Assembly: GCF_964213995.1 (NCBI RefSeq) | Contig: NW_027590151.1 | Location: 1 to 64,000 of the forward strand | Length of the DNA: 64,000 nucleotides | Source: Mustelus asterias | Taxonomy: Eukaryota | Direction of reading: 5' to 3' | Shown: positions 1-64,000 of the stretch, one piece after another | Layout of the letters: each line of letters starts with the position of its first letter | Numbering within the stretch: the stretch's first letter is position 1 | The notes under the pieces: model-generated | What the model was told of the DNA's origin: nothing | The model's database searches: none | Seen by the model: only the letters and a program-made list of their open reading frames with translations | Program-made: the position numbers and the translations under genes

Positions 1-546
1 AGTCATAGTCATAGAGATTTACAGCATGGAAACAGGCCCTTCGGACCAACCTGTCCATGCCAGCCCTTTTTTTAAAAAACCACTAAGCTAGTCCCAATTG
101 CCCGCCTTTGGCCCATATCCCTCTGTACCCATCTTACCCACATAACTGTCTAAATGCTTTTTAAAAGACAAAATTGTACCCGTCTCAACTACTACCTCTG
201 GCAGCTTGTTCCAGACACCCATCACCCTCTGTGAAAAATTTGCCCCTCTGGACCCTTTGTATCTCTCCCCTCTCACCTTAAACCTATGCCCTCTAGTTTT
301 AGACTCCCCTACCTTTGGGAAAATATGTTGACTACCTAGCTGACCTATGCCCCCCATTATTTTATCAACCTCTATAAGATCACCCCTCAGCCTCCTACGC
401 TCCAGAAAAAGAAATTCCCAGTCTATTCAGACTCTCCTTATAACTCAAACCATCAAGTCCCAATAGCATCCTAGTAAATCTTTCCTGCACTCATTCTAGC
501 TTAATAAAGTCCTTTCTATGATAGGGTGGCCAGAACTGTACACAGT
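1..546 (-). mobile_element. CR1/HER1-type LINE, 3' end
   Basis: ORF 88..357 reads FPKVGESKTRGHRFKV..FSQRVMGVWNKLP (CR1 ORF2 C-terminus); 3' tail GGGCCTGTTTCCATGCTGTA..TCTATGAC at the window start. Confidence 0.9.
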
Positions 547-929
547 GCTCCTTCCTAAAGGTGGCTTTAAGTGAATAATAAACAACTTATTTTATTTAAC
601 CAACCGGGAACTTTAACTAAACCAGGAACAATTTTAATTAAAGGATGGTTCGACTGAAATGCTGTTCAAATAAAGATAAGGATCATTTAGTACCAAAACA
701 GTAATAACAGAATCTTAGTCACTCTCAAAAAAACTAGATACAACCAGGTCTGGTGGCTTGGAAAAGATTTGGAGGTTCTTCTGTAGTTGTCCGCTGTCTG
801 TAAGCGCTGTCCGATTGGGTACTTTTCACTGGTTGAATGGTGAGTTCTCTGAAGGCACATCTGAAGCTGGCAGAGTTAAGAACTAACTGTTGATCGAACT
901 GCCTTTAACTGCTTCAGCTGATCTGACCC

Positions 930-1220
930 TGACTCTGGCTCAAGCGATGTTCGATGGACTGGGTTTCAGACACAACCCTTTGTAGTTTATTGCAGTCTTG
1001 GTCAGAGCAGGAGCCATATCAAGCTGTCATACATTCACAGAGGATGCTTTCTATGGTGCAGCTGTAAATGTTGGTGAGAGTCATAGCAGACATGCCGAAT
1101 TTCCTTAGCCTCCTGAGAAAGTAGAGGCGTTGGTGGGCTTTCTTAACTGTAGCGTCAGTTTGGAGGGACCAGGACAGGTTGTTGGTGATCTGGATACTTA
1201 AAAACTTGAAGCTTTCATAA
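930..1220 (-). mobile_element. Rex1/Babar-type LINE fragment
   Basis: KKAHQRLYFLRRLRKFGMS..LTNIYSCTIESIL is typical of the Rex1 RT C-terminus. Confidence 0.8.
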
Positions 1221-1446
1221 CTGTTACTTCTGAACAAAATGTTTCAAAATCACCAATGACACCGACCCCCTTTTGGGGTAATCTCTGATTCCTGGACTAA
1301 AATCTTAGTTTCCAGCATTCACCGTTGTTTTTCCTGACTCTAAACCCAGTTGTAAAGGAGCTTCTGTTCCATGTCTCGGAGCTCTGAACTGTGGAAGAGA
1401 GTGGCTGGAACACATTTCGTACACACCTTAGGATTAACCCATACAT

Positions 1447-2426
1447 TTAGTCCTCAATATAATTAACAGCAGCAAAAGCAGCTGAATCCAACCCCTTCAG
1501 ACACTCATGAAGTTGCTGGTGTCTCAGCATTTGCTGTAAGTCAGTGGATCCAGTCCTACACTCAGAACAGGTGAACAGTTTCTCCCCTGTATGAACTTGC
1601 TGGTGTGTCATTACACCATTGCAGCTTTTAAAATTCTGCTCGTAATCAAAACATATAAAATGTTTTATATCAGAGTGAATTTGCTGATGTTTCAGCAGGT
1701 TGTATGACTGAGTGAATCCTTTCCCACACACAGCCGGTGAACGGCCTCTCCCCAGTGTGAACTCGTTGATGCATCATGAGACCATTGCTGCTTTTAAAGC
1801 TCTGCTCACAGTCAAAACATTGAAAAGGTTTTATATCGGAGTGAATTTGCTGGTGTTTCAGCAGGTGGTATGACTGAATGAAGCTCTTCCCACACACAGA
1901 GCAGCTGTACGGTCTTCTCTCCAGTGTGAATTCGCTGGTGTACAGTGAGTTCAGATGATCGCCTGAAGCCAGTCCCACAGTGAGAGCATCTAAAGGGTCT
2001 CTCGTCAGTGTGAACACGTTGATGACAAGTCACTTCACCGGAGGTTTTAAAGCACTTCCCGCAGTCTGGACATTTAAAGGGTCTCTTGTCAGTGTGAACT
2101 CGCTGGTGTTTCTGCAGGTTGGATGGAGCAGTGAATCGCTTCCCACACAAGGGGCAGGTGAATGGCTTCTCCTCACTGTGAATGTGTTGGTGCCTCAGCA
2201 GATACTTTTTGCTTTTAAATGTTTTCTCACAGTCAGAACATTTGAAAGGTGTCTGATCAGTGTGAACATACTGGTGTGTCAGCAGGCTGGATGACTGACT
2301 GAATCCCTTCCCACAGGTGGAGCAGGTGAACGGCCTCTCCCCAGTGTGAGCGCGTCGATGCATTTCCAGTTCAGAAGGGTAACTGTATCGTTTCCCACAA
2401 TCCCCACATTTCCACGGTTTCTCCAT
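1447..2426 (-). pseudogene. C2H2 ZNF (~11 fingers) with two frameshifts; inverted paralog of 54522..55502
   Basis: [10 protein letters not shown] start; the finger array passes through ORFs 1812..2462, 1670..2017 and 1447..1731; +1 insertion at ~1915 and 2-bp deletion at ~1730 relative to the paralog. Confidence 0.85.
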
Positions 2427-3095
2427 GGTGCCGATGTCCTTGTGTCTCTCCGGGTTGGACAATCAGTTGAAGACCTGTGCACACACAGAACCTGTGTACG
2501 GTTTCTCCCCGCTGTGAATGGTGTGATGTTTTTTCAGACTGTGTAACTGGTTAAAGCTCTTTCCACAGTCACTTCAGTGGAACACTGTCACTCGAGTGTG
2601 TGTGTGTGTGTGTCTCAGTGCTTTTCCAGTCACACTGATGTTTAAAACCTTTTCCCACAGACAGAAGGCGGACATTTCTCCTTTCACATTCAATGGCCGA
2701 TGATATTCAGGTTTGAAAGAATGATGGTGTTGAGCTAGTTTCCTGAACAGCTGCAGTCCTGGGGTGTAGGTGCACCAACAGTGCTATTTGGAATGAAATT
2801 TCAGGATTTTGTGCCAGTAACAGTGCAGGATGGTCAAAAATATTTCAAAGTCAGGGTGGTGAAGAATTGGAGGTGAACTTCCAGGAGACGGTGTTCTTGG
2901 ATCAAGGGAAAGCATCACAGATGGTGCTTTCAAACAGGGACTTTACAGCTCTGAAAATCTGCAACACAGCCAAGATATTTAAGAGCCAGCCAGTTATAGA
3001 GTTTGTTAAGATCAGCAGGAGCAGACCAAATATTATCAGATTATCAGTATTAAATGTGATTAACAACAGCAAAAATAACAATCCAACTAGTGCAG

Positions 3096-3770
3096 TTACT
3101 TATGAATTCGCTGGTGTGTCAGCAGGTTAGATGGCTGAGTGAATCCTTTCCCACACACAGAGCAGGTGAATGGCCTCTCCCCAGTGTGAGTGCGTTGGTG
3201 TATCACTAGGTTAAAGGACTTTATGAATCCTTTCCCACACACGGAGCAGGTGAATGGCCTCTCCCCTGTGTGAGTTCGCTGGTGTATCAGCAGGTTGGAT
3301 GGGTGAGTGTATTCCTTCCCACACACAGAGCACGTGAACGGTTTCTTCCCCGAATGAACTCTCTGGTGGGCAATGAGATTGGGAGAAGACCTGAACCTCT
3401 TTCCACAATTGGTGCAGCTGAATGGCCTCTCCTCGCTGTGGGTTTGCTGGTGTTCCAGCAGATGGGAGGATCGAGTGAATCCCTTCCCACACTCGGAACA
3501 GCTGAATGGTCTCTCCCCGGTGTGAACTCGCTGGTGTGCAGTGAGGTTGGATGAAGACTTGAACCTCTTTCCACAGGAAGCGCAGCTGAACGGCCTCTCC
3601 TCAGTGTGAGTTTGTTGATGTGACTGGAAACAGGACAACTGAGTGAATCCTTTCCCACACACAAAGCAGGTGAATGGCTTCTCCCTAGTATGAATGCGTC
3701 GATGATTTTCCAACAGGGATGAATATTTGAAACCTTTACCACATTCCTCACATTTCCATGGTTTTTCCAT
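3096..3770 (-). CDS. Tandem C2H2 zinc-finger protein, 8 fingers
   Basis: 224-aa ATG-initiated ORF of CxxC-x12-HxxxH repeats with TGERPF linkers; splice acceptor (tttcttttgcag|g) at ~3968. Confidence 0.9.
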   Translation of the reverse strand: MEKPWKCEECGKGFKYSSLLENHRRIHTREKPFTCFVCGKGFTQLSCFQSHQQTHTEERPFSCASCGKRFKSSSNLTAHQRVHTGERPFSCSECGKGFTRSSHLLEHQQTHSEERPFSCTNCGKRFRSSPNLIAHQRVHSGKKPFTCSVCGKEYTHPSNLLIHQRTHTGERPFTCSVCGKGFIKSFNLVIHQRTHTGERPFTCSVCGKGFTQPSNLLTHQRIHK

Positions 3771-4594
3771 GTTGTCGATGTTCTTGTGTCTCTCCAGGTT
3801 GGATGATCAGTTGAAACCTTGTCCACACACACAACACGTGTACAGTTTCTCCCAGCTGCAAATAGTGTGATGTTCTTTCAGGCTGTGTAAAGCTCTTTCC
3901 ACAGTCAGTTCACTGGAACACTCAGATGGGTGTGTGTGTGTGTCTCAGTGCTTTTCCAGTCTAGCACCCTGCAAAAGAAATTCAGGAAAATGATATAGAG
4001 TATGGATAGAAACTCTGAACAGACAGTTCTAGTTTCTCTGGAACACTTTTTCCTTTCTTGTTCCCCCAAATCAGTAAATCCCCGTCCCGCACACTCTCCC
4101 TCCTCCCTGGGCTGAAATCCAAACCCATCTCACCATCTCTTTCCTCCACTCCCAGTTTTCTCCCTCCCTCTCCTCTGTCTGGGTTCAGTTCTCCAGCTCC
4201 TGTCTGCAGACTGACAATAAAACCAATGGGTCTTATTGGGGGTGTTGGGACCTCCAGAGGGTGTTTGTGAATCCTCCCCGCCCACCTCCCAGGGTTTCCT
4301 TCCTTCCCAGAGATCAGAGTCCTCATTGATTTGAGGCCAAAGTGTAACCTCTTATTTATTGTCCCCCCTCCCCCATCCTCTGATGTGAACCATCCTCCAG
4401 TGGCTGAGCCAGGATGGGGCCGTTAACCTGGGCCTGTTCCCGGGAGGGAGGGAGGGAGAAGCCCCGCAGCTGCAAACCAGGGAGCTGACAATGATTCTGA
4501 AGGGTTTGCGGATCCACAAAGTGTTTCCAAATCCTCCCAGCCACCGCCTAACGCTGACTCCGCTTCTCCGGGACAAACAAGCGCCAAGGCCAGC

Positions 4595-4820
4595 AATGAC
4601 ACTGCGCATGCTCCACATCACAATGCCCGGGCACTGATTGACGGCAGCTCCGGACCAATAGGAAAGAGGGGGGGGCTGGAGGACCGATCGGGAGCGGCTG
4701 GTCCTCCAACCAATCGGAGTGAATGAGGGGCGGGGCTGGAGGACCGTGCGGGAGAGGCTGGTCCTCCAACCAATCGGCGTGAATGAGAGGCGGGGCTGAG
4801 CCCAGATCTCCCTCATTGGC
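4595..4820 (-). promoter_or_regulatory. CpG-island ZNF promoter cassette
   Basis: ACTGCGCATGC (NRF1), TGATTGACGGCAG, three CCAAT, two GGCGGGG boxes and two GGAGGACC..GGTCCTCC inverted repeats, upstream of ZNF 3096..3770. Confidence 0.75.
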
Positions 4821-4952
4821 TGAAACTCTGCAACATTGTGAAAGCTGCTTTGTGTCAAAAGGTGTGGAGATGCCGGCGTTGGACTGGGGTGAACACAGTC
4901 AGAAGTTTAACAACACCAGGTTAAAGTCCAACAGGTTTATTTGGTAGCAAAA

Positions 4953-4999
4953 GCCACACAAGCTTTCGGAGCTCTAAGCCCCTTCTTCAGGTGAGTGGG
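4953..4999 (-). ncRNA. Minimal type-I hammerhead ribozyme motif
   Basis: CAC-CUGAAGA-A-GGGGC-UUAGA-GCUCC-GAAA-GC-UU-GUG on the minus strand. Confidence 0.65.
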
Positions 5000-5253
5000 A
5001 ATTCTGTTCACAAACAGAGCTTATAAAGACACAGACTCAATTTACATGAATAATGGTTGGAATGCGAATACTTACAACTAATCAAGTCTTTAAGAAACAA
5101 AACAATGTGAGTGGAGAGAGCCTGTCTTGATGCTCTCTCCACTCACATTGTTTTGTTTCTTAAAGACTTGATTAGTTGTAAGTATTCGCATTCCAACCAT
5201 TATTCATGTAAATTGAGTCTGTGTCTTTATATGCTCTGTTTGTGAACAGAATT

Positions 5254-5300
5254 CCCACTCACCTGAAGAAGGGGCTTAGAGCTCCGAAAGCTTGTGTGGC
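5254..5300 (+). ncRNA. Minimal type-I hammerhead ribozyme motif
   Basis: cccactCAC CTGAAGA A GGGGC ttaga GCTCC GAAA GC TT GTGtgg; stem II 5 bp, palindromic AAGCTT at stem III. Confidence 0.7.
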
Positions 5301-5304
5301 TTTT

Positions 5305-5640
5305 CATAGAAAAAAAATCATAGAAACCCTACAGTGCAGAAAGAGGCCATTCGGCCCATCAAGTCTGCACCGACCACAATCCCACCCAGGCCCTACCCCC
5401 ACATATTTACCCGCTAACCTACACATCCCAGGACTCTAAGGGGCAATTTTTAACCTGGCCAATCAACCTAACCCGCACATCTTTGGACTGTGGGAGGAAA
5501 CCGGAGCACCCGGAGGAAACCCACACAGACACGAGGAGAATGTGCAAACTCCACACAGACAGTGACCCGAGCCGGGAATCGAACCCGGGACCCTGGAGCT
5601 GTGAAGCAGCAGTGCTAACCACTGTGCTACCGTGCCGCCC
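5305..5640 (-). mobile_element. HE1-like tRNA-derived V-SINE, full length
   Basis: Head GGGCGGCACGGTAGCACAGTGGTTAGC..GGTTCGATTCCC, V-domain GGGTTTCCTCCGGGTGCTCCGGTTTCCTCCCAC, CR1-like tail. Confidence 0.9.
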
Positions 5641-5743
5641 AAATTTGCTACCAAATAAACCTGTTGGACTTTAACCTGGTGTTGTTAAACTTCTTATTGT
5701 GTCAAAAGTTCAGGAGAAAACTGGACCTTTCTGTTTGTGGCTT

Positions 5744-5890
5744 TAAACAGATGGAGCCCTGTGGGTGCGGAGCAAACAGATGGAGCCCTGTGGGTGCGGA
5801 GCAAACAGATGGAGCCCTGTGGTGTGGAGCAAACGGAGCCCTGTGGGTGTGGGGGCAAACAGATGGAGCCCTGTGGCTGTGGAGCCTGGT
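5744..5890. repeat. ~30-bp minisatellite, ~5 degenerate copies
   Basis: AAACAGATGGAGCCCTGTGGGTGCGGAGC repeated in tandem. Confidence 0.85.
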
Positions 5891-5999
5891 GTTGTGAGTC
5901 TTCTTGCAGTGTGGAGCAAACAGCTCAACATTTGTCTCTGAGATGGGTTCACTCAGCACAGAAAGCAGGGATTAATTCAGGAAATTATACTATATTCTG

Positions 6000-6550
6000 C
6001 ACTTTTCCAATACCTTTCACTGTATACCAATACATGTGACAATAATAAATTCAATTCAATGTTTGCACTGACCCAGAGAAAAGTTTTGAAACTACAAAAG
6101 GAACAATACAGCTTGGTATGACTGTTGCTCTGTCCAAGACCGCAATAAACTACAAAGGGTTGTGAATGGAGCCCAGTTCATCACGCAAACCTGCCATTGA
6201 CTCTGTCTACACTTCCCACTGCCTCAGAAAAGCAGCCAGCCTAATCAAGGATCCCACACATTCCGGACATATTCTTTTCCACCTTCTTCCATTGGGAAAA
6301 AGATACAAAAGTCTTAGGTCACTTACCAACCGACTCAAGAACAGCTTCTTCCCTGCTGCTGTCAGACTTTGAATGGACCTACCTCGTATTAAGTTGATCT
6401 TTCTCTACACCCTAGCTATGACTGTAACACTGCATTCTGCAGCCTCTCCTTCCCTTCTCTATCTACAGTATGCTCTGTCTGTATAGCGCGCAAGAAACAA
6501 TACCTTTTCACTGTATACGAATACATGTGACAATAATAAATCAAATCAAA
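6000..6550 (+). mobile_element. Rex1/Babar-type LINE 3' end
   Basis: SVYTSHCLRKAASLIKDPTHSGHILFHLLPLGKRYKSL..NRLKNSFFP; tail gacaataataaatcaaatcaaa. Confidence 0.8.
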
Positions 6551-7317
6551 TAATATTCTTGAGCCTTGAGATGGGGAATGTAGACAGAGGGAGGCCAGAC
6601 AGGGAACACCTAAATAATTCTAATAACTTTATTCAACTTTTCTCAATAGTAAACACACTTACAATAAATTAAGGATTTGTAAATGAATCAGGTTCTAAGA
6701 GATAATATTGAAGATAAGATTAGAACCTGTATACAAACATGAATAGACGAATGATCTGAAAGAATAGACAATGCTTGTTCGCAACTCCAAACCACTGGCT
6801 AAAGAACCAAAGACAAAGGCATCACTAATTCTTTCAGAAAGATATGAACCATTCAGGTAGACAGCATGAGAAAAGGAATTGATGATATCACACAGACTCA
6901 CTATTTACTTTTACAAGATGAATTAATGGTTTTGGTGTTTCAGTTTATAAAAACAGGAAATGTTAGCATGTTACCATCGAGTTATCGAGACCTTATTAAA
7001 ACCAAAAGGGTTAAATACACAAAAACTTAGGGTTCTTAACCAGGTCTACTTTCGACCAGACTAACCAGATGAGGAATAATTCGCTCAAAACTCTGTCTGA
7101 TGAATCCTCCTGTGAGTATCCAGTCATCTCATGGTCTTGGTCTGTAATGAGCTATGTAATAGAAATAAAATATTAAATCAAAGTCTCATTGTTTCCTAGT
7201 TTCTGAGCTTGTTTAAAGGGATGCAAATAATTCAGTAAAAACTGGGAGTGTGTTTAGCTTTTCGAAACAACACATTACAACAATTTAAAATTAACCCCAG
7301 GATTTTTGAAAAGCCCT

Positions 7318-7839
7318 CTATTCACACAGACATACACACAGAGCTTGTTGATATATTAGAAATTTAAATGAGCAGGTAAATGGCCTCTCTCCGGTGTGAA
7401 TTCGCTGGTGTTCAGTGAGTTGTTCTGATCCCCTGAACCCGATCCCACAGTGGGAGCACCTGAATGGTCTCTCATCAGTGTGAACCCGCTGATGGCGCAC
7501 CTTATTTGCAGAAATTTTATAGCCCTTCCCACAGTCTTGACATTTAAATGGTCTCTCATCCGTGTGAATTTGCTGGTGTTGCATCAGCCCTGACGATCGA
7601 GTGAATCCCTTCCCACACTGGGAACAAATGAACGGCCTCTCCCCAGTGTGAATTCGCTGGTGTGTTAGCAGCCCTGATGATCGAGTGAATCCCTTTCCAC
7701 ACTCAGGGCAGGTAACTGGCCTCTCCTCAGCGTGACTGCGCTGATGAGTTTCCAGCTCAGATGGGGATCGGAATTCCTCCTCACAGTCCCCACATTTGCA
7801 CGGTTTCTCTCCAGTGTGAACAGTTCTTTTTCCTTCCAT
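7318..7839 (-). pseudogene. C2H2 ZNF, 5 fingers, truncated at the 3' end
   Basis: [13 protein letters not shown] start; finger 6 breaks after FTCS (~7370) into unrelated AT-rich sequence. Confidence 0.75.
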
Positions 7840-8224
7840 GTTCAAAATTCTCCGATATTCAGGCTGCAATAAATTGGGCGATTCCGTCCGATTTTGATGT
7901 GTTTGATTTGTGTTTCATGACTGCAAAGTCTAAAGATTGACATTAAAAAAAGAAAAAAAGGCGTGAGACAGAACTCACAAAAACACAAAGGCAGGTTGTG
8001 AAATTGAGCTGAATGAATCTGGTAACTTGTGGGGCCGGAACTAGAAAAAGTGACTATGGACACTGCTGGTTCATTGTTAAAAACCTAACTGGCTCACTGA
8101 CGTCCTTCAGGGAAGGGAACCTGCTGCCTGGTCTCGTCTACACAAGACTTCGGCCCCTATAAGAACATAAGAAATAGGAGTGAGATTAAACCATGAGGCC
8201 CATAAATACATGCATCTTGCTGCC

Positions 8225-8650
8225 TAACGCCCCCCACAAAGATGGCGACCGTACACGTGCCTTGCTGCCCAAATGCTCCCGACAAAGATGGCTGACTATT
8301 GATCCCAATAAAGATGGCGGCTGCGCTGCCCATTGATTTTACAACCAACATCTTTCGAGAACAATCACCCAGGGCCTCGGGCTTCTTATTGGCGGTTTGA
8401 GGCCCACACCCGGTTTCTATGAATTTCCCTTTCCTACACAGGATGTTTATGAAGCCTCCTTTCTCACCCGCCGGTTCCATTTAACCTCACTCACCCGCTG
8501 TCTCCAATTAATCTCTGCTCTCCCTCTGACTCCCACACCACCCCGTCCGGCCACTGTCAACACCAACACTGCGCATGCTCCAGTCAGAGCGGCTCTGCGT
8601 ACTGAAGATAGGGCGTATTCTCACTCTCGGTGCATGCTGGGCACCAGCAC
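8225..8650 (-). promoter_or_regulatory. CpG-rich promoter region with YY1 and NRF1 motifs
   Basis: Three AAGATGGC motifs (8238-8322) and ACTGCGCATGC at ~8568, upstream of ZNF 7839. Confidence 0.6.
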
Positions 8651-9324
8651 CACCATTGACCAATGATATTTTCTGCTCCAATTACAACGGAGTCATAGAT
8701 ATCAGGAAATTAAGTCAGCGACACAGCATCCAAACGTGTGGGACCTTCTCCATAGTTCCATTTTGGATTTTATTAAAAGCAAAAAAACATTCTAAATGTC
8801 AAGTGTGAAGTTACTGGAATCTCAGCAGGTGGTGTGAACAAGTGTCTTTTTTCTCTCAAAGAGAACATTTTAACAGCTCCTGAGCACAAAGAATGCACTG
8901 AGTGAATATCAATTGCTTTGAACTTTTAGAGCTGGAATGATAACAGGTGGAAAAACTAAATGGACCCCTTTGCAGGTGATGTATCTGAATGGTTTCCCCC
9001 TGATATGATTGTTGTTATGTCAGTAAATGGGATGATCAAGTTTTCTTTTATTCATTCATGGGACATGGGTGTCGCTGGCACTCCAGCATTTACTGCCCAT
9101 CCATAGTTGCCCTTGAACTGAGTGCCTTGCTAGGCCATTTCAGTGGACCCTCTGTGGCTCTAGAGGCCAGACCAGATAAGGACGGCAGATTTCCTTCCCA
9201 AAGGACATTAGTGAACCAGATGGTTTTTTGCGACAATTGGCAACAGTCTCATGGTCATCAGTCGATTCTTAATTCTAGATATTTTTATTGAATTCCAATT
9301 CCACCATCACCATTCCTGACAGAA

Positions 9325-10510
9325 CATTTGATTTGATATGATTTATTATTGTCACATGTATTGGGATACAGTGAAAAATATTGTTTCTTGTGCGCTATAC
9401 AGACAAAACATACCGTTCATACAGTACTTGGGGAGAAAGAAAGGACAGAGTGTAGAATATAGTGTTACAGTCATAGCTAGGGTGTAGGGAAAGATCAGCT
9501 TAATATATGGTAAGTCTATTCAAAAGTCTGATGGCAGCAGGGAAGAAGCTGATCTTGAGTAATTGGTATGTGATCTCAGGCTTTTGTATCTTTTTCCTGA
9601 CAGAAGAAGGTAGAAGAGAGTATGTCCAGGGTGCATGGGATCCTCGATCATGCTGGCTGCTTTTTCGAGGCAGTGGGAAGTGTAGACAGAGTCAATGGAT
9701 AGGAGGCTGGTTTGCATGATGGACTTGGCTACATTCACAACCTTTCGTAGTTTCTTGCAATCTTGGTCAGAGCAGGAGGCTAACGAAGCTGTGATACATC
9801 CAGAAAGGATCCTTTCAATGATACATCTGTAAAAATTGGTGAGAGTCATAGCAGACATGCCAAATTTTGTTAGCCTCCTGAAAAAGTAGAGGCATTGGTG
9901 GGCTTTCTTAACTCTGCAGCGTGGAGGGACCAGGACAGGTTGTTGGTGATCTGGACACTGAGGAACTTGAAGCCCTCATCCATTTCAACTACACCACTGT
10001 TGATGTAGACAGGGGCATGTTCTTGACTATGCTTCCTGATGTTGATGACAATCTTCATGGATAATGTTGGTCTGAGGAATCGGGTGATCGCCAATGGGAC
10101 TGCTTCGAGTCTGTGGACTGGTCAATATTTAAGAACTCAGCAATGAACTGGAATGAGTACGCCATCTCAGTAACTGACATTATTAGTAAGTGCATAGAAG
10201 ACTGTGTGCCAAAGAAGAAAATCCATGTGTTTCTCAACTGGAAACCATGGATGAACAACGATATCCACTGATGCTGAAGTCCAAGCCTGAAGCATTCAAG
10301 TCATGTGACCCTGACCTATATAAGAAATCCAGATACAATCTACAGAGAGCTATCAAAGACGCCAAGAGTCAATACTGGACCAAGCTAGAGTCCCAGGCTA
10401 GCCACATGGCCTCCCATCAACTTTGAAAGATGTAACAGGCTACAAAATGAAGGCATATAGAATTGCAGGCACCAATGCACCCCTCCCTAATGAGCTCAAT
10501 GCATTCCTGC
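9325..10510. mobile_element. Rex1/Babar LINE with internal inversion
   Basis: 9325..10058 is the RT C-terminus/3'UTR on minus; 10060..10510 is a more 5' ORF2 segment (WDCFESVDWSIFKNS..WKPWM) on plus. Confidence 0.7.
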
Positions 10511-10599
10511 AGAGGGCAGCACAGCAGCAAAGCTGATTGGCTATTGGTGTGAAAATCTGCATCTTTGTTCACGTCAGCCTTTCCAGAAAGGGGTCCTGA

Positions 10600-11325
10600 A
10601 CAAGACACCCTCAAATTTTCAAGGGGACACAACTATCCAGCAGAGGAGTGAAGTTGATTGACTGTTGGTGTGGAAATCTGCCTTTTGTTGTGATATCATA
10701 ATTTGCTAACGATATTTTTACCCTCATTTGAAATGTGTCTAAGTCTGACCATGCTTCATAGGCATCCAGTGGATCATCTATCTTGTCAATGTCATCATTG
10801 AACCTGAACAGAAGATCCAAGACTTCATCTGTATTGAACTGATGGACATCCAGATCACAAAATATTTTGTTTATGATTTTCTTTTTGTTAGTAAGTGACA
10901 AGGCCAAGACCAGACCTTGTTTCCTCCTTCGTGGGGATGTAACCTGTGTCCACTTCATTCTTCCACTGGTTATATGGTTCAGATTTCGGCAGGTAATCAG
11001 ACCCTGACAATTCCCACTTGCTTTCAGCCATTTCCCACAAAAGCTCCTGGGATTGTAATCTTCTGTCTGAAATATACTTTCCTTTAGTTTTCAAACTTCA
11101 CCATGAGACAAACATTCTCTGTTTCCATGTTATAATCCTGACAGTCTTATGGTGAAGGAAGAAACTGGAGCCAATCTGTACTTGGAATAGTTTTATTTAC
11201 AGAGTGAAGCATTGCAGGTATATAACTCCTAACTCCACTCTATGTCAGCAAGTTAGTTGCACTCAAAATCATCTAATCAATGCCCTCCATCTATATATTT
11301 TTAACTTCAAATTATACAGGTAACA
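10600..11325 (-). mobile_element. Ty1/Copia GalEa-like LTR retrotransposon relic (5' LTR, PBS, gag N-terminus)
   Basis: LTR 11128..11325 bounded by TGTTA..TAACA; adjacent PBS-like TGGAAACAGAG (cf. tRNA-iMet TGGTAGCAGAG); gag-like YNQWKNEV/WTQVTS..KQGLVLALSL..DAYEAWSDLDTF. Confidence 0.7.
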
Positions 11326-11329
11326 CCCA

Positions 11330-12060
11330 GAGTTGGAGCAGATAATAGGTTGAATTGGAGTGATTGCCGTGATGTTTAAACAGGAGTTGGATCACTCGGG
11401 GAATCTCCCACAATCAGGGCAGACGAATGATCTTTCTCTGTGTAAATTTGTTGGTGTGTAGGCAGGCAAGATGACTCAGTGAATCCCTTCCCACACTTGG
11501 AGCAGGTGAATGGCCTCTCCCCAGTGCGAGCTTCCTGGTGTCAGCAGGTGAGATGACCGAGTGAATCCCTTCCCATACTCGGAGCAAGTGAAATGTCTCC
11601 CTCAGTGCAAACCTGCTGGTGGTTGCACAGCTTGGATAATCGACTAAATCCCTTCCCACAGTCAGGGCAGATAAATGGCCTATCTCCCGTATGAAATCTG
11701 TGGTGTCTCTGCAGAGTGGATAACTAAGTGAATCCCTTTCCACAGTCAGAGCCGGTGTGTGGCCTCTCTCCAGTGTGAATTTGCTGTTCTTCCTGCAGAA
11801 TGGAGTTAGTGAACCTCATACCACAGTCAGCACAAGTGAACGGCCTCTCCCCAGTGTGACTGCATTGATGGGTTTCCAGTGCAAATGGATAATTGAATCC
11901 CTTCCCACAGTCCCATTTCCACAGTTTCTCCATGGTGCTGGTGTCTTGTGTCTCTCCAAGTTGGATGTTCAGTTGAAGCCTCATCCACCCACACAACACG
12001 TGTACAGTTTCTCCCAGCTGTGAATGGTGTGATGTTTTTCAAGCCTGTGTTACTGGTCCA
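11330..12060 (-). pseudogene. Degenerate C2H2 ZNF exon
   Basis: MEKLWKWDCGKGFNYP.. with several frameshifts (ORFs 11414..11743 and 11724..11999). Confidence 0.8.
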
Positions 12061-12615
12061 CAGAGAATCAAATGGGTTTGAGAAAACGAATGTATTCCTT
12101 CAGTGCCGTGATGACTCTGATTGAAAGATACAGCGTCGCTACATTTATTATGATACTAATCTAGTAAATAAGAAATGCACTGAATTAGGAAATGATAAAA
12201 AGGTCAAACGGGTAACTGAAATGTCTCCTCACAGTCTCTAGATTTCCACGGTTTCTCCCGAATGTGACTGTAGTTGTGAATGGTGCTGCTTCCTTCCATG
12301 TTCAAAGTTTCCTGCTTTTCAATTTACTTTAAATTGTGCAGCTCCATCCAATGCTGATTTGATGTTTTGTGTGAGCTTCCTGACCCCAGATCCTCCCTTT
12401 ATAAGATCAATTATATTAACATCTATAACAGAGCTGGAGTTTTTTTTCAATTCAGCAGAAACAGGCCCAAATGTACATGGTTCAATCTGAAAATTAACAG
12501 GAAAAATCCAACCACAATAGTTACTTGTGAATTCGCTGGTGTCTCAGCAGATTGGCTGGGGTGACAAATCCCTTTCCAGACTGGGAGCAGGTGACGGCTT
12601 CTCCCTAGTGTGAAT

Positions 12616-13809
12616 TCACTGGTGCCTTGCTAGGTGGGATGGCGTACTGAATCCCTTCCCACACTGGGAGCAGATGAAAGGTCTCTCCCCAGTGTGAACT
12701 CGCTGGTGTGTCAGCAGATGGGATGACTGAGTGAATCCCTTCCCACACTGAGAGCAGGTGAATGGTCTCTCCCCAGTGTGAATTCGCTGGTGTATCAGCA
12801 GGTAAGATTGGTTAATGAATCCCTTCCCACACCGAGAGCAAGTGAACGGTCTCTCCCCAGTGTGGATACGCTCGTGTCTCAGTAAATTGGCAGAGTCAGC
12901 AAATCCCTTCCCACACTGGGAGCAGGTGAACGGTTTCTCCCCAGAGTGAATTCGCTGGTGCATTGCTAGGCGGGATGGCCTATTGAATCCCTTCCCACAC
13001 TGAGAGCAGGTGAATGGCTTCTCCCCAGTATGAACACGTTGGTGTGTCAGCAGGTTGGATGACTGAGTGAATCCCTTCCCACACACAGAGCAAGTGAACG
13101 GCCTCTCCCCAGTGTGATCTCGCTGGTGTATCAGCAGTTTGGCTGAGCGAGTGAATCCCTTCCCACACTCGGAGCAGGTAAACGGTCTCTCCCCAGTGTG
13201 AACCCGTTGGTGTAACAGCAGAGTGGATAACTGAGCGAATCCTTTCCCACACTGGGAACAGATGAAAGGCCTCTCCCCAGTGTGAACTCGCTGGTGTGTC
13301 AGCAGATAAGATTGGTTAGTGAATCCCTTCCCGCACTGGGAGCAGGTGAACGGTCTCTCCCCAGTGTGAAGTTGCTCGTGTCTCAGCAGATTGGATGAGT
13401 CAGCAAATCCCTTCCCACACTGGGAGCAGGTGAACGGTTTCTCCCCAGTGTGAACTCGCTGGTGCATTGCTAACTGGGATGGTCTATTGAATCCCTTCCC
13501 ACACTCGGGGCATGTGAATGGTTTCTCCCCAGTGTGAATTTGCTGATGTCTTGCTAGGTGGGATGGCCTATTGAATCCCTTCCCACACTCAGAGCAGGTG
13601 AATGGCTTCTCTCCAGTGTGACTGCACCGATGAATCTCCAGTTGGGATGAGAAATCGAATCCTTTCCCACAGTCCCCACATGTCCATGCTAAATCCCTGT
13701 TGTGACTGCAATTATGTTCTGAAAGACCAGATGATAAGTTGAAGTCTTGTCCACACACAGAGCACATGTATGGTTTCTCTCCAATGTGAATGGTGCATTT
13801 TTCTTCCAT
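12616..13809 (-). CDS. Tandem C2H2 zinc-finger protein, 13 complete fingers plus a truncated 14th
   Basis: ATG at 13809 (aacATGg); TGA at 12616 falls in finger 14, and a relic last finger runs to ~12522; acceptor at ~13915. Confidence 0.88.
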
Positions 13810-14339
13810 GTTCAAAGTGCAATGATATTCAGGTTACAATAAATTGGCCGACTCCATCAGATTCTGATACGATGTTTGGTTTCAGTTTCCAAACTCCAAA
13901 TCCTTTTCTAAAACCCTGTGAAATTGATATAAAACAGAAAAAAGGGAGTGAGCGAGAACCCACAAAAAGACAAAGGTAGCTTGTGAAATTGAGCTGAAGG
14001 AATCTGGGAATTTGTGGGGCCGGCATTGCTGGCTTGTCATAAAAATCCAACTGGTTCCCCAATGTTCTTCAAGGAATGAAACCTGCCACCCAGTCTGGAT
14101 CTACACAAGACTGTGGACACTGTGGGAGGAGACAAAGAGAAATAGGAGAGAGCGGGGGTGAAGGAGAGGGATTTTATACATCTACAACTCAACAAGAACT
14201 TTGACAAAATCTCCCAAACCCTCAACCTCCATGACCAAGGACCAGGGTAGTAGGTTAGAAAGGAACCCCATCAACTCCAAGTTCCCCTACAACTCACACA
14301 TCATGCTGACTTGTCTGACATCCTGTACTAAAAGAACAT

Positions 14340-14550
14340 GAACTTTTTTTTAATGTAACTACTGGGAAGACTGAACCCATTGTGCTCAGTCCCCACTGCA
14401 AATTCCACTCCCTCGCTAGCAACTCTATCCCTCTTCCTGGCAACTGTCTGAGGCAGAACTAGGCTGTTCACAACCAGGATGAAATATTTCACCCCAGGTT
14501 GAGCTTCCAACCACATATTCAGATCATCATCAAGGCTGCCTACTTCCAAG
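14340..14550 (+). mobile_element. L2-like LINE relic in a ZNF intron
   Basis: Homologous to 39670..39850 (inverted) and 26570..26700; family call from recalled similarity. Confidence 0.5.
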
Positions 14551-14655
14551 GAGACAGAGGTTCAAGGTGAGAGAAGGAAAGTTTCAGGGAGATGTGAATG
14601 AGGAAGTTTTTCACGCAGAGAGTGGTGGGTGTCTGGAACGCGCTACCAGAGGAGG

Positions 14656-15262
14656 TCATCGAGTCATAGAGATTTACAGCATGGAAACAGGCCATTCGGC
14701 CCAACTTGTCCATGCCGCCCTTTTTTTAAAACCCCTAAACCAATCCCAATTGCTCATATTTGGCCCATATCCCTCTGCACCATCTTACCCGTGTAAGTAA
14801 CTGAATGCTTTTTAAAAGATAAAATTGTACCCGCCTCTACTACCTCTGGCAGCTTGTTCCAGACACTCCCAACCCTGTGTGTGAAAAAATTGCCCCTCTG
14901 GACACTTTTGTATCTCTCCCCTTAAACCTATGCCCTCTAGTTTTAGACTCCCCTACCTTTGGGAAAAGATATTGACTATCTCGCTGATTTGTGCCCCTCA
15001 TTATTTTATAGACCTCTATAAGATCACCTCTCAGCCTCCTACACTCCAGAGAAAAAAGTCCCAGTCTATCCAGCCTCTCCTTATAACCCAAACCATCAAG
15101 CCCCGGTAGTATCCTCGTAAATCTTTTCTGCATTCTTTCTCATTTAATAATATCCTTTCTATAACAGGATGATCAGAACTGCACACAGTATTCCAAGCGT
15201 GGCCTTACCAATGTCTTGTACAACTTCAACAAGACGTCCCAGCTCCTGTATTCAATATTCTG
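14656..15262 (-). mobile_element. CR1/HER1 LINE 3' part nested in a plus-strand CR1 3' end (14563..14655 + 15263..15440)
   Basis: QKRFTRILPGLDGLGYKERLDRLGLFSLECRRLRGDLIEVYKIM; same tail as 1..546. Confidence 0.85.
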
Positions 15263-15439
15263 TGGTGGGAACACACACTAGCAACATTTAAGAGGCATCT
15301 GGATGGATAATGAATAGGGAGGGAATAGAGAGATACAGACCGAGTAAGGGCGGAAGGTTTTTTTTAAGTTTAGTGAGGCCATCATGGTCAGCACAGGCTT
15401 GGAGGGCCGAAGGGCCTGTTCCTGTGCTGTTCTTTGTTC

Positions 15440-15970
15440 TTCCACCTCAGTGACATCGCCCGACTCCCCCAGTCTCAGCTCATCTGGGACCCTCACCCAT
15501 TCCATTGTGACGTCTGGAACCTCCCAGCACTCCTTCATTGCGCATGCGCCAGACCGCACACCGTCCCCAGTAAATATGGCGGCTGTTTGCACGGGCCTCT
15601 CTCGGAGAAAAGCCTGAGCAGCTTCCGCCGCTCCAAACTCCGCATCGGAGCTTCGGCCCACACGGGATGTTTATGAGGCCTCCAAACCTACCCGCCGGCT
15701 CCCTCCCTCATGACCCATCCCACGGTATCTCACCGGCTGATAATTTCCACAACCGCCTCGATCGTGAGTTCTCATCGGCACTGCGCATGTTCTCAGTCAC
15801 AACAGGAGTGTTCTGGTCTAGACCCGCCCCTCGTTCACTCCGATTGGCTGGAGGACCAGCCTCACTGCTCGGCTATCCAGTCCCGCCCTCTCTTTCTATT
15901 GGTCCAGAGCCGCCGTCAATCACTCCCAGGGCATTGTGAGCTGGAGCATGCGCAGTGCCAATGCTAGGCT
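15440..15970. promoter_or_regulatory. Bidirectional CpG-island promoter with symmetric cassette 15777..15959
   Basis: TGCGCATGCGC, AATATGGCGGC (YY1-like), CCAAT/GC boxes; lies between divergent ZNFs 13809(-) and ~16455(+). Confidence 0.7.
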
Positions 15971-16192
15971 CAGGCTGCAAAGCCGCAGGGAGCAAAGCCT
16001 GAGATTGAAATCAATGGGTTGCTGTAAAGCAGGTCAGGGTTACAGCCAACAACAACTTCTATTTATTTAAAATCCTTAACATCAGAAATCATCCCACTGC
16101 ATTTCACAGGAACATCCAGATACATCAGGATATATTAGCACAGATGACCAAAAGATTGGATAATCAAAGAAACCCTGCAGTACAGAAAGAGC

Positions 16193-16451
16193 AAGAAGTT
16201 TAACAACACCAGGTTAAAGTCCAACAGGTTTATTTGGTAGCAAAAGCCACACAAGCTTTCGTAGCCTTAAACTCCTTCTTCAGGTGAGTGGGAATTCTGT
16301 TCACAAACAGGGCACAGAGACACAAACTCAATTTACAGAATAATGGTTGGAATGCGAATACTTACAGCAAATCAAGTCTTTAAGGTACAAACAATGTGAG
16401 TGGAGAGAGCATTAAGACAGGTTAAAGAGATGCGTATTGTCTCCTGTCTGG
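16193..16451 (-). mobile_element. Penelope-like pseudo-LTR fragment with a degenerate hammerhead (16246..16292)
   Basis: Same family as 4862..5121; minus strand CTGAAGAAGGAGTTTAAGGCTACGAAAGCTTGTG. Confidence 0.75.
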
Positions 16452-16454
16452 AGA

Positions 16455-16885
16455 CAATACACATCTGGATTCAATCGATTGATATGGGAAGGCAAAAGTG
16501 TAACCAAAACAGGGAAAGTCCGTGTGGACAATGTGGGGATACCGGGAAGGGATTCTATTATCTCTCTGATCGGGAAATTCATCGATGCTGTCACACTGGT
16601 GTGAGGCCATTCACCTGCCCCCTGTGTGAAAAGGGATTCACTCAATTTTCAAATATGTTGCGACACCAGCAGGTTCACACCAGGGAGAAACCCTTCACCT
16701 GCTCCCAGTGCGGAAAGGGATTCACTCAGTCATCCCACCTGCTGACACATCAGCAAGTTCACACTGGAGAGAGATCGTTCACCTACCCAGTGTGTGAAAA
16801 GAGATTCATCGGCCCTGCTGAGACACCAGCGAGTTCACACTGGGAGAGGCCATTCTTCTTCTTTGTGTGTAAAGGAATTTGCTGA
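16455..16885 (+). pseudogene. Degenerate C2H2 ZNF (2 intact fingers)
   Basis: CPLCEKGFTQFSNMLRH and [17 protein letters not shown]; flanking fingers broken. Confidence 0.7.
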
Positions 16886-17499
16886 TAACCACAGCAAGTG
16901 GGCTGCAGTTGGAAGAATTTTTATTTATATAGTGCCTTTCACAACCTCAGGGTATCTCTATGCGCAGTAAGCCTCCACAAACAGAAATGTGATGATGATC
17001 AGAAATAATCTGTTTTTCGTGAGGTTTATCGAGATTGAAAGACACAATGAATTTAAAATAGAATTTTACAATAAGTTTGAAAACAATGTTACTCAATCTG
17101 AAACTAGGGTCTTAAATCTAAACAGAGGTAACCGCAAAGTTATGAGGAGGCAACTTGTTTGTGGTGGATTAGGAAAATACCAAAAAGCTGTGGATCCATT
17201 ATCAACAAATGTATTCCCATAAACAAAGCTGATAAATGACTGAGTCAATCTCTTCCCCCACACACAACCATCATCATCTGGAAGGACAAGGACAGCAGAC
17301 ACATGAGAACACCACCTGCTGCAAATTCCCCTCCAAGCCACATGCCATTGTGACTTGGAAATATATCGCTGTTCCTTCACTGTCACTGGATCAAAATCCT
17401 GCAATTCCCTCCCTAACAGCACTATGGATATACCTACACCACATGGACTGAAGTGGTTCAGGAAGGCAGCTCATCACCACTTTCTCGGTAAATTTATGC

Positions 17500-17748
17500 A
17501 AAAGTCTGAAAACATGTACCAAATGACTCAAGAACAGCTTCTTCCCAAAAGTCATCACACTCTTGAATGGTCCTATTAAGCTGATATTTCTCTTCACCCT
17601 ACCTGTACCTGCAATACTATATTTTACACCCTATCCTTTCCTTCTCCCCGTGTACTCTATGAAAGGTATGTTTTGTCTGTATAGCGTGCAGGAAATAATA
17701 CTTTTCACTGTATCCCAATATATTTGACAATAATAAATCAAATCAAAA
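17500..17748 (+). mobile_element. Rex1/Babar 3' end, preceded by a CR1-clade 3' fragment (~17260..17485)
   Basis: gactcaagaacagcttcttccc and the gacaataataaatcaaatcaaa tail, as at 6330..6550. Confidence 0.65.
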
Positions 17749-17957
17749 TTTAATGCTCATGTTCTGAAGTGGAAATCATGCAGAGCAGCCACACCAAACA
17801 GTGCCAGTGAGTAGAAAAACTCCATCTGCACTGCCCCACCAAACACTCCCAGCCCATAATGAGCTGGGTTCCAGGGGGTTAGTTACCAGGCAATGAAATT
17901 ATGTCATAAAGCAACACCATTTAATCCAGCTGGTCCTCTCTTTGACCTTTTAAAGAT

Positions 17958-18080
17958 GGAGAACTGGGACATCCTATCTCCAAACACATTCCCCCCCTGT
18001 TCACACTGAGAATTCCAGACTGGAGAACTGGGACATCCTGTCTCCAAACACATCCCACCCTGTTCACACCGGGAATCCCA
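17958..18080. repeat. ~63-bp direct repeat x2, with a third partial copy at ~18441
   Basis: GGAGAACTGGGACATCCT(A/G)TCTCCAAACACAT..CCCTGTTCACAC duplicated. Confidence 0.7.
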
Positions 18081-18087
18081 GGGTGGA

Positions 18088-18440
18088 GATCTGAGACCAG
18101 ACAGGATAGATGCAGGAAAGATGTTCCTAATGGTGGGGCTGCCCAGAACCAGGGGGTCACAGTCTGACGATGCAGGGTAGACTGTTTTGGGGAGATAAGC
18201 AGAAATTTCTTCACCCAGAGAGTGGTCAGCCCATGGAATTCGCCACCATAGGGAATAGTCGAGGCCAAAACTTATGTTTTCAAGAAACAGTTCGATATAG
18301 CGCATGAGGTGAAGGGGATCAAAGGATATGGGGAGAAGGTGGGATCAGGCTATTGAACTGGATGATCAGCCATCATCAAATGAATGGTGGAGTGCGTTCG
18401 ATGGGCCGAATGGCCTCCTCCTGCTCCTATTTTCTATGTT
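18088..18440 (+). mobile_element. CR1 LINE 3' end
   Basis: gatagatgcaggaaagatgttcc..ttcttcacccagagagtgg..gaatggcctcctcctgctcctatt. Confidence 0.8.
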
Positions 18441-19013
18441 TCAAACATATTCCTCCCTGTTCACACAGACTCTCGGGGTGGGAAGTGTGATGTGTTTGGG
18501 ACAAATTGCTATTTGTAAAGTGAAGGTAGATCAGCAGCAGGAGTTAGTGAAGAGAGTGATGATAACCAGGCAGACACACTTACCAGGAAAGCTTCTCCAG
18601 AGGAGATTCCATGGGATTCACCCAAAACACAATTATTGCCACCCTGACACAATGGAAATGTTCAAGATGTTCAAGGGGTTCAATAATCGAGTAGAGATTT
18701 GATGAGAAACCTCTTTACCCAGTGAGTATTTGCCATGAATGGATTAAGGCAGTGGGCGGTTGAGCCGCTTTCACGGTGATGTTCGCAGTCGGGTGTCCCT
18801 GGAGTGGAACACATGGTGTCCATCAGCATGACTAAGATCCTCCATGACCAGTGGGCAATGTGGGGGCTGGAGTGCTTCATTTCTCCCCAGAACCACATCC
18901 TGTTTTGAAATTTGTAATTTTCCTTTGGGGGTTTTGTTTTTGGTGTTCACAGGAATCTGTCTGAGGCTCTGACATCCAGGAAGCTCACCTATTTTGGACA
19001 TGTGTTGTAAATA

Positions 19014-19340
19014 GGGAGGGATGGCACAGTGGTTAGCACTGCTGCCTCACAGCGCCAGGGATCTGGGTTCAATTCCGGCCTCGGGTCACTGCCTGTGTGG
19101 AGTTTGCACTTTCTCCCGGTGTCTGTATGAGTTTCCTCCGGGTGCTCCAGTTTCCTCCCACAGTCCAAAGATGTGTGGGTTAGGTTGACTGGCCATGCTA
19201 AATTGACCCGAGTGTCAGGGGAATTAGCAGGTAAGTATGTGGGGTTACGGCAATAGGACCTGGGTGGGATTGTGGTCGGTACAGACTCAATGGGCTGAAT
19301 GGCCTCCTTCTGTACTGTAGGGATTCTATGATTCTCTATG
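19014..19340 (+). mobile_element. HE1-like V-SINE
   Basis: tRNA-like head, V-domain and ttctatg tail. Confidence 0.88.
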
Positions 19341-19795
19341 AGTATTTGGAAAAAGAGGGACTGCAAGGCAAAACACCTGGAAAATGTGTGCAAGGAAGGC
19401 CCAAGATGGCACGGGTGGATAATATCAGAATGTGGACTAGTCTCTCGATGGGATAGGCAGTGAGGGCAGTTGAGAAATCAGTGGAGAAAGATTGTTCAGA
19501 GTGCGGCCAACCCTGAGAACGAGGATGGAAGAAAGACAAGACACCTGTCGTGATAGGAAAGACTATTTACTATCCAGGATAAAATGAATACACCACATCT
19601 GCTTCTGTGGATCATTTCAGTGGAAATGTGCTCTCCCAGGCTCGAAGAGCATCAGCCCACTGGAAGACATAAGACTGGCCAGTCCTGCTGAGCAAAACCC
19701 TCCGACCCTCCCACTTCACCAACTGTCAGAATGAACATGGTTCAGTCCTGGATGTGATTAACAGCAGCAATAACAGCAGAATCCAACCCCTGTCA

Positions 19796-20638
19796 TCACT
19801 TGTGAACTCGCTGGTGTCTCAGCAGGTGGGATGAATCACTGAATCCCTTCCCACACCCGGAGCAGGTGAATGGTTTCTGCCCGGAGTGAACTCGCTGGTG
19901 TTTCAGCAGGTTCGAAGATTGAGTGAATCCCTTCCCACAGTCACGGCAGGTGAATGGCCTCTCCCCAGAGTGAACTCGCTGGTGTGTCAGCAGGGTGGAT
20001 GAGTGAGTAAATCTCTTCTCACACTCTGAGCAGGTGAACGGCCTCTCTCCCGTGTGAACTCTCTGGTGTCTCAGTAGGTGAGATGAATCACGGAATCCCT
20101 TCCCGCACTCAAAGCAAGTGAACGGCTTCAGCCCAGAGTGAACCCGCTGGTGTTTCTGCAGATTTGAAGACTGAGCGAATCTCTTCCCACACTGGGAGCA
20201 TCTGAATGGTCTCTCTCCGCTGTGAACCCGCTGGTGTGTCAGCAGGGTGGATAAATCACTGAATCCCTTCTCACACTCTGAGCAGGTGAACGGCCGCTCC
20301 CCAGTGTGAACTCGCCAGTGTGTCAGCAGGGTGGAGGAGTCTTTAAATCCCTTCCCACAGTCAGAGCAAATGAACGGCCTCTCCCCAGTGTGAACTCGCT
20401 GGTGTCTCAGCAGAAGGGATGGATTAGTGAATCCCTTCCCACATTGAGAGCAGGTGAATGGCCTCTCTCGACTGTGAACCTGTTGGTGTGTCAGCAGTGT
20501 GGACGACTGAGCAAATCCCTTCCCACACTTGGAGCAGATGAATGGTCTCTCCCCAGTGTGACTGCGTCGATGAGTTTCCAGCTCAGACGGGGACCTGAAT
20601 CCCTTCTCACAGTCCCCACATTTCCACGGTTTCTCCAT
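19796..20638 (-). CDS. Tandem C2H2 zinc-finger protein, 10 fingers
   Basis: gcaccATGg start, [10 protein letters not shown]; intact array ending HQRVHK*; acceptor at ~20938. Confidence 0.9.
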
Positions 20639-21470
20639 GGTGCGGGTGTCCTTGTGACTCTCCAGGTTAAACAATCAGTTAAATCTCACATGGAACACGT
20701 GTACAGTTTCTCCTCGCTGTGAATGGTGTGATGTATTTTCAGACTGTGTAACTGGTTAAAGCTCTTTCCACACTCAGTGCACTGGAACACTCTCAATCAG
20801 GTGTGTGTGTGTCTCGGTGCTTTTCCAGTCACACTGATGTTAGAATGGCCGATGGTTTCACATCCCAGTGAATTGAGTGAATCAGATCTTGATGTTTGTT
20901 TTGAGATTTCTGTCTCAAAATTCTCCCCTTCTAATATCCTGTAAAAGGAGTTCTCAAAAATTACCACTATTAGTGTAGGATAAAAATTCAGAACAGACAG
21001 TTTTAGTTTCTCTGGAACAATCTGTCCTCTCATTCCCCCAAAGCTGTAAATCTGTCTATTTTTCCTCCATTCTCAGTCTGCTGTCCCTCCAACGCTCCTG
21101 AAGATGCTAATTCATGTTGATTGACAGATCAATACATAATGCTTCCTGTCCTCAACACAGAGACCATAACATCATGGAAAGTAGGAGGAATAGACCATTC
21201 GGCCCATTGAGCCTGCTGTTCCATTCAATAAGATGATGGTTGATCCGATTGTGCCCTTAACTCCACGTTCCCGCCTGTCGGCCATAACTCTTGTAGATAA
21301 CAGTCTGCCTAACTCAGCCTGATGCAGCCTCCACTGCTCCCTGGGGAAAAAAATTCCAAAGACCCCCTGAGGGAAGAAATTTCTCATCTCCATTCGAAAT
21401 GAGAAACCCTTCATATTTGGCATTCTGCCCATGTGGGGAAATAACCTCTCTTCATCTGTCAAGCTACCTT

Positions 21471-21772
21471 GGGCAGCACGGTGGCAGTGGTTAACACTGC
21501 TGCCTCACAGCGCCAGGGATCCGGGTTCAATACCCGGCTTAGGTCACTGTCTGTGCGGATTCTGCACATTCCCCCCGTGTCTGTGTGGGTTTCTTCCAGA
21601 TGCTCCGGTTTCCTCCCACAGTCTGAAAGACGTGCTGGTTAGGTGCACTGGCCAAACTAAATTCTCCCTCAGTGTACCCAAACAGGCACTGGAGTGTGGC
21701 GACTAGGGGATTTTCACAGTCACTTCTTTGCAGTGTTAACGTAAGCCTACTTGTGGCACTAATAAATAAAAT
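21471..21772 (+). mobile_element. V-SINE variant with an alternative 3' tail, inserted in a CR1 3' end
   Basis: HE1-like head and V-domain, but tail gactaggggattttcacagt..aataaataaa; second copy at ~51670..51900. Confidence 0.75.
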
Positions 21773-21954
21773 TTAAACTTAAAAAGATTACCCCTCATTC
21801 TTCTAAACTCCAATGACTACAGGCTCAACCGTTCCCAATAACATAACACCTTCCCAGGTATTAGACTGGTGATCCAGTATAACATGGGAAAATGTGAACT
21901 TGTCCACTCAGACAGAAAGAACAGAAAAAGCAGCAGCTTATTTAAATGAATTGC

Positions 21955-22900
21955 AGAACAAAGAACAATACAGCACAGGAACAGGCCCTTTGGCCCTCCA
22001 AGCCTGCACCGATCATGTGTTCCTAACTAGACCATCCGTTTGTATCCCTCTATTCTCAGTCTGTTCATGTGGCTATCTAGATAAGTCTTAAATGATCCTA
22101 GCGTGTCTGCCTCAACCACCTTGCTTGGTAGTGCATTCCAGGCCCCCACCACCCTCTGTGTAAAATACGTCCCCCGCATATCTGTATTGAACCTTGCCCC
22201 CCTCACCTTGAACTTGTGACCCCTTGTGTTTGTCATTTCTGACCTGGGAAAAAGCTTCCAACTGTTCACCCTATCTATGCCCTTCATAATGTTATAAACT
22301 TCTATTAGGTCGCCCCTCAACCTCCGTCTTTCCAGGGAGAACAACCCTAGTTTACTGAATCACACCTCATAGCGAATACCCTTCATACCAGGCAACAACC
22401 TTTTCTGCACTCTCTCCAAAGCCTCCACGTCCTTCTGGTAGTGCGGCGACCAGAACTGGACACACTATTCCAAATGTGGCCTAACCAACGTTCGATATAA
22501 CTGCAACATCATATGCTAACTTTTATACTCTATGCCCCGTCCAATAAAGGCAAGCATGCCATATGCTTTCTTCACCACCTTTTCCACCTGTGCTGCCACC
22601 TTTAAGGATCTGTGGACTTGCACACCCAGATCCCTCTGCGTGTCTATACTCCTGATGGTTCTGCCATTTATTGTATAGCTCCCCCCTGCATTAGATCTAC
22701 CAAAATGCATCACTTCGCATTTATCTGGATTAAATTCCATCTGCCATTTCTCCACCCAATTTTCCAGCCTATCTATATCCGGCTGTATGCTCTGACAATG
22801 TTCATCACTATCCGCAACTCCAGCAATCTTTGTGTCGTCTGCAAATTTACTAATCAGACTAGGTACATCTTCTTCCAAATCATTTATATATATCACAAAC
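21955..22900 (-). mobile_element. CR1 LINE, 5'-truncated
   Basis: IYINDLEE..SKFADDTKIAG..WQMEFNPDKCEVMHFG and FSLERRRLRGDLIEVY. Confidence 0.92.
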
Positions 22901-23536
22901 AGAACTCTGAGGTACAGAGCAATCTGGGTGCCTTGGCAGGGGAATCACAAGTTAGTTTCCAGGTGCAGGGTTAATACTCAGGTCCATGAACTCCACCACC
23001 GTGCACCCCACAAACTGTGTCACCCTCATCAGTGATACTATCCTCCTCTCTGACCACAGGCTGAACCAGACCAATTGCAATCTTCCTTTCCTATTTGACC
23101 TTGAGTTGAACTATTGGCTACATACTCTCACCGTCTCTAATATTACTGTTTCCACCTCTGTAAGACAATTAGATCCATCCTGCCTCAGTTCATTTGCTGC
23201 TGAACTTCTCATCTTGCCTTTGTTACTGTCAGATTTGACTATTCCAACGCTCTTCTGACCGATCCCCCATCTTCCATTCTCCATAAACGTACCCTCCTCC
23301 AGAACTCTCTGGATGGTTGGCAGTTTAGTGGGAAAGAGTGAAGAGAACGGAAGATGGGTTTCATGGACAAGATTAGCTCTTGAAGGGATAAGGGGAGATG
23401 GAGAGAAACTAAAGAAAGAAGTCAGTTTAAGGCCTGGGCTGGGCAGATCTTCAGAACAATTTTGAACTTCCGGGGTAGTGGAAGGGAGGAAAGCAGCAGA
23501 GGCAGCTGATCAGATTGTCTCAATCTTAGTGACAAT

Positions 23537-23872
23537 GGGGCAGCACAGAGGCAGAGTGGTAGCATTGCTGCCTCACAGCGCCAGAGACCCAGGTTCAATT
23601 CCAGACCAGGTGGGCAGTTTGCACGTTCTCCTTAAGTCTGTGGGGGTTTCCTCCGGGTGCTCTGCTTCCCTCCCACAGTCCAAAGATGTGCAGGTTAGGT
23701 GGCTTGGCCATGCTAAATTGCCCCTTAGTGTCTAAAGATATGTGGGTTGGGTGTATTGGCCATGATGGATGCATGGGGATAGGGCCGAGGTAATATGCTC
23801 TGTTGGAGAGTTGGTGTAGACTGAATGGGCCGAATGGCCTCCTTCCACATTGCAGGGATTCTATGATTCCAT
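23537..23872 (+). mobile_element. HE1-like V-SINE
   Basis: Head, V-domain and tail as in the other copies. Confidence 0.8.
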
Positions 23873-24339
23873 GAGCTCCTCACACTCGTTGCTTTGGCAA
23901 GAATGGAGGAGACTGGGATACCAAGGATGTTTTAAAAAGAGCTAACTTGTGTTAGAGATATTAAAATTATTAACCACACTGGCTGTTCCAACACAAAGCT
24001 GATTTATTTGACTTTTATCCAGAATATGATCGGGATCGAGTTTATCAACATCAGCAGAAACAGAGCACAAAGGTATTTTTAAAGACAAATGATAGAAAAA
24101 TATCAGGAAGGTCAATGCAATAAGAAGATTGGATTAAGTAAAAGCAAATTACTGTGGATGCTTGAAATCTGAAATAAAACAGAAAATTTGGGAAAAACTC
24201 AGCAGGTTTGGCAGCATCTGTGGAAAGAGAAACAGAGTTAACGTTTCAAGTCTGTACAGATCAGGTAAGAATGGCAGATTTCCCTCCCTCAAGGACACTA
24301 ATGAACCAAAGATCCAATTTCTGGACTGTCAAGTTGAGA

Positions 24340-24970
24340 TTAGGGAAGGGGATGAGAGTGAAGGTAAAGATTATGGGTGAAGACTTGAAGAATATGAGTA
24401 GCTTCAAGTTCCTGGGGTCAGTGATGGGAGGAGATGGAAATTTGGAAATGAAGAAACAGATTAGCTCTGGCTGCAGTAATTGGAAGATGTGCAGTGGAAT
24501 ATTCGGTGATAGAAAATCATCACTGAACTTGAAAAGAAAGAATCTACAATCACAAAGTAGTTGAGGCCAAAACATTGTGTGATTTCAAGAAGAAATTAGA
24601 TATAGCTCTTGGGACTAAAGGGATCAGGATATTGAATTCGATGATCAGCCATGATCATAATGAATGGCGCAGCAGGATCGAAGGGCCGAATGGCCTACTC
24701 CTGCTTCTAGTTTTTATGTTTCTATGTAGTGGAGAAGAGATTGAAATGGTCTGGACATCTGTTATGGAGAGTGAGGGAGGAAATGTGGTGAGGGGAGTGA
24801 TGGACATGGGACTGTCAGGAAGAAGGAGAGGAGGAATGTCTAAGACCAGATGGAAAGATGTGGTGGACAGAATCAGAAATACAGTGGGATTGGGAGAGGG
24901 ATGGTGACTGACAGGAGGAGATGGTGAAGCAGCTTTGTGGTGATTCCAAGTAAAATGGGAAGAGGAGGAA
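24340..24970 (+). mobile_element. RTE-clade LINE relic interrupted by a CR1 3' end (24555..24727)
   Basis: SSFKFLGSVMGGDG..KQISSGCSNWKMCSGIFGDRK and GRRRGGMSKTRWKDVV. Confidence 0.6.
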
Positions 24971-25031
24971 GAAAAACACCCAGATCCCAGTGAACATGGA
25001 TGTGGTTAACAGCAAAACCAAATTGTGGTAG

Positions 25032-26153
25032 TTACTCGTGAACTGACTGGTGTCTCAGCAGATTGGATAACTCGATGAATCCTTTCCCGCACTGGGAACA
25101 GGTGAATGCCTCTCCCCAGTGTGAATTCGCTGGTGCCTCTGCAGGTTGGCTGACTGAGTGAATCCCTTCCCACATTTAGGGCAGGTGAATGGCCTTTCTC
25201 CAGTGTGTGTGCGCTGGTGTTTCAGCAGGGTGGATAAATCAGTGAATCCCTTCCCGCACTCGGAGCAGATGAACGGTCTCTCCTCGGTGTGAATTCGTTG
25301 GTGAACAGTCAGGTTTGTTGAACTCCTGAACCCAGTCCCGCAGTGAGTGCACTTGAATGGTCTCTCGTCCGTGTGAACGCGTTGATGGGACATCAGTTGG
25401 CTGGAACTTTTATAGCACTTCCCACAGTCTGGGCATTTAAAAGGTCTCTCGTCAGTGTGAACTCGCTGGTGTATCAGCAAGTCAGATGGCCGAGTGAATC
25501 CCTTCCCACACTCGGAGCCAGGTGAATGGCTTCTCCCCAGTGTGAGTCAGTTTGTGTAAATGCAGGCTGCTGGACTGAGTGAATCCCTTCCCACACTCGG
25601 AGCAGGTGAACGGTCTCTCCCCAGTGTGAACCTGCCGGTGAACCAAGAGGTTGGATAATTGAATGAATCCCTTCCCACACTCAGAGCAGGTAAATGGTCT
25701 CTCTCCAGAGTGAACTCGCTGGTGCGTCTGTAGGTGGGATGACCGAGTGAAACTCTTCCTACACACGGAACAGGTGAATGGCTTTTCCCCAGTGTGATCA
25801 CGTTGGTGTGTCAGCAGGTGGGATAACTGAGTGAATCCCTTCCCACACTGAGAGCAGGGGAATGGCCTCTCCCCAGTGTGAACTCGCCGGTGATTCAGCA
25901 AGGTTGCTGACCGAGTGAATCCCTTCCCACACTCGGGGCAGGTGAACGGCCTCTCCCCACTATGAAGTCGCTGGTGATTCTGCAGGGCAGATGAATGACT
26001 GAATTCCTTCCCACAGTCCCCACATTTCCACACCTTCTCCCTGGTGTGACTGCGCTTGTGTCTCGACAGGCCAGATGACTGGCTGAAGCCTCGCCCACAC
26101 ACAGAACACACGTACAGTTTCTCTCCACTGTGAACAGTGCTTTTTCCTTCCAT
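25032..26153 (-). pseudogene. C2H2 ZNF, 13 fingers, with +1 (~25520) and -1 (~25108) frameshifts
   Basis: ORF 25482..26159 (7 fingers) continues in ORF 25055..25480; acceptor at ~26262; could still give a 7-finger product. Confidence 0.8.
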
Positions 26154-28115
26154 GTTCAAAATCCGATGAAATTCAGGTTATGATAAATTAGGTGACCCCG
26201 TCAGATTTTGATGTGATGTTTGATTTCTGTTTCCTGACTGCAAATCCTCCCCTTCTAAAACCCTGTGAAATTGATTTAAAACAGAAAAAAGGGCGTGAGA
26301 GAGAACCCACAAGAACACAAAGACAGGTTGTGAAATTGAGCTGAATGAATCTGGTAATTTGTGGGGCCGGCACTAGGAAAACGTGACCATGGAAACTGCT
26401 GGATTGTCACAAAAATCAGACAGGTTCAGTAATATCCTTCAGGGAAGAGAACCTGCCGCCTGTTCTGTGCCTTCACAAGACTCTGGACACAATGTGAAGA
26501 GAGACAGAGAGTGATATATATACACATAATATATACATACACACGAGAGAGATTGCCCCAATACAAACTTCACTCCCTAACCACGCTATCCTTCTCCCGA
26601 GCAACTATCTGAAGTGAAATTAATTTCACAACATTACTGCCATCCTTTACCCAAAACTGAGCTTCCGACCCTGTACCTCTAGACTTAACCACCCCATCTC
26701 TGAAATCTCCTCCATCACACAACCCTGTGAGATATCTGTACTGATCTAATTGTGGCATCATGAGTGTTCCACATTTCAATCACACCAACACTGTGAAAAA
26801 GTGTGTGTAACTGGAAAACACAGATCAACGTCCACAACCAACACCCGCCCCGATACAAGTCATTCTTAATTGGTCAATCTCTGCTTCAAGGCTCGTTTCT
26901 GGGACAAACGCCTGCAACAAAATAATAGCAAAATACTGTGGTTGCTGAAAATCTGAAATAAAAAGAGCAAATACTGAAAATACTTAACTTGTTAGCTAGT
27001 AACTGTGGCAAGAGAACAGAGTTAAAATATCTGAGTGTGCATAATCAATATGGGTATACAATCAGGATCAAGCGTAGGCCATTCAGCCCCTCAATCCTGC
27101 TCCACCATTTAATAAGATCATGGCTAATCTGATAGTAACTTCAAATCTTCAATTCCAGGGAATTATGGTGCAGATTTGATGTTTAATATCAGCCAATGAG
27201 CAAAAGAGAAATGATCTCTAGTGCAGGAAAAAGAATTCCTGACCATTGGGAGATAAAGATGGTACATCAGAAGCACATAGCTGAGGGATGGGAAAAGGTG
27301 AAAGCTTCATTTAGACACAGTTGCAAGAAAATAACAGTAAAATAGCAAACACGGTTAAAATAAATCTACTACTGGAAAAATAGAGAGTTAAACAATGACA
27401 GAGGTAATCAGAGAGGGCAGAGGTGAAACAGAGCAATGGATGGATATGGATTCAGATCCAAAGGAAAGGAGTCAGACCAGCCGGAGAGATAGAACAGAGC
27501 ACAAATAACAGAGCATGGCACTAAAAGCACTGGATTGTAGATGAATGCTCAATAATACTCACTTCTGGAACTATTTGAAAACTTCCTGCTGCAGCTGGAA
27601 AGATATCGCAAGCATTGGAATCAGAGAAATCACAGACTTCAAATCTTCCAACTCCCTGTAAAAGGAGATTACAAGAGTCATGTGTCAACTGTGGTTAGAA
27701 AATAAGAGATAAACATTTTTCTTGGTTTGCGATTGCTCCCCTTTTAACCCCCTGTAAAAGGGTGCAGGATTATGTAAAATGGGATATGCTTACATTGGAA
27801 GTAATTCAGACAAGGTTCACTGAGCTGATTCCAGGCACAATGTTTTTTTTTAAATGAGGAAACATTGGGCAGGGTGTACCTATACTCATTAGATTTTAGA
27901 TAAATGTTGAAACTGAAGCATATAAGATTCTGTGGGTGCTTGACAGGATAAGTGCTGCAAGGATGTTTCCCCTCAGAGGGAAATGTGGAACTGCAGAGAC
28001 AGTTTAAAAGTAAGGGTTGAAGACAGAGATGAGGAGAAATCACTTCGCTCAGAGGTCCAGTAGCCCGTGCAATTCTCTCCTTCAGTGAGCAATGGAAGCT
28101 GGCTCATTGGGTATA

Positions 28116-28183
28116 CACAGTAAGCGTTTTAACAACACCAGGTTACACTGTGTTTACCCCAGTCCAACGCTGGCATCTCCACA
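28116..28183. mobile_element. Tiny Penelope-like insertion
   Basis: Terminal sequences of the 4862 family; 12-bp TSD tcattgggtata at 28104..28115 and 28184..28195. Confidence 0.75.
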
Positions 28184-28379
28184 TCATTGGGTATATTCAG
28201 GGCTGTGTTATGCACCATTTTTACCGACAAGGGAGTGGTGGGTTGGGGAGGTTGGGGCTGGAGGAACATTGAGTGAAGGCAATGATCAGATGAAGCACTG
28301 ACTGGCAGAGCAGCCTCGATGGGTGGAATGGCCTGACACATGCGCACTGATTCACATTCCCACCTACAGAAGGGCGGCA

Positions 28380-29100
28380 GTCAGCCCAGGCCCAACACGA
28401 CCAGCTGCGGCTCCATTTGGTACAAACGGGGGGGACCGGGATGTTCTTTCCCGGGATTTGAACAACATGTTTCCGAAGCCTCTCCAACCGCCACATTCAC
28501 CGCGCGCCGCTCTTCACCTCCTATTGACCCGGGATCCGAGTTCAAACCGGCTGTCGCCATTACCCGCACTGCGCATGCCCGAAACTCCGCCCCTCATTCC
28601 GTCTGATTGGTTGGAGGACCAGCCACTCCCGTTTGGTCCTCCAGGCCCGCCTCTCATTCACTGATTGGTTGGAGGACCAGCCACTCCCGTTTGGTCCTCC
28701 AGCCCCGCCCCTCATTCACTCTGATTGGTCCGGAGCTGCCGTCAATCTGTTCCCGGGCCCAGCGAGCTGGAGCATGCGCAGTGCCGATTCCGGATGGGGT
28801 CAGTTTGGTTGGAAACTGGCAGCGGGTCAGATTCAGAAACGAGGTGAGCGGGAAACACTGGACCCGGCGGGTAGTGTGGGAGGCTAAAGAAATACAAGGT
28901 GTAGGCCCAGAACCGCCAACGAAAAACCATCGGCCTTCCATTTGCCACACTGGAGCCGTCGTTTTTTTTGTTCCGCGGTTGAAGGCTCGGGTTAGCGCCG
29001 CCATCTTTATAGGGGGCAACATTCTGCAATGCGCATGCGCCATCTTGATCATGGCCCATGTACTGCAGTGCGCAGGCGCGGCCATTGTGGCTGGACTCTG
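28380..29100. promoter_or_regulatory. Bidirectional CpG-island promoter with cassette 28567..28785 and a YY1/NRF1 cluster
   Basis: Two tandem ~58-bp GC-box/CCAAT/inverted-repeat units flanked by inverted GCACTGCGCATGC; GCCGCCATCTT and TGCGCATGCGC at 28995-29085; lies between ZNFs 26153(-) and 31598(+). Confidence 0.8.
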
Positions 29101-29135
29101 GGGAGGATTCCCAGTCTCTGACCTGCTCTTGTTTT

Positions 29136-29381
29136 AAGAAGTCTCACACCTGGTTAAAGTCCAACAGGTTTATTTGGTAGCAAAAGCCACTCGCTTTCGG
29201 AGCTCTGCTCCTTCATCAGGTGAGTGCGAGTTCTGTTCACAAACAGGGCACAAAGACACAAACTCAATTTACAAGATAATGGTTGGAATGCGAGTCTTTT
29301 CAGGTAATCAAGTCTTAAAGGTACAGACAATGTGAGTGGAGAGAGGGTTAAGCACAAGTTAAAGAGATGTGTATTGTCTCT
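29136..29381 (-). mobile_element. Penelope-like pseudo-LTR with hammerhead core (29186..29226)
   Basis: Minus strand CAC CTGATGA A GGAGC AGA GCTCC GAAA GC GA GTG (cleavage triplet altered). Confidence 0.78.
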
Positions 29382-29857
29382 TGTCGACACAGGCTCTTGT
29401 AGGTACAGTATTCATATGTCGTCCAGTTCAGTTTTTGGTCAATGGTAATCCCCAGGATGTTGATAGTGGGGGAATTCATTGATGGTAATGCCATTTAATA
29501 TCATGGAGATGAGGGTTAGATTCCCTCTTGTTGGGGATGGCATTGGCTGACATTTGTGTGTCGTGAAGGTTACTTGTCACTTATTAACCCAAACCTGAAC
29601 ATTATCCAGGTCTTGCTGCTTTTGGACATGGACTGCTTCAATATCTGGGGAGTCATGAACATTGCTGAACTTTGTATAATCACCAGTGAACATCCCTTCT
29701 CCCCCCCGCCCCTTTTCTGAGCTTATGGCGGAGGGAAGTTATTGAAGAAGTCACTGGAGTTGGTTGGACCAAGGACAGGACTCTGAGGAACTCCTGAAGT
29801 GATGCCTTGGGCCTGAAATGATTGATCTCCAACAATCACAACCATCTATACTTGTGA

Positions 29858-30019
29858 TCTGGAGATGCCAGCATTGGACTGGGGTGGGCCCAGTAAGAAG
29901 TCTCACAACACCAGGTTAAAGTCCAACAGGTTTATTTAGAATCATGAACTTTCGGAGTGCTTCTCCGTCACCTGATGAAAGCTCGTGATTCCAAATAAAC
30001 CTGTTGGACTGTAACCTGA
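29858..30019. mobile_element. Penelope-like fold-back, older subfamily
   Basis: ggttaaagtccaacaggtttattt..aaataaacctgttggact inverted arms; the plus-strand hammerhead lacks stem II (CTGATGAAAGCTCGTG). Confidence 0.7.
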
Positions 30020-31597
30020 TCTCTATTTGTGTGAGGTGTGACTGAACTAGTGCAGAGGTTTTGCCCTGATTCCCATTAACCTCAATTTAGATAGGATTCC
30101 TCGTGTTGACCTCTTTTATCCATGTTTAGATCAAGGCTGTAGTGAGTTTAGGAGCTGAGTGGCTCTGGTGGAACCCAAACTGAGCTTCAGGGAGCAAATT
30201 ATTATTTTGTAAGTACCATTTGATTGCACTGTCTAGAATCCTTTCCATCACTTTGCTGATGATCAAAATCCTGTAACTCTCTTCCTAACAGCACTGTGTA
30301 GCTGCAGCACATGGACTGCAGCAGTTCAAGAAGGCAGCTCACCACTCCTTTCTTGAGGGCAATTAGCAATAAATGTCGGCTTAATCAGCAACGCCCAGAT
30401 CCCACAGAGGAACTTTTAAAAATTAGGAAAGGTAAAACAATGTTATGGTTTTGTGAGGGGAATTGAATACATAACAAAAAGAACTGATGTGGCTGCACTT
30501 GGCCAGGCTGGATTTGTCCTGCTTTCTGTGGACGGCACAAACCTGCGCAATTTTTGACATTATTAGGTAGGTGTCAATACTCCAACAGCACATCAGCAGC
30601 TTGCTGGAAAATCATTAAGGAAGTGAAACCTTGTCCATTTTGGAGTTGTCTGACATCACTCTGGGTCTTTGGATTACTCGTCCAGTGACAAAACCACAAT
30701 GCCACCATCTCCCCATAAGGTTATTGGTCTCTATGGGGAGATAACAATAGAGATATCTCCAGTGTTGTTTTATATACACATTAGATATAATAATCATGTT
30801 TCAGTTATAGAATATATTTATTATTTCCATTCTTGTAATCTAGTACTGTAACTATGTTACATCGTTCCAGTTTGTGACAGTACAGATCAGAAGGAATCTG
30901 GTTTAAAATTTGAGTCCCTGTCAACTCTCTGCATTCCAATCCACTCAGTCCCATTCCGTCCTCTTTATCCCCTTACTGTGTATGTCATTTTCCTTTGAGT
31001 GTCCACCCAATATCATTTTGAAACTTTATCTTCTCTTTAACCATCCTCAGAGACATTCCAGATTTTGACCACTCGCTGTCAAGATAAAATTATTCCTCCC
31101 ATTCCCCCTTCCCACCTCTCTCTAATTAAGAAATGCAGTATTTATACCACATATTTTTAGTCCAGTTATATGACCACAGAAACTAGAAATGTCTGTGCTG
31201 AATGTTAATCCTGTACTGACAGAGACAACTTTTGTAAATTCCTTTTACAGAATATCAGAAGGTGAGGATTTGCAGACAGAATTCTCAAACCAAATGTCAG
31301 GTGAAGAATGGCCAGAATTGCTCGATCGTCAGGACCTGAATATCATTGGCCTTTGAATCGAGAAGGAGAATGTTTCTCTGTTCTGTCTGCTTCAGAAAAT
31401 TTTAAACGTCAGTGTGACTTGAAAAGCACGAAACACACATGCAAATGAGAGCGTTCCAGTGCACTGACTGAGGAAAGAGCTTTGACCAGTTAGATAATCT
31501 AAAGAAACATTACAGGAGAGAAAGACCATATCTGTGCTGAAGCTGTGGGCACCTCAGCTGATCAATAAACCTGGAGAAACACAAGGACGCCCGCACC

Positions 31598-32692
31598 ATG
31601 GAGAAACCGTGGAAATGCGGGGACTGTGGGAAAGGATTCAGATCCCCATCCGAGCTGGAAATTCATCGACGCAGTCACACCGGAGAGAGACCGTTCACCT
31701 GCTCTAAGTGTGGGAAGGGATTCACTAATTCATCTGATCTGCACACACACCAGCGAGTTCACACAGGAGAGAGGCCCTTCACCTGCTCTGTGTGTGGGAA
31801 AGGATTCACTCGCTCATCCAACCTGTTAGAACACCAGAAAATTCACACTGGAAACAAGCCATTCACCTGTTCTGTTTGTGGAAAGGGATTCTCGTGGTCC
31901 TCCCACCTCCTGGTACACCAGCGAGTTCACACTGGGGAGAGGCCGTTCACCTGCTCTGTGTGTGGGAAGGGATTCACTCGGTCCTGTAAACTGCAGATGC
32001 ACCAGCGATTTCATGCTAGTGAGAGGCCGTTCACCTGTTCTGAGTGTGGGAAGGGATTCATTTATTCATCTACCCTGCGGACACACCAGCGAGTTCACAC
32101 TGGGGAGAGGCCATTCACCTGCTCTGAATGTGGGAAGGGATTCACTCGGTCAGCCCACCTACAGACACACCAGCGAATTCACACTGGGGAGAGGCCATTC
32201 CCCTGCTCCGATTGTGGGAAGGGATTTACTCGGTTTTCCATCTTGAAAACTCACCAGCGAGTTCACAGTAGGGAGAAGCTATTCACCTGCTGTCAATGTG
32301 GAGAGGAATTCTCTCGGTTATCCATCCTGCAGACACACCAGCGAATTCACACAGGTGAGAAACCGTTCACATGTTCTGACTGTGGGAAGAGATTCTTTCA
32401 TTCATCCGCCCTGCTGAGACATCAGCGAGTTCACACCAAGGAGAGGCCATTCCCCTGTTCCGAGTGTGGGAAAGCATTCACGCAGTTATCCAATCTGCAA
32501 ACACACCAACAAATTCACACAGGGGAGAGACCGTTCACCTGCTCTGTGTGTGGAAAGGGGTTCACTCGATTATCCCACCTGCGGACACACCAGCGAATCC
32601 ACACTGGGGAGAGGCCGTTCCCCTGCTCTGAATGTGGGAAGGGATTCACTCGGTTATCCATCCTTAAGACACATCAGCGAGTTCACAAGTGA
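31598..32692 (+). CDS. Tandem C2H2 zinc-finger protein, 13 fingers
   Basis: 364-aa ORF (13 x 28 aa), gcaccATGg start; acceptor ttttacag|a at 31251. Confidence 0.92.
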
Positions 32693-32733
32693 TTGCAGGG
32701 GGTGGATTGTGCTGTTATTGCTGCTGTTAATCA

Positions 32734-32837
32734 CAGTAAGAAGTCTCACAACACCAGGTTAAAGTTTGGACTTTAAGCTGGTGTTGTGAGACTTCTCACT
32801 GTGCTTACCCCAGTCCAATGCCGGCATCTCCACATCA
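32734..32837. mobile_element. Penelope-like hairpin in a ZNF 3'UTR
   Basis: Inverted arms cagtaagaagtctcacaacaccag / ctggtgttgtgagacttctcactg; 9-bp TSD tgttaatca at 32725..32733 and 32838..32846. Confidence 0.8.
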
Positions 32838-33651
32838 TGTTAATCATAACCAGGACTCAACCATGTTCATTCTGACAGTTGGTGAAATGGGAGGGTTGGA
32901 GGGTTTCTTTCTGCTGGAGCCTCCCAACCTTCCTAAAGAGCAGTAACCTGAGCTGGGCTCAGTGTTCTGTTGTGGCCTCACCAGAGCTTTAGAAACTATC
33001 AGAATAACCTCCCTGCTTTTGTTACAATTCCTCAATTTCTGAAGCCCAAGATCCCAGATTTTCCAAACAGGAACATCAAACAGTTTTGCTAGAAAATAAA
33101 ATGCATTTTAACAACATTCTTAAAATGGCAGAAGAAGATTTTGACCAGTGAAGGAACGAGTTGTTGACACAAACAGAAGCTATTTTGACCTTGCTCTCTC
33201 CAAAAGAGAATCCAGAATGTTTGAGTCTGGGAAATGAAATTAAAAATGAAGCTGCAGCTACAACAGAGCAAGAAGAAGACATTTCAATGTGGAATTGAGT
33301 GGAATATTCTCTCTGGATTTAAACAATGGAGGAACTGCAAACGTGAAAGAAAATAAATTTCAAAATGTGAACTCTGAACAGACTGTTTTCAAAATAGAAC
33401 TTGAAAATTCACAAATGAACAGCAATGAAGACTCTCCTTTTGCAGGAGAAACTTTGGATTATAATTATTGGAAGAAGAAAAGTTTCAGAAAAGACTGCAA
33501 ACCGTAATTTCCATCTTCAGTGGACTGAATTCCTGGACATGGAACCCAGCAGTGTGCTGAGTATAAAGAAACTCTTGGGGTGAGGTAAAAAAATGGAACT
33601 AGATTTATATCATAAATCTTTATTGAGTGTAGTATTCAATTTGTAGTGTTA

Positions 33652-34660
33652 GAACATAGAAAGCCACAGCACAAATAGGCCCTTCGGCCCACAAGTTGCG
33701 CTGATCATATCCCTACCTCTAGGCCTATCTATAGCCCTCAATCCCATTAAATCCCATGTACTCATCCAGAAGTCTCTTAAAAGACCCCAACGAGTTTGCC
33801 TCCACCACCACCGACGTCAGCCGATTCCACTCACCCACCACCCTCTGAGTGAAAAACTTACCCCTGACATCTCCTCTGTACCTACCCCCCAGCACCTTAA
33901 ACCTGTGTCCTCTCGTAGCAACCATTTCAGCCCTTGGAAATAGCCTCTGAGAGTCTACCCTATCCAGACCTCTCAACATCTTGTAAACCTCTATCAGGTC
34001 ACCTCTCATCCTTCGTCTCTCCAGGGAGAAGAGACCAAGCTCCCTCAACCTATCCTCATAAGGCATGCCCCCCAATCCAGGCAACATCCTTGTAAATCTC
34101 CTCTGCACCCTTTCAATGGCTTCAACATCTTTCCTGTAATGAGGTGACCAGAAGTGCGCGCAGTACTCCAAGTGGGGTCTAACCAGGGTCCTATAAAGCT
34201 GCAGCATTATCTCCCGACTCCTAAACTCAATCCCTCGATTAATGAAGGCTAGTACGCCGTACGCCTTCTTGACCGCATCCTCCACCTGCGAGGCCGATTT
34301 AAGAGTCCTATGGACCCGGACCCCAAGGTCCTTCTGATCCTCTACACTGCTAAGAATGGTACCCTTCATATTATACTGCTGCTTCATCCCATTGGATCTG
34401 CCAAAATGGATCACTACACACTTATCCGGGTTGAAGTCCATCTGCCACTTCTCCGCCCAGTCTTGCATTCTATCTATGTCTCGCTGCAACTTCTGACATC
34501 CCTCCAAACTATCCACAACACCACCTACCTTGGTGTCGTCAGCAAACTTACCAACCCATCCCTCCACTTCCTCATCCAGGTCATTTATGAAAATGACAAA
34601 CAGCAAGGGTCCCAGAACAGATCCCTGGGGCACTCCACTGGTCACTGACCTCCATGCAGA
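33652..34660 (-). mobile_element. Young 5'-truncated CR1 LINE with an uninterrupted RT C-terminal ORF (33725..34645)
   Basis: SGVPQGSVLGPLLFVIFINDLD..KFADDTK..; 306 aa with no stops. Confidence 0.95.
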
Positions 34661-35089
34661 GGTCTTTTTAAATTTTATTTAAACATACGGTAAAGTTTGT
34701 TTTTGTTTAACAATGTGGAATCTTGTGATGTAATTCTTTCAGTTAATCACTGGGTGTTCGAATTTCTCTGCAAACGTTAACAGTCCTGACCAGGATCGCA
34801 AACATTCACACAAAGTGTTTCAAAACAAATCAAAGAAAAAGATGGTTTTTCTTCTTCAGTCCAAACGTTACACATGAAGAAACCCTCTTCTGGTATCTCC
34901 AATAATTTGTTGCTTCGAGCAATTCTTTTCATGGAACAATCAGATAATTGATGACTGAAAATGGAACTAATTGTATCCCTTTAAAGCAGGAGGGCGATCG
35001 CCCGGCACAGAGGGGAATTAGGGATTTCTCCCATAGACCAATTGACAGGGATTCTACCCTCCAACCACCTGAAGTGAATTCTTTACATG

Positions 35090-35614
35090 AATCATCCGTG
35101 CCAGTGCAGTTATCAACTTGCAGTTTGGCTGATCAGAAAATGCTTTGTTGCTGATTTTCCTTGTGTTAGGAAGTGACAGTGCCAAGGCCAGATCTTGTTT
35201 CCTCCTTGATCGGGATGTAACCCGTGTCCACATCGCCACTTCATTCTTCCACTGGTTGTATGGTTCAGACTCCGAGAGCATCAGCAGGTAATCAGACCCT
35301 GACAATTCCCACTGCCTTTCAGTCATTTCTCACAAAAGCTGCTGGGATTGGAAGCTTCCGTCTGAAATAGACTTTCTTTTAGTTTCCAATCTTCACCATT
35401 AGACAAGCATTTTCTGTTACCATGTTATAATCCTGACAGCCTTGGGGCGGAGTCAATCTTTATTTGGTTTAGATTTGTTCACAGAATCAAACATTACAGG
35501 TTCAACTCTGACTCCAGGTTATATTAGTGAGTCCCACTTTTTACCTGCTCATTATAACTATCTAATCAGTGCCCTCCATCTGAATAAACTTCACCTCTAT
35601 TGATATAATTAACA
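35090..35614 (-). mobile_element. Second GalEa-like Copia relic (LTR 35423..35614, PBS, gag start)
   Basis: TGTTA..TAACA ends; PBS-like TGGTAACAGAA; YNQWKNEVAMWTRVTS..KQDLALALSLP. Confidence 0.7.
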
Positions 35615-36924
35615 GCCACAGTCAGAGCATCCAAAAGATCACTAATGGGTGTGTCTGCCACGGTGTCTCAGCAGCTTGGGTGAACAAGTGAATCCTTTCC
35701 CACACACTGAGCAGGTGAATGGTCTCAGTTTGGAAACTGGGGGAAAATAAAATTTCAGGCAGAAGCTTCCAATCTGGTAGGTTTTATGAGAAATCGCTGA
35801 GAGTGAGTGGGAATTATCAGGGTCTCTCCCCAGTGTGAATTCCCTGATGTTTCAGTAGGTCAGATGATGTTCTAAACCTCTTTGCACAGTGAGAGCGCCT
35901 GAACGGGGTCTCCTCAGTGTGAATGCGCTGGTCGACCCTCAGGTCGGCTCAGGTTTTAAAGCAGCTCCCACAGTCAGAGCATTGAACAGGTTTCTTATTG
36001 GGGGAGGTGCCTCAGTATTCCAGCAGACTGGATGATTGACTGAGTCACTTCCCACACACACATCAGATGAATGGCCTTTCCCCAGTGTGTAATCGTTTGT
36101 GTCTCAGCAGACTAGATAATTGAGTGAATCCCTTCCCACACTCGGAGCAGATGAATGGCCTCGGCCCAGTGTGAATGCGTTGGTTTGTCAGCAGGAGGGA
36201 TGAGTGAGTGAATCCCTTCCACGCTCTGAGCAGGGGAACAGTCCCTCACCCGTGTGAAATCGCTGGTGGTTCTGCAGGGTAGATGACTGAGCGAATCCCT
36301 TTCCACACGCACAACAGGTGAATGGTCTCTCCCCATTGTGAACCCGCTGGTGTGTCAGCAGGGCAGACGAATCGCTGAATTTCTTCCCACACTCAGAGCA
36401 GGTGAATGGCCTCTCCCTGATGTGAAGTCGCTGGTGATTCCTCAGGGTGGATGAATCACGAAATCCCCTTCCAAACTCAGAGCAGGTGAACAGTGTCTCC
36501 ACAGTGTGGCTGCATCGAAGGGTTTCCAGCTTCGAGGGACAATTGAATCCCTTCCCACAGTCCCTACATTTCCATGGTCTGAGTGACTTTGTACATCTCC
36601 AGGTTCAGATGAAGATTTGACCCCACAGATAACACATACATGGTCTCTCTCCTCACTGTGAATCCTTCAATCTTTTCCAGGCTGTGTAACTGGTTAAAGC
36701 TCTTTCCACAGTCAGTTCACTGGAATACTCTCACTCGAGTGTCTGTGTCTCAGTGATTTTCCAGTCACACTGATGTTTAAACAGTTTGAAGGAACAGACA
36801 AACATTTTCCATTCTAGTTTCAAATGCCGATGGTATTCAGATCCTGAATAATTGGGTGACTCTGTCAGATCCTAACGTCATGTTTGTTGAGATTTGTGTC
36901 TGTAAATTCTCCCCTTCTAATAGC
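35615..36924 (-). pseudogene. Degenerate C2H2 ZNF exon
   Basis: Finger repeats with frameshifts (ORF 36188..36502 and others); acceptor at ~36924. Confidence 0.82.
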
Positions 36925-37615
36925 CTGTGAAAGAAATTCACAAAAATCATTGCTGTCAGTACAGGATAAAAACTCAGAACAGACAATTCTAGTTTCTGTG
37001 GAACATTCTTTCCTCTCATTCTTGAAAATTTGTAAATCTCCATCTCAAACACTCTCCCTCCATTCTCACTTTGCTAGACCTGAAATAGACATTGTCCTGA
37101 GGATGCTGATTCATCCTAATCGACAGATCTGTGCTGACTGTTCCATGTACAGGACACATATTCCTGAAATCTTCACACAGGCTTGTGTCTAAGCATATCA
37201 AAAATTTGCATATTTAGTGAAGTAAAAATGTAAGCAATATTCAGAACTCTATTACATGATTAGAGATACAGATGGGTGCGGAAGAACTTGAGTTGGGGAG
37301 CAAGCAATCATGTTCTGGAACTCACTGACGATGAGAGTGGTGGAAGTGGAGACGACCAGTGATTTCAAAATAAAATTGGTCGGGCACTTGAAGGAATTAA
37401 ACGTACTGGGGAACAGGGATATCGAGGAAAAATGGCACTGAGTGGATTCCCCGACAGAGACTTGGCACGGAGTCAAGTTGCTGAATTAATTTATCTTGTG
37501 CTCTGATGACTCTTTGACTGGAAAATATACAGAGTAGTTACAATACTATTCTGGAATTAAACAACATCAACTGTAATACAAATCCATAAATAATATACCT
37601 AATATGCACCATATA

Positions 37616-37815
37616 GTAAGTAGTCTCACAACACGAGGTTAAAGTCCAACAGGTTTATTTGGAATCACAAGCTTTCAGAGCGCTGCCCCTTCATCAGGTG
37701 AGAAGGAGCAGCGCTCTGAAAGCTCGTGATTCCAAATAAACCTGTTGGACTTTAACCAGGTGTTGTGAGACTTCTTACTGTGCCCACCCCAGTCCAACAC
37801 CGGCATCTCCACATC
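37616..37815. mobile_element. Penelope-like fold-back with a hammerhead motif on minus (37665..37702)
   Basis: 14-bp TSD atatgcaccatata at 37602..37615 and 37816..37829; CAC CTGATGA A GGGGC AGC GCTCT GAAA GC TT GTG. Confidence 0.8.
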
Positions 37816-38183
37816 ATATGCACCATATAACAACACCAGACATATCAATGTTGTTACGATCCTCATGGTCACCTTATAATAAACAAATTCCCACAAATCA
37901 CAATAGAATAATCTGAAAGACAATGTTTCATTTTTTTAAAAATGTTACTTTAAAAATTAATCTAAAATTAACATCACTTATTTCATGCATTAAGAAACAG
38001 TATTTGAATAGACAAGATAAATTACACTTTAAAAAGCTCAGACAATAAAAACAGGTTCCACAAAATCACAAACATTTCCCCCTCAGTATATTTGGCTCTA
38101 ATTCCAGTTCCAGAGAATTTCTCTGTCTCTGTATTTCCCAGGGGGAGAAAGAAAGTGTTTTCCTCACAGATGTTGTCCAGAGG

Positions 38184-38559
38184 ATGAAGTTTGAGTCTGT
38201 GGTGAAGTTTGAGTCTGTGTGTGAAGTTTGAGTCTGTGTGTGAAGTTTGAGTCTGTGGTGAAGTTTGAGTCTGTGTGTGAAGTTGGAGTCTGTGGTGAAG
38301 TTTGAGTCTGTGTGTGAAGTTGGAGTCTGTGTGTGAAGTTTGAGTCTGTGTGTGAAGTTTGAGTCTGTGTGTGAAGTTTGAGTCTGTGGTGAAGTTTGAG
38401 TCTGTGGTGAAGTTTGAGTCTGTGTGTGAAGTTTGAGTCTGTGGTGAAGTTGGAGTCTGTGGTGAAGTTGGAGTCTGTGTGTGAAGTTTGAGTCTGTGGT
38501 GAAGTTTGAGTCTGTGTGTGAAGTTTGAGTCTGTGGTGAAGTTTGAGTCTGTGGTGAAG
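38184..38559. repeat. 18/19-bp minisatellite, ~20 copies
   Basis: TGAAGTT(T/G)GAGTCTGTGG and TGAAGTT(T/G)GAGTCTGTGTG units interspersed. Confidence 0.95.
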
Positions 38560-38639
38560 CTACAAACAGAAGCTGTTCTGTTTCAAATGAAACTGCGGGA
38601 CTTGGAAGAAAATGATGGGAAGAGATTTTGCAAAGTCCC

Positions 38640-39060
38640 CTCCCCCACTCCCTCAGCTGGCAGACCAGCGCGCAGGCGCGGAGAGCGCTGCTGAGCCGAG
38701 CTGTCCGGAGCAGGCGCAGTGCGGCTGCCGCCAGCGGCCGCTCTCGATCTCTTTTTGGAGCAGCGGCCGGAGAGAGAGGGGGGAGGGGGAGATCACCGAG
38801 CGGCTTCTCGCTCTGGCCGGAGCCGCCAGCCGGTTGCCGGGAAACCTTGGCTCGAGGAGATGGCAGGGGGCGGGGGAATCAATGAGAGGGGGCGGGGCTC
38901 CCATGTCTGCGCGCCCGGGCCTGCGCACTGGAAATCCAGGACGTCACATCGGTACAGGCTTATTCCTCTTGCCTAATTCAGGCTAGGTTCCATTGTGACG
39001 TCACAACGCGGAAGTTGGCCAACGAGGTTCAGAGTGAAACTCCCGCTTCTGGACAACATC
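38640..39060. promoter_or_regulatory. Bidirectional CpG-island promoter
   Basis: GCGCAGGCGC (NRF1-like), two GGGGCGGGG, CRE palindrome TGTGACGTCACA at ~38994, CGGAAGT (ETS); lies between ZNF 36924(-) and 40311(+). Confidence 0.75.
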
Positions 39061-40419
39061 TGGGAGGAAATCAATGTTTCCCCCTTTCCATTTCTTTTCT
39101 CATTCTGGGAGAAATTGGGGACTTGCAGCAACTGAAAGGAGAGGAAGTGAATCCAGGGAGCTGCAGACTCTGAAAACGTTATAGACGAACATCGGAATTA
39201 GGAGCAGGACTAGGCCCAGGTATCTTTTTCTTTCTCTCTCAAAGACATTGACATCCTTTAGCTCCCTCACTTTGACACGTTTATATATCTGGCTAATAGG
39301 ATGGGCTCTTACCCAATGTTCATAATTCAAGGGGGAGTTTTCTCAGGAGAGGGCTAACATTTTAATGAACAGTAAATTTGTATGGGAGAGAGATATGTTT
39401 AATGTAGTTACATGGTATATACTATGTTATTTACGATTCCCTATTTCTTGTCTTAAAATATATAGCAGTATATCAACATTATCTATTTTCAGTGATGGAA
39501 ACATTACAACATAGAATAGGCAACTCAGATCCATGCCAACTCTCTGTGCAGCAATTCAGTCAGTCCCATTCCCCCTCTGTATCCCCATTCCCCTGTGTTT
39601 CACATCACAATGAAATGGATGAGAGTTCCAAAGGAGCTGAGACTGGAGTGGAGTTCATCAATGGCACTGAGGTGGAAATAGGCGGTCTTGATGTGGCTGG
39701 AAGCTCAACTTGGGGTGAAATATTTTACCATGGTTGTAAACAGTTTGCTTCAGCCTCAGACAGTTGCCAGGAAGAGGGAGAGAGTTGCTGGCGAGGGAGT
39801 GGAGTTTGTAGTGGGGACTGAAGACAATGGGTTCAGTCTTCCCAGTGTTTATATGAAAGAAATTTCTGTTCTTTTAGTACTGGATGTCAGATAAGTCAGG
39901 ATGGTGTGTGAGTTGGAGAGGAACTTGAATGTGATGGTGTTCCCATCTATTTGCTACCCTGGTCCTTCTAGGTGGGTGGAGGTTGAGGGTTTGGGAAACT
40001 TTCTGTCAAAGTTCCAATTGAGTTGTCAATGTACAAAATCCCTCTCCTTCACCCTGACCTCTCCTACTTCTCTCTGTCTTCTCTCTGTGTCCAGAGTCTT
40101 GTGTCCAGACCGTGTGGCAGATTTCCTGCCCTGAAGGATATCAGTGAACCCGCTGGGTTTTTATGACAATCCAGCAGTTTTCATGATTACTTTTTCCGAG
40201 TGCCAGCCCCACAAATGACCAGATTCATTCAGCTCAATTTCACAACCTGACTTTGTGTTTTTGTGGGTTCTCTCTCACTTCCTTTTTTCTGTTTTAAATC
40301 AATTTCACAGGGCTTTAGAAGAGGAGGATTTGCAGTTGGGAAACTGAAACCAAATATTATATCAAAACCTGATGGAGTTAGCCAATTTGTTGTAACCTGA
40401 ATATCATTGTGTTTTGAAC

Positions 40420-41289
40420 ATGGAAGGAAATAGCACCATTCACAGTGAAGAGAAACTGTACACGTGTTCTGTGTGTGGACAAGACTTCAACCAATCATCC
40501 AGCCTTTCGGAACATAATTGCAGTCACAACAGTGAGAAGCTGTGGAAATGTGGGGACTGTGGGAAGGGATTCGATTACCCTTCCCAGCTGGAGATTCATC
40601 GGCGCAGTCACAGTGGGGAGAGACCATTCACCTGCTCCCAGTGTGGGAGGGGATTCACTCAGTCAAACAGCTTACATATACACCAGAGAACTCACACTGA
40701 CGAGAGACCATTCAACTGCTCCCAGTGTGGGAAAGGATTCACTGCCTCATCCCATCTGCTGAAACATCGGCAAATCCACACTGGGGAAAGGCCGTTCACC
40801 TGCTCTGTGTGTGGGAAGGGATTCACTCAGTCTTCCAACCTCGCATTACACCAGAGAATTCACACTGGGGAGAGGCCATTCACTTGCTCCCAGTGTGGGA
40901 AGAGATTTGCTCAGTCAGCCACCCTCTTCACACACCAGCGGATTCACACTGATGAGAGACCTTTTAAATGTCCAGACTGTGGGAAATGCTTTAAAAATTC
41001 TGTAAATCTGCACTACCATCAACGTGTTCACACTGATGAGAAACCATTCAGGTGCTCTCACTGTGGGACTGGGTTCAAGCAATCATCTCAACTCACTGTA
41101 CACCAGCGCACTCACACTGGGGAGAGACCATTCACCTGCTCCCAGTGTGGGAATGGATTTGCTCACTCATCCACTCTGCTGACACACCAGCGAATTCACA
41201 CTGGGGAGAAGCCGTTCACTTGTTCCAAGTGTGGAAAGGGATTCAGTCAATCCTCCAATCTGCTGAGACACCAGCGAGTTCACAAGTAA
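40420..41289 (+). CDS. Tandem C2H2 zinc-finger protein, 10 fingers
   Basis: aacATGg start; intact array; acceptor tttcacag|g at 40311. Confidence 0.9.
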
Positions 41290-41534
41290 CTGCTGTGATT
41301 GGATTTTGCTGTTTTCGTGTTCAGACTGAATCATGTACCTTTGGGTCTGTTTCTGCTGAATTGAAAAGTGACTCCAGCTCTGTTATAGGTGTTGATATAA
41401 TTGGTCTTAGAAGGGGAGGATTTGGGGTCAGGAAACTTGCACAAAACATCAGATCAGGATTGGATGGAATTGCACAATGTATCGTAACCTGAACAGCAGA
41501 GAATTTTGAACATGGAAGGAAATAGCACCATTTT

Positions 41535-43580
41535 AATGATCTAAAAGTCATGAGATTTGAGGAAGATTCCAGTCGATTGCAAAATAGCAAATGTAACTCC
41601 TTTATTCAAAAAAAGGAGGGAGGCAAAAAGGAAACTAAAGGCCAATTAATCTAAAACCTGATGTCGGGAAAATATTAAAGCTTTATTAAAGATATCATGA
41701 GAATGAGAAAAATTCAGACAACCAGAGAGAGTCAGCACGGTTTGAGAAAGGGAAATCATATTCAACCTATTTATTGGAGTTCTTTGAAGGAGTCACATAT
41801 ACTTTGGATAAAGGGGGTCGGTTCGCTCAGTTGGCCGGGTGGCTGGTTTGTGATGCACAGCGACACCAACAGCACAGTTTCAATTCTCGTGCCAACCAAG
41901 GTTATTCATGAAGGTGCCGTCTCCTCAATCTTGCCACTCACCTGAGGTGTGGTGATCCAAGATGATGAAAGGTGTGGATAAAGCAGACGTGGAACGGATG
42001 CTTCCTTTTCTGGGGCATTCTAAGACGAGAGGTCATAGCCTTAGGATAAGGGGCAGCAAAGTTAAAACAGAGTTGAGGAGAAACTGCTTCTCCCAAAGGG
42101 TTGTGAATCTGTGGAATTCGCTGTCCCAAAGGGTGGTGGATGCTGGGACAGTGAGTAAATTTGAGGAGGAGTTGGACAGATTTTTAATTGGTAATGGGTT
42201 GAAGGGTTATGGGGAGAAGGCAGGAAAATGGGGATGAGGAGGTTATCAGCCATGATCGAATGGCGGAACAGACTCAAATGGTCTAATTCTGCTCCTATAT
42301 CTTATGAATTTATGATCCTCAGGTTAAGTGACCACCAGTCAGCTCTCCCTCTCAAGGGGACATCTGGGAGATGGTGACTTTATATATTGGATAATAGGGC
42401 AGCAAAGGTGAATGTACTGTACTTAGATTTCCAAAATGCATTTGATAAGCTGCCACATCAAAGCTTAATGTGAAAAATAGAATCTCTCAGTGTGGGGGTA
42501 ATATGGCATGGAAAGAAGATTAGCGAGCTAACGGGAAACAGTTGGCACACATGGATCTTTATCTGGTTGACAGGATGTGACGAGTGATGTGCCAAAGCGA
42601 TCAGAACTGGGACCTCTACTTTTAACAATTTATATAAATGACTTGGATGCAAGCATGGTCGCTAAATTTGCTGAGGACACAAAGGTAGAAAAGTAAGTGT
42701 GAAGAGGATGTAAGGAGGCCACAAAGGGATGTAGATAAGTTCAGCTAGTGGGCAAAGATTTGGCAAATGGAGTATAACGTGGGCAAATGTGGAATTATCA
42801 ATTTTGGCAGAAATTCCTGCCAAATTTAAAAAACACATTAAATATTGAGAGATTGCAGAGCTCTGAGATTCAGAGGTGTCCTAATACATGAATCACAAAA
42901 GGCTGGAATGCAGTTACAGCAAGTAATGAGGAAAGTTAATAGAATGTCATTGTTTATTGTGAGGAAATTGGTTACAAAAGGAGTGAGTTTATGTTTCAGT
43001 CATACAGGACACTGGTGAGACCACATCTGGAGTGTTGTTAAAGTATGGAACTCCTTATTTAAGGAAAATGTAAATGCATTGGAAGCAGTTCAGAGAATGT
43101 CTACCAGACTAATACCAGAAATTGGCAGGTTGTCTTATGAGGAAAGATTGGAGAATCTGGGCTTGTTCACTGGAGTTTAGAAGAGTAAGAGGGGCCTTGA
43201 TTGAAGCCTTTTAAGTTTCTGAGGGTTATTGACTGGGTTGATGTGGAAAGGATGTTTTTTTTCTTGCAGGAGAATTTTGAACAAGGAGACACTGTTTAAA
43301 AATGTGTTTAAGACAGAGGTGGGGAGAAGTGTTTTCTTTCAGAGGATCATGGATCTTTGGAACTCTCTTTCTCAAAAGGCAGAGGAAGCAGAATCTTGGA
43401 ATATTTTGAAGAAGAGCAAGATGGTCTCCTGATTAACAAGGAGATGGAAGATTATTGGTGAGAGTAGTGGGCAGGAGTGTGGGGTTGAGTTCACAATCAG
43501 ATCAGCCATGATCTTATTGAATGGTGGAACAGCTCGAGGGGCCGAGTGGCCTCCTTCTGTTCCTAATTATTATGTTCGAA
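41535..43580 (+). mobile_element. Old CR1 LINE containing a tRNA-derived SINE (~41783..42385), which itself contains a CR1 3' end (41959..42312)
   Basis: Degenerate RT motifs; inner CR1 flanked by tgatcc duplication; KTRGHSLRIRG..FSQRVVNLWNSL. Confidence 0.75.
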
Positions 43581-44805
43581 TGGGTCTGTTTCCATTGCTG
43601 TTAATAAACAACAGTCCACTTATAGATGTTAATATTGTGGATAATAGTCAAATAAATTGACTTAGTGTTAAACACACGGCCTTTTTAATATCTTCAACAC
43701 AGGTTCGTCCAATGATGTGCGGGTTAGGTTGATTGGCCGTGGTAAAATTGACCTTAGTGTCAGTGGTAATAGCAGGGTCATTAAATGGGGTTACGGGAAT
43801 AGGGCCTGGGTGGGATTGTGCTTGGTGCAGACTGGATGGGCTGAATGGCCTCCTTCTGCACTGTAGGGATTCTATGATTCTAGTCTTGTAATAGAACATT
43901 GTAACTATGTTAATATATTTCCAGGCATCGTTATTCCAATAGAGAAGGAGTCCATGTCAACTCCTTATAGAGCAATCCAGTCAGACCCATTGCCCCTCCA
44001 TCTACCCATTCTCCTGCAAGATTATTTCCTTCAAGTGCGCATCCAGTTTCATTTTGAAATCTTTAATTGCTTTCACTGCCACCAGATCCATGGGCACCCA
44101 GTTCCAGATCATGATCACTTGCTGCACCCACCACATCTCCAACCAAGTAATGAGTGCTGCATATTACACACATTTGAACAGGAAGTGATGAGCATGGATT
44201 GGTTAACCAACATGAATTGGCACCTTTAGGAGAATTGGGAGGGTGTATAGTGGGATATAGCAGGGTAAGAATAGTGGGAAAAAGTAAAGAATTTTCTCTA
44301 AAAACTGGAATTGTCTTTTCTGAATTTCTAAGTTGCACTGACAGTGATGAATTTTGGAAATTCGTTTTACAGGATATCAGAAGAGGATTTCCAGACAGAA
44401 CATAGAACATAGAACAGTACAGCACAGAACAGGCCCTTTGGCCCACGATGTTGTGCCGAGCTTTATCTGAAGAATCTCAGAAATCTCAAAACAAACACTC
44501 ATGGTGATCTGACAGATTAACTCCATTCATCGGGACCTGGACAACATCAGCCTTTGGAATCTACAAAGAGAAATATTTGTCTGTTCTTCTGCTTCAAGAG
44601 ATTTCAACCATAAATGTGATTGGAAAAGCATGGACGCACATAGATCGGAGTGAGAGCGTTCCAGTGAACTGACTGTGGAAAAAAACTCCAACACAGCTTG
44701 AAAAGACAGCACCAGTCACATTGGGGTGAGACCGTTCGGGTGTTTTGTTGTGGATGAGGCTTCAGCTGACTGTCAAACTGGGAGAGACACATGGACACCA
44801 GCACC

Positions 44806-45900
44806 ATGGAGAAGCCGTGGAAATGTGGAGACTGTGGTAAAGGATTCAATTTCTCACACCAACTGGAAACTCATCGATGTAATCACACTGGGGAGAGGCC
44901 ATTCACTTGTTTGGAGTGTGGGAAGGGATTTGCTCATTCATCCTCCCTGCAGACACACAAATGAGTTCACACAGGGGAGTGGCCATTCACCTGCCCCGAG
45001 TGCGGGAAAGGATTCACAAGTTCATCCCACCTGCAGACACACAAGCGAGTTCACAGCGGGGAGAAGCCATTCACCTGCTCCGATTGTGGGAAGGGATTCA
45101 GTGAATCATCCAACTTGCTGATGCACCAGCGAGGTCACACCGGGGAGAAATGGTTCACGTGTTCAGAGTGTGGGAAGGGATTCACTCAGTTATCCCACCT
45201 GCAGACACACGAGCGAGTTCACACCGGGGAGAGGCCATTCATCTGCCCTGAGTGTGGGAAAGGATTCAGTAATTCATCCAACCTGCAGAGGCACCAGCGA
45301 ATTCACACCAGGGAGAGACCGTTCAGCTGCTCCGAGTGTGGGAAGGGATTCACTGATTCATCCTATCTGCTGATACATCAGCGAGTTCACACTGGGGAGA
45401 GGCCGTTCATCTGCCCTGAGTGTGGGAAAGGATTCAGTAATTCATCCAACCTGCAGAGGCACCAGCGAATTCACACCAGGGAGAGACCGTTCAGCTGCTC
45501 CGAGTGTGGGAAGGGATTCACTGATTCATCCTATCTGCTGATACATCAGCGAGTTCACACTGGGGAGAGGCCGTTCACCTGCTCCGAGTGTGGGAAGCGT
45601 TTCCCTTATGCATCAAATCTGCAGAAACATCGACGATTGCACACTGGGGAGAGACCATTCACCTGCCCAAATTGTGGGAAAACATTCACTCAGTCATCCC
45701 ACCTGCAGACACACCAGCGAGTTCACACCGGAGAGAGACCATTCACCTGCTCTCAGTGTGAGAAAGAATTCAGTAATTCATCCAACCTGCGGGCACACCA
45801 GCGAGTTCACACTGGGGAGAGACTGTTTACCTGCTCTGACTGTGGGAAAGGACTCACTCAGTCATCAAAGCTGCTGAGACACCGGCGAGTTCACAAGTGA
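44806..45900 (+). pseudogene. C2H2 ZNF, 13 fingers, with a single in-frame TGA at 44962
   Basis: [10 protein letters not shown] at 44806 is in frame with ORF 45115..45900; HK*VH in finger 2; acceptor at 44373. Confidence 0.85.
45238..45573 (+). repeat. Perfect 168-bp tandem duplication (two fingers)
   Basis: 45238..45405 appears identical to 45406..45573. Confidence 0.9.
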
Positions 45901-47809
45901 TGACAGGGGTTGGATTCTGCTGTTCTTGCTGCTGTTAATCACACCCAGGACTGAACCATGTTCATTCTGACAGTTGGTGAAGTGGGAGGGTCGGAGGGTT
46001 TCTTTCTGCTGGACTGGACAGTCTCACAACTTTACCTCCAGTGGGCTGATGCTCTTTGAGCGAGGGCACATTTCCACTGAAATGATCCACAAAAGCTGAT
46101 GAAGGACATTTATTTTATCCTGGATAGTAAATAGTGTTTTTCCTCCCACTACAGGTAGATCTAAAATAAATACATTTGTCTCTGTTCCAGTGAGTCTACA
46201 GCACAGGGCCAGGCCAGTCGGCTCAATTGGTCTGTGTCAGTATTTATGCTCCACATGAGCCTCCACCCACCCCCCTCCATCTCCCCCCATCAGCATATCC
46301 TTCTATTCCTCTCTCCCTCATGTATGTATCCAGCTTCCCCTTCAATGTATCCATGCTGTTCACCTCAACCACTCGCTGTGGTGGTGAGTTCCACATTCTC
46401 ACCACTCGCTGGGTAAAGAGGTTTCTCACTGAAATCACCATTGGATTATTGAACCCCTTCATAATCTTAAAGATTTCCATCAGGTCACCCTTCAGTCTTC
46501 TCTTTTCTAGAGAAAAGCCGCCCATCATTCAAAATGTGTCAAATTTAGACTCAACCTTTAACAATGATTTTGATGCAGGGACTGAGTGTAATATATACAA
46601 TATTGTGGAGAACAAGAAAAAATTGCATTTCTATAGCACCTCTCACAACCACCGGGTGTCAGATGAACATGTGAATCAGGAGCCTGTTCTGCCATTCAAC
46701 ATAATCATGGCTGATCTAATTGAAACCTCAACTCCACATTCCCACCTCCCCCTGATAACCTTTCACCACCTTGTTTATCTGGAATCTATCGAACTCTGCC
46801 TTTGTCCTGAAGCCTTATACAGTGAATGAAGTTCTGTGAATTGTAGTGACTGTGCTAATGGAGGAAACTGCAGGCCTGGGTAATCAAATTTAGTTTTAAA
46901 ATTCAATCATTTTCATACCATGTTCATTGCTATAAGTAACAAGGTCAAGGAAACCATTTTAAACTCAAAACATGTGGCTTCTAACAGTCTGTTCACCTTC
47001 TGTCAGTTGTCTTTATTCGCTACAAATTGATTTTATATTAAAACCCAGTCATGAAACAGATTCAGTAATGAACCTTGATTAAGATATCGTTCGTGACTCA
47101 GTGTAATAGACAATTACATCATAAAGGCTAGATCTTTATTTTAAAATATTAACACTGAATCACCTGAAATGTTTCCAGAAACCGCAGAGCCGGCAGAAAT
47201 TGTTTAAAGGAAGAAATTATTCTCTAATTTTGATAAGCTACAGGATATCATATTCTTCCAAAGTCCAGCTGAAGAATAAGGTTCAGTCTGGTCAGGATTA
47301 GTAAGGAAGAAAGCTGTTGTCTTTCTACAAACTGTCTTTTTGAACTAGTCTATCTTGTAGTAGCCAAGTATATTAATTAAAGATTACTGTATTAATTAGC
47401 TAGCGGTCAGCAATAGATGATTGGAGAAGTCGTGAGATTTAATTGAGTTACAATTAATAAATCAATCAAGAATCAGTCACTGTTTTTAAATTTATCTATT
47501 AGTGTCACATGTCGGCTTATCGTAAAAGCTGAGTTTTATTTGCTGTAAAAATTATAATCTGAATTGCTGTGTATGTAAAGAATGTGCAATGATGATAAAT
47601 GTACTTTCAAGAGAGACCTTCAAGCTCTGATTCGTCTCAAAATTTCAAATTGTCTGAACAGCTGATTGTGTAGAATCAGATAAAGGGTTAGTATGAAACT
47701 GTGCAATTGTATTCCTGTCTAAGATAATGAGAGAAGGTGGTGTCAGTAATTGGGGATCCGGTTAAATTAATCTGGTAACCAAATTGACCAAGTGTCATGT
47801 CACAATCAG

Positions 47810-47992
47810 CCCAACTCTGATGTCAGGTAATGGTCACTTTGGGGATAAAAGGGGCAGATGGGGTACTTGGGTTGGCATCTCATCCTAAAGGCAGCAGCTC
47901 TAATAATGCAGCACTCCCTCAGTGCTGGCATTTTGAATGTTGGGCTCAGGTCAATGGACTGGGATTGGAAAGAACAATCTTCAGATTCAGAA
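47810..47992 (-). mobile_element. Deu-domain SINE relic (SacSINE1/AmnSINE-like)
   Basis: gcagcactccctcagtgctg motif recalled from Deu-SINEs. Confidence 0.5.
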
Positions 47993-47994
47993 TG

Positions 47995-48405
47995 AAGATT
48001 TGATTTATTATCGTCACATGTATTAACATACAGTGAAAAGTATTGTTTCTTGCACGCTATACAAAGCATACCGTTTATAGAGAAGGAAACGAGAGAGTGC
48101 AGAATGTAGTGTTACAGTCATAGCTAGGATGTGGAGAAAGATTAACTTAATGCAGGGTAAGTCCATTCAAAAGTCTGATGGCAGCAGGGAAGAAGCTGTT
48201 CTTGAGTCAGTTGGTATGTGTCCTCAGACTTTTGTATCTTTTTCCCAACAGAAGAAGGTGGAAGAGCAAATGTCCAGGTTGTGTGGGGTCCTTAATTATG
48301 CTGGTTGCTTTTCCAAGGCAGCGGGAAGTGTAGACAGAGTCAATGGATGGGAGGCTGGATTGTGTGATGGACTGGGCTTTGTTCATGACCCTTGGTAGTT
48401 TCTTG
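47995..48405 (-). mobile_element. Rex1/Babar 3' end
   Basis: SIDSVYTSRCLGKATSIIKDPTQPGHLLFHLL; same tail as the other copies. Confidence 0.8.
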
Positions 48406-49662
48406 TGGAAGAGTGTGATCCACTGTGCCGTGGCTGATACAATAGACAATACAAAGTTAGAAAGGGAAAGGTATTCTTCACCTCCAGTGCTTCAATGTAA
48501 AAATAACAACCTCATACAAAAACAGGTATTGAATGCACAAATGTTGAAGAGTTTGTTGAAAGCTACAAGTTTCAGGTTCCCACTTGAGCCTGGGGCACCT
48601 TTCTGTCTCTATTGCTTGTGTCAATGCCAGCCAGGCAACGGAGCTAAGAGCTGAATTTAGCTGAGAATAATGGGGCTTGTGCCCCAGTTGGGAAACTGCC
48701 CTGGGCGTCGCACTAATAGAGAGACAGGAAGGTGCTGGAGGACTGACTGGGAAATGGGCCTCCAGCCAATCGGGGCAGGAGACGGGGCGATTGGGGCAGA
48801 TGGTGACGGAACCCCTGGGGTTCAGTCCATGTGCCCAAAGTGTGGAGTCACAGTAACAGGTGCAGAGGAGCTGGAGAGAAACCATTTGGGCCCAGAGCAT
48901 TGTGAACATCCTTTTAATCTATAGAATTGGGATTCGGGGTGTCCATTAACCCTTTATTCTCTTTTCCTAAACTCTGAAATGATTCCCAGTGATAACCCTT
49001 ATTGGTGACAGTGGTTAGATTTTATTCAGTATCAATAAGAGCTGACACAGTCTGATGTCTGAGCAGTCGTATCAAAGTGCAGCAGCATTACTATTACACT
49101 CTGGGTAGAAGCAGCATCTCCATGTAAATACTCCCTGGTTGCCTCCCACAGTGCAAAGATGTACAGGTTAGGCAGATTGACCAATGCTAAATTGCCCCGT
49201 AAATGTCCCAGGATGTTATGGTTAGGGGGATTAGTGGGGTAAATGCGTGGGGTTATGGGGCTAGGGCGGGGAGGGGTGTGTCTGGGGAAGATGCTCTGAC
49301 AGAGAGTCGGTGCAGACTCGATGGGCCAAATGGCCTCCTTTTGCATAGTAGGGATTCTATGATTACCATAATTACCACAATCAGTTCCAGACAGGAAACT
49401 TAAACCTGCTGTTTCACTCTCAGTCAGGAACAGATCCCAGTTTTACACCAATCTCTGATTTGACAGTATGTTTCCAGCATTCAGTGTTGTTCTTACTGAC
49501 TCTAAACACAGTTGTAAAGGAGCCTCTGTTCCGTGCCGAGGAGCTCTGAACCATGGAAGAGAACAGCTGGGACACATTTCTTACACACCTCAGGTTTAAC
49601 CCACACATTTAGTCCTCAATGTGATCAACAGCAGCAATAACAGAGAACTCCAACCTCTGCAC

Positions 49663-50643
49663 TCACTTGTGAATTTGCTGGTGTGTCAGCAGGTTAGAAG
49701 ATTGAGTGAATCCCTTCCCACACATGGAGCAGGTGAATGGTCTCTCCACAGTGTGAGTGCGCTGGTGTTTCAATAGATGAGATGAACAAGTAAATCTTTT
49801 CTCACACTCGGAGCAGGTGAATGGCCTCTCTCCGCTGTGAACTCGCCGGTGTGTCAGCAGTGCGGCTGATCGAGTGAATCCTTTCTCACACTCGGAGCAG
49901 GTGAACAGCCTCTCTCCAGTGTGAGTGCGTCGATGTCTCAGCAGATTATCACTGTTTTTAAAGCTCTCCTCACAGTCAGGACATTTAAAAGCTCTTGCAT
50001 CAGAGTGAGTGCGCTGGTGTCTCAACAGGTTGGATGAATTAATGAACCCCTTCCCACCCATGGAGCAGGTGAACGGCCTCTCCCCAGTGTGAGTGCGCTG
50101 GTGTACAGTGAAGTCAGATGATTTCCTGAACCCAGTCCCGCAGTGAGAGCACCTGAATGGCCTCTGGTCAGTGTGAACACGTTGATGGGACATCAGGTCC
50201 CCAGAACTTTTATAGCCCTTCCCGCAGTCTGGGCATTTAAAAGGTAAGAAGTTTAACAACACCAGGTTAAAGTCCAACAGGTTTATTTGGTAGCAAAAGC
50301 CACACAAGCTTTCGAGGCTCTGAGCCCCTTCTTCAGGGCTCAGAGCCTCGAAAGCTTGTGTGGCTTTTGCTACCAAATAAACCTGTTGGACTTTAACCTG
50401 GTGTTGTTAAACTTCTTACTGTGTTTACCCCAGTCCAACGCCGGCATCTCCACATCATTTAAAAGGTCTCAGGTCAGTGTGAACTCGCTGGTGTTGCAGC
50501 AGGTTGGATGACTCTCTGAATCCCTTGCCACACATGGAGCAGGTGAATGGCCTCTCCCCAGTGTGAGTGCGCTGATGGATTTCCAGCTGGGACAGCCATT
50601 TGAATCCCTTCCCACAATCCTCACATTTCCACGGTTTCTCCAT
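49663..50643 (-). pseudogene. C2H2 ZNF (~9 fingers) disrupted by a Penelope-like insertion
   Basis: ORFs 50455..50724 and 49663..50376 are in the same frame, split at RPFK|CPDC; acceptor at ~50970. Confidence 0.88.
50246..50455. mobile_element. Penelope-like perfect fold-back insertion
   Basis: 84-bp perfect arms 50244..50327 / 50336..50419 with an 8-nt loop; 12-bp TSD catttaaaaggt at 50234..50245 and 50456..50467. Confidence 0.9.
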
Positions 50644-51669
50644 GGTGCCGATGTGCCTCTCCAGGTTGATGATCAGTTGAAAGCTCATCCACACACAGAC
50701 AACACGTGTACAGTTTCTCCCCAATGTGAATGGTGTGATGTTTTTTTCAGGCTGTGTAACTGGTTAAAGGTCTTTCCAGTCAGTTCACTGGAACACCTTC
50801 ACTCGGGTGTGTGTGTCTCGGTGCTTTCCCAATCACACTGATGTTTGAAATCTTTTCCCACAGACAGAACAGAAATCCTTTCTCCTTCCACATTCATATC
50901 CCGATTCCTCAAATAGCTCCGTCAGATCTTGACGTGATGTTAGGTTTGAGTTTCCTCTCCTTCCAATATCCTGGAAAAGGAGTTTACAAATGTCATCACG
51001 GTAAATCCAGGATAGAAATTCAGAACAGACAATTCCATTTTCTGTGGAACATTTTTGTTCCCCATCCCACACAATCTCCCTGTGCAGAATCCGGTGAAGT
51101 GTCTTTCCTTCACTCCCAGTTTTCCCTCCCCCATTTCTCTGGCTGTGTTCAGATCTCCAGCTGCTGTTTGCAGAATAAGAATAAAATCAATCATTTTCTC
51201 TCCTGGTCACTGCTCCCTGATGCCCCGCCAACCCAATGCCCCTTCACTAACACGGCCACACATGTACCCTGTTGGTTGGACAAGACTCGCCAGCTTCCTC
51301 CCTCAAGTGGCACCTGGTCACCTGAGTACCTTGGGCATGACACCAAAAGAGCCCCACCTTCCCGATCTGCCCTGACTTCCTATTTCATTGGTAGTCTCTT
51401 GGGTTTGAGGATGACTTGCCTGATCTGTTTGTTAAATCCATCCATCTCCCTTGATTCCATAATCCTTAACACTCTCATCTCACAACCTTCTCACAATCTC
51501 AGTTTTTAAATTCTCTGTTGACTGAATCTGACCAGAATTCCAGATTTCTATTTTCCGTAAAGTGATTCCTGACATTGCTCCTGAACAGCCCAGTCTCAGT
51601 TAAGCAAATAAATATCACTGATTTGTATATTTAAATGGTGACAATTATTTTACTCTGAACTTTAAAAAA

Positions 51670-52200
51670 ACGGCACAGTGGCAACACGGCAGCACAGTGG
51701 TTAGCACTGCTGCCTCATGTGGAGTTTGTCCGTTCTCCCCTTGTTGGTGTCGTGCGCCAGTTTCCTCCCACAGTCTGAAAGACGTGCTGGTTAGGTGCAT
51801 TGACCCGAACAGGTGCCGGAGTGTGGCGACTCGGGGGATTTCACAGTAACTTCATTGCAGTGTTAATGTAAGCCTTACTTGTGATTAATAAATAAATTTT
51901 AACTTTAAAAACAAAATAACAGCAGTGATTAGCACTGCTGCCTCACAGCGCCAGGGACCCGGATTCAATTCCCAGCTTGGGTCACTGTTTGTGCAGAGTC
52001 TGCACATTCTTCACATGGTCCCACAGTCCAAAGATGTGCAGGCTAGGTGGATTGGCCATGCTAAATTGACCTACTTAGTACCCTCAGGGGGATTAACAGG
52101 GTAAATAGGTGAGGTTGCGGTGATAGGGCCTGCGTGGGATTGTTGTTCGGTGCAGGCTCGATGGGCCAAATGGCCTCCTCTGCACTGTAGGAATTCTATA
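51670..52200 (+). mobile_element. Two tandem V-SINEs (alternative-tail type, then HE1 type)
   Basis: Two tRNA-like heads at ~51685 and ~51922; the tails differ. Confidence 0.75.
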
Positions 52201-52529
52201 ATAATCGCAGTGAAAAACTGGAGAAGCTGGAAATGGGAACCAAAAACAGAAAGTTCTGGAAATGGGAACTGAAAACAGGAAGTTGTGGAAATCCTCAGCA
52301 GGTTTTGGCAGCTTCTGTGGAGAGAAACAGAGTTAACATTTGCAATGCCAGAGGCTTGTTGTTGATGAGCTGAGTGTTTGCAGCATTGTGGTGAGCTTTG
52401 AGAAACATACTGAATGTGAGTTTCTAGTTCTCACACAGATCTGGCTGTCAATCTGATTTCACACCTTCCTCTGAACACTTTCCAAACTCAGCTCCAGCTC
52501 ATTGTCCATCCCTTCACTAAACACCCGGA

Positions 52530-52850
52530 TGGACAATCACCACCTCAAGATGGCGGCGCCCGCCGGTTGCCCGGGTAACCCGGGCCCAAGCAACAGGGAG
52601 CAGCCCCGCCCACTCCCCCTTCCCTTACCAAGATGGCCGTCCCCACGCTCCGCTCCCTGAACAAAAGACACGCCTTCCTCTCCTAAGATGGTGGCCGGTT
52701 GCCCGGGTCAATCCGGGACCCGGATGATCCTCTTCCTATTGGTCCGGAGCTGCCCGTCAATCACTCCCCGGCCCATTGTGAGCTGGAGCATGCGCGGTGT
52801 GGCTGTGAATCTGGACTCAGGCGGATGAGTGCAGGAGGTTCCAAACCTCC
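52530..52850. promoter_or_regulatory. Bidirectional CpG-island promoter with YY1 motifs and the cassette terminus
   Basis: Three AAGATGG(C/T) motifs, GTTGCCCGGGTAAC (RFX-like palindrome), GC box, ATTGGTCCGGAGCTGCCCGTCAATC..GAGCATGCGC; lies between 50970(-) and 54169(+). Confidence 0.75.
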
Positions 52851-52910
52851 CAGTAAGACCCATTGGTTTTATTGTCAGTCTGCAGACAGGAGCTGGAGAA
52901 CTGAACCCAG

Positions 52911-53032
52911 TAAGAAGTTTAACAACACCAGGTTAAAGTCCAACAGGTTTATTTGGTAGCAAAAGCCACACAAGCTTTCGGAGCTCCAAGCCCCTTCTTC
53001 AGGTGAGTGGGAATTCTGTTCACAAACAGGGC
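52911..53032 (-). mobile_element. Penelope-like fragment with an intact hammerhead motif (52965..53011)
   Basis: Minus strand CAC CTGAAGA A GGGGC TTGGA GCTCC GAAA GC TT GTG; TSD aactgaa(c/a)ccag at 52899..52910 and 53033..53044. Confidence 0.82.
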
Positions 53033-53157
53033 AACTGAAACCAGACAGAGAAGGAGAGAGAAAACTGGGAGTGGAGGAAAGAAATAGTGGAGAAGGGTTT
53101 GGATTTCAGCCCAAGGAGGAGGGAGAGTGTGTGGGAAGGGGATTTACAGATTTAGGA

Positions 53158-54082
53158 GAACAAAGAACAATGCAGCACAGCAACAGGCCCTTTGGCCCAC
53201 CGAGCCTGTGCTGATTCCTAATTTACACCCACTACTTATTGTCCCTAAACAGATTCTATCCCTCTGTTTGTCTCCCGTTTGTGTGTCTATCAAGATACGC
53301 CTTGAACGTTGCTAATGTGCCTGCTTCCACAACCTCCATTGGCAGCATGGTCCAGGCACCCACAACCCTCTGTGTGAAAAACTTTCCCCACCTCACCTTG
53401 AACCTGTGCCCTCTCATAGTCAACCCTTCCGCCCTGGGAAAAAGCCTCTGACTATCCACCCTATCTATGCATCCCATAATTTTGTAGATCTCTATCAGGT
53501 CACCCCTCAGTCTCCGTCTTTCTAGTGAAAACAATCCAGGTTTATCCAACCTCTTCATACCTTAAACCCTCTAGACTGGGCAACATCTGGTAAACCTTCT
53601 TTATAGTGTCTCCAAAGCATCCACATCCTTCTAGCACAGTGGTTAGCACTGCTGCTTCACAGCTCCAGGGTCCCGGGTTCGATTCCCGGCTCGGGTCACT
53701 GTCTGTGTGGAGTTTGCACATTCTCCTCGTGTCTGCGTGGGTTTCCTCCGGGTGCTCTGGTTTCCTCCCACAGTCCAAAGATGTGCGGGTGAGGTTGATT
53801 GGCCAGGTTAAAAAAATTGCCCCTTAGAGTCCTGGGATGCGTAGGTTAGAGGGATTAGCGGGTAAAATATGTGGGGGTAGGGCCTGGGTGGGATTGTGGT
53901 CGGTGCAGACTCGATGGGCCGAATGGCCTCCTTCTGCACTGTAGGGTTTCTATGATTCTATGATCGTGTGGGAACCAGAACTGCATGTAATACTCCAAAT
54001 GTGGCCTAATAAAAGTTTTATACAGCTGTAACACATCTTGCCAACTTTTATACTTGATGCCCCGGCCAATGAAGGCAAGCAA
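53158..54082 (-). mobile_element. CR1 3' part with a nested plus-strand HE1 SINE (53632..53963)
   Basis: GLFSLERRRLRGDLIEIYKIM; the SINE is nearly identical to 5305..5640. Confidence 0.88.
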
Positions 54083-54521
54083 GAGAGGAAAAAATGTTCC
54101 AGAGAAACTAAAATTGTTCAAAATTTCTATCCTGGACTAACTGATGACTTTTGTAAACTGTTTTACAGAATATTGGAAAGGAGGAATTACAGACAGAAAC
54201 AGAAATCACATTGAGATCTGACAGAGTCACTCGATTCATCAGGGTCTGAATATCATTGGCCTTTGAATGTGGAAGGAGAAATGTTTGTTCTGTCTGTGGG
54301 AAAAGATTTCAAACATCAGTGTGACTGGAAAAGCACCGAGACACACACAAATACCTGAGAGAGTATTTCTGTGAACTGACTATGGAAAGAGCTTTAACCA
54401 GTTACACAGCCTGAAAAAATATCACACCATTCACAGCGAGGAGAAACCGTTCACATGTTCTGTGTGTGGATGAGGATTCAACTAAGTGTCCAACCTGGAG
54501 AGACACAAGGACACCAGCACC

Positions 54522-55502
54522 ATGGAGAAACCATGGAAATGTAGGGATTGTGGGAAAGGATACAGTTACCCTTCTGAACTGGAAATGCATCAACGCGCTC
54601 ACACTGGGGAGAGGCCGTTCACCTGCTCCACCTGTGGGAAGGGATTCACTCAGTCATCCAGCCTGCTGACACACCAGTATGTTCACACTGATCAGACACC
54701 TTTCAAATGTTCTGACTGTGAGAAAACATTTAAAAGCAAAAAGTATCTGCTGAGGCACCAACACATTCACAGTGAGGAGAAGCCGTTCACCTGCCCCTTG
54801 TGTGGGAAGCGATTCACTGCTACATCCAACCTGCAGAAACACCAGCGAGTTCACACTGACAAGAGACCCTTTAAATGTCCAGACTGCGGGAAGTGCTTCA
54901 AAACCTCCGGTGAAGTGACGTGTCATCAACGTGTTCACACTGACGAGAGACCATTTAGATGTTCTCACTGTGGGACTGGGTTCAGACGATCATCTGAACT
55001 CACTGTACACCAGCGAATTCACACTGGGGAGAGGCCATTCACCTGCTCTGTGTGTGGGAAGAACTTCATTCAATCATACCACCTGCTGAAACACCAACAA
55101 ATTCACATCGATGTAAAACCTTTTCAATGTTTTGACTGTGAGCAGAGCTTTAAAAGCAGCAAAAGTCTCGTGATGCACCAGCGAGTTCACACTGGGGAGA
55201 GACCGTTCACCTGCTCTGTGTGTGGGAAGGGATTCACTCAGTCATACAACCTGTTGAAACATCAGCGGATTCACTCTGATATAAAACATTATAAATATTT
55301 TGATTATGAGCAGAACATTAAAAGTAGCAATGATCTAATGATACACCAGCAAGTTCACACTGGAGAGAGACTGTTCACCTGTTCCGAGTGTGGGAATGTA
55401 TTCACTGACTTACAGCAAATGCTCAGACACCAGCAATTTCATGAGTGTCTGCAGGGGTTGGATTCAACTGCTTTTGCTGCTGGTAATCACATTGAAGACT
55501 GA
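54522..55502 (+). CDS. Tandem C2H2 zinc-finger protein, 10 intact fingers plus 1 degenerate, with a C-terminal extension
   Basis: gcaccATGg start; acceptor at 54169; ends ECLQGLDSTAFAAGNHIED*. Confidence 0.9.
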   Translation: MEKPWKCRDCGKGYSYPSELEMHQRAHTGERPFTCSTCGKGFTQSSSLLTHQYVHTDQTPFKCSDCEKTFKSKKYLLRHQHIHSEEKPFTCPLCGKRFTATSNLQKHQRVHTDKRPFKCPDCGKCFKTSGEVTCHQRVHTDERPFRCSHCGTGFRRSSELTVHQRIHTGERPFTCSVCGKNFIQSYHLLKHQQIHIDVKPFQCFDCEQSFKSSKSLVMHQRVHTGERPFTCSVCGKGFTQSYNLLKHQRIHSDIKHYKYFDYEQNIKSSNDLMIHQQVHTGERLFTCSECGNVFTDLQQMLRHQQFHECLQGLDSTAFAAGNHIED

Positions 55503-56384
55503 GCATGTGGGTTAATCCTGAGGTGTGTAAGAAATGTGTTCAGCCGCTCTCTTCCATGGATCAGAGCTCCTTATCTGGGGAGAGAAAACAGGTGCATTCT
55601 GGGTTTGTCACCCAGCAAGCTGCTGTGGAAGCTTTCTTCATAAGAGGGAGAGAGGGAGGGACAGAGAGTGCTGTTCTGTTAATTTTCAAGGAACCTTTTT
55701 ACATTTTATGAAGATTATTAGACAGTGATTGTTTACAAAGCATGCTCTGAAATCAGATTGATATAAAACTGCGAGCTGTTCCTGACCACAAGTGACTATT
55801 CCAGTCTGAAAATGTCTCTGATCTGAAGTTTCCAAATGTTTTTGTGGCATTCCTGAGTTTTCAGATGAAAAGCGGTGACAACAATTGGTATTTACCCAGT
55901 AACAGGTTAAAATGTACCGAGACCCTTCACAGACGGTAAGAAGCTGGGTTGAAAAGGTAAGGAGCAGGTTTAGTGAGGGATTTCCATCCTTTAGGACCTC
56001 AGCAGGTGAAAGTACAGGTGGAGTGAAGCCGGTTGGGGGAGCTGAAGAGGGTCAGAACATTTTATTTTATTGTCTCCTGGGATGTGGGCATCACTGGAAA
56101 GGCCAGAACTTGTTACCCATCCCTTATTGTCCCTGAACTGAGTGGCTTGCTCGGCCCTAGACTCAACCACATTGCTGTGAGTCCAGAGTCACACGTAGGC
56201 CAGACCAGATAAGGATGGCAGATTTCCTTCCCTAAAGGACATTGGTGAAGTTTTACAACAATCGATGATAACTAACATGGACATCATTACTGAGACTAGC
56301 TTTAGAATTCCAGATTCGTTAATTGAATTGGGGATTTGAGCCCATGTCCCCAGAGCATTGGGCTGGACTTCTGGATGTCTGTTC

Positions 56385-56825
56385 CAGAAGTGGAAATGGT
56401 TGAGAGCTTCATGATTTGAGGTGTCCAGATCACCAACAACCTGTCCTGGTCCCTCCACGCCAACACTATAGTTAAGAAAGCCACCAACACCTCTGCTTTC
56501 TCAGGAGGCTAAGAAAATTTGGCATGTCTGCTACGACTCTCATTAGCTTTTACAGATGCACCATAGAAAGCATTCAAGTCTGAGATCACCGACCAACCAA
56601 CTCAAGAACACCTTCTTCTCTGCTGCTATCAGACTCTTGAATCGACCTACCTTTCATTAAGCTTTTCTCTTCACCCTAGCTATAACTTTAACACTATTTT
56701 CTGCACTGTCTCCTTTCCTTCTCCCTGATGTACTTTATGAACAGTATGTGTTTTGTCTGTATGTTGTGCAAGAAACAATACTTTTCACAGTATCCCAATA
56801 CAGATGACAGTAATAAATCCAATCA
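56385..56825 (+). mobile_element. Rex1/Babar fragment with an internal deletion
   Basis: gtccagatcaccaacaacctgtcctggtcc..aagaaagccaccaacacc and the Rex1 3'UTR. Confidence 0.7.
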
Positions 56826-58395
56826 ACGACATTACCACTGTGTCACCTTCTTCCCTAATTGGAGGAGGGCAGGGAGCTCGGAGGGTTGTGGGGCTGGTGG
56901 AGGTTCCAGAGACTGTCTATCATGGAGAAAGTGGCTGCCTCCATGGAGCTTCAAGCACGGCTCTGACTTGCCTCCAAGCAGGTCATGACCATAAACTGTA
57001 AACTTCCAGCCCTTGTCCATTGTTACATCCCGAGGACCAGCTCCCCCTCTCTCTGGCTTTGTGCTGATTGTCGATCCGGCTGGGAGCCACTGGGTGGATG
57101 AGTGGGTGAAAGAATGTTCAGTGAACATGAAGGGGATTGTGTGTGTTTCCCCATTTCTGTTCTGTTCAATTTCCAATATTTATTTATTTTCATTTTTAAC
57201 CAAAAGATATTCAAGTTGTAACATTGAGATCCAGAGGAGTTTAAACCTGTTAAAATCAATCCCCATCCAGTCCACAGGAGGACTGGACTGGTCCCAACTT
57301 TTTATGGTATCAATAAACACAGATCTTACAAGATGTTGATCGGCGGAATTGTCTTTCTGTGAGACCAGGGACGGTCAAACACTGTCCCAAAGTTCAGATT
57401 AGAGCCTTGAGCCTGGGCTATGGGGCCACACACATGGAGCCCCGTTCCCAGATGTCCTTTCCCAGTTGTCCTTCACCCCTGATTTAAATCACCCCACCAT
57501 TGGTGGCCGTGCCTTCAGCTGCCTGGACCCTAAGCACTGGAATTTCCTCCCTAAACCTCTCCACCTTTCCACTTCCCTTTCCTCCCTAAAGACTCTCCTT
57601 ATAACCAATCTCTTTGAATCATCTGACGCAACATGTCCTTTTGTTCCTATGAAACTGCTTCGGACATTTTATTAAGTGAAAAGTTCTACATTAATATAAG
57701 TTGTTGTTGTAGTTCAGTGAAATCTGATCACTTACTGAGTGAGTGAGTTTGTATAAATGTAACTCAGATGGACACAGTTTGTTAGAACAGACCTGGGGAG
57801 AAGGAAGTTTTGAACTAACCACTGGACCTTTTGTTCCAACTTGCTTTTACACCCTGAAGCTAAATGTTTTCCAGACACACTGGCTGCCTACAGAATAAAT
57901 CTGAAATTTTAAACACCCCCCCCCCCCACCTTAAATAAGAAAAAAACCCAATATAAATACATTGATATCAAGTGCATGGCTCTCATTGCAACATTTTTAA
58001 ATTCATTTGTGGAACATGGTCATCGTTGGCTGGACAGCATTTATTGCCCACCCCTAGCTGCCCTTGGTGAACATTGCTGTGGCTTTGGTGTCACATGTAG
58101 GCCAGACCAGGTAAGGACGGCAGATTTCCTTCCCTAAAGGACATTAGTGAACATACATGCAGATATATGAATTAGGAGGAGTCGGCCACTCAGCCACTTG
58201 AGTCTGGTCTACCATTCAATAAGATCATGTCTGATCTGATTGTAACCTCAATTCCATAGACCCACCTACCCTGATAACTTTTCACCCCGTTATTGTTACA
58301 ATCTTTGTCCAGATCCTGGGATGTGAGGGGAGATCCAGTTAGGGACAATAAACACTTTGATTAAACTAAAGGTTGCGATTGAAGATACTTAATAA

Positions 58396-58830
58396 GTGGT
58401 ACAGTGGTTAGCACTGCTGCATCACAATAGCTAAAGTAAATGTTGGTCCTTTAGAGGACAATACTGATGATGGGGAACGCAGAGATGGCAGAGACACTAA
58501 AGCAATATTTTGCCTCTGTCTTCACGGTAGAGAATAATGAAGATTTTCTAAAAACTGTTGTTAATGCGCCAGGGGCCCGGGTTTGATTCCCAGCTTAGGT
58601 CACTATCTGTGTGGAGTTTGCACGTTCTCCCCGTGTCTGGGTGGTTTCCTCCCACAGCCCAAAGATGTGCGGGTTAGATGGATTGGACATGCTAAATTGC
58701 CCCTTAGTGTCAGGGGACTAGCGAAGGTAAATGCATGGGGTTATAGGGATAGGGCCTGGGTAAGATTGTGGTCAGTGCAGACTCGATGGGCCAAGTGGCC
58801 TCCTTCTGCGCTGTAGGATTCTATGATTCT
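58396..58830 (+). mobile_element. HE1 SINE interrupted by a ~140-bp CR1 internal fragment
   Basis: Head 58396..58426, insert 58427..58566, remainder 58567..58830. Confidence 0.75.
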
Positions 58831-58869
58831 AACAAGTGAATAAAGACACAAGATTCCAGAGTCTGGAGC

Positions 58870-59050
58870 AGGACTGGAGGGGCACTCTGCTCCCGCTCGG
58901 TCCTCCGGCCCGGCCCCTCATTCACTCTGATTGGTTGGAGGACCAGCCGCTCCCGGTCCTCCAGCCCCGCCGTTCATTCACTCCGATTGGCTGCAGGACC
59001 AGTTGCTCTTTCTTGGTCCTCCAGCTGCTCCCTCTCGGTCCTCCAGCCAC
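58870..59050 (+). promoter_or_regulatory. Partial ZNF promoter cassette
   Basis: Repeated CCCCTCATTCACTCTGATTGGTTGGAGGACC..GGTCCTCCAGCC units; the terminal NRF1 site is absent. Confidence 0.65.
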
Positions 59051-59367
59051 CCAGCGGAGCCTCTCTTTTCATTGTTGTGGAATCACAAACTGGAGCAAAG
59101 GCACAACTGAGAAAAGGTGATTATTCCCGGATATTTAAAATCAATAATAAAGTCATTAAAGTTGATTTGTTGTTGTGAGCTGTATAATTTGTTGGGATGA
59201 GAGTGAAGGAATGGACCCACAGCCTGAGTCACCAGTTTAAGGATAGGAGGAGAGAGAATCAGACTGAATCTGGAGCAATGAGCAGAGAGGGAGAGGAGTG
59301 TATGGGACACAGTTACAGATCTGGGGAAGTATATATGGGGGAACTATAAGTATATAAAGAGGAAGAG

Positions 59368-60800
59368 AATAGCTGAAATAAATGTTGGTCCTTTAGAGGA
59401 CAATACTGATGAGGTATTAATGGGGAACGCAGCGATGGCAGAACCACTAATCCAATATTTTGCCTCTGTCTTCACAATACAGAATAATGAAGATTTTCTA
59501 AAAACTGTTTATTATTTATTTTTTAAAATTTGATTTATTATTGTCACATGTACTAACATACAGTGAAAAGTATTGTTTCTTGCGCGCTATACAGACAAAA
59601 CATACCATTCATAGAGAAGGAAACGAGAGAGTGCAGAATGTAGTGTTACAGTCACTTGGTACAATAACCATCACGAGGGAGACAATATTGAATAAACTAA
59701 AAGGATTAAAGGCAGATAAGTCTCTGGGACCTGATGGCCTGCACCCTCGGGTATTAAAGGAGGTGGCAGCAGAGATAGTGGATGCATTAGTTGTGAGTTT
59801 TCAAAATTCCTTGGATTCTGGTAAGGTCTCGGTGGATTGGAAACACGTTAATTTGACGCCGTTGTTCAAAAAGGGAGAGAGGCAAAAAATAGGAAACCAA
59901 AGGCCAGTTTGCTTGACCTGTGTAGTGAGGAAGCTGCTAGAATCAATCATTAAGGAGGAGATGAATGAGCATTTGGAACGTCAAAGCTCAATCCATTATT
60001 GTCAGCATGGTTTTATGCAGGGTAAGTCATGTTTAACAAACTTGCTTGAAATCTTTGAGGACATAACCAGCAAGGTGGATAGTGGGGAACCTGTGGATGT
60101 GGTATATATAGACTTTCAGAAGTCATTTGACAAGGTGCCACATAAAAGATTGATTCAGAAAGTGTGATCACAGGGGATTGGGGGTATAGTACTAGATTGG
60201 ATTGAGGATTGGCTAACTGACAGAAAGCAGAGGGTCGGGATAAATGAGTCCTTCTCTGGCTGGCGAAACGTAACTAATGGGGTGCTGCAGGGATCAGTCC
60301 TCGGACCTCAACTTTTTACAATCTATATAAATGATCTGCAAGCAGGGACAGAGTGTAACATAGCAAAATTTGCGGGTGATACTAAAATAGGTGGGAAAGC
60401 AGGCAGTGAAGAGGATATAAAGGCTCTTCAGATGGATATAGATAGGCTCAGAGAATGGGCCAAAATTTGGCAGATGGAATTTAATGTGGGTAAGTGTGAG
60501 GTTATCCATTTTGGCAGAAAAAATGAAAAGGCAAATTATTACCTAAATGAAGCAGATCCAAAATGTGTCCAGGCAGAGGGATCTGGGTGTCTATGTTCAT
60601 AAATCACAGAAAGTCGGTCTGCAGGTGCAGCATGTAATAAAAAAGGCAAATGGGATGTTGGTATTTATTGTAAAGAATCTGGAGTATAAACAGGTGGGGA
60701 GGTGGATTTGAGACCAGGGAGAGATCAGCCATGATCTGATTGAATGGCGGAGCAGGCTCGAAGAGCTGAATTTGTCTCCTTCTGCTCCTAATTCCTATGA
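59368..60800 (+). mobile_element. CR1 LINE RT region with a nested Rex1 3' end (59525..59655, minus)
   Basis: KSLGPDGLHPRVLKEVA..QHGFMQGKSCLTNLL..DFQKSFDKVPH; QGSVLGPQLFTIYINDL. Confidence 0.92.
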
Positions 60801-61216
60801 AATGTTCCATAGAAACTAGAATTGTCTGCTCTGAATTTCTGTCCTCTATTTACACTGATAACTTCTGTAAACTCCTTTTACAGGGGGTGAGAGGGAGAGG
60901 AGTTCCAGACAGGAAAGTCAGAACAAACATCATGTCAAAATCTGAGAGTCACTCGATTCATCAGCTGAATATCATTGGTCTTTGAATGTGGAAGGAAAAA
61001 TGTTTATCTGTTCTGTCTGTGGGAAAAGATTTCATAAATCAATGGGATTGGAAAATCACCGAGACACACACACACCCGAGTGAGAATGTTCCAGTGCACT
61101 GAGTGTGGAAAGAGCTTTAAACAGTTACACAGCCTGAAACTACATCACATCATTCACAGAGGGGAGAGACTGTACATGTGTTGTGTGTGTGGACGAGGCT
61201 TCAACTGATCATCAAC

Positions 61217-61832
61217 ATGGAGAGACATGATGACACCGACACCACGGAGAAACCGTGGATATGTGGGGACTGTGGGAAAGCATTCACTTGCCCATCCAAA
61301 CTGGAAACATATCGACGCACCCACACTGGGGAGAGACCTTTCAACTGCTCCATGTGTGGGAAGGATTTCACTCAGTCATCCAACCTAGCATTACATCAGC
61401 GTGTTCACACTGGAGGGGCCATTCAGCTGCTCTGTGTGTGGGAAAAGATTTACTCAGTAGTACAATCTAGCGTTACACCGGCGGGTTCACACTGGGGAGA
61501 GGCCGTTCACCTGCTCCGTGTGTGGGAAGGGATTCATTAATTCCTCTAACCTAGTGGCATACCAGCGAGTTCACTCCGGGGAGAAACCATTCAGCTGCAC
61601 TGACTGTGGAATGAGCTTTAGGCTTTCATCCACCCTGCTGAAACACCAGCGAGTTCACACTGGGGAGAGGCCATTCAGCTGCACTGACTGTGGAAAGAGT
61701 TTCAGACACTCAGGCAGTCTCACTGTACACCAGCGAGCTCACACTGGGGAGAGGCCATTCACCTGCTCCGAGTGTGGGAAGGGATTCATTGATTCATCTC
61801 AGCTGCTGAAACACCAGCGAGTTCACAAGTGA
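61217..61832 (+). pseudogene. C2H2 ZNF, 7 fingers, with a frameshift (~61413) and a stop (~61458)
   Basis: Canonical ATG is mutated to ACG (TTEKPW); ORFs 61178..61540 and 61518..61832; acceptor at 60884. Confidence 0.82.
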
Positions 61833-62460
61833 GGGCAGAGATTGGATTCTGCTGTTATTGCTGCTGTTAATGACAACCAGGCCCTTTCATTCTGACAGCT
61901 GGAGTTTGTTTCTGCTGATGTTAATACAGCCGGTAACTGGGCTGGAGTTTAATATTCTGGATCTGGAGCTGATTGCGTTCTCTGGGCTGCAGTGTCCCTT
62001 TAAGAACCTCTGTCTGCGACCTTTCCCCATAATTCAGCAACTCGCATCAGAAATTAATTTACAACAGGATTCTGAACTTCTTACTTCAATCCCAAATTGA
62101 TCTTCAGTACAAACTTTACAATTCAGTGTCTGAGAGGTTCCACTGATTAACATCTCCAATTAAAATGCTGATTAATCCTTGCTGACGTGCACATTACACA
62201 AAGTGACACCTCCATTATCCACCAGAAAGAAGAGGAATGAAAATTGGTGGAGAATCGAGAGATCCCAAATCTTACCCCTCCACTCTGGTACAGAATTCTC
62301 TCTCCCCCCCCCCTCCCTCCCCCTCAACCCGGGAGTGGAGACAAGTTCAATCCAAGTAACAGACTGTAAGAAATTGCTGTCTAATAACTTTATAACATTT
62401 TCAGAATATTCTGGATTATAGAAGCAGCTCACTCTCTGTCTTGTGAAGAAAGCTTCCATC

Positions 62461-62501
62461 GCAGCTCTGATGAAGGGTCATCCAGACTCGAAATGTCAGC
62501 T
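62461..62501 (+). ncRNA. Minimal hammerhead ribozyme motif from a second Penelope-like family (element ~62461..62562)
   Basis: AGCT CTGATGA A GGGTC ATCCA GACTC GAAA TG TC AGCT; GUC cleavage triplet. Confidence 0.65.
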
Positions 62502-63627
62502 CTATTCTCTCCCTCCAGATGCTGTCAGACCAGCTGAGATTTTCCAGCATTTTCTGTTTTTGAAACACAGGACAGGCTTGCTATCTCTGCCAAGGACAAT
62601 GTCACTAGTACAGACCCTGAAACAAGAGATTTATAATCCTGATACGATCGGATCTCAAGACCCGTACATAAACCAGCTGCCTGTGTGAAGTTTAAAGCAG
62701 GCTCTTGAGAGCAAAGAGATTTTGAAGTGATCTGTACTGACTTCAGCCCAACACCCGCACTCTGGCTCACACCAGTAAACCATTCAGAGGAGAGTGCAGC
62801 CACCAGCTACAGAGACCAGCACTCACTCTGTGTCATCTGTCTGTTTGTCCTCTGGGACTGGTAAATCATTTTCACCTGCCAGTTTGTGGGTTTCTCCTGT
62901 TTATTTGGCTTCTGTATCATATTCAAACTGTTGCTTCTCAATGAAATACTTCAAATCACTTCTGAGCTCAACACTCTTTTTGGGTAATCTGTGATTTGCC
63001 GAGCTAAATCTTACAAGTTCGGAGTGGGATCAGTCTTCGTTAAACATGAATGAAGAAGTTCCTAAGTGAAGCCAGGACTATACAATGGCACTGCCTCATT
63101 ACAGGGAATGACTGACAGTCTGACAGAGAAAACAGGCAGGCCAGGGCTGAGAGATATCCTGGGGATTGGAGAAGGTGGTGATGGGGATTACGAGTAAATC
63201 CTATATAATAGAATTTCTAAACCAGTTCAGAAAGGAGAAATTAAGTTGAAGAGGGTCCAGTATTGGTTAGAAAATATCCACAAGGTGGATGCAGATGAAC
63301 AGGGAGCTGGAGAATATTTAAAGTCCGTGCATGAAGTTTTGTTTGAACCAGATGTATTGACAACATGTCAATAATTTAAAGTTGTGTGAGATGACCTGCA
63401 CGGTGGGGAGGATGAATCAAAGTTGATCGTTATCACATTTACTGGAAAAGGTTTTATAGTTATTCTTAATGGCAGCTGAAGGGTTTGTGTTGCCGATTCT
63501 GATCATTCAAGTAGGTTTACTATGTTATCCTTGGGATGTCATCAAAAAATGAGGAAAACAAGCTCATAGTTTAGAAATAGTGAGGTTAGTAAGAAATTAG
63601 TGAGAATTCAGTAAGATATTCCTTTTC

Positions 63628-63830
63628 AAAAATAGAAAATGGGAAAATCTCAATAAGTCTGACAGCATCTGTGGAGCGAGGATATAGCCGACGTTTTGAG
63701 GCAGGGAGTCAGTCAGACTCGAAACATTGGCTCTATTCTCTCTCCGCAGATGCTGTCAGAAGTGTTGGAATTTTCCAGCATTTTCTGTTTTTGTTTCAGA
63801 TTCCAGCATCTGCAATATTTTGCTTTTATT
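63628..63830. mobile_element. Degenerate fold-back of the second Penelope-like family
   Basis: ctgacagcatctgtggag / ctccgcagatgctgtcag inverted; related fragments at ~24140, ~26925 and ~52210. Confidence 0.6.
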
Positions 63831-64000
63831 CCCTTCTCAGGGTGCGGAGATCTGTAAGGAATCACTGTGATAATATATTTAGCAATGTATTGAATATTAA
63901 AAGAATATCTCTCTCTTTCTTATCAGGAAAGCTTCCTGGGGTGACAAACACAGGACAGTGTAGGCCTGTTATATCTGCCAAGGACATGTCACTGACACAG

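Follow-up and report, generated by a model that had tools for sequence, protein, structure and literature searches.

Recurrent landing of a Neptune-type Penelope-like element at one ZNF-leader site, with a symmetric target consensus and an excess beside CpG islands

The integration of Penelope-like elements (PLEs) is poorly understood, one full protein alone having been studied in vitro. The target-specific elements R2, Utopia and Dada return to a single base within a multicopy gene family. For the EN+ PLEs of the Neptune/Nematis type, portions of PMC8557442 describe a reverse transcriptase (RT) followed by a GIY-YIG domain, a CX2-5CxxC linker that defines the clade and is lacking in the Penelope/Poseidon elements, heavy 5' truncation, an inverted copy, a one-sided 30-40 bp tail and a hammerhead in the pLTR; the target biases given there are to microsatellites (Naiad, Chlamys and, by citation, Neptune) and 28S rDNA (PLE-X), with 'moderate preferences' for Penelope. 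The minimal hammerheads of metazoan PLEs, as portrayed in parts of Cervera and De la Pena (2014, PMC4209133), have a CUGANGA core, a single bulged base ahead of stem II, G10.1-C11.1, a palindromic AGCU replacing helix III and a short helix I, and come in many sequence families and in opposite-strand pairs 100-700 bp apart. For the Poseidon element of Anolis (PAc), portions of Frangieh et al. (2024, PMC11167929) report two internal RT starts that bound the tail, cutting and extension of both strands, a predicted dimer, a ribozyme that is dispensable for insertion in vitro, and AT-rich DNA with an ATT motif as the preferred target.

Here we analyse a window, i.e. the whole stretch of 64,000 nucleotides from the shark Mustelus asterias, and follow its elements across the genome. 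All nine copies of one family that the initial annotation had reported are present at the positions given; all are 5'-truncated 3' fragments of one PLE, six of them (4862, 28116, 29858, 32734, 37616 and 50246) being inverted two-arm insertions. The features are as follows, with the name used for each copy in brackets.

4862..5702, unstranded (4862): inverted two-arm insertion whose minus arm (4862-5122) bears the tail and whose plus arm consists of 5119-5317 and 5643-5702, the latter piece separated by a nested SINE; intact hammerhead core on both strands, one per arm; 12-bp TSD, target matching CTG-N16-CAG; located upstream of the minus-strand ZNF 3096-3806 promoter
16190..16466, minus strand (16193): single long arm with core and weak stem II, 240 bp from the CpG island 15431-15950
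28109..28187, unstranded (28116): tiny inverted insertion without hammerhead; 12-bp TSD, target matching CTG-N16-CAG; 124 bp from a CpG island; duplicate at C119:925831
29135..29380, minus strand (29136): single arm whose core has an altered cleavage site, GAAAGCGA; placed 185 bp downstream of the CpG island 28311-28950 and within the leader belonging to the intact 13-finger ZNF 31562-32692
29855..30020, unstranded (29858): inverted insertion, plus-arm core without stem II
32728..32838, unstranded (32734): inverted insertion without hammerhead, ~40 bp past a ZNF stop
37615..37817, unstranded (37616): inverted insertion, minus-strand core predicted to lie within a long hairpin; six copies through segmental duplication in the zones read
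50244..50458, unstranded (50246): inverted insertion within a ZNF coding exon, core predicted to lie within a long hairpin; target matching CTG-N16-CAG
52911..53033, minus strand (52911): young copy of one arm, core intact, at the recurrent site in a ZNF leader; TSD of 12 bp, one mismatch; divergence from dispersed copies 1%
4175..4196, minus strand: the recurrent CTG-N16-CAG site as an empty paralogue, within the ZNF 3096-3806 leader
4107..4128, minus strand: a second leader site, ATG-N16-CAG, as an empty paralogue; elsewhere in C119 two different insertions occupy this site (at 135529 and 276247)
52481..52850, plus strand: CpG-island-like ZNF promoter, 52 bp from copy 52911
4491-4880, 15431-15950, 28311-28950 and 38541-39060: other CpG-island-like ZNF promoters

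Judged from its domain order and linker, the element belongs to the Neptune type. A long copy ending at C119:440722, which is frameshifted and split by a SINE, matches the domain profile RVT_1 (E 2.1e-9) and then, C-terminally, GIY-YIG (E 2.1e-4; 21.9 bits, slightly below the curated cut-off of 22.6), the order found in EN+ PLEs. In several copies CHSNLCKTC provides the linker (CX4CxxC) ahead of GIY-YIG. A 363-nt unit adjoins an ORF end at C119:322388, C71 and C88, as in a partial pLTR tandem, and the copies show the combination of an inverted 5'-truncated copy, a one-sided 30-40 bp tail and a TSD, with TSD matches of 10-16 bp and 29 of 40 two-arm events pairing the tail end with an internal end. 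A 32-mer of the element has 162,358 exact matches across the genome, and the dispersed copies number >100,000.

The initial annotation's assignment to hammerhead-bearing PLEs is upheld both by these domains and by 61 distinct motifs, which have the core, the bulge, stems I and II with covariation and the palindromic 15.2-16.2 of a minimal type I hammerhead. The bulged A occurs in 61/61, in a search whose pattern itself demanded the core; pair 1 of stem I is C-G in 46 and U-A in 10, and pair 3 of stem II is A-U in 28, G-U in 25 and G-C in 5. The ribozyme motif itself is already known, and the shark motif is without differences from that in the available text of PMC4209133; the copy number is higher, with 23,787 genome matches to one pattern as compared with ~4,000 in coelacanth and ~9,000 in Xenopus (PMC4209133, in part). 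The Rfam search returned no hammerhead family, its matches being hairpin-type miRNAs below threshold. In 36 arms the 5' ends do not evidently gather where the ribozyme would cut (2-3 candidates on visual inspection).

The targets distinguish the shark element from its described relatives. Among 40 distinct TSD-resolved targets, which are those with clean TSDs and of which ~30 come from ZNF zones, 11 match the symmetric CTG-N16-CAG versus 0.15 expected, with N16 being the peak among spacers of 10-22, while 25/40 match neither this nor the relaxed form. An alignment of 17 sites, the first made, gave no clear matrix. A CR1 site with the same consensus has received four different insertions in six distinct copies. 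No symmetric PLE target of this type was found in the literature searched, and neither a bipartite palindromic target nor a promoter-flank bias is mentioned for EN+ PLEs in the available text of PMC8557442. Unlike the AT-rich DNA with ATT preferred by PAc (PMC11167929, in part), the shark targets have CTG/CAG half-sites around an A/T-leaning core.

The site of copy 52911 matches the consensus and is a hotspot, with 113 of 379 exact paralogous sites filled by the PLE at the same base. The 36 filled sites examined fall into seven structures (12, 10, 4, 5, 3, 1 and 1 copies), and C119 holds two further junctions at this site, one with the tail arm first. The classes differ in subfamily and right junction, one has reversed polarity, and one lies 1% from dispersed young copies; in a comparison of classes, 4/6 are nearer to dispersed copies than to any other hotspot class. 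The hotspot thus comprises at least seven structurally distinct insertions plus gene duplication. Note that gene conversion is visible among filled paralogues, in that classes a and g, at a distance of 0.08, are both mosaic, and given this, some classes could share one event. With a matrix trained without the hotspot, the site scores in the top 0.03% of background, and in an empty leader the two best matrix sites are the two recurrent sites, the second having been in the training set. As with R2, Utopia and Dada, the same base of a multicopy gene family is used repeatedly; the shark element is by contrast dispersed genome-wide, the 113 filled ZNF sites being set against >100,000 copies. The ZNF site fits a loose consensus well and is no dedicated niche. 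A 'tail mimic' cause of the hotspot was rejected, since TGAACCCAG, which occurs roughly 53,000 times in the genome (an estimate from 8 counts), precedes just 7 of the 23,368 young junctions lying outside ZNF leaders, the junction rate being about the generic CAG rate. The filled status shows no association with host integrity (filled, n=10: 4 intact, 5 broken, 1 hostless; empty, n=17: 9 intact, 8 broken).

It had been claimed that five window copies lie within ~300 bp of a CpG promoter, and this holds, with 5/9 at most 300 bp from a CpG-island-like stretch versus 1.24 expected (p=0.0055). The wider claim of clustering at ZNF promoters stands for the promoter flank and fails for ZNF specificity. 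In held-out data with segmental duplicates removed, 30/74 events lie <=500 bp from a CpG island versus 16.8 expected, and 26/69 versus 15.4 (p=0.003) without duplicates and hotspot; the window exaggerates the effect (~4-fold here versus 1.5-1.8-fold held-out). The event density per Mb is 247 (<=300 bp of islands) and 213 (<=500 bp) versus 47-55 (>1 kb), the density of consensus sites near islands being merely ~1.3-1.5 times higher. Non-ZNF promoters are enriched as well, with 8 exact matches in 14 island loci versus 1.9 expected and a PLE in 5/14 loci (p ~0.02), in a small sample picked with presumed promoter motifs and without a regional control; a combined NRF1/YY1 pattern gave no matches, and the ZNF143 motif gave six loci, none of which qualified as an island. 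The held-out C119 alone at 300 bp is not significant (11/50 versus 8.7 expected, p=0.24), and at 14 islands in its non-ZNF part 0/25 events lie <=500 bp versus 1.1 expected, a comparison of low power. A tendency of arms to point toward the island weakened after de-duplication and was dropped (<=500 bp: 10 toward, 5 away, 8 both). Note also that a retention bias could mimic promoter targeting.

Based on these data, we consider it fairly probable that an abundant Neptune-type PLE owes its consensus and its island-flank bias to a dimeric GIY-YIG nuclease. The nuclease would recognise CTG-N16-CAG in the likely open chromatin of promoter flanks and make a staggered cut with a ~12 bp offset, and both 3' ends would then prime reverse transcription at two start sites either side of the tail, such twin priming yielding the inverted arms inside the TSD. 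The repeated landing on one ZNF-leader base would likely arise because the nuclease prefers a short symmetric DNA target, a conserved match in ~400 paralogues being struck repeatedly and afterwards multiplied by gene duplication. The symmetric target, the 12-bp stagger and the two RT starts offer a direct biochemical test of the dimer/twin-priming model, a defined PLE target would serve RT-nuclease engineering, and nature has in effect replicated the experiment at the ZNF site, where many independent same-base insertions, unequally amplified, can be used to test which arm features the host tolerates.

We hold it very unlikely that the hotspot instead reflects one or two ancestral insertions that palindrome deletion and gene conversion diversified and ZNF duplication spread, with the promoter excess being pseudoreplication. 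The 116 copies do reduce to 83 events (by a hand list, in which a few duplicates may remain), entire blocks are duplicated between contigs and mosaics are present; against this, the classes differ in subfamily, right junction and once in polarity, one is close to dispersed young copies, and the island excess survives the removal of duplicates and hotspot. Also distinctly unlikely is the stronger version in which the dimeric nuclease reads CTG-N16-CAG as a restriction-like bipartite palindrome, favours promoter flanks so strongly that ~30% of one ZNF subfamily's leaders were filled at a single base, with the host then purging insertions that have a working hammerhead on the sense arm.

The initial annotation, whose observations are confirmed in part and whose interpretation is supported in part, had proposed that after landing near promoters sense copies are removed by selection since the hammerhead would cut the pre-mRNA, which we regard as unlikely, selection against the self-cutting motif being possible. 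In the window the cores of 16193, 29136 and 52911 are indeed antisense to a plus-strand unit, 28116 and 32734 lack the ribozyme, and 29858 has no stem II on its sense arm. However, 16193 has as its host a 2-finger remnant and no intact gene, and the core of 29136, GAAAGCGA, has no U16.1 by the numbering that we presume, and is therefore probably dead in either orientation. The sense cores in pseudogene copies 37616 and 50246 are both predicted by folding to lie within ~85-90 bp hairpins; 4862 has intact cores on both strands; and 50246, in a coding exon, would be disruptive in either orientation. Among 33 ZNF-leader events, 11 are antisense-only, 4 sense-only and 4 both (11 versus 4, p=0.12), or 13 versus 4 on adding 16190 and C119:104828, which the leader rule overlooked; in intact hosts (15 events) a lone intact sense core occurs 0 times and an antisense one 4 times, SINE and CR1 in the same leaders have no strand bias, and at the hotspot, where 6 events are antisense-only and 0 sense-only, a skew not expected from a symmetric cut, the two classes with a hammerhead-spanning sense arm are singletons, those without one having 3-12 copies and including one with a sense polyA signal. 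Without the hotspot the split is 6 versus 4 (p=0.75), so that the apparent bias is mostly due to one site, and intact and broken hosts do not differ (Fisher p=0.60). Moreover, an uninterrupted 9-finger ORF at C88 has an intact sense core in its leader, albeit one that is paired with an inverted arm; and of five single cores folded, 0/5 gave stems I and II jointly better than shuffles (z -0.2 to -1.3). Published single minimal hammerheads are inactive as monomers (PMC4209133, in part) or, in the anole PLE, require the element's protein (PMC11167929, in part). Within host transcripts the hammerhead is likely to be a passenger.

Rather unlikely, too, is an antisense excess from generic selection against the sense AATAAA beside the ribozyme, or from tolerated antisense splice donors. 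AATAAA lies directly 3' of the core, and in intact-host leaders 11 antisense versus 4 sense arms carry it; the antisense copy 52911 has putative donors CCA/GTAAGA (junction) and CAG/GTGAGT (internal); and at non-ZNF islands, whose transcription direction we assigned by a YY1 rule that we take to hold, 8 loci carry copies on the upstream side and 1 on the downstream side (p=0.04). Contigs presumed to be RNA of related organisms cover an empty leader and gave no interpretable splice joint. Against this reading, a hotspot class with a sense AATAAA reached 5 copies.

C2H2 zinc-finger (ZNF) genes are densely clustered in the window, which is the start of contig C119 (NW_027590151.1), and all nine insertions of a Penelope-like element (PLE) described there by the initial annotation were found. 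An exact 32-mer of the element has 162,358 matches in the 3.68-Gb genome (44 per Mb), with 6 in the window against 2.8 expected. Because a long copy in C119 encodes the RT and GIY-YIG domain with the CX4CxxC linker, the element files, on these sequence motifs, as a Neptune/Nematis-type PLE under the rule in the accessible part of PMC8557442; the hammerhead, with covariation across 61 distinct motifs, is the minimal type described in the available part of PMC4209133. The element and the ribozyme are already known kinds. An inverted two-arm structure is present in 40 of 83 events (insertions counted once after de-duplication), with a tail end and an internal end about 35 nt apart in 29 of the 40. 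In the parts of the sources at hand, this end pairing agrees with the anole element (PMC11167929), in which RT starts at two sites, and the two-arm layout with the inverted-plus-tail arrangement in rotifer (PMC3846280). It is also noted that several independent insertions have the cleavage-site variant GAAAGCGA (window 29186-29200; loci L123, L125, L129), which suggests continued transposition from a source whose ribozyme is dead. A near full-length copy lies in contig C88 (zone 120849-123456; L203, in the L198-L200 region), 79 bp from a CpG island and upstream of an intact ZNF ORF.

Since window 28100-37800 is segmentally duplicated at C119 925800-940200, and C119 blocks are also duplicated in stretches of C71 and C88, ZNF-cluster statistics need de-duplication. 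The whole of C119 was read, with 200 kb from each of C87, C71 and C88 (five ZNF zones, 1.235 Mb); duplication is heavy in these, leaving 83 events out of 116 copies. The five window copies said to lie near promoters are indeed there, 5/9 having a CpG-island-like stretch no more than 300 bp away against 1.24 expected. With islands called by our own sliding-window definition, 35 of the 83 events are within 500 bp of an island (18.7 expected); the figure is 30/74 (16.8 expected, p=0.002) with the window events excluded and 26/69 (15.4 expected, p=0.003) with the hotspot, a recurrent ZNF-leader site discussed below, also excluded. Event density falls from 247 per Mb at 1-300 bp from an island and 213 at 301-500 bp to 47-55 at distances above 1 kb. 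Two SINE queries give 1.1 and 1.0-fold and CR1 0.6-fold near islands, in counts that are not de-duplicated. On large contigs, 30 loci with a YY1 motif, which we take as a sample of non-ZNF promoters, contain 12 exact 32-mers against 4.0 expected; the 14 loci passing our island test have 8 against 1.9 expected, with a match at 5/14 (p about 0.02). The non-ZNF part of C119, where the translation shows an immunoglobulin/T-cell-receptor V-like segment at about 619700, has 0/25 events near islands, a count of low power. On the held-out zone and YY1-locus counts, the promoter-flank bias is genuine but weaker than the window alone implies, and it extends beyond ZNF genes, so that the proposed clustering survives but its ZNF specificity does not. 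At the YY1 island loci (L211-L240) the copies lie upstream of the motif at 8 loci and downstream at 1, and at L239 of C19 about four insertions lie within 1.2 kb upstream of a non-ZNF CpG promoter. A short-unit tandem array adjoins a CpG island at window 38190-38560.

Besides the flank bias, the element has a symmetric target. Among 40 distinct rebuilt targets with a resolvable target site duplication (TSD), CTG-N16-CAG centred on the TSD occurs in 11, against 0.15 expected, and a relaxed form in 15, with N16 a clear peak among the spacers; the window copies 4862, 28116, 50246 and 52911 match it. Near islands the density of consensus sites rises only about 1.3-1.5 times, so that something else must underlie the flank bias, probably accessibility. 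One CR1 LINE position with a near-perfect consensus match received four structurally different insertions in 6 distinct copies, as found by a search pattern written after the filled copies were known.

PLE insertions at the CR1 position
C119 195787
C119 301618
C119 348965
C88, locus L207

At one SINE position, 156 copies are filled against 4 at a control position, and by our own count 48 among the first 100 listed are outside the ZNF contigs. In the titles and abstract openings that could be consulted, with subscription papers and Repbase entries out of reach, no PLE palindromic target, recurrent site or promoter-flank bias is mentioned.

The 52911 copy occupies the hotspot, a site common to the leaders (between CpG island and ORF) of ZNF paralogues, and 113 of 379 exact hotspot sites run directly into the element. 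A matrix trained without the hotspot scores it among the best 0.03% of background, and in the empty leader 3900-4620 its two best sites are the two recurrent ones. Among 36 fillings examined (the first 30 listed and 6 in C119), seven structures occur, in 12, 10, 4, 5, 3, 1 and 1 copies, and C119 has two further junctions at the site, in one of which the tail arm comes first. For four of the six classes compared, the nearest sequences are dispersed copies rather than other hotspot classes, at a distance within 1% in one case; as two classes are mosaics, gene conversion blurs the insertion count. On balance we favour recurrence driven by the target. Likeness of the hotspot base to the element's own tail was rejected as an explanation.

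Mechanistically, a nuclease dimer, as predicted for the anole protein in the accessible part of PMC11167929, likely binds both half-sites and likely cuts about 12 bp apart, each 3' end then likely priming at one of two start sites, often via a few bases of microhomology. By our own count 54 among 100 listed junctions end in CA, with the CA inside the TSD in only 6/16. By rough arithmetic, if 27% of insertions fall on a motif that occurs at 3.6e-4 per base, the preference would be about 760-fold, giving, at 63-113 copies per Mb, 5-9% occupancy per perfect site, which a fourfold flank effect would raise to the observed 30%. The hotspot search pattern admits one polarity only; in the unbiased zones five events are internal-first and one tail-first. 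There the long arm is antisense in 6/6 events and sense-only in none, for which symmetric cutting has no explanation, and which may come from local priming asymmetry, transcription or selection.

It was also proposed that selection removes sense copies of the self-cleaving hammerhead, which we now consider unlikely. In 127 island-to-ZNF leaders with 33 events, the hammerhead span is antisense-only in 11, sense-only in 4, both in 4 and none in 14 (p=0.12); five of the 11 are at one site, without which 6 antisense-only and 4 sense-only remain (p=0.75). There is no difference between intact and broken hosts (antisense-only to sense-only 5:1 and 6:3, p=0.60). Moreover, C88 has an intact sense core upstream of an uninterrupted 9-finger ORF, though as part of an inverted pair, and the two sense cores of the window, at 37616 and 50246, are predicted to lie within hairpins of -156 and -176 kcal/mol. 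In favour of selection, the 15 events in intact hosts include no lone intact sense core against 4 antisense, two events missed by the leader rule make the ratio 13 to 4 when added, and SINE and CR1 have no strand bias. A bias, if true, could have a cause other than the ribozyme, because the sense strand also has AATAAA. In the seen part of a 2026 preprint (10.64898/2026.07.22.740005), tandem retrozymes are excluded from frog introns and exons, but these are tandem dimers whereas the shark hammerheads are single minimal motifs. The antisense 52911 copy has a splice-donor-like junction at window 52907-52915 and a putative consensus splice donor at 53000-53008, in the reverse complement of the hammerhead core.

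Follow-up and report, generated by a model that had tools for sequence, protein, structure and literature searches.

The repeated cassette considered here is most probably the TATA-less CpG-island promoter core of one branch of finger-only C2H2 zinc finger (ZNF) genes, which was segmentally duplicated and from which a hAT-type element captured approximately 430 bp; judged from sequence, we give this reading a probability of about three in four. An initial annotation had described the cassette as a portable bidirectional promoter that was co-amplified with the ZNF genes and was possibly derived from a MITE. Its promoter-like anatomy, its placement at the 5′ side of ZNF genes, its frequent head-to-head setting and its co-amplification with these genes are supported, and the link with MITEs runs in the opposite direction: part of the cassette promoter was captured by a hAT-type element.

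The window, i.e., the whole stretch of 64,000 nucleotides that was analysed (C119:1-64000 of a 3.68-Gb genome), contains 14 C2H2 finger arrays with at least two fingers each, located on both strands. Its finger and SINE sequences suggest a shark-type genome. In a Pfam scan of six open frames, zinc-finger families were reported, with no KRAB, SCAN or BTB domain among the families listed, and Rfam gave no match at gathering score in the whole window. The focal cassette (15777..15959, plus strand, 120 bits in nhmmer) comprises one GC-box/CCAAT unit and an end module. As first described, its bounds form an imperfect inverted repeat of about 26 bp (87% over 31 columns in BLAST, fold z −4.2). The left arm (15777..15802, minus strand) carries a left-facing NRF1-like site and copies the right end in inverse. 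It is followed by the unit (15823..15881, plus strand), with a GC box, a TCATTCACTC-like word, an inverted CCAAT (15843-15847) and a GGAGGACC arm, the second palindrome arm being decayed; by a DECA-like site (TGATTGACGG on the minus strand, 15898..15921) that lies 12 bp from CCAAT and forms a candidate PBX/PREP and NF-Y composite; and by the right arm (15934..15959, plus strand), with a TTGTGA word and a right-facing NRF1-like site. The left partner is a 405-aa open frame with 13 C2H2 fingers (12619..13833, minus strand), for which no KRAB, SCAN or BTB domain appeared among the 25 of 34 Pfam families listed, and the right partner is a decayed ZNF frame in which two intact fingers are followed by stops (16400..16882, plus strand).

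Six places in the window had been named as related, and both BLAST and nhmmer agree. Apart from the focal copy, they include a cassette with two units and an end module that faces the ZNF frame 3099-3806(-) and lacks the left NRF1-like site (4592..4820, minus strand), and a cassette with two full units, an end module and 13-bp inverted ends, that is, 12 bp inward plus 1 outward (28567..28785, plus strand), which lies between the arrays 25038-26108(-) and 31616-32686(+). An end module alone, 1 bp longer and with zero units, was located by nhmmer between the arrays 49669-50625(-) and 54540-55442(+) (52729..52800, plus strand), and units alone, without an end module, lie upstream of a broken array at 61009-61826(+) (58875..59050, plus strand). 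The last one is a degenerate fragment (48709..48777, minus strand, 25.8 bits in nhmmer) in a tail-to-tail interval between two gene 3′ ends, and is likely a relic. The description of each copy as units plus an end module therefore suits three of the six places (4595, 15777 and 28567) and not the other three, two of which (58870 and 48709) do not end in the module. The unit length of about 58 bp was confirmed, the period being 58–60 bp in TRF and the distance between ATTGG words 55–61 bp in most copies. The unit core has six matches in the window versus 0.00 expected from shuffles, and the CCAAT-DECA word has three versus 0.02.

Several other features of the window were observed. Two inverted ZNF paralogs, 1916-2607 and 54341-55032, are 94% identical at a distance of 52 kb. 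A second ZNF promoter class, with a CpG island, GC boxes, CRE and NRF1-like words, is present at 38660-39030 (and also in locus L042 at −900..−600), where a divergent gene pair has no cassette. Upstream of the ZNF frame 7321-7914(-), an island at 8239-8580 resembles a one-sided promoter and contains YY1 words and a single NRF1-like site. Two tandem arrays adjoin promoter regions: a 19-bp satellite of 20 copies (38185-38559) and a 29-bp array of five copies (5745-5885), the latter seen again to the left of the cassettes in L032 and L068.

From left to right, the cassette consists of a left-facing NRF1-like word, the units, a GC box, an inverted CCAAT, the DECA-like word, TTGTGA and a right-facing NRF1-like word, each unit containing a GC box, an inverted CCAAT and a GGAGGACC...GGTCCTCC palindrome. 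Unit number is 0–2 in the sample and four in one tile. NRF1, YY1, CRE and GC box are used here as names for consensus words that we take to represent such sites, with binding putative; the NRF1-like sites are one letter off what we assume to be the NRF1 consensus, whose full form has no match in the window. NRF1 sites facing both ways had been proposed for the cassette; a left-facing NRF1-like site is present in 27 of 43 copies, whereas 16 of 43, including that at 4595, have none. On the opposite strand, the end reads TGATTGACGG, ten bases and CCAAT. In 40/43 copies CCAAT is preceded, on its own strand, by a GAnnGAC core, the GAC-to-CCAAT gap also being 12 in 40/43, and the usual form of the site, TGATTGACGG, is one letter off TGATTGACAG. 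In 25 non-redundant copies the DECA core is intact throughout; the gap is 12 in 20 of them, 11 in two and 13 in one, and CCAAT is mutated in the other two. Genome-wide, DECA-CCAAT occurs 892 times with a gap of 11 (versus 9 in the reversed control) and 1286 times with a gap of 12 (versus 12), an enrichment of about 100-fold at both gaps. Other clustered DECA-CCAAT promoter families, with an 11-bp gap, were seen on C8 at 4.6–5.8 Mb and 31.4–32.0 Mb.

The same 25 copies (from 64, none chosen by end pattern) were used to measure constraint, with a profile trained on pattern-picked copies. Per-column mismatch was 0% in the DECA core, 0.7% in the NRF1-like words, 2.1% in CCAAT, 3.9% in the palindrome arms and 5.8% in the GC box, compared to 11.9% in spacers (p = 2e-7), figures that omit gaps and come from related copies, some of them chosen by BLAST or unit core in a way that favours motif columns, and 9/25 of which miss the right end. 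The TCATTCACTC word is not conserved (12.6% mismatch). The GC content of the cassette is 0.61, its CpG observed/expected ratio peaks at 0.84 versus 0.3–0.4 around it, and no TATA word was found within −600..+200. A neutral hitch-hiker, repeated through duplication and homogenisation of whole ZNF segments, would accord with the kilobases of common flank shared by close paralogs at 92–99%, with a commonest right flank that is more uniform (2.4%) than the cassette spacers (5.4%), and with the many broken partner genes. However, the motif columns are far better kept than the spacers, the CpG island has low CpG decay, the cassette is kept in unrelated flank classes and in other organisms, and it is absent in tail-to-tail intervals, all of which makes such a passive origin highly improbable.

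Two repeats near the cassette were also recorded. To the left of the commonest cassette class, a 30-bp tandem array of variable copy number carries the CRE palindrome TGACGTCA (at −700..−400 in L038, L042 and L062), a single unit of which is present in the window at 15497-15515. In 6 of the 18 copies in which the insertion point was matched (window 52910, L041, L042, L045, L065 and L067), a SINE-like repeat interrupts the common leader at one shared position, about +455 relative to the DECA-like site. The insert is 134–299 bp where measurable and its target is duplicated; eight copies are empty and four "filled" calls are point variants. This position resembles a hot spot of insertion.

Genome-wide, 719 exact matches to the end module were counted, as opposed to none for the reversed control. 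Among the 100 matches listed (in contig order), 92 lie on C71 (20.4 Mb) and 8 on C87, with apparently none on C1–C70 or C72–C86. The unit core has 916 matches, of which 20 of the first 100 listed are on C3–C67. ZNF linkers of the same family (5608 matches) form clusters on C12, C16 and C23 as well, where no exact end module was present among the matches listed, suggesting that the full cassette is confined to one branch of the ZNF family. The initial annotation had named co-location with ZNF genes across the genome as a check. When approximately every second listed match on C71 was sampled (40 of 92), a ZNF array was found within 5 kb of 33/40 copies, compared to 4/20 control tiles taken one per megabase of C71 (p = 8e-6), although the paralogs are related and cassette counts are thus not independent. 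The four array-bearing tiles were also the only ones with a cassette match, one of them weak. The seven remaining copies lack such a neighbour, and several of their loci contain LINE frames. In C119:1-264000, which contains 37 arrays, cassettes of at least 40 bits were found in 8/12 divergent, 2/12 tandem and 0/12 convergent intervals (p = 0.0013), two of the convergent intervals containing 23–26-bit fragments alone. The four divergent intervals without a cassette, together with the clusters on C12, C16 and C23, rule out a strict rule by which every ZNF gene would have a cassette.

The 20 unit-core matches on C3–C67 have a ZNF array within 5 kb in 8 cases, and the right NRF1-like site is absent in 20/20. 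Seventeen of them (L114-L130, on the small scaffolds C28–C67) have one duplicated unit in common, which contains a cassette without the right NRF1-like end and mostly no intact ZNF array within 5 kb. The cassette is also contained in contigs from four other organisms, one of which shows 15 differing letters and 5 gaps in an alignment of 275 bases; this indicates that it is older than this genome and is no sign of transcription. In the joint tables of those contigs (four runs guessed to be RNA), interspersed repeats dominate and no sign of start or splice sites emerged; no RNA run was listed as covering 12500-17000.

Whether the cassette serves both neighbours is less uniform than had been proposed. 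The bidirectional reading is consistent with the copies that have a left NRF1-like site and with the 15/40 C71 copies flanked within 5 kb by outward-pointing ZNF arrays on both sides, while the 16/43 one-sided copies would not fit it, and many cassette copies face one way only. One alternative is that the cassette drives the right-hand gene only and that left genes start at neighbouring modules of the same CpG island. The module is asymmetric, more than one-third of copies (the same 16/43) have no left site, and many loci have CRE arrays as well as another GC-rich module at 400–900 bp to the left, where the left genes may therefore start. Orientation bias also differs between the two sides: the nearest downstream array is sense in 26/29 C71 copies, starting 1.0–3.8 kb away (11 copies had none), and the nearest upstream array is antisense in 19/24 (16 had none). 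In contrast, only one CpG island separates the two genes in each of the window pairs at 15777, 28567 and 52730, truncated lineages have lost the right NRF1-like site and kept the left one, and words resembling splice donors are located 43 and 85 bp to the left of the focal cassette (another lies 58 bp to the right of the 28567 copy). We consider purely one-way use unlikely. Mirror-image leaders were rejected as a rule: 11/44 left flanks match the right flank in reverse, of which just two (L036 and L058) are long leader copies and at least three others involve interspersed repeats.

With regard to how the cassette spread, its nearest paralogs have 0.6–3 kb of flank in common at 90–99%. In a set of 71 copies, in which some places were counted twice, 17 left and 10 right flank classes were distinguished. 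Left classes 0 and 2 occur with right classes 0 and 2 in all four pairings (31, 3, 3 and 1 of 71), a combination that calls for one or more exchanges within the cassette or close to it. Co-amplification with the ZNF genes, as originally suggested, is supported by the 5′ placement and by these long common flanks. Portability holds for the piece captured by the hAT-type element, probably also through recombination between paralogs, and not otherwise.

The idea that the cassette itself is a MITE, whose CACTG...CAGTG ends recall CACTA/CMC and which inserted near ZNF genes and was domesticated, draws on the inverted ends of 11–13 bp found in 22/43 copies. These two-ended copies have a perfect 13-bp inverted repeat in 20/22 and one of 11–12 bp in the other two; in addition, right flanks shift sharply past the cassette end, and in one copy of the window the flanks match over 3 bp. 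However, the inverted repeat is equal to the conserved NRF1-like word and may be nothing else. Target-site duplications are absent in 20 of the 22 copies, the other two showing a mere 2- or 3-bp flank match, and a search for an empty site, in which the commonest left flank would directly meet the commonest right one, found none. Exact end modules are not dispersed (the 100 of 719 listed are all on C71 and C87), and just 7 of the first 100 listed among 775 left-end words precede C71. A genuine MITE in this genome carries the cassette as cargo. The missing duplications and empty site, as well as the long flanks common to copies, thus contradict the proposed MITE derivation. A MITE or CACTA origin, rejected on duplications, empty site and distribution, appears very improbable, and a single very old MITE insertion behind the cassette is possible. 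A solo LTR origin, considered on the basis of LTR features, was also rejected, as there is no TATA word near the cassette, no flank duplication and no dispersal.

A near-identical CCAAT-DECA word recurs on large chromosomes. Among 20 such places fetched, one is a ZNF-type cassette and 19 belong to a single family of approximately 573 bp with sharp ends and unrelated flanks, at none of which a ZNF array was found. Elements of the hAT type are defined by short terminal inverted repeats and an 8-bp target-site duplication. The 573-bp element (L131-L148, L150, L162 and L174-L186) ends in TAGGG(T/A)GGCCA, an 11-bp imperfect repeat, and 8-bp duplications were found in 18/19 copies with both ends called (33 examined, with at most one mismatch and 1-base end shifts allowed). 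The ends of maize Ds are likewise given as 11 bp in the available text of PMC3260210. A DNA search for the element gave 41 matches among 40 scored candidates, at about 38 places and 89–100%. The element ends have no match in 135 ZNF-region sequences, and the hAT end word has four matches in the window versus 2.0 expected, none adjoining a cassette end.

The cargo of the element is about 430 bp of ZNF promoter, comprising a left leader with YY1 words, the left NRF1-like site, a shortened unit and CCAAT-DECA, without the 31 bp that hold a palindrome arm. It is 62–68% like the ZNF promoters sampled first. A parent-type locus, C71:19659137-19659588 (L171:4838-5288), matches the cargo at 86% over 375 and 80% over 66 columns; it has no element ends and a full cassette with a canonical DECA, on either side its resemblance to ZNF promoters extends farther than the cargo does, and a sense ZNF array lies 8.3 kb downstream. 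As this locus differs from the cargo by 14–20%, compared to 3.4% between the copies and their majority, it is a possible rather than an established direct donor. Both cargo junctions have 3–4 letters in common with the element ends. A tree was built from 22 rows, six of them element copies and 16 a thinned selection of 41 ZNF loci that leaves out the parent-type locus. The element copies group there as a shallow clade whose long stem arises in an unresolved fork among deeper ZNF lineages. CpG transitions are more frequent in element copies (57/774, 7.4%) than in ZNF-linked copies (28/1012, 2.8%), whereas non-CpG transitions are equal at about 1.7% (40/2402 and 113/7058, respectively). Such faster CpG decay is in line with methylation after dispersal, the copies not being independent.

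The same ends enclose other sequences. Among 20 other right-end matches, one has ZNF-promoter cargo, and the 11 in which both ends could be called make up four cargo groups, with a CpG observed/expected ratio of 0.8–1.2 in 10/11, although young elements can be CpG-rich anyway. These cargoes include TGCGTCA-rich (L151, L159 and others), YY1-repeat (L153 and L167) and CCAAT/DECA-rich (L154 and L170) ones. A 6.4-kb member with the same ends and an exact 8-bp duplication (L217:593-6995, C14:70750092-70756494) has broken transposase-like frames interrupted by LINEs. Its Dimer_Tnp_hAT match (E 0.025, 14.8 bits) is below the cut-off of 21.4, a PDB search with the transposase gave no match, and a Pfam SrfB match (E 0.019) was taken as chance. 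It is a tentative and rather improbable suggestion that this hAT-type family is a repeated promoter collector with CpG-rich CCAAT/DECA/YY1/CRE-like cargoes, and that some of the approximately 38 copies now serve as promoters or early-embryo enhancers of unrelated genes, linked to TALE/NF-Y.

On the reading as a duplicated promoter core, NF-Y would occupy the CCAAT boxes and PBX/PREP would recognise the DECA site, at a distance of 12 bp from the last CCAAT, with Sp2 as a possible bridge between them; the GC boxes would be targets of Sp/KLF, and the end sites, which face outward, of an NRF1-type factor. Transcription would start beyond the right end and, given the left site and a left gene, also beyond the left end. 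Unit number (0–3 or more) has likely changed by unequal crossing-over, left and right partners would have been swapped as well, and cassette and ZNF genes would have been copied together by segmental duplication. The cassette lacks transposon-like boundaries; a non-autonomous hAT-type element took up about 430 bp of one promoter of this kind and spread it to approximately 38 sites on large chromosomes.

Most likely, the kind of promoter predicted here is already known, namely a CpG island with DECA-CCAAT, NF-Y and NRF1-like sites that was amplified with a ZNF family. The accessible part of 10.64898/2026.02.16.706105 gives the DECA-CCAAT geometry as GAnnGAC-11bp-CCAAT, with 10–12 bp tolerated in an AlphaFold model, and PMC6023610 and 10.1101/720102, as far as their available text goes, give the PBX/PREP DECA motif as TGATTGACAG with an average spacing of 20 bp to NF-Y sites. 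Similar to that composite of PBX/PREP, NF-Y and Sp2 (10.64898/2026.02.16.706105), the cassette has CCAAT preceded on its own strand by a DECA-like decamer, with extra CCAAT boxes and GC boxes nearby and about 20 bp from start to start; it differs in its gap of 12 rather than 11, in usually having TGATTGACGG instead of TGATTGACAG, and in having reached several hundred copies along with a single gene family, its binding being putative. It also resembles the vertebrate bidirectional CpG-island promoters covered in the portion of PMC4730256 at hand in being TATA-less and CpG-rich, in lying between head-to-head genes and in having NRF1, YY1, NF-Y and Sp1 words, yet it has a variable unit number, coding exons 1–5 kb away and only partly two-sided copies. 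Its CCAAT spacing of 55–61 bp contrasts with the classes of 19, 26, 36 and 43 bp reported for NF-Y multi-CCAAT modules in the excerpted text of PMC4889920.

Hundreds of clustered tandem C2H2 genes and a promoter architecture common to gene subsets are likewise described, in the parts of 10.1101/2022.11.29.518450 and PMC5690287 available to us, for the ZNFs of zebrafish chromosome 4 (FiNZ) and tetrapod KRAB-ZNFs. Unlike these, the genes studied here have no effector domain in the six window frames scanned, and their promoter is of the DECA-CCAAT/NRF1 type, compared to the TATA type of zebrafish sharp-peak ZNFs. According to the main text of PMC8277862, in its available sections, hAT is the commonest Pack-TIR carrier, only four multicopy cases were found in 100 animal genomes, and the word "shark" is absent. 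The frog element Pack-hAT-N8_XT from that study similarly consists of host 5′ sequence captured between non-autonomous hAT-type ends, with short letters in common at the junctions and with distinct target-site duplications on many chromosomes. It has three copies as reported there, compared to approximately 38 for the 573-bp element, whose cargo is a promoter core with leader and whose ends carry at least four cargo groups. A literature search, with most subscription journals and repeat databases outside its scope, gave nothing on shark ZNF promoters or on the 573-bp element, which may already be catalogued. The present analysis adds the reversed MITE relation, a multicopy Pack-hAT with a ZNF-cluster promoter as cargo.

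The captured copy represents a large multicopy Pack-TIR, a class reported to be rare in animals. Together with its source, it offers a natural experiment in which the same promoter is present in its home cluster and at approximately 38 foreign sites, with CpGs decaying faster at the foreign ones. For the ZNF family, one promoter core on several hundred genes predicts their co-regulation by TALE/NF-Y, factors which in zebrafish act at the time of zygotic genome activation, and the cassette provides one short sequence with which the whole family may be tested.
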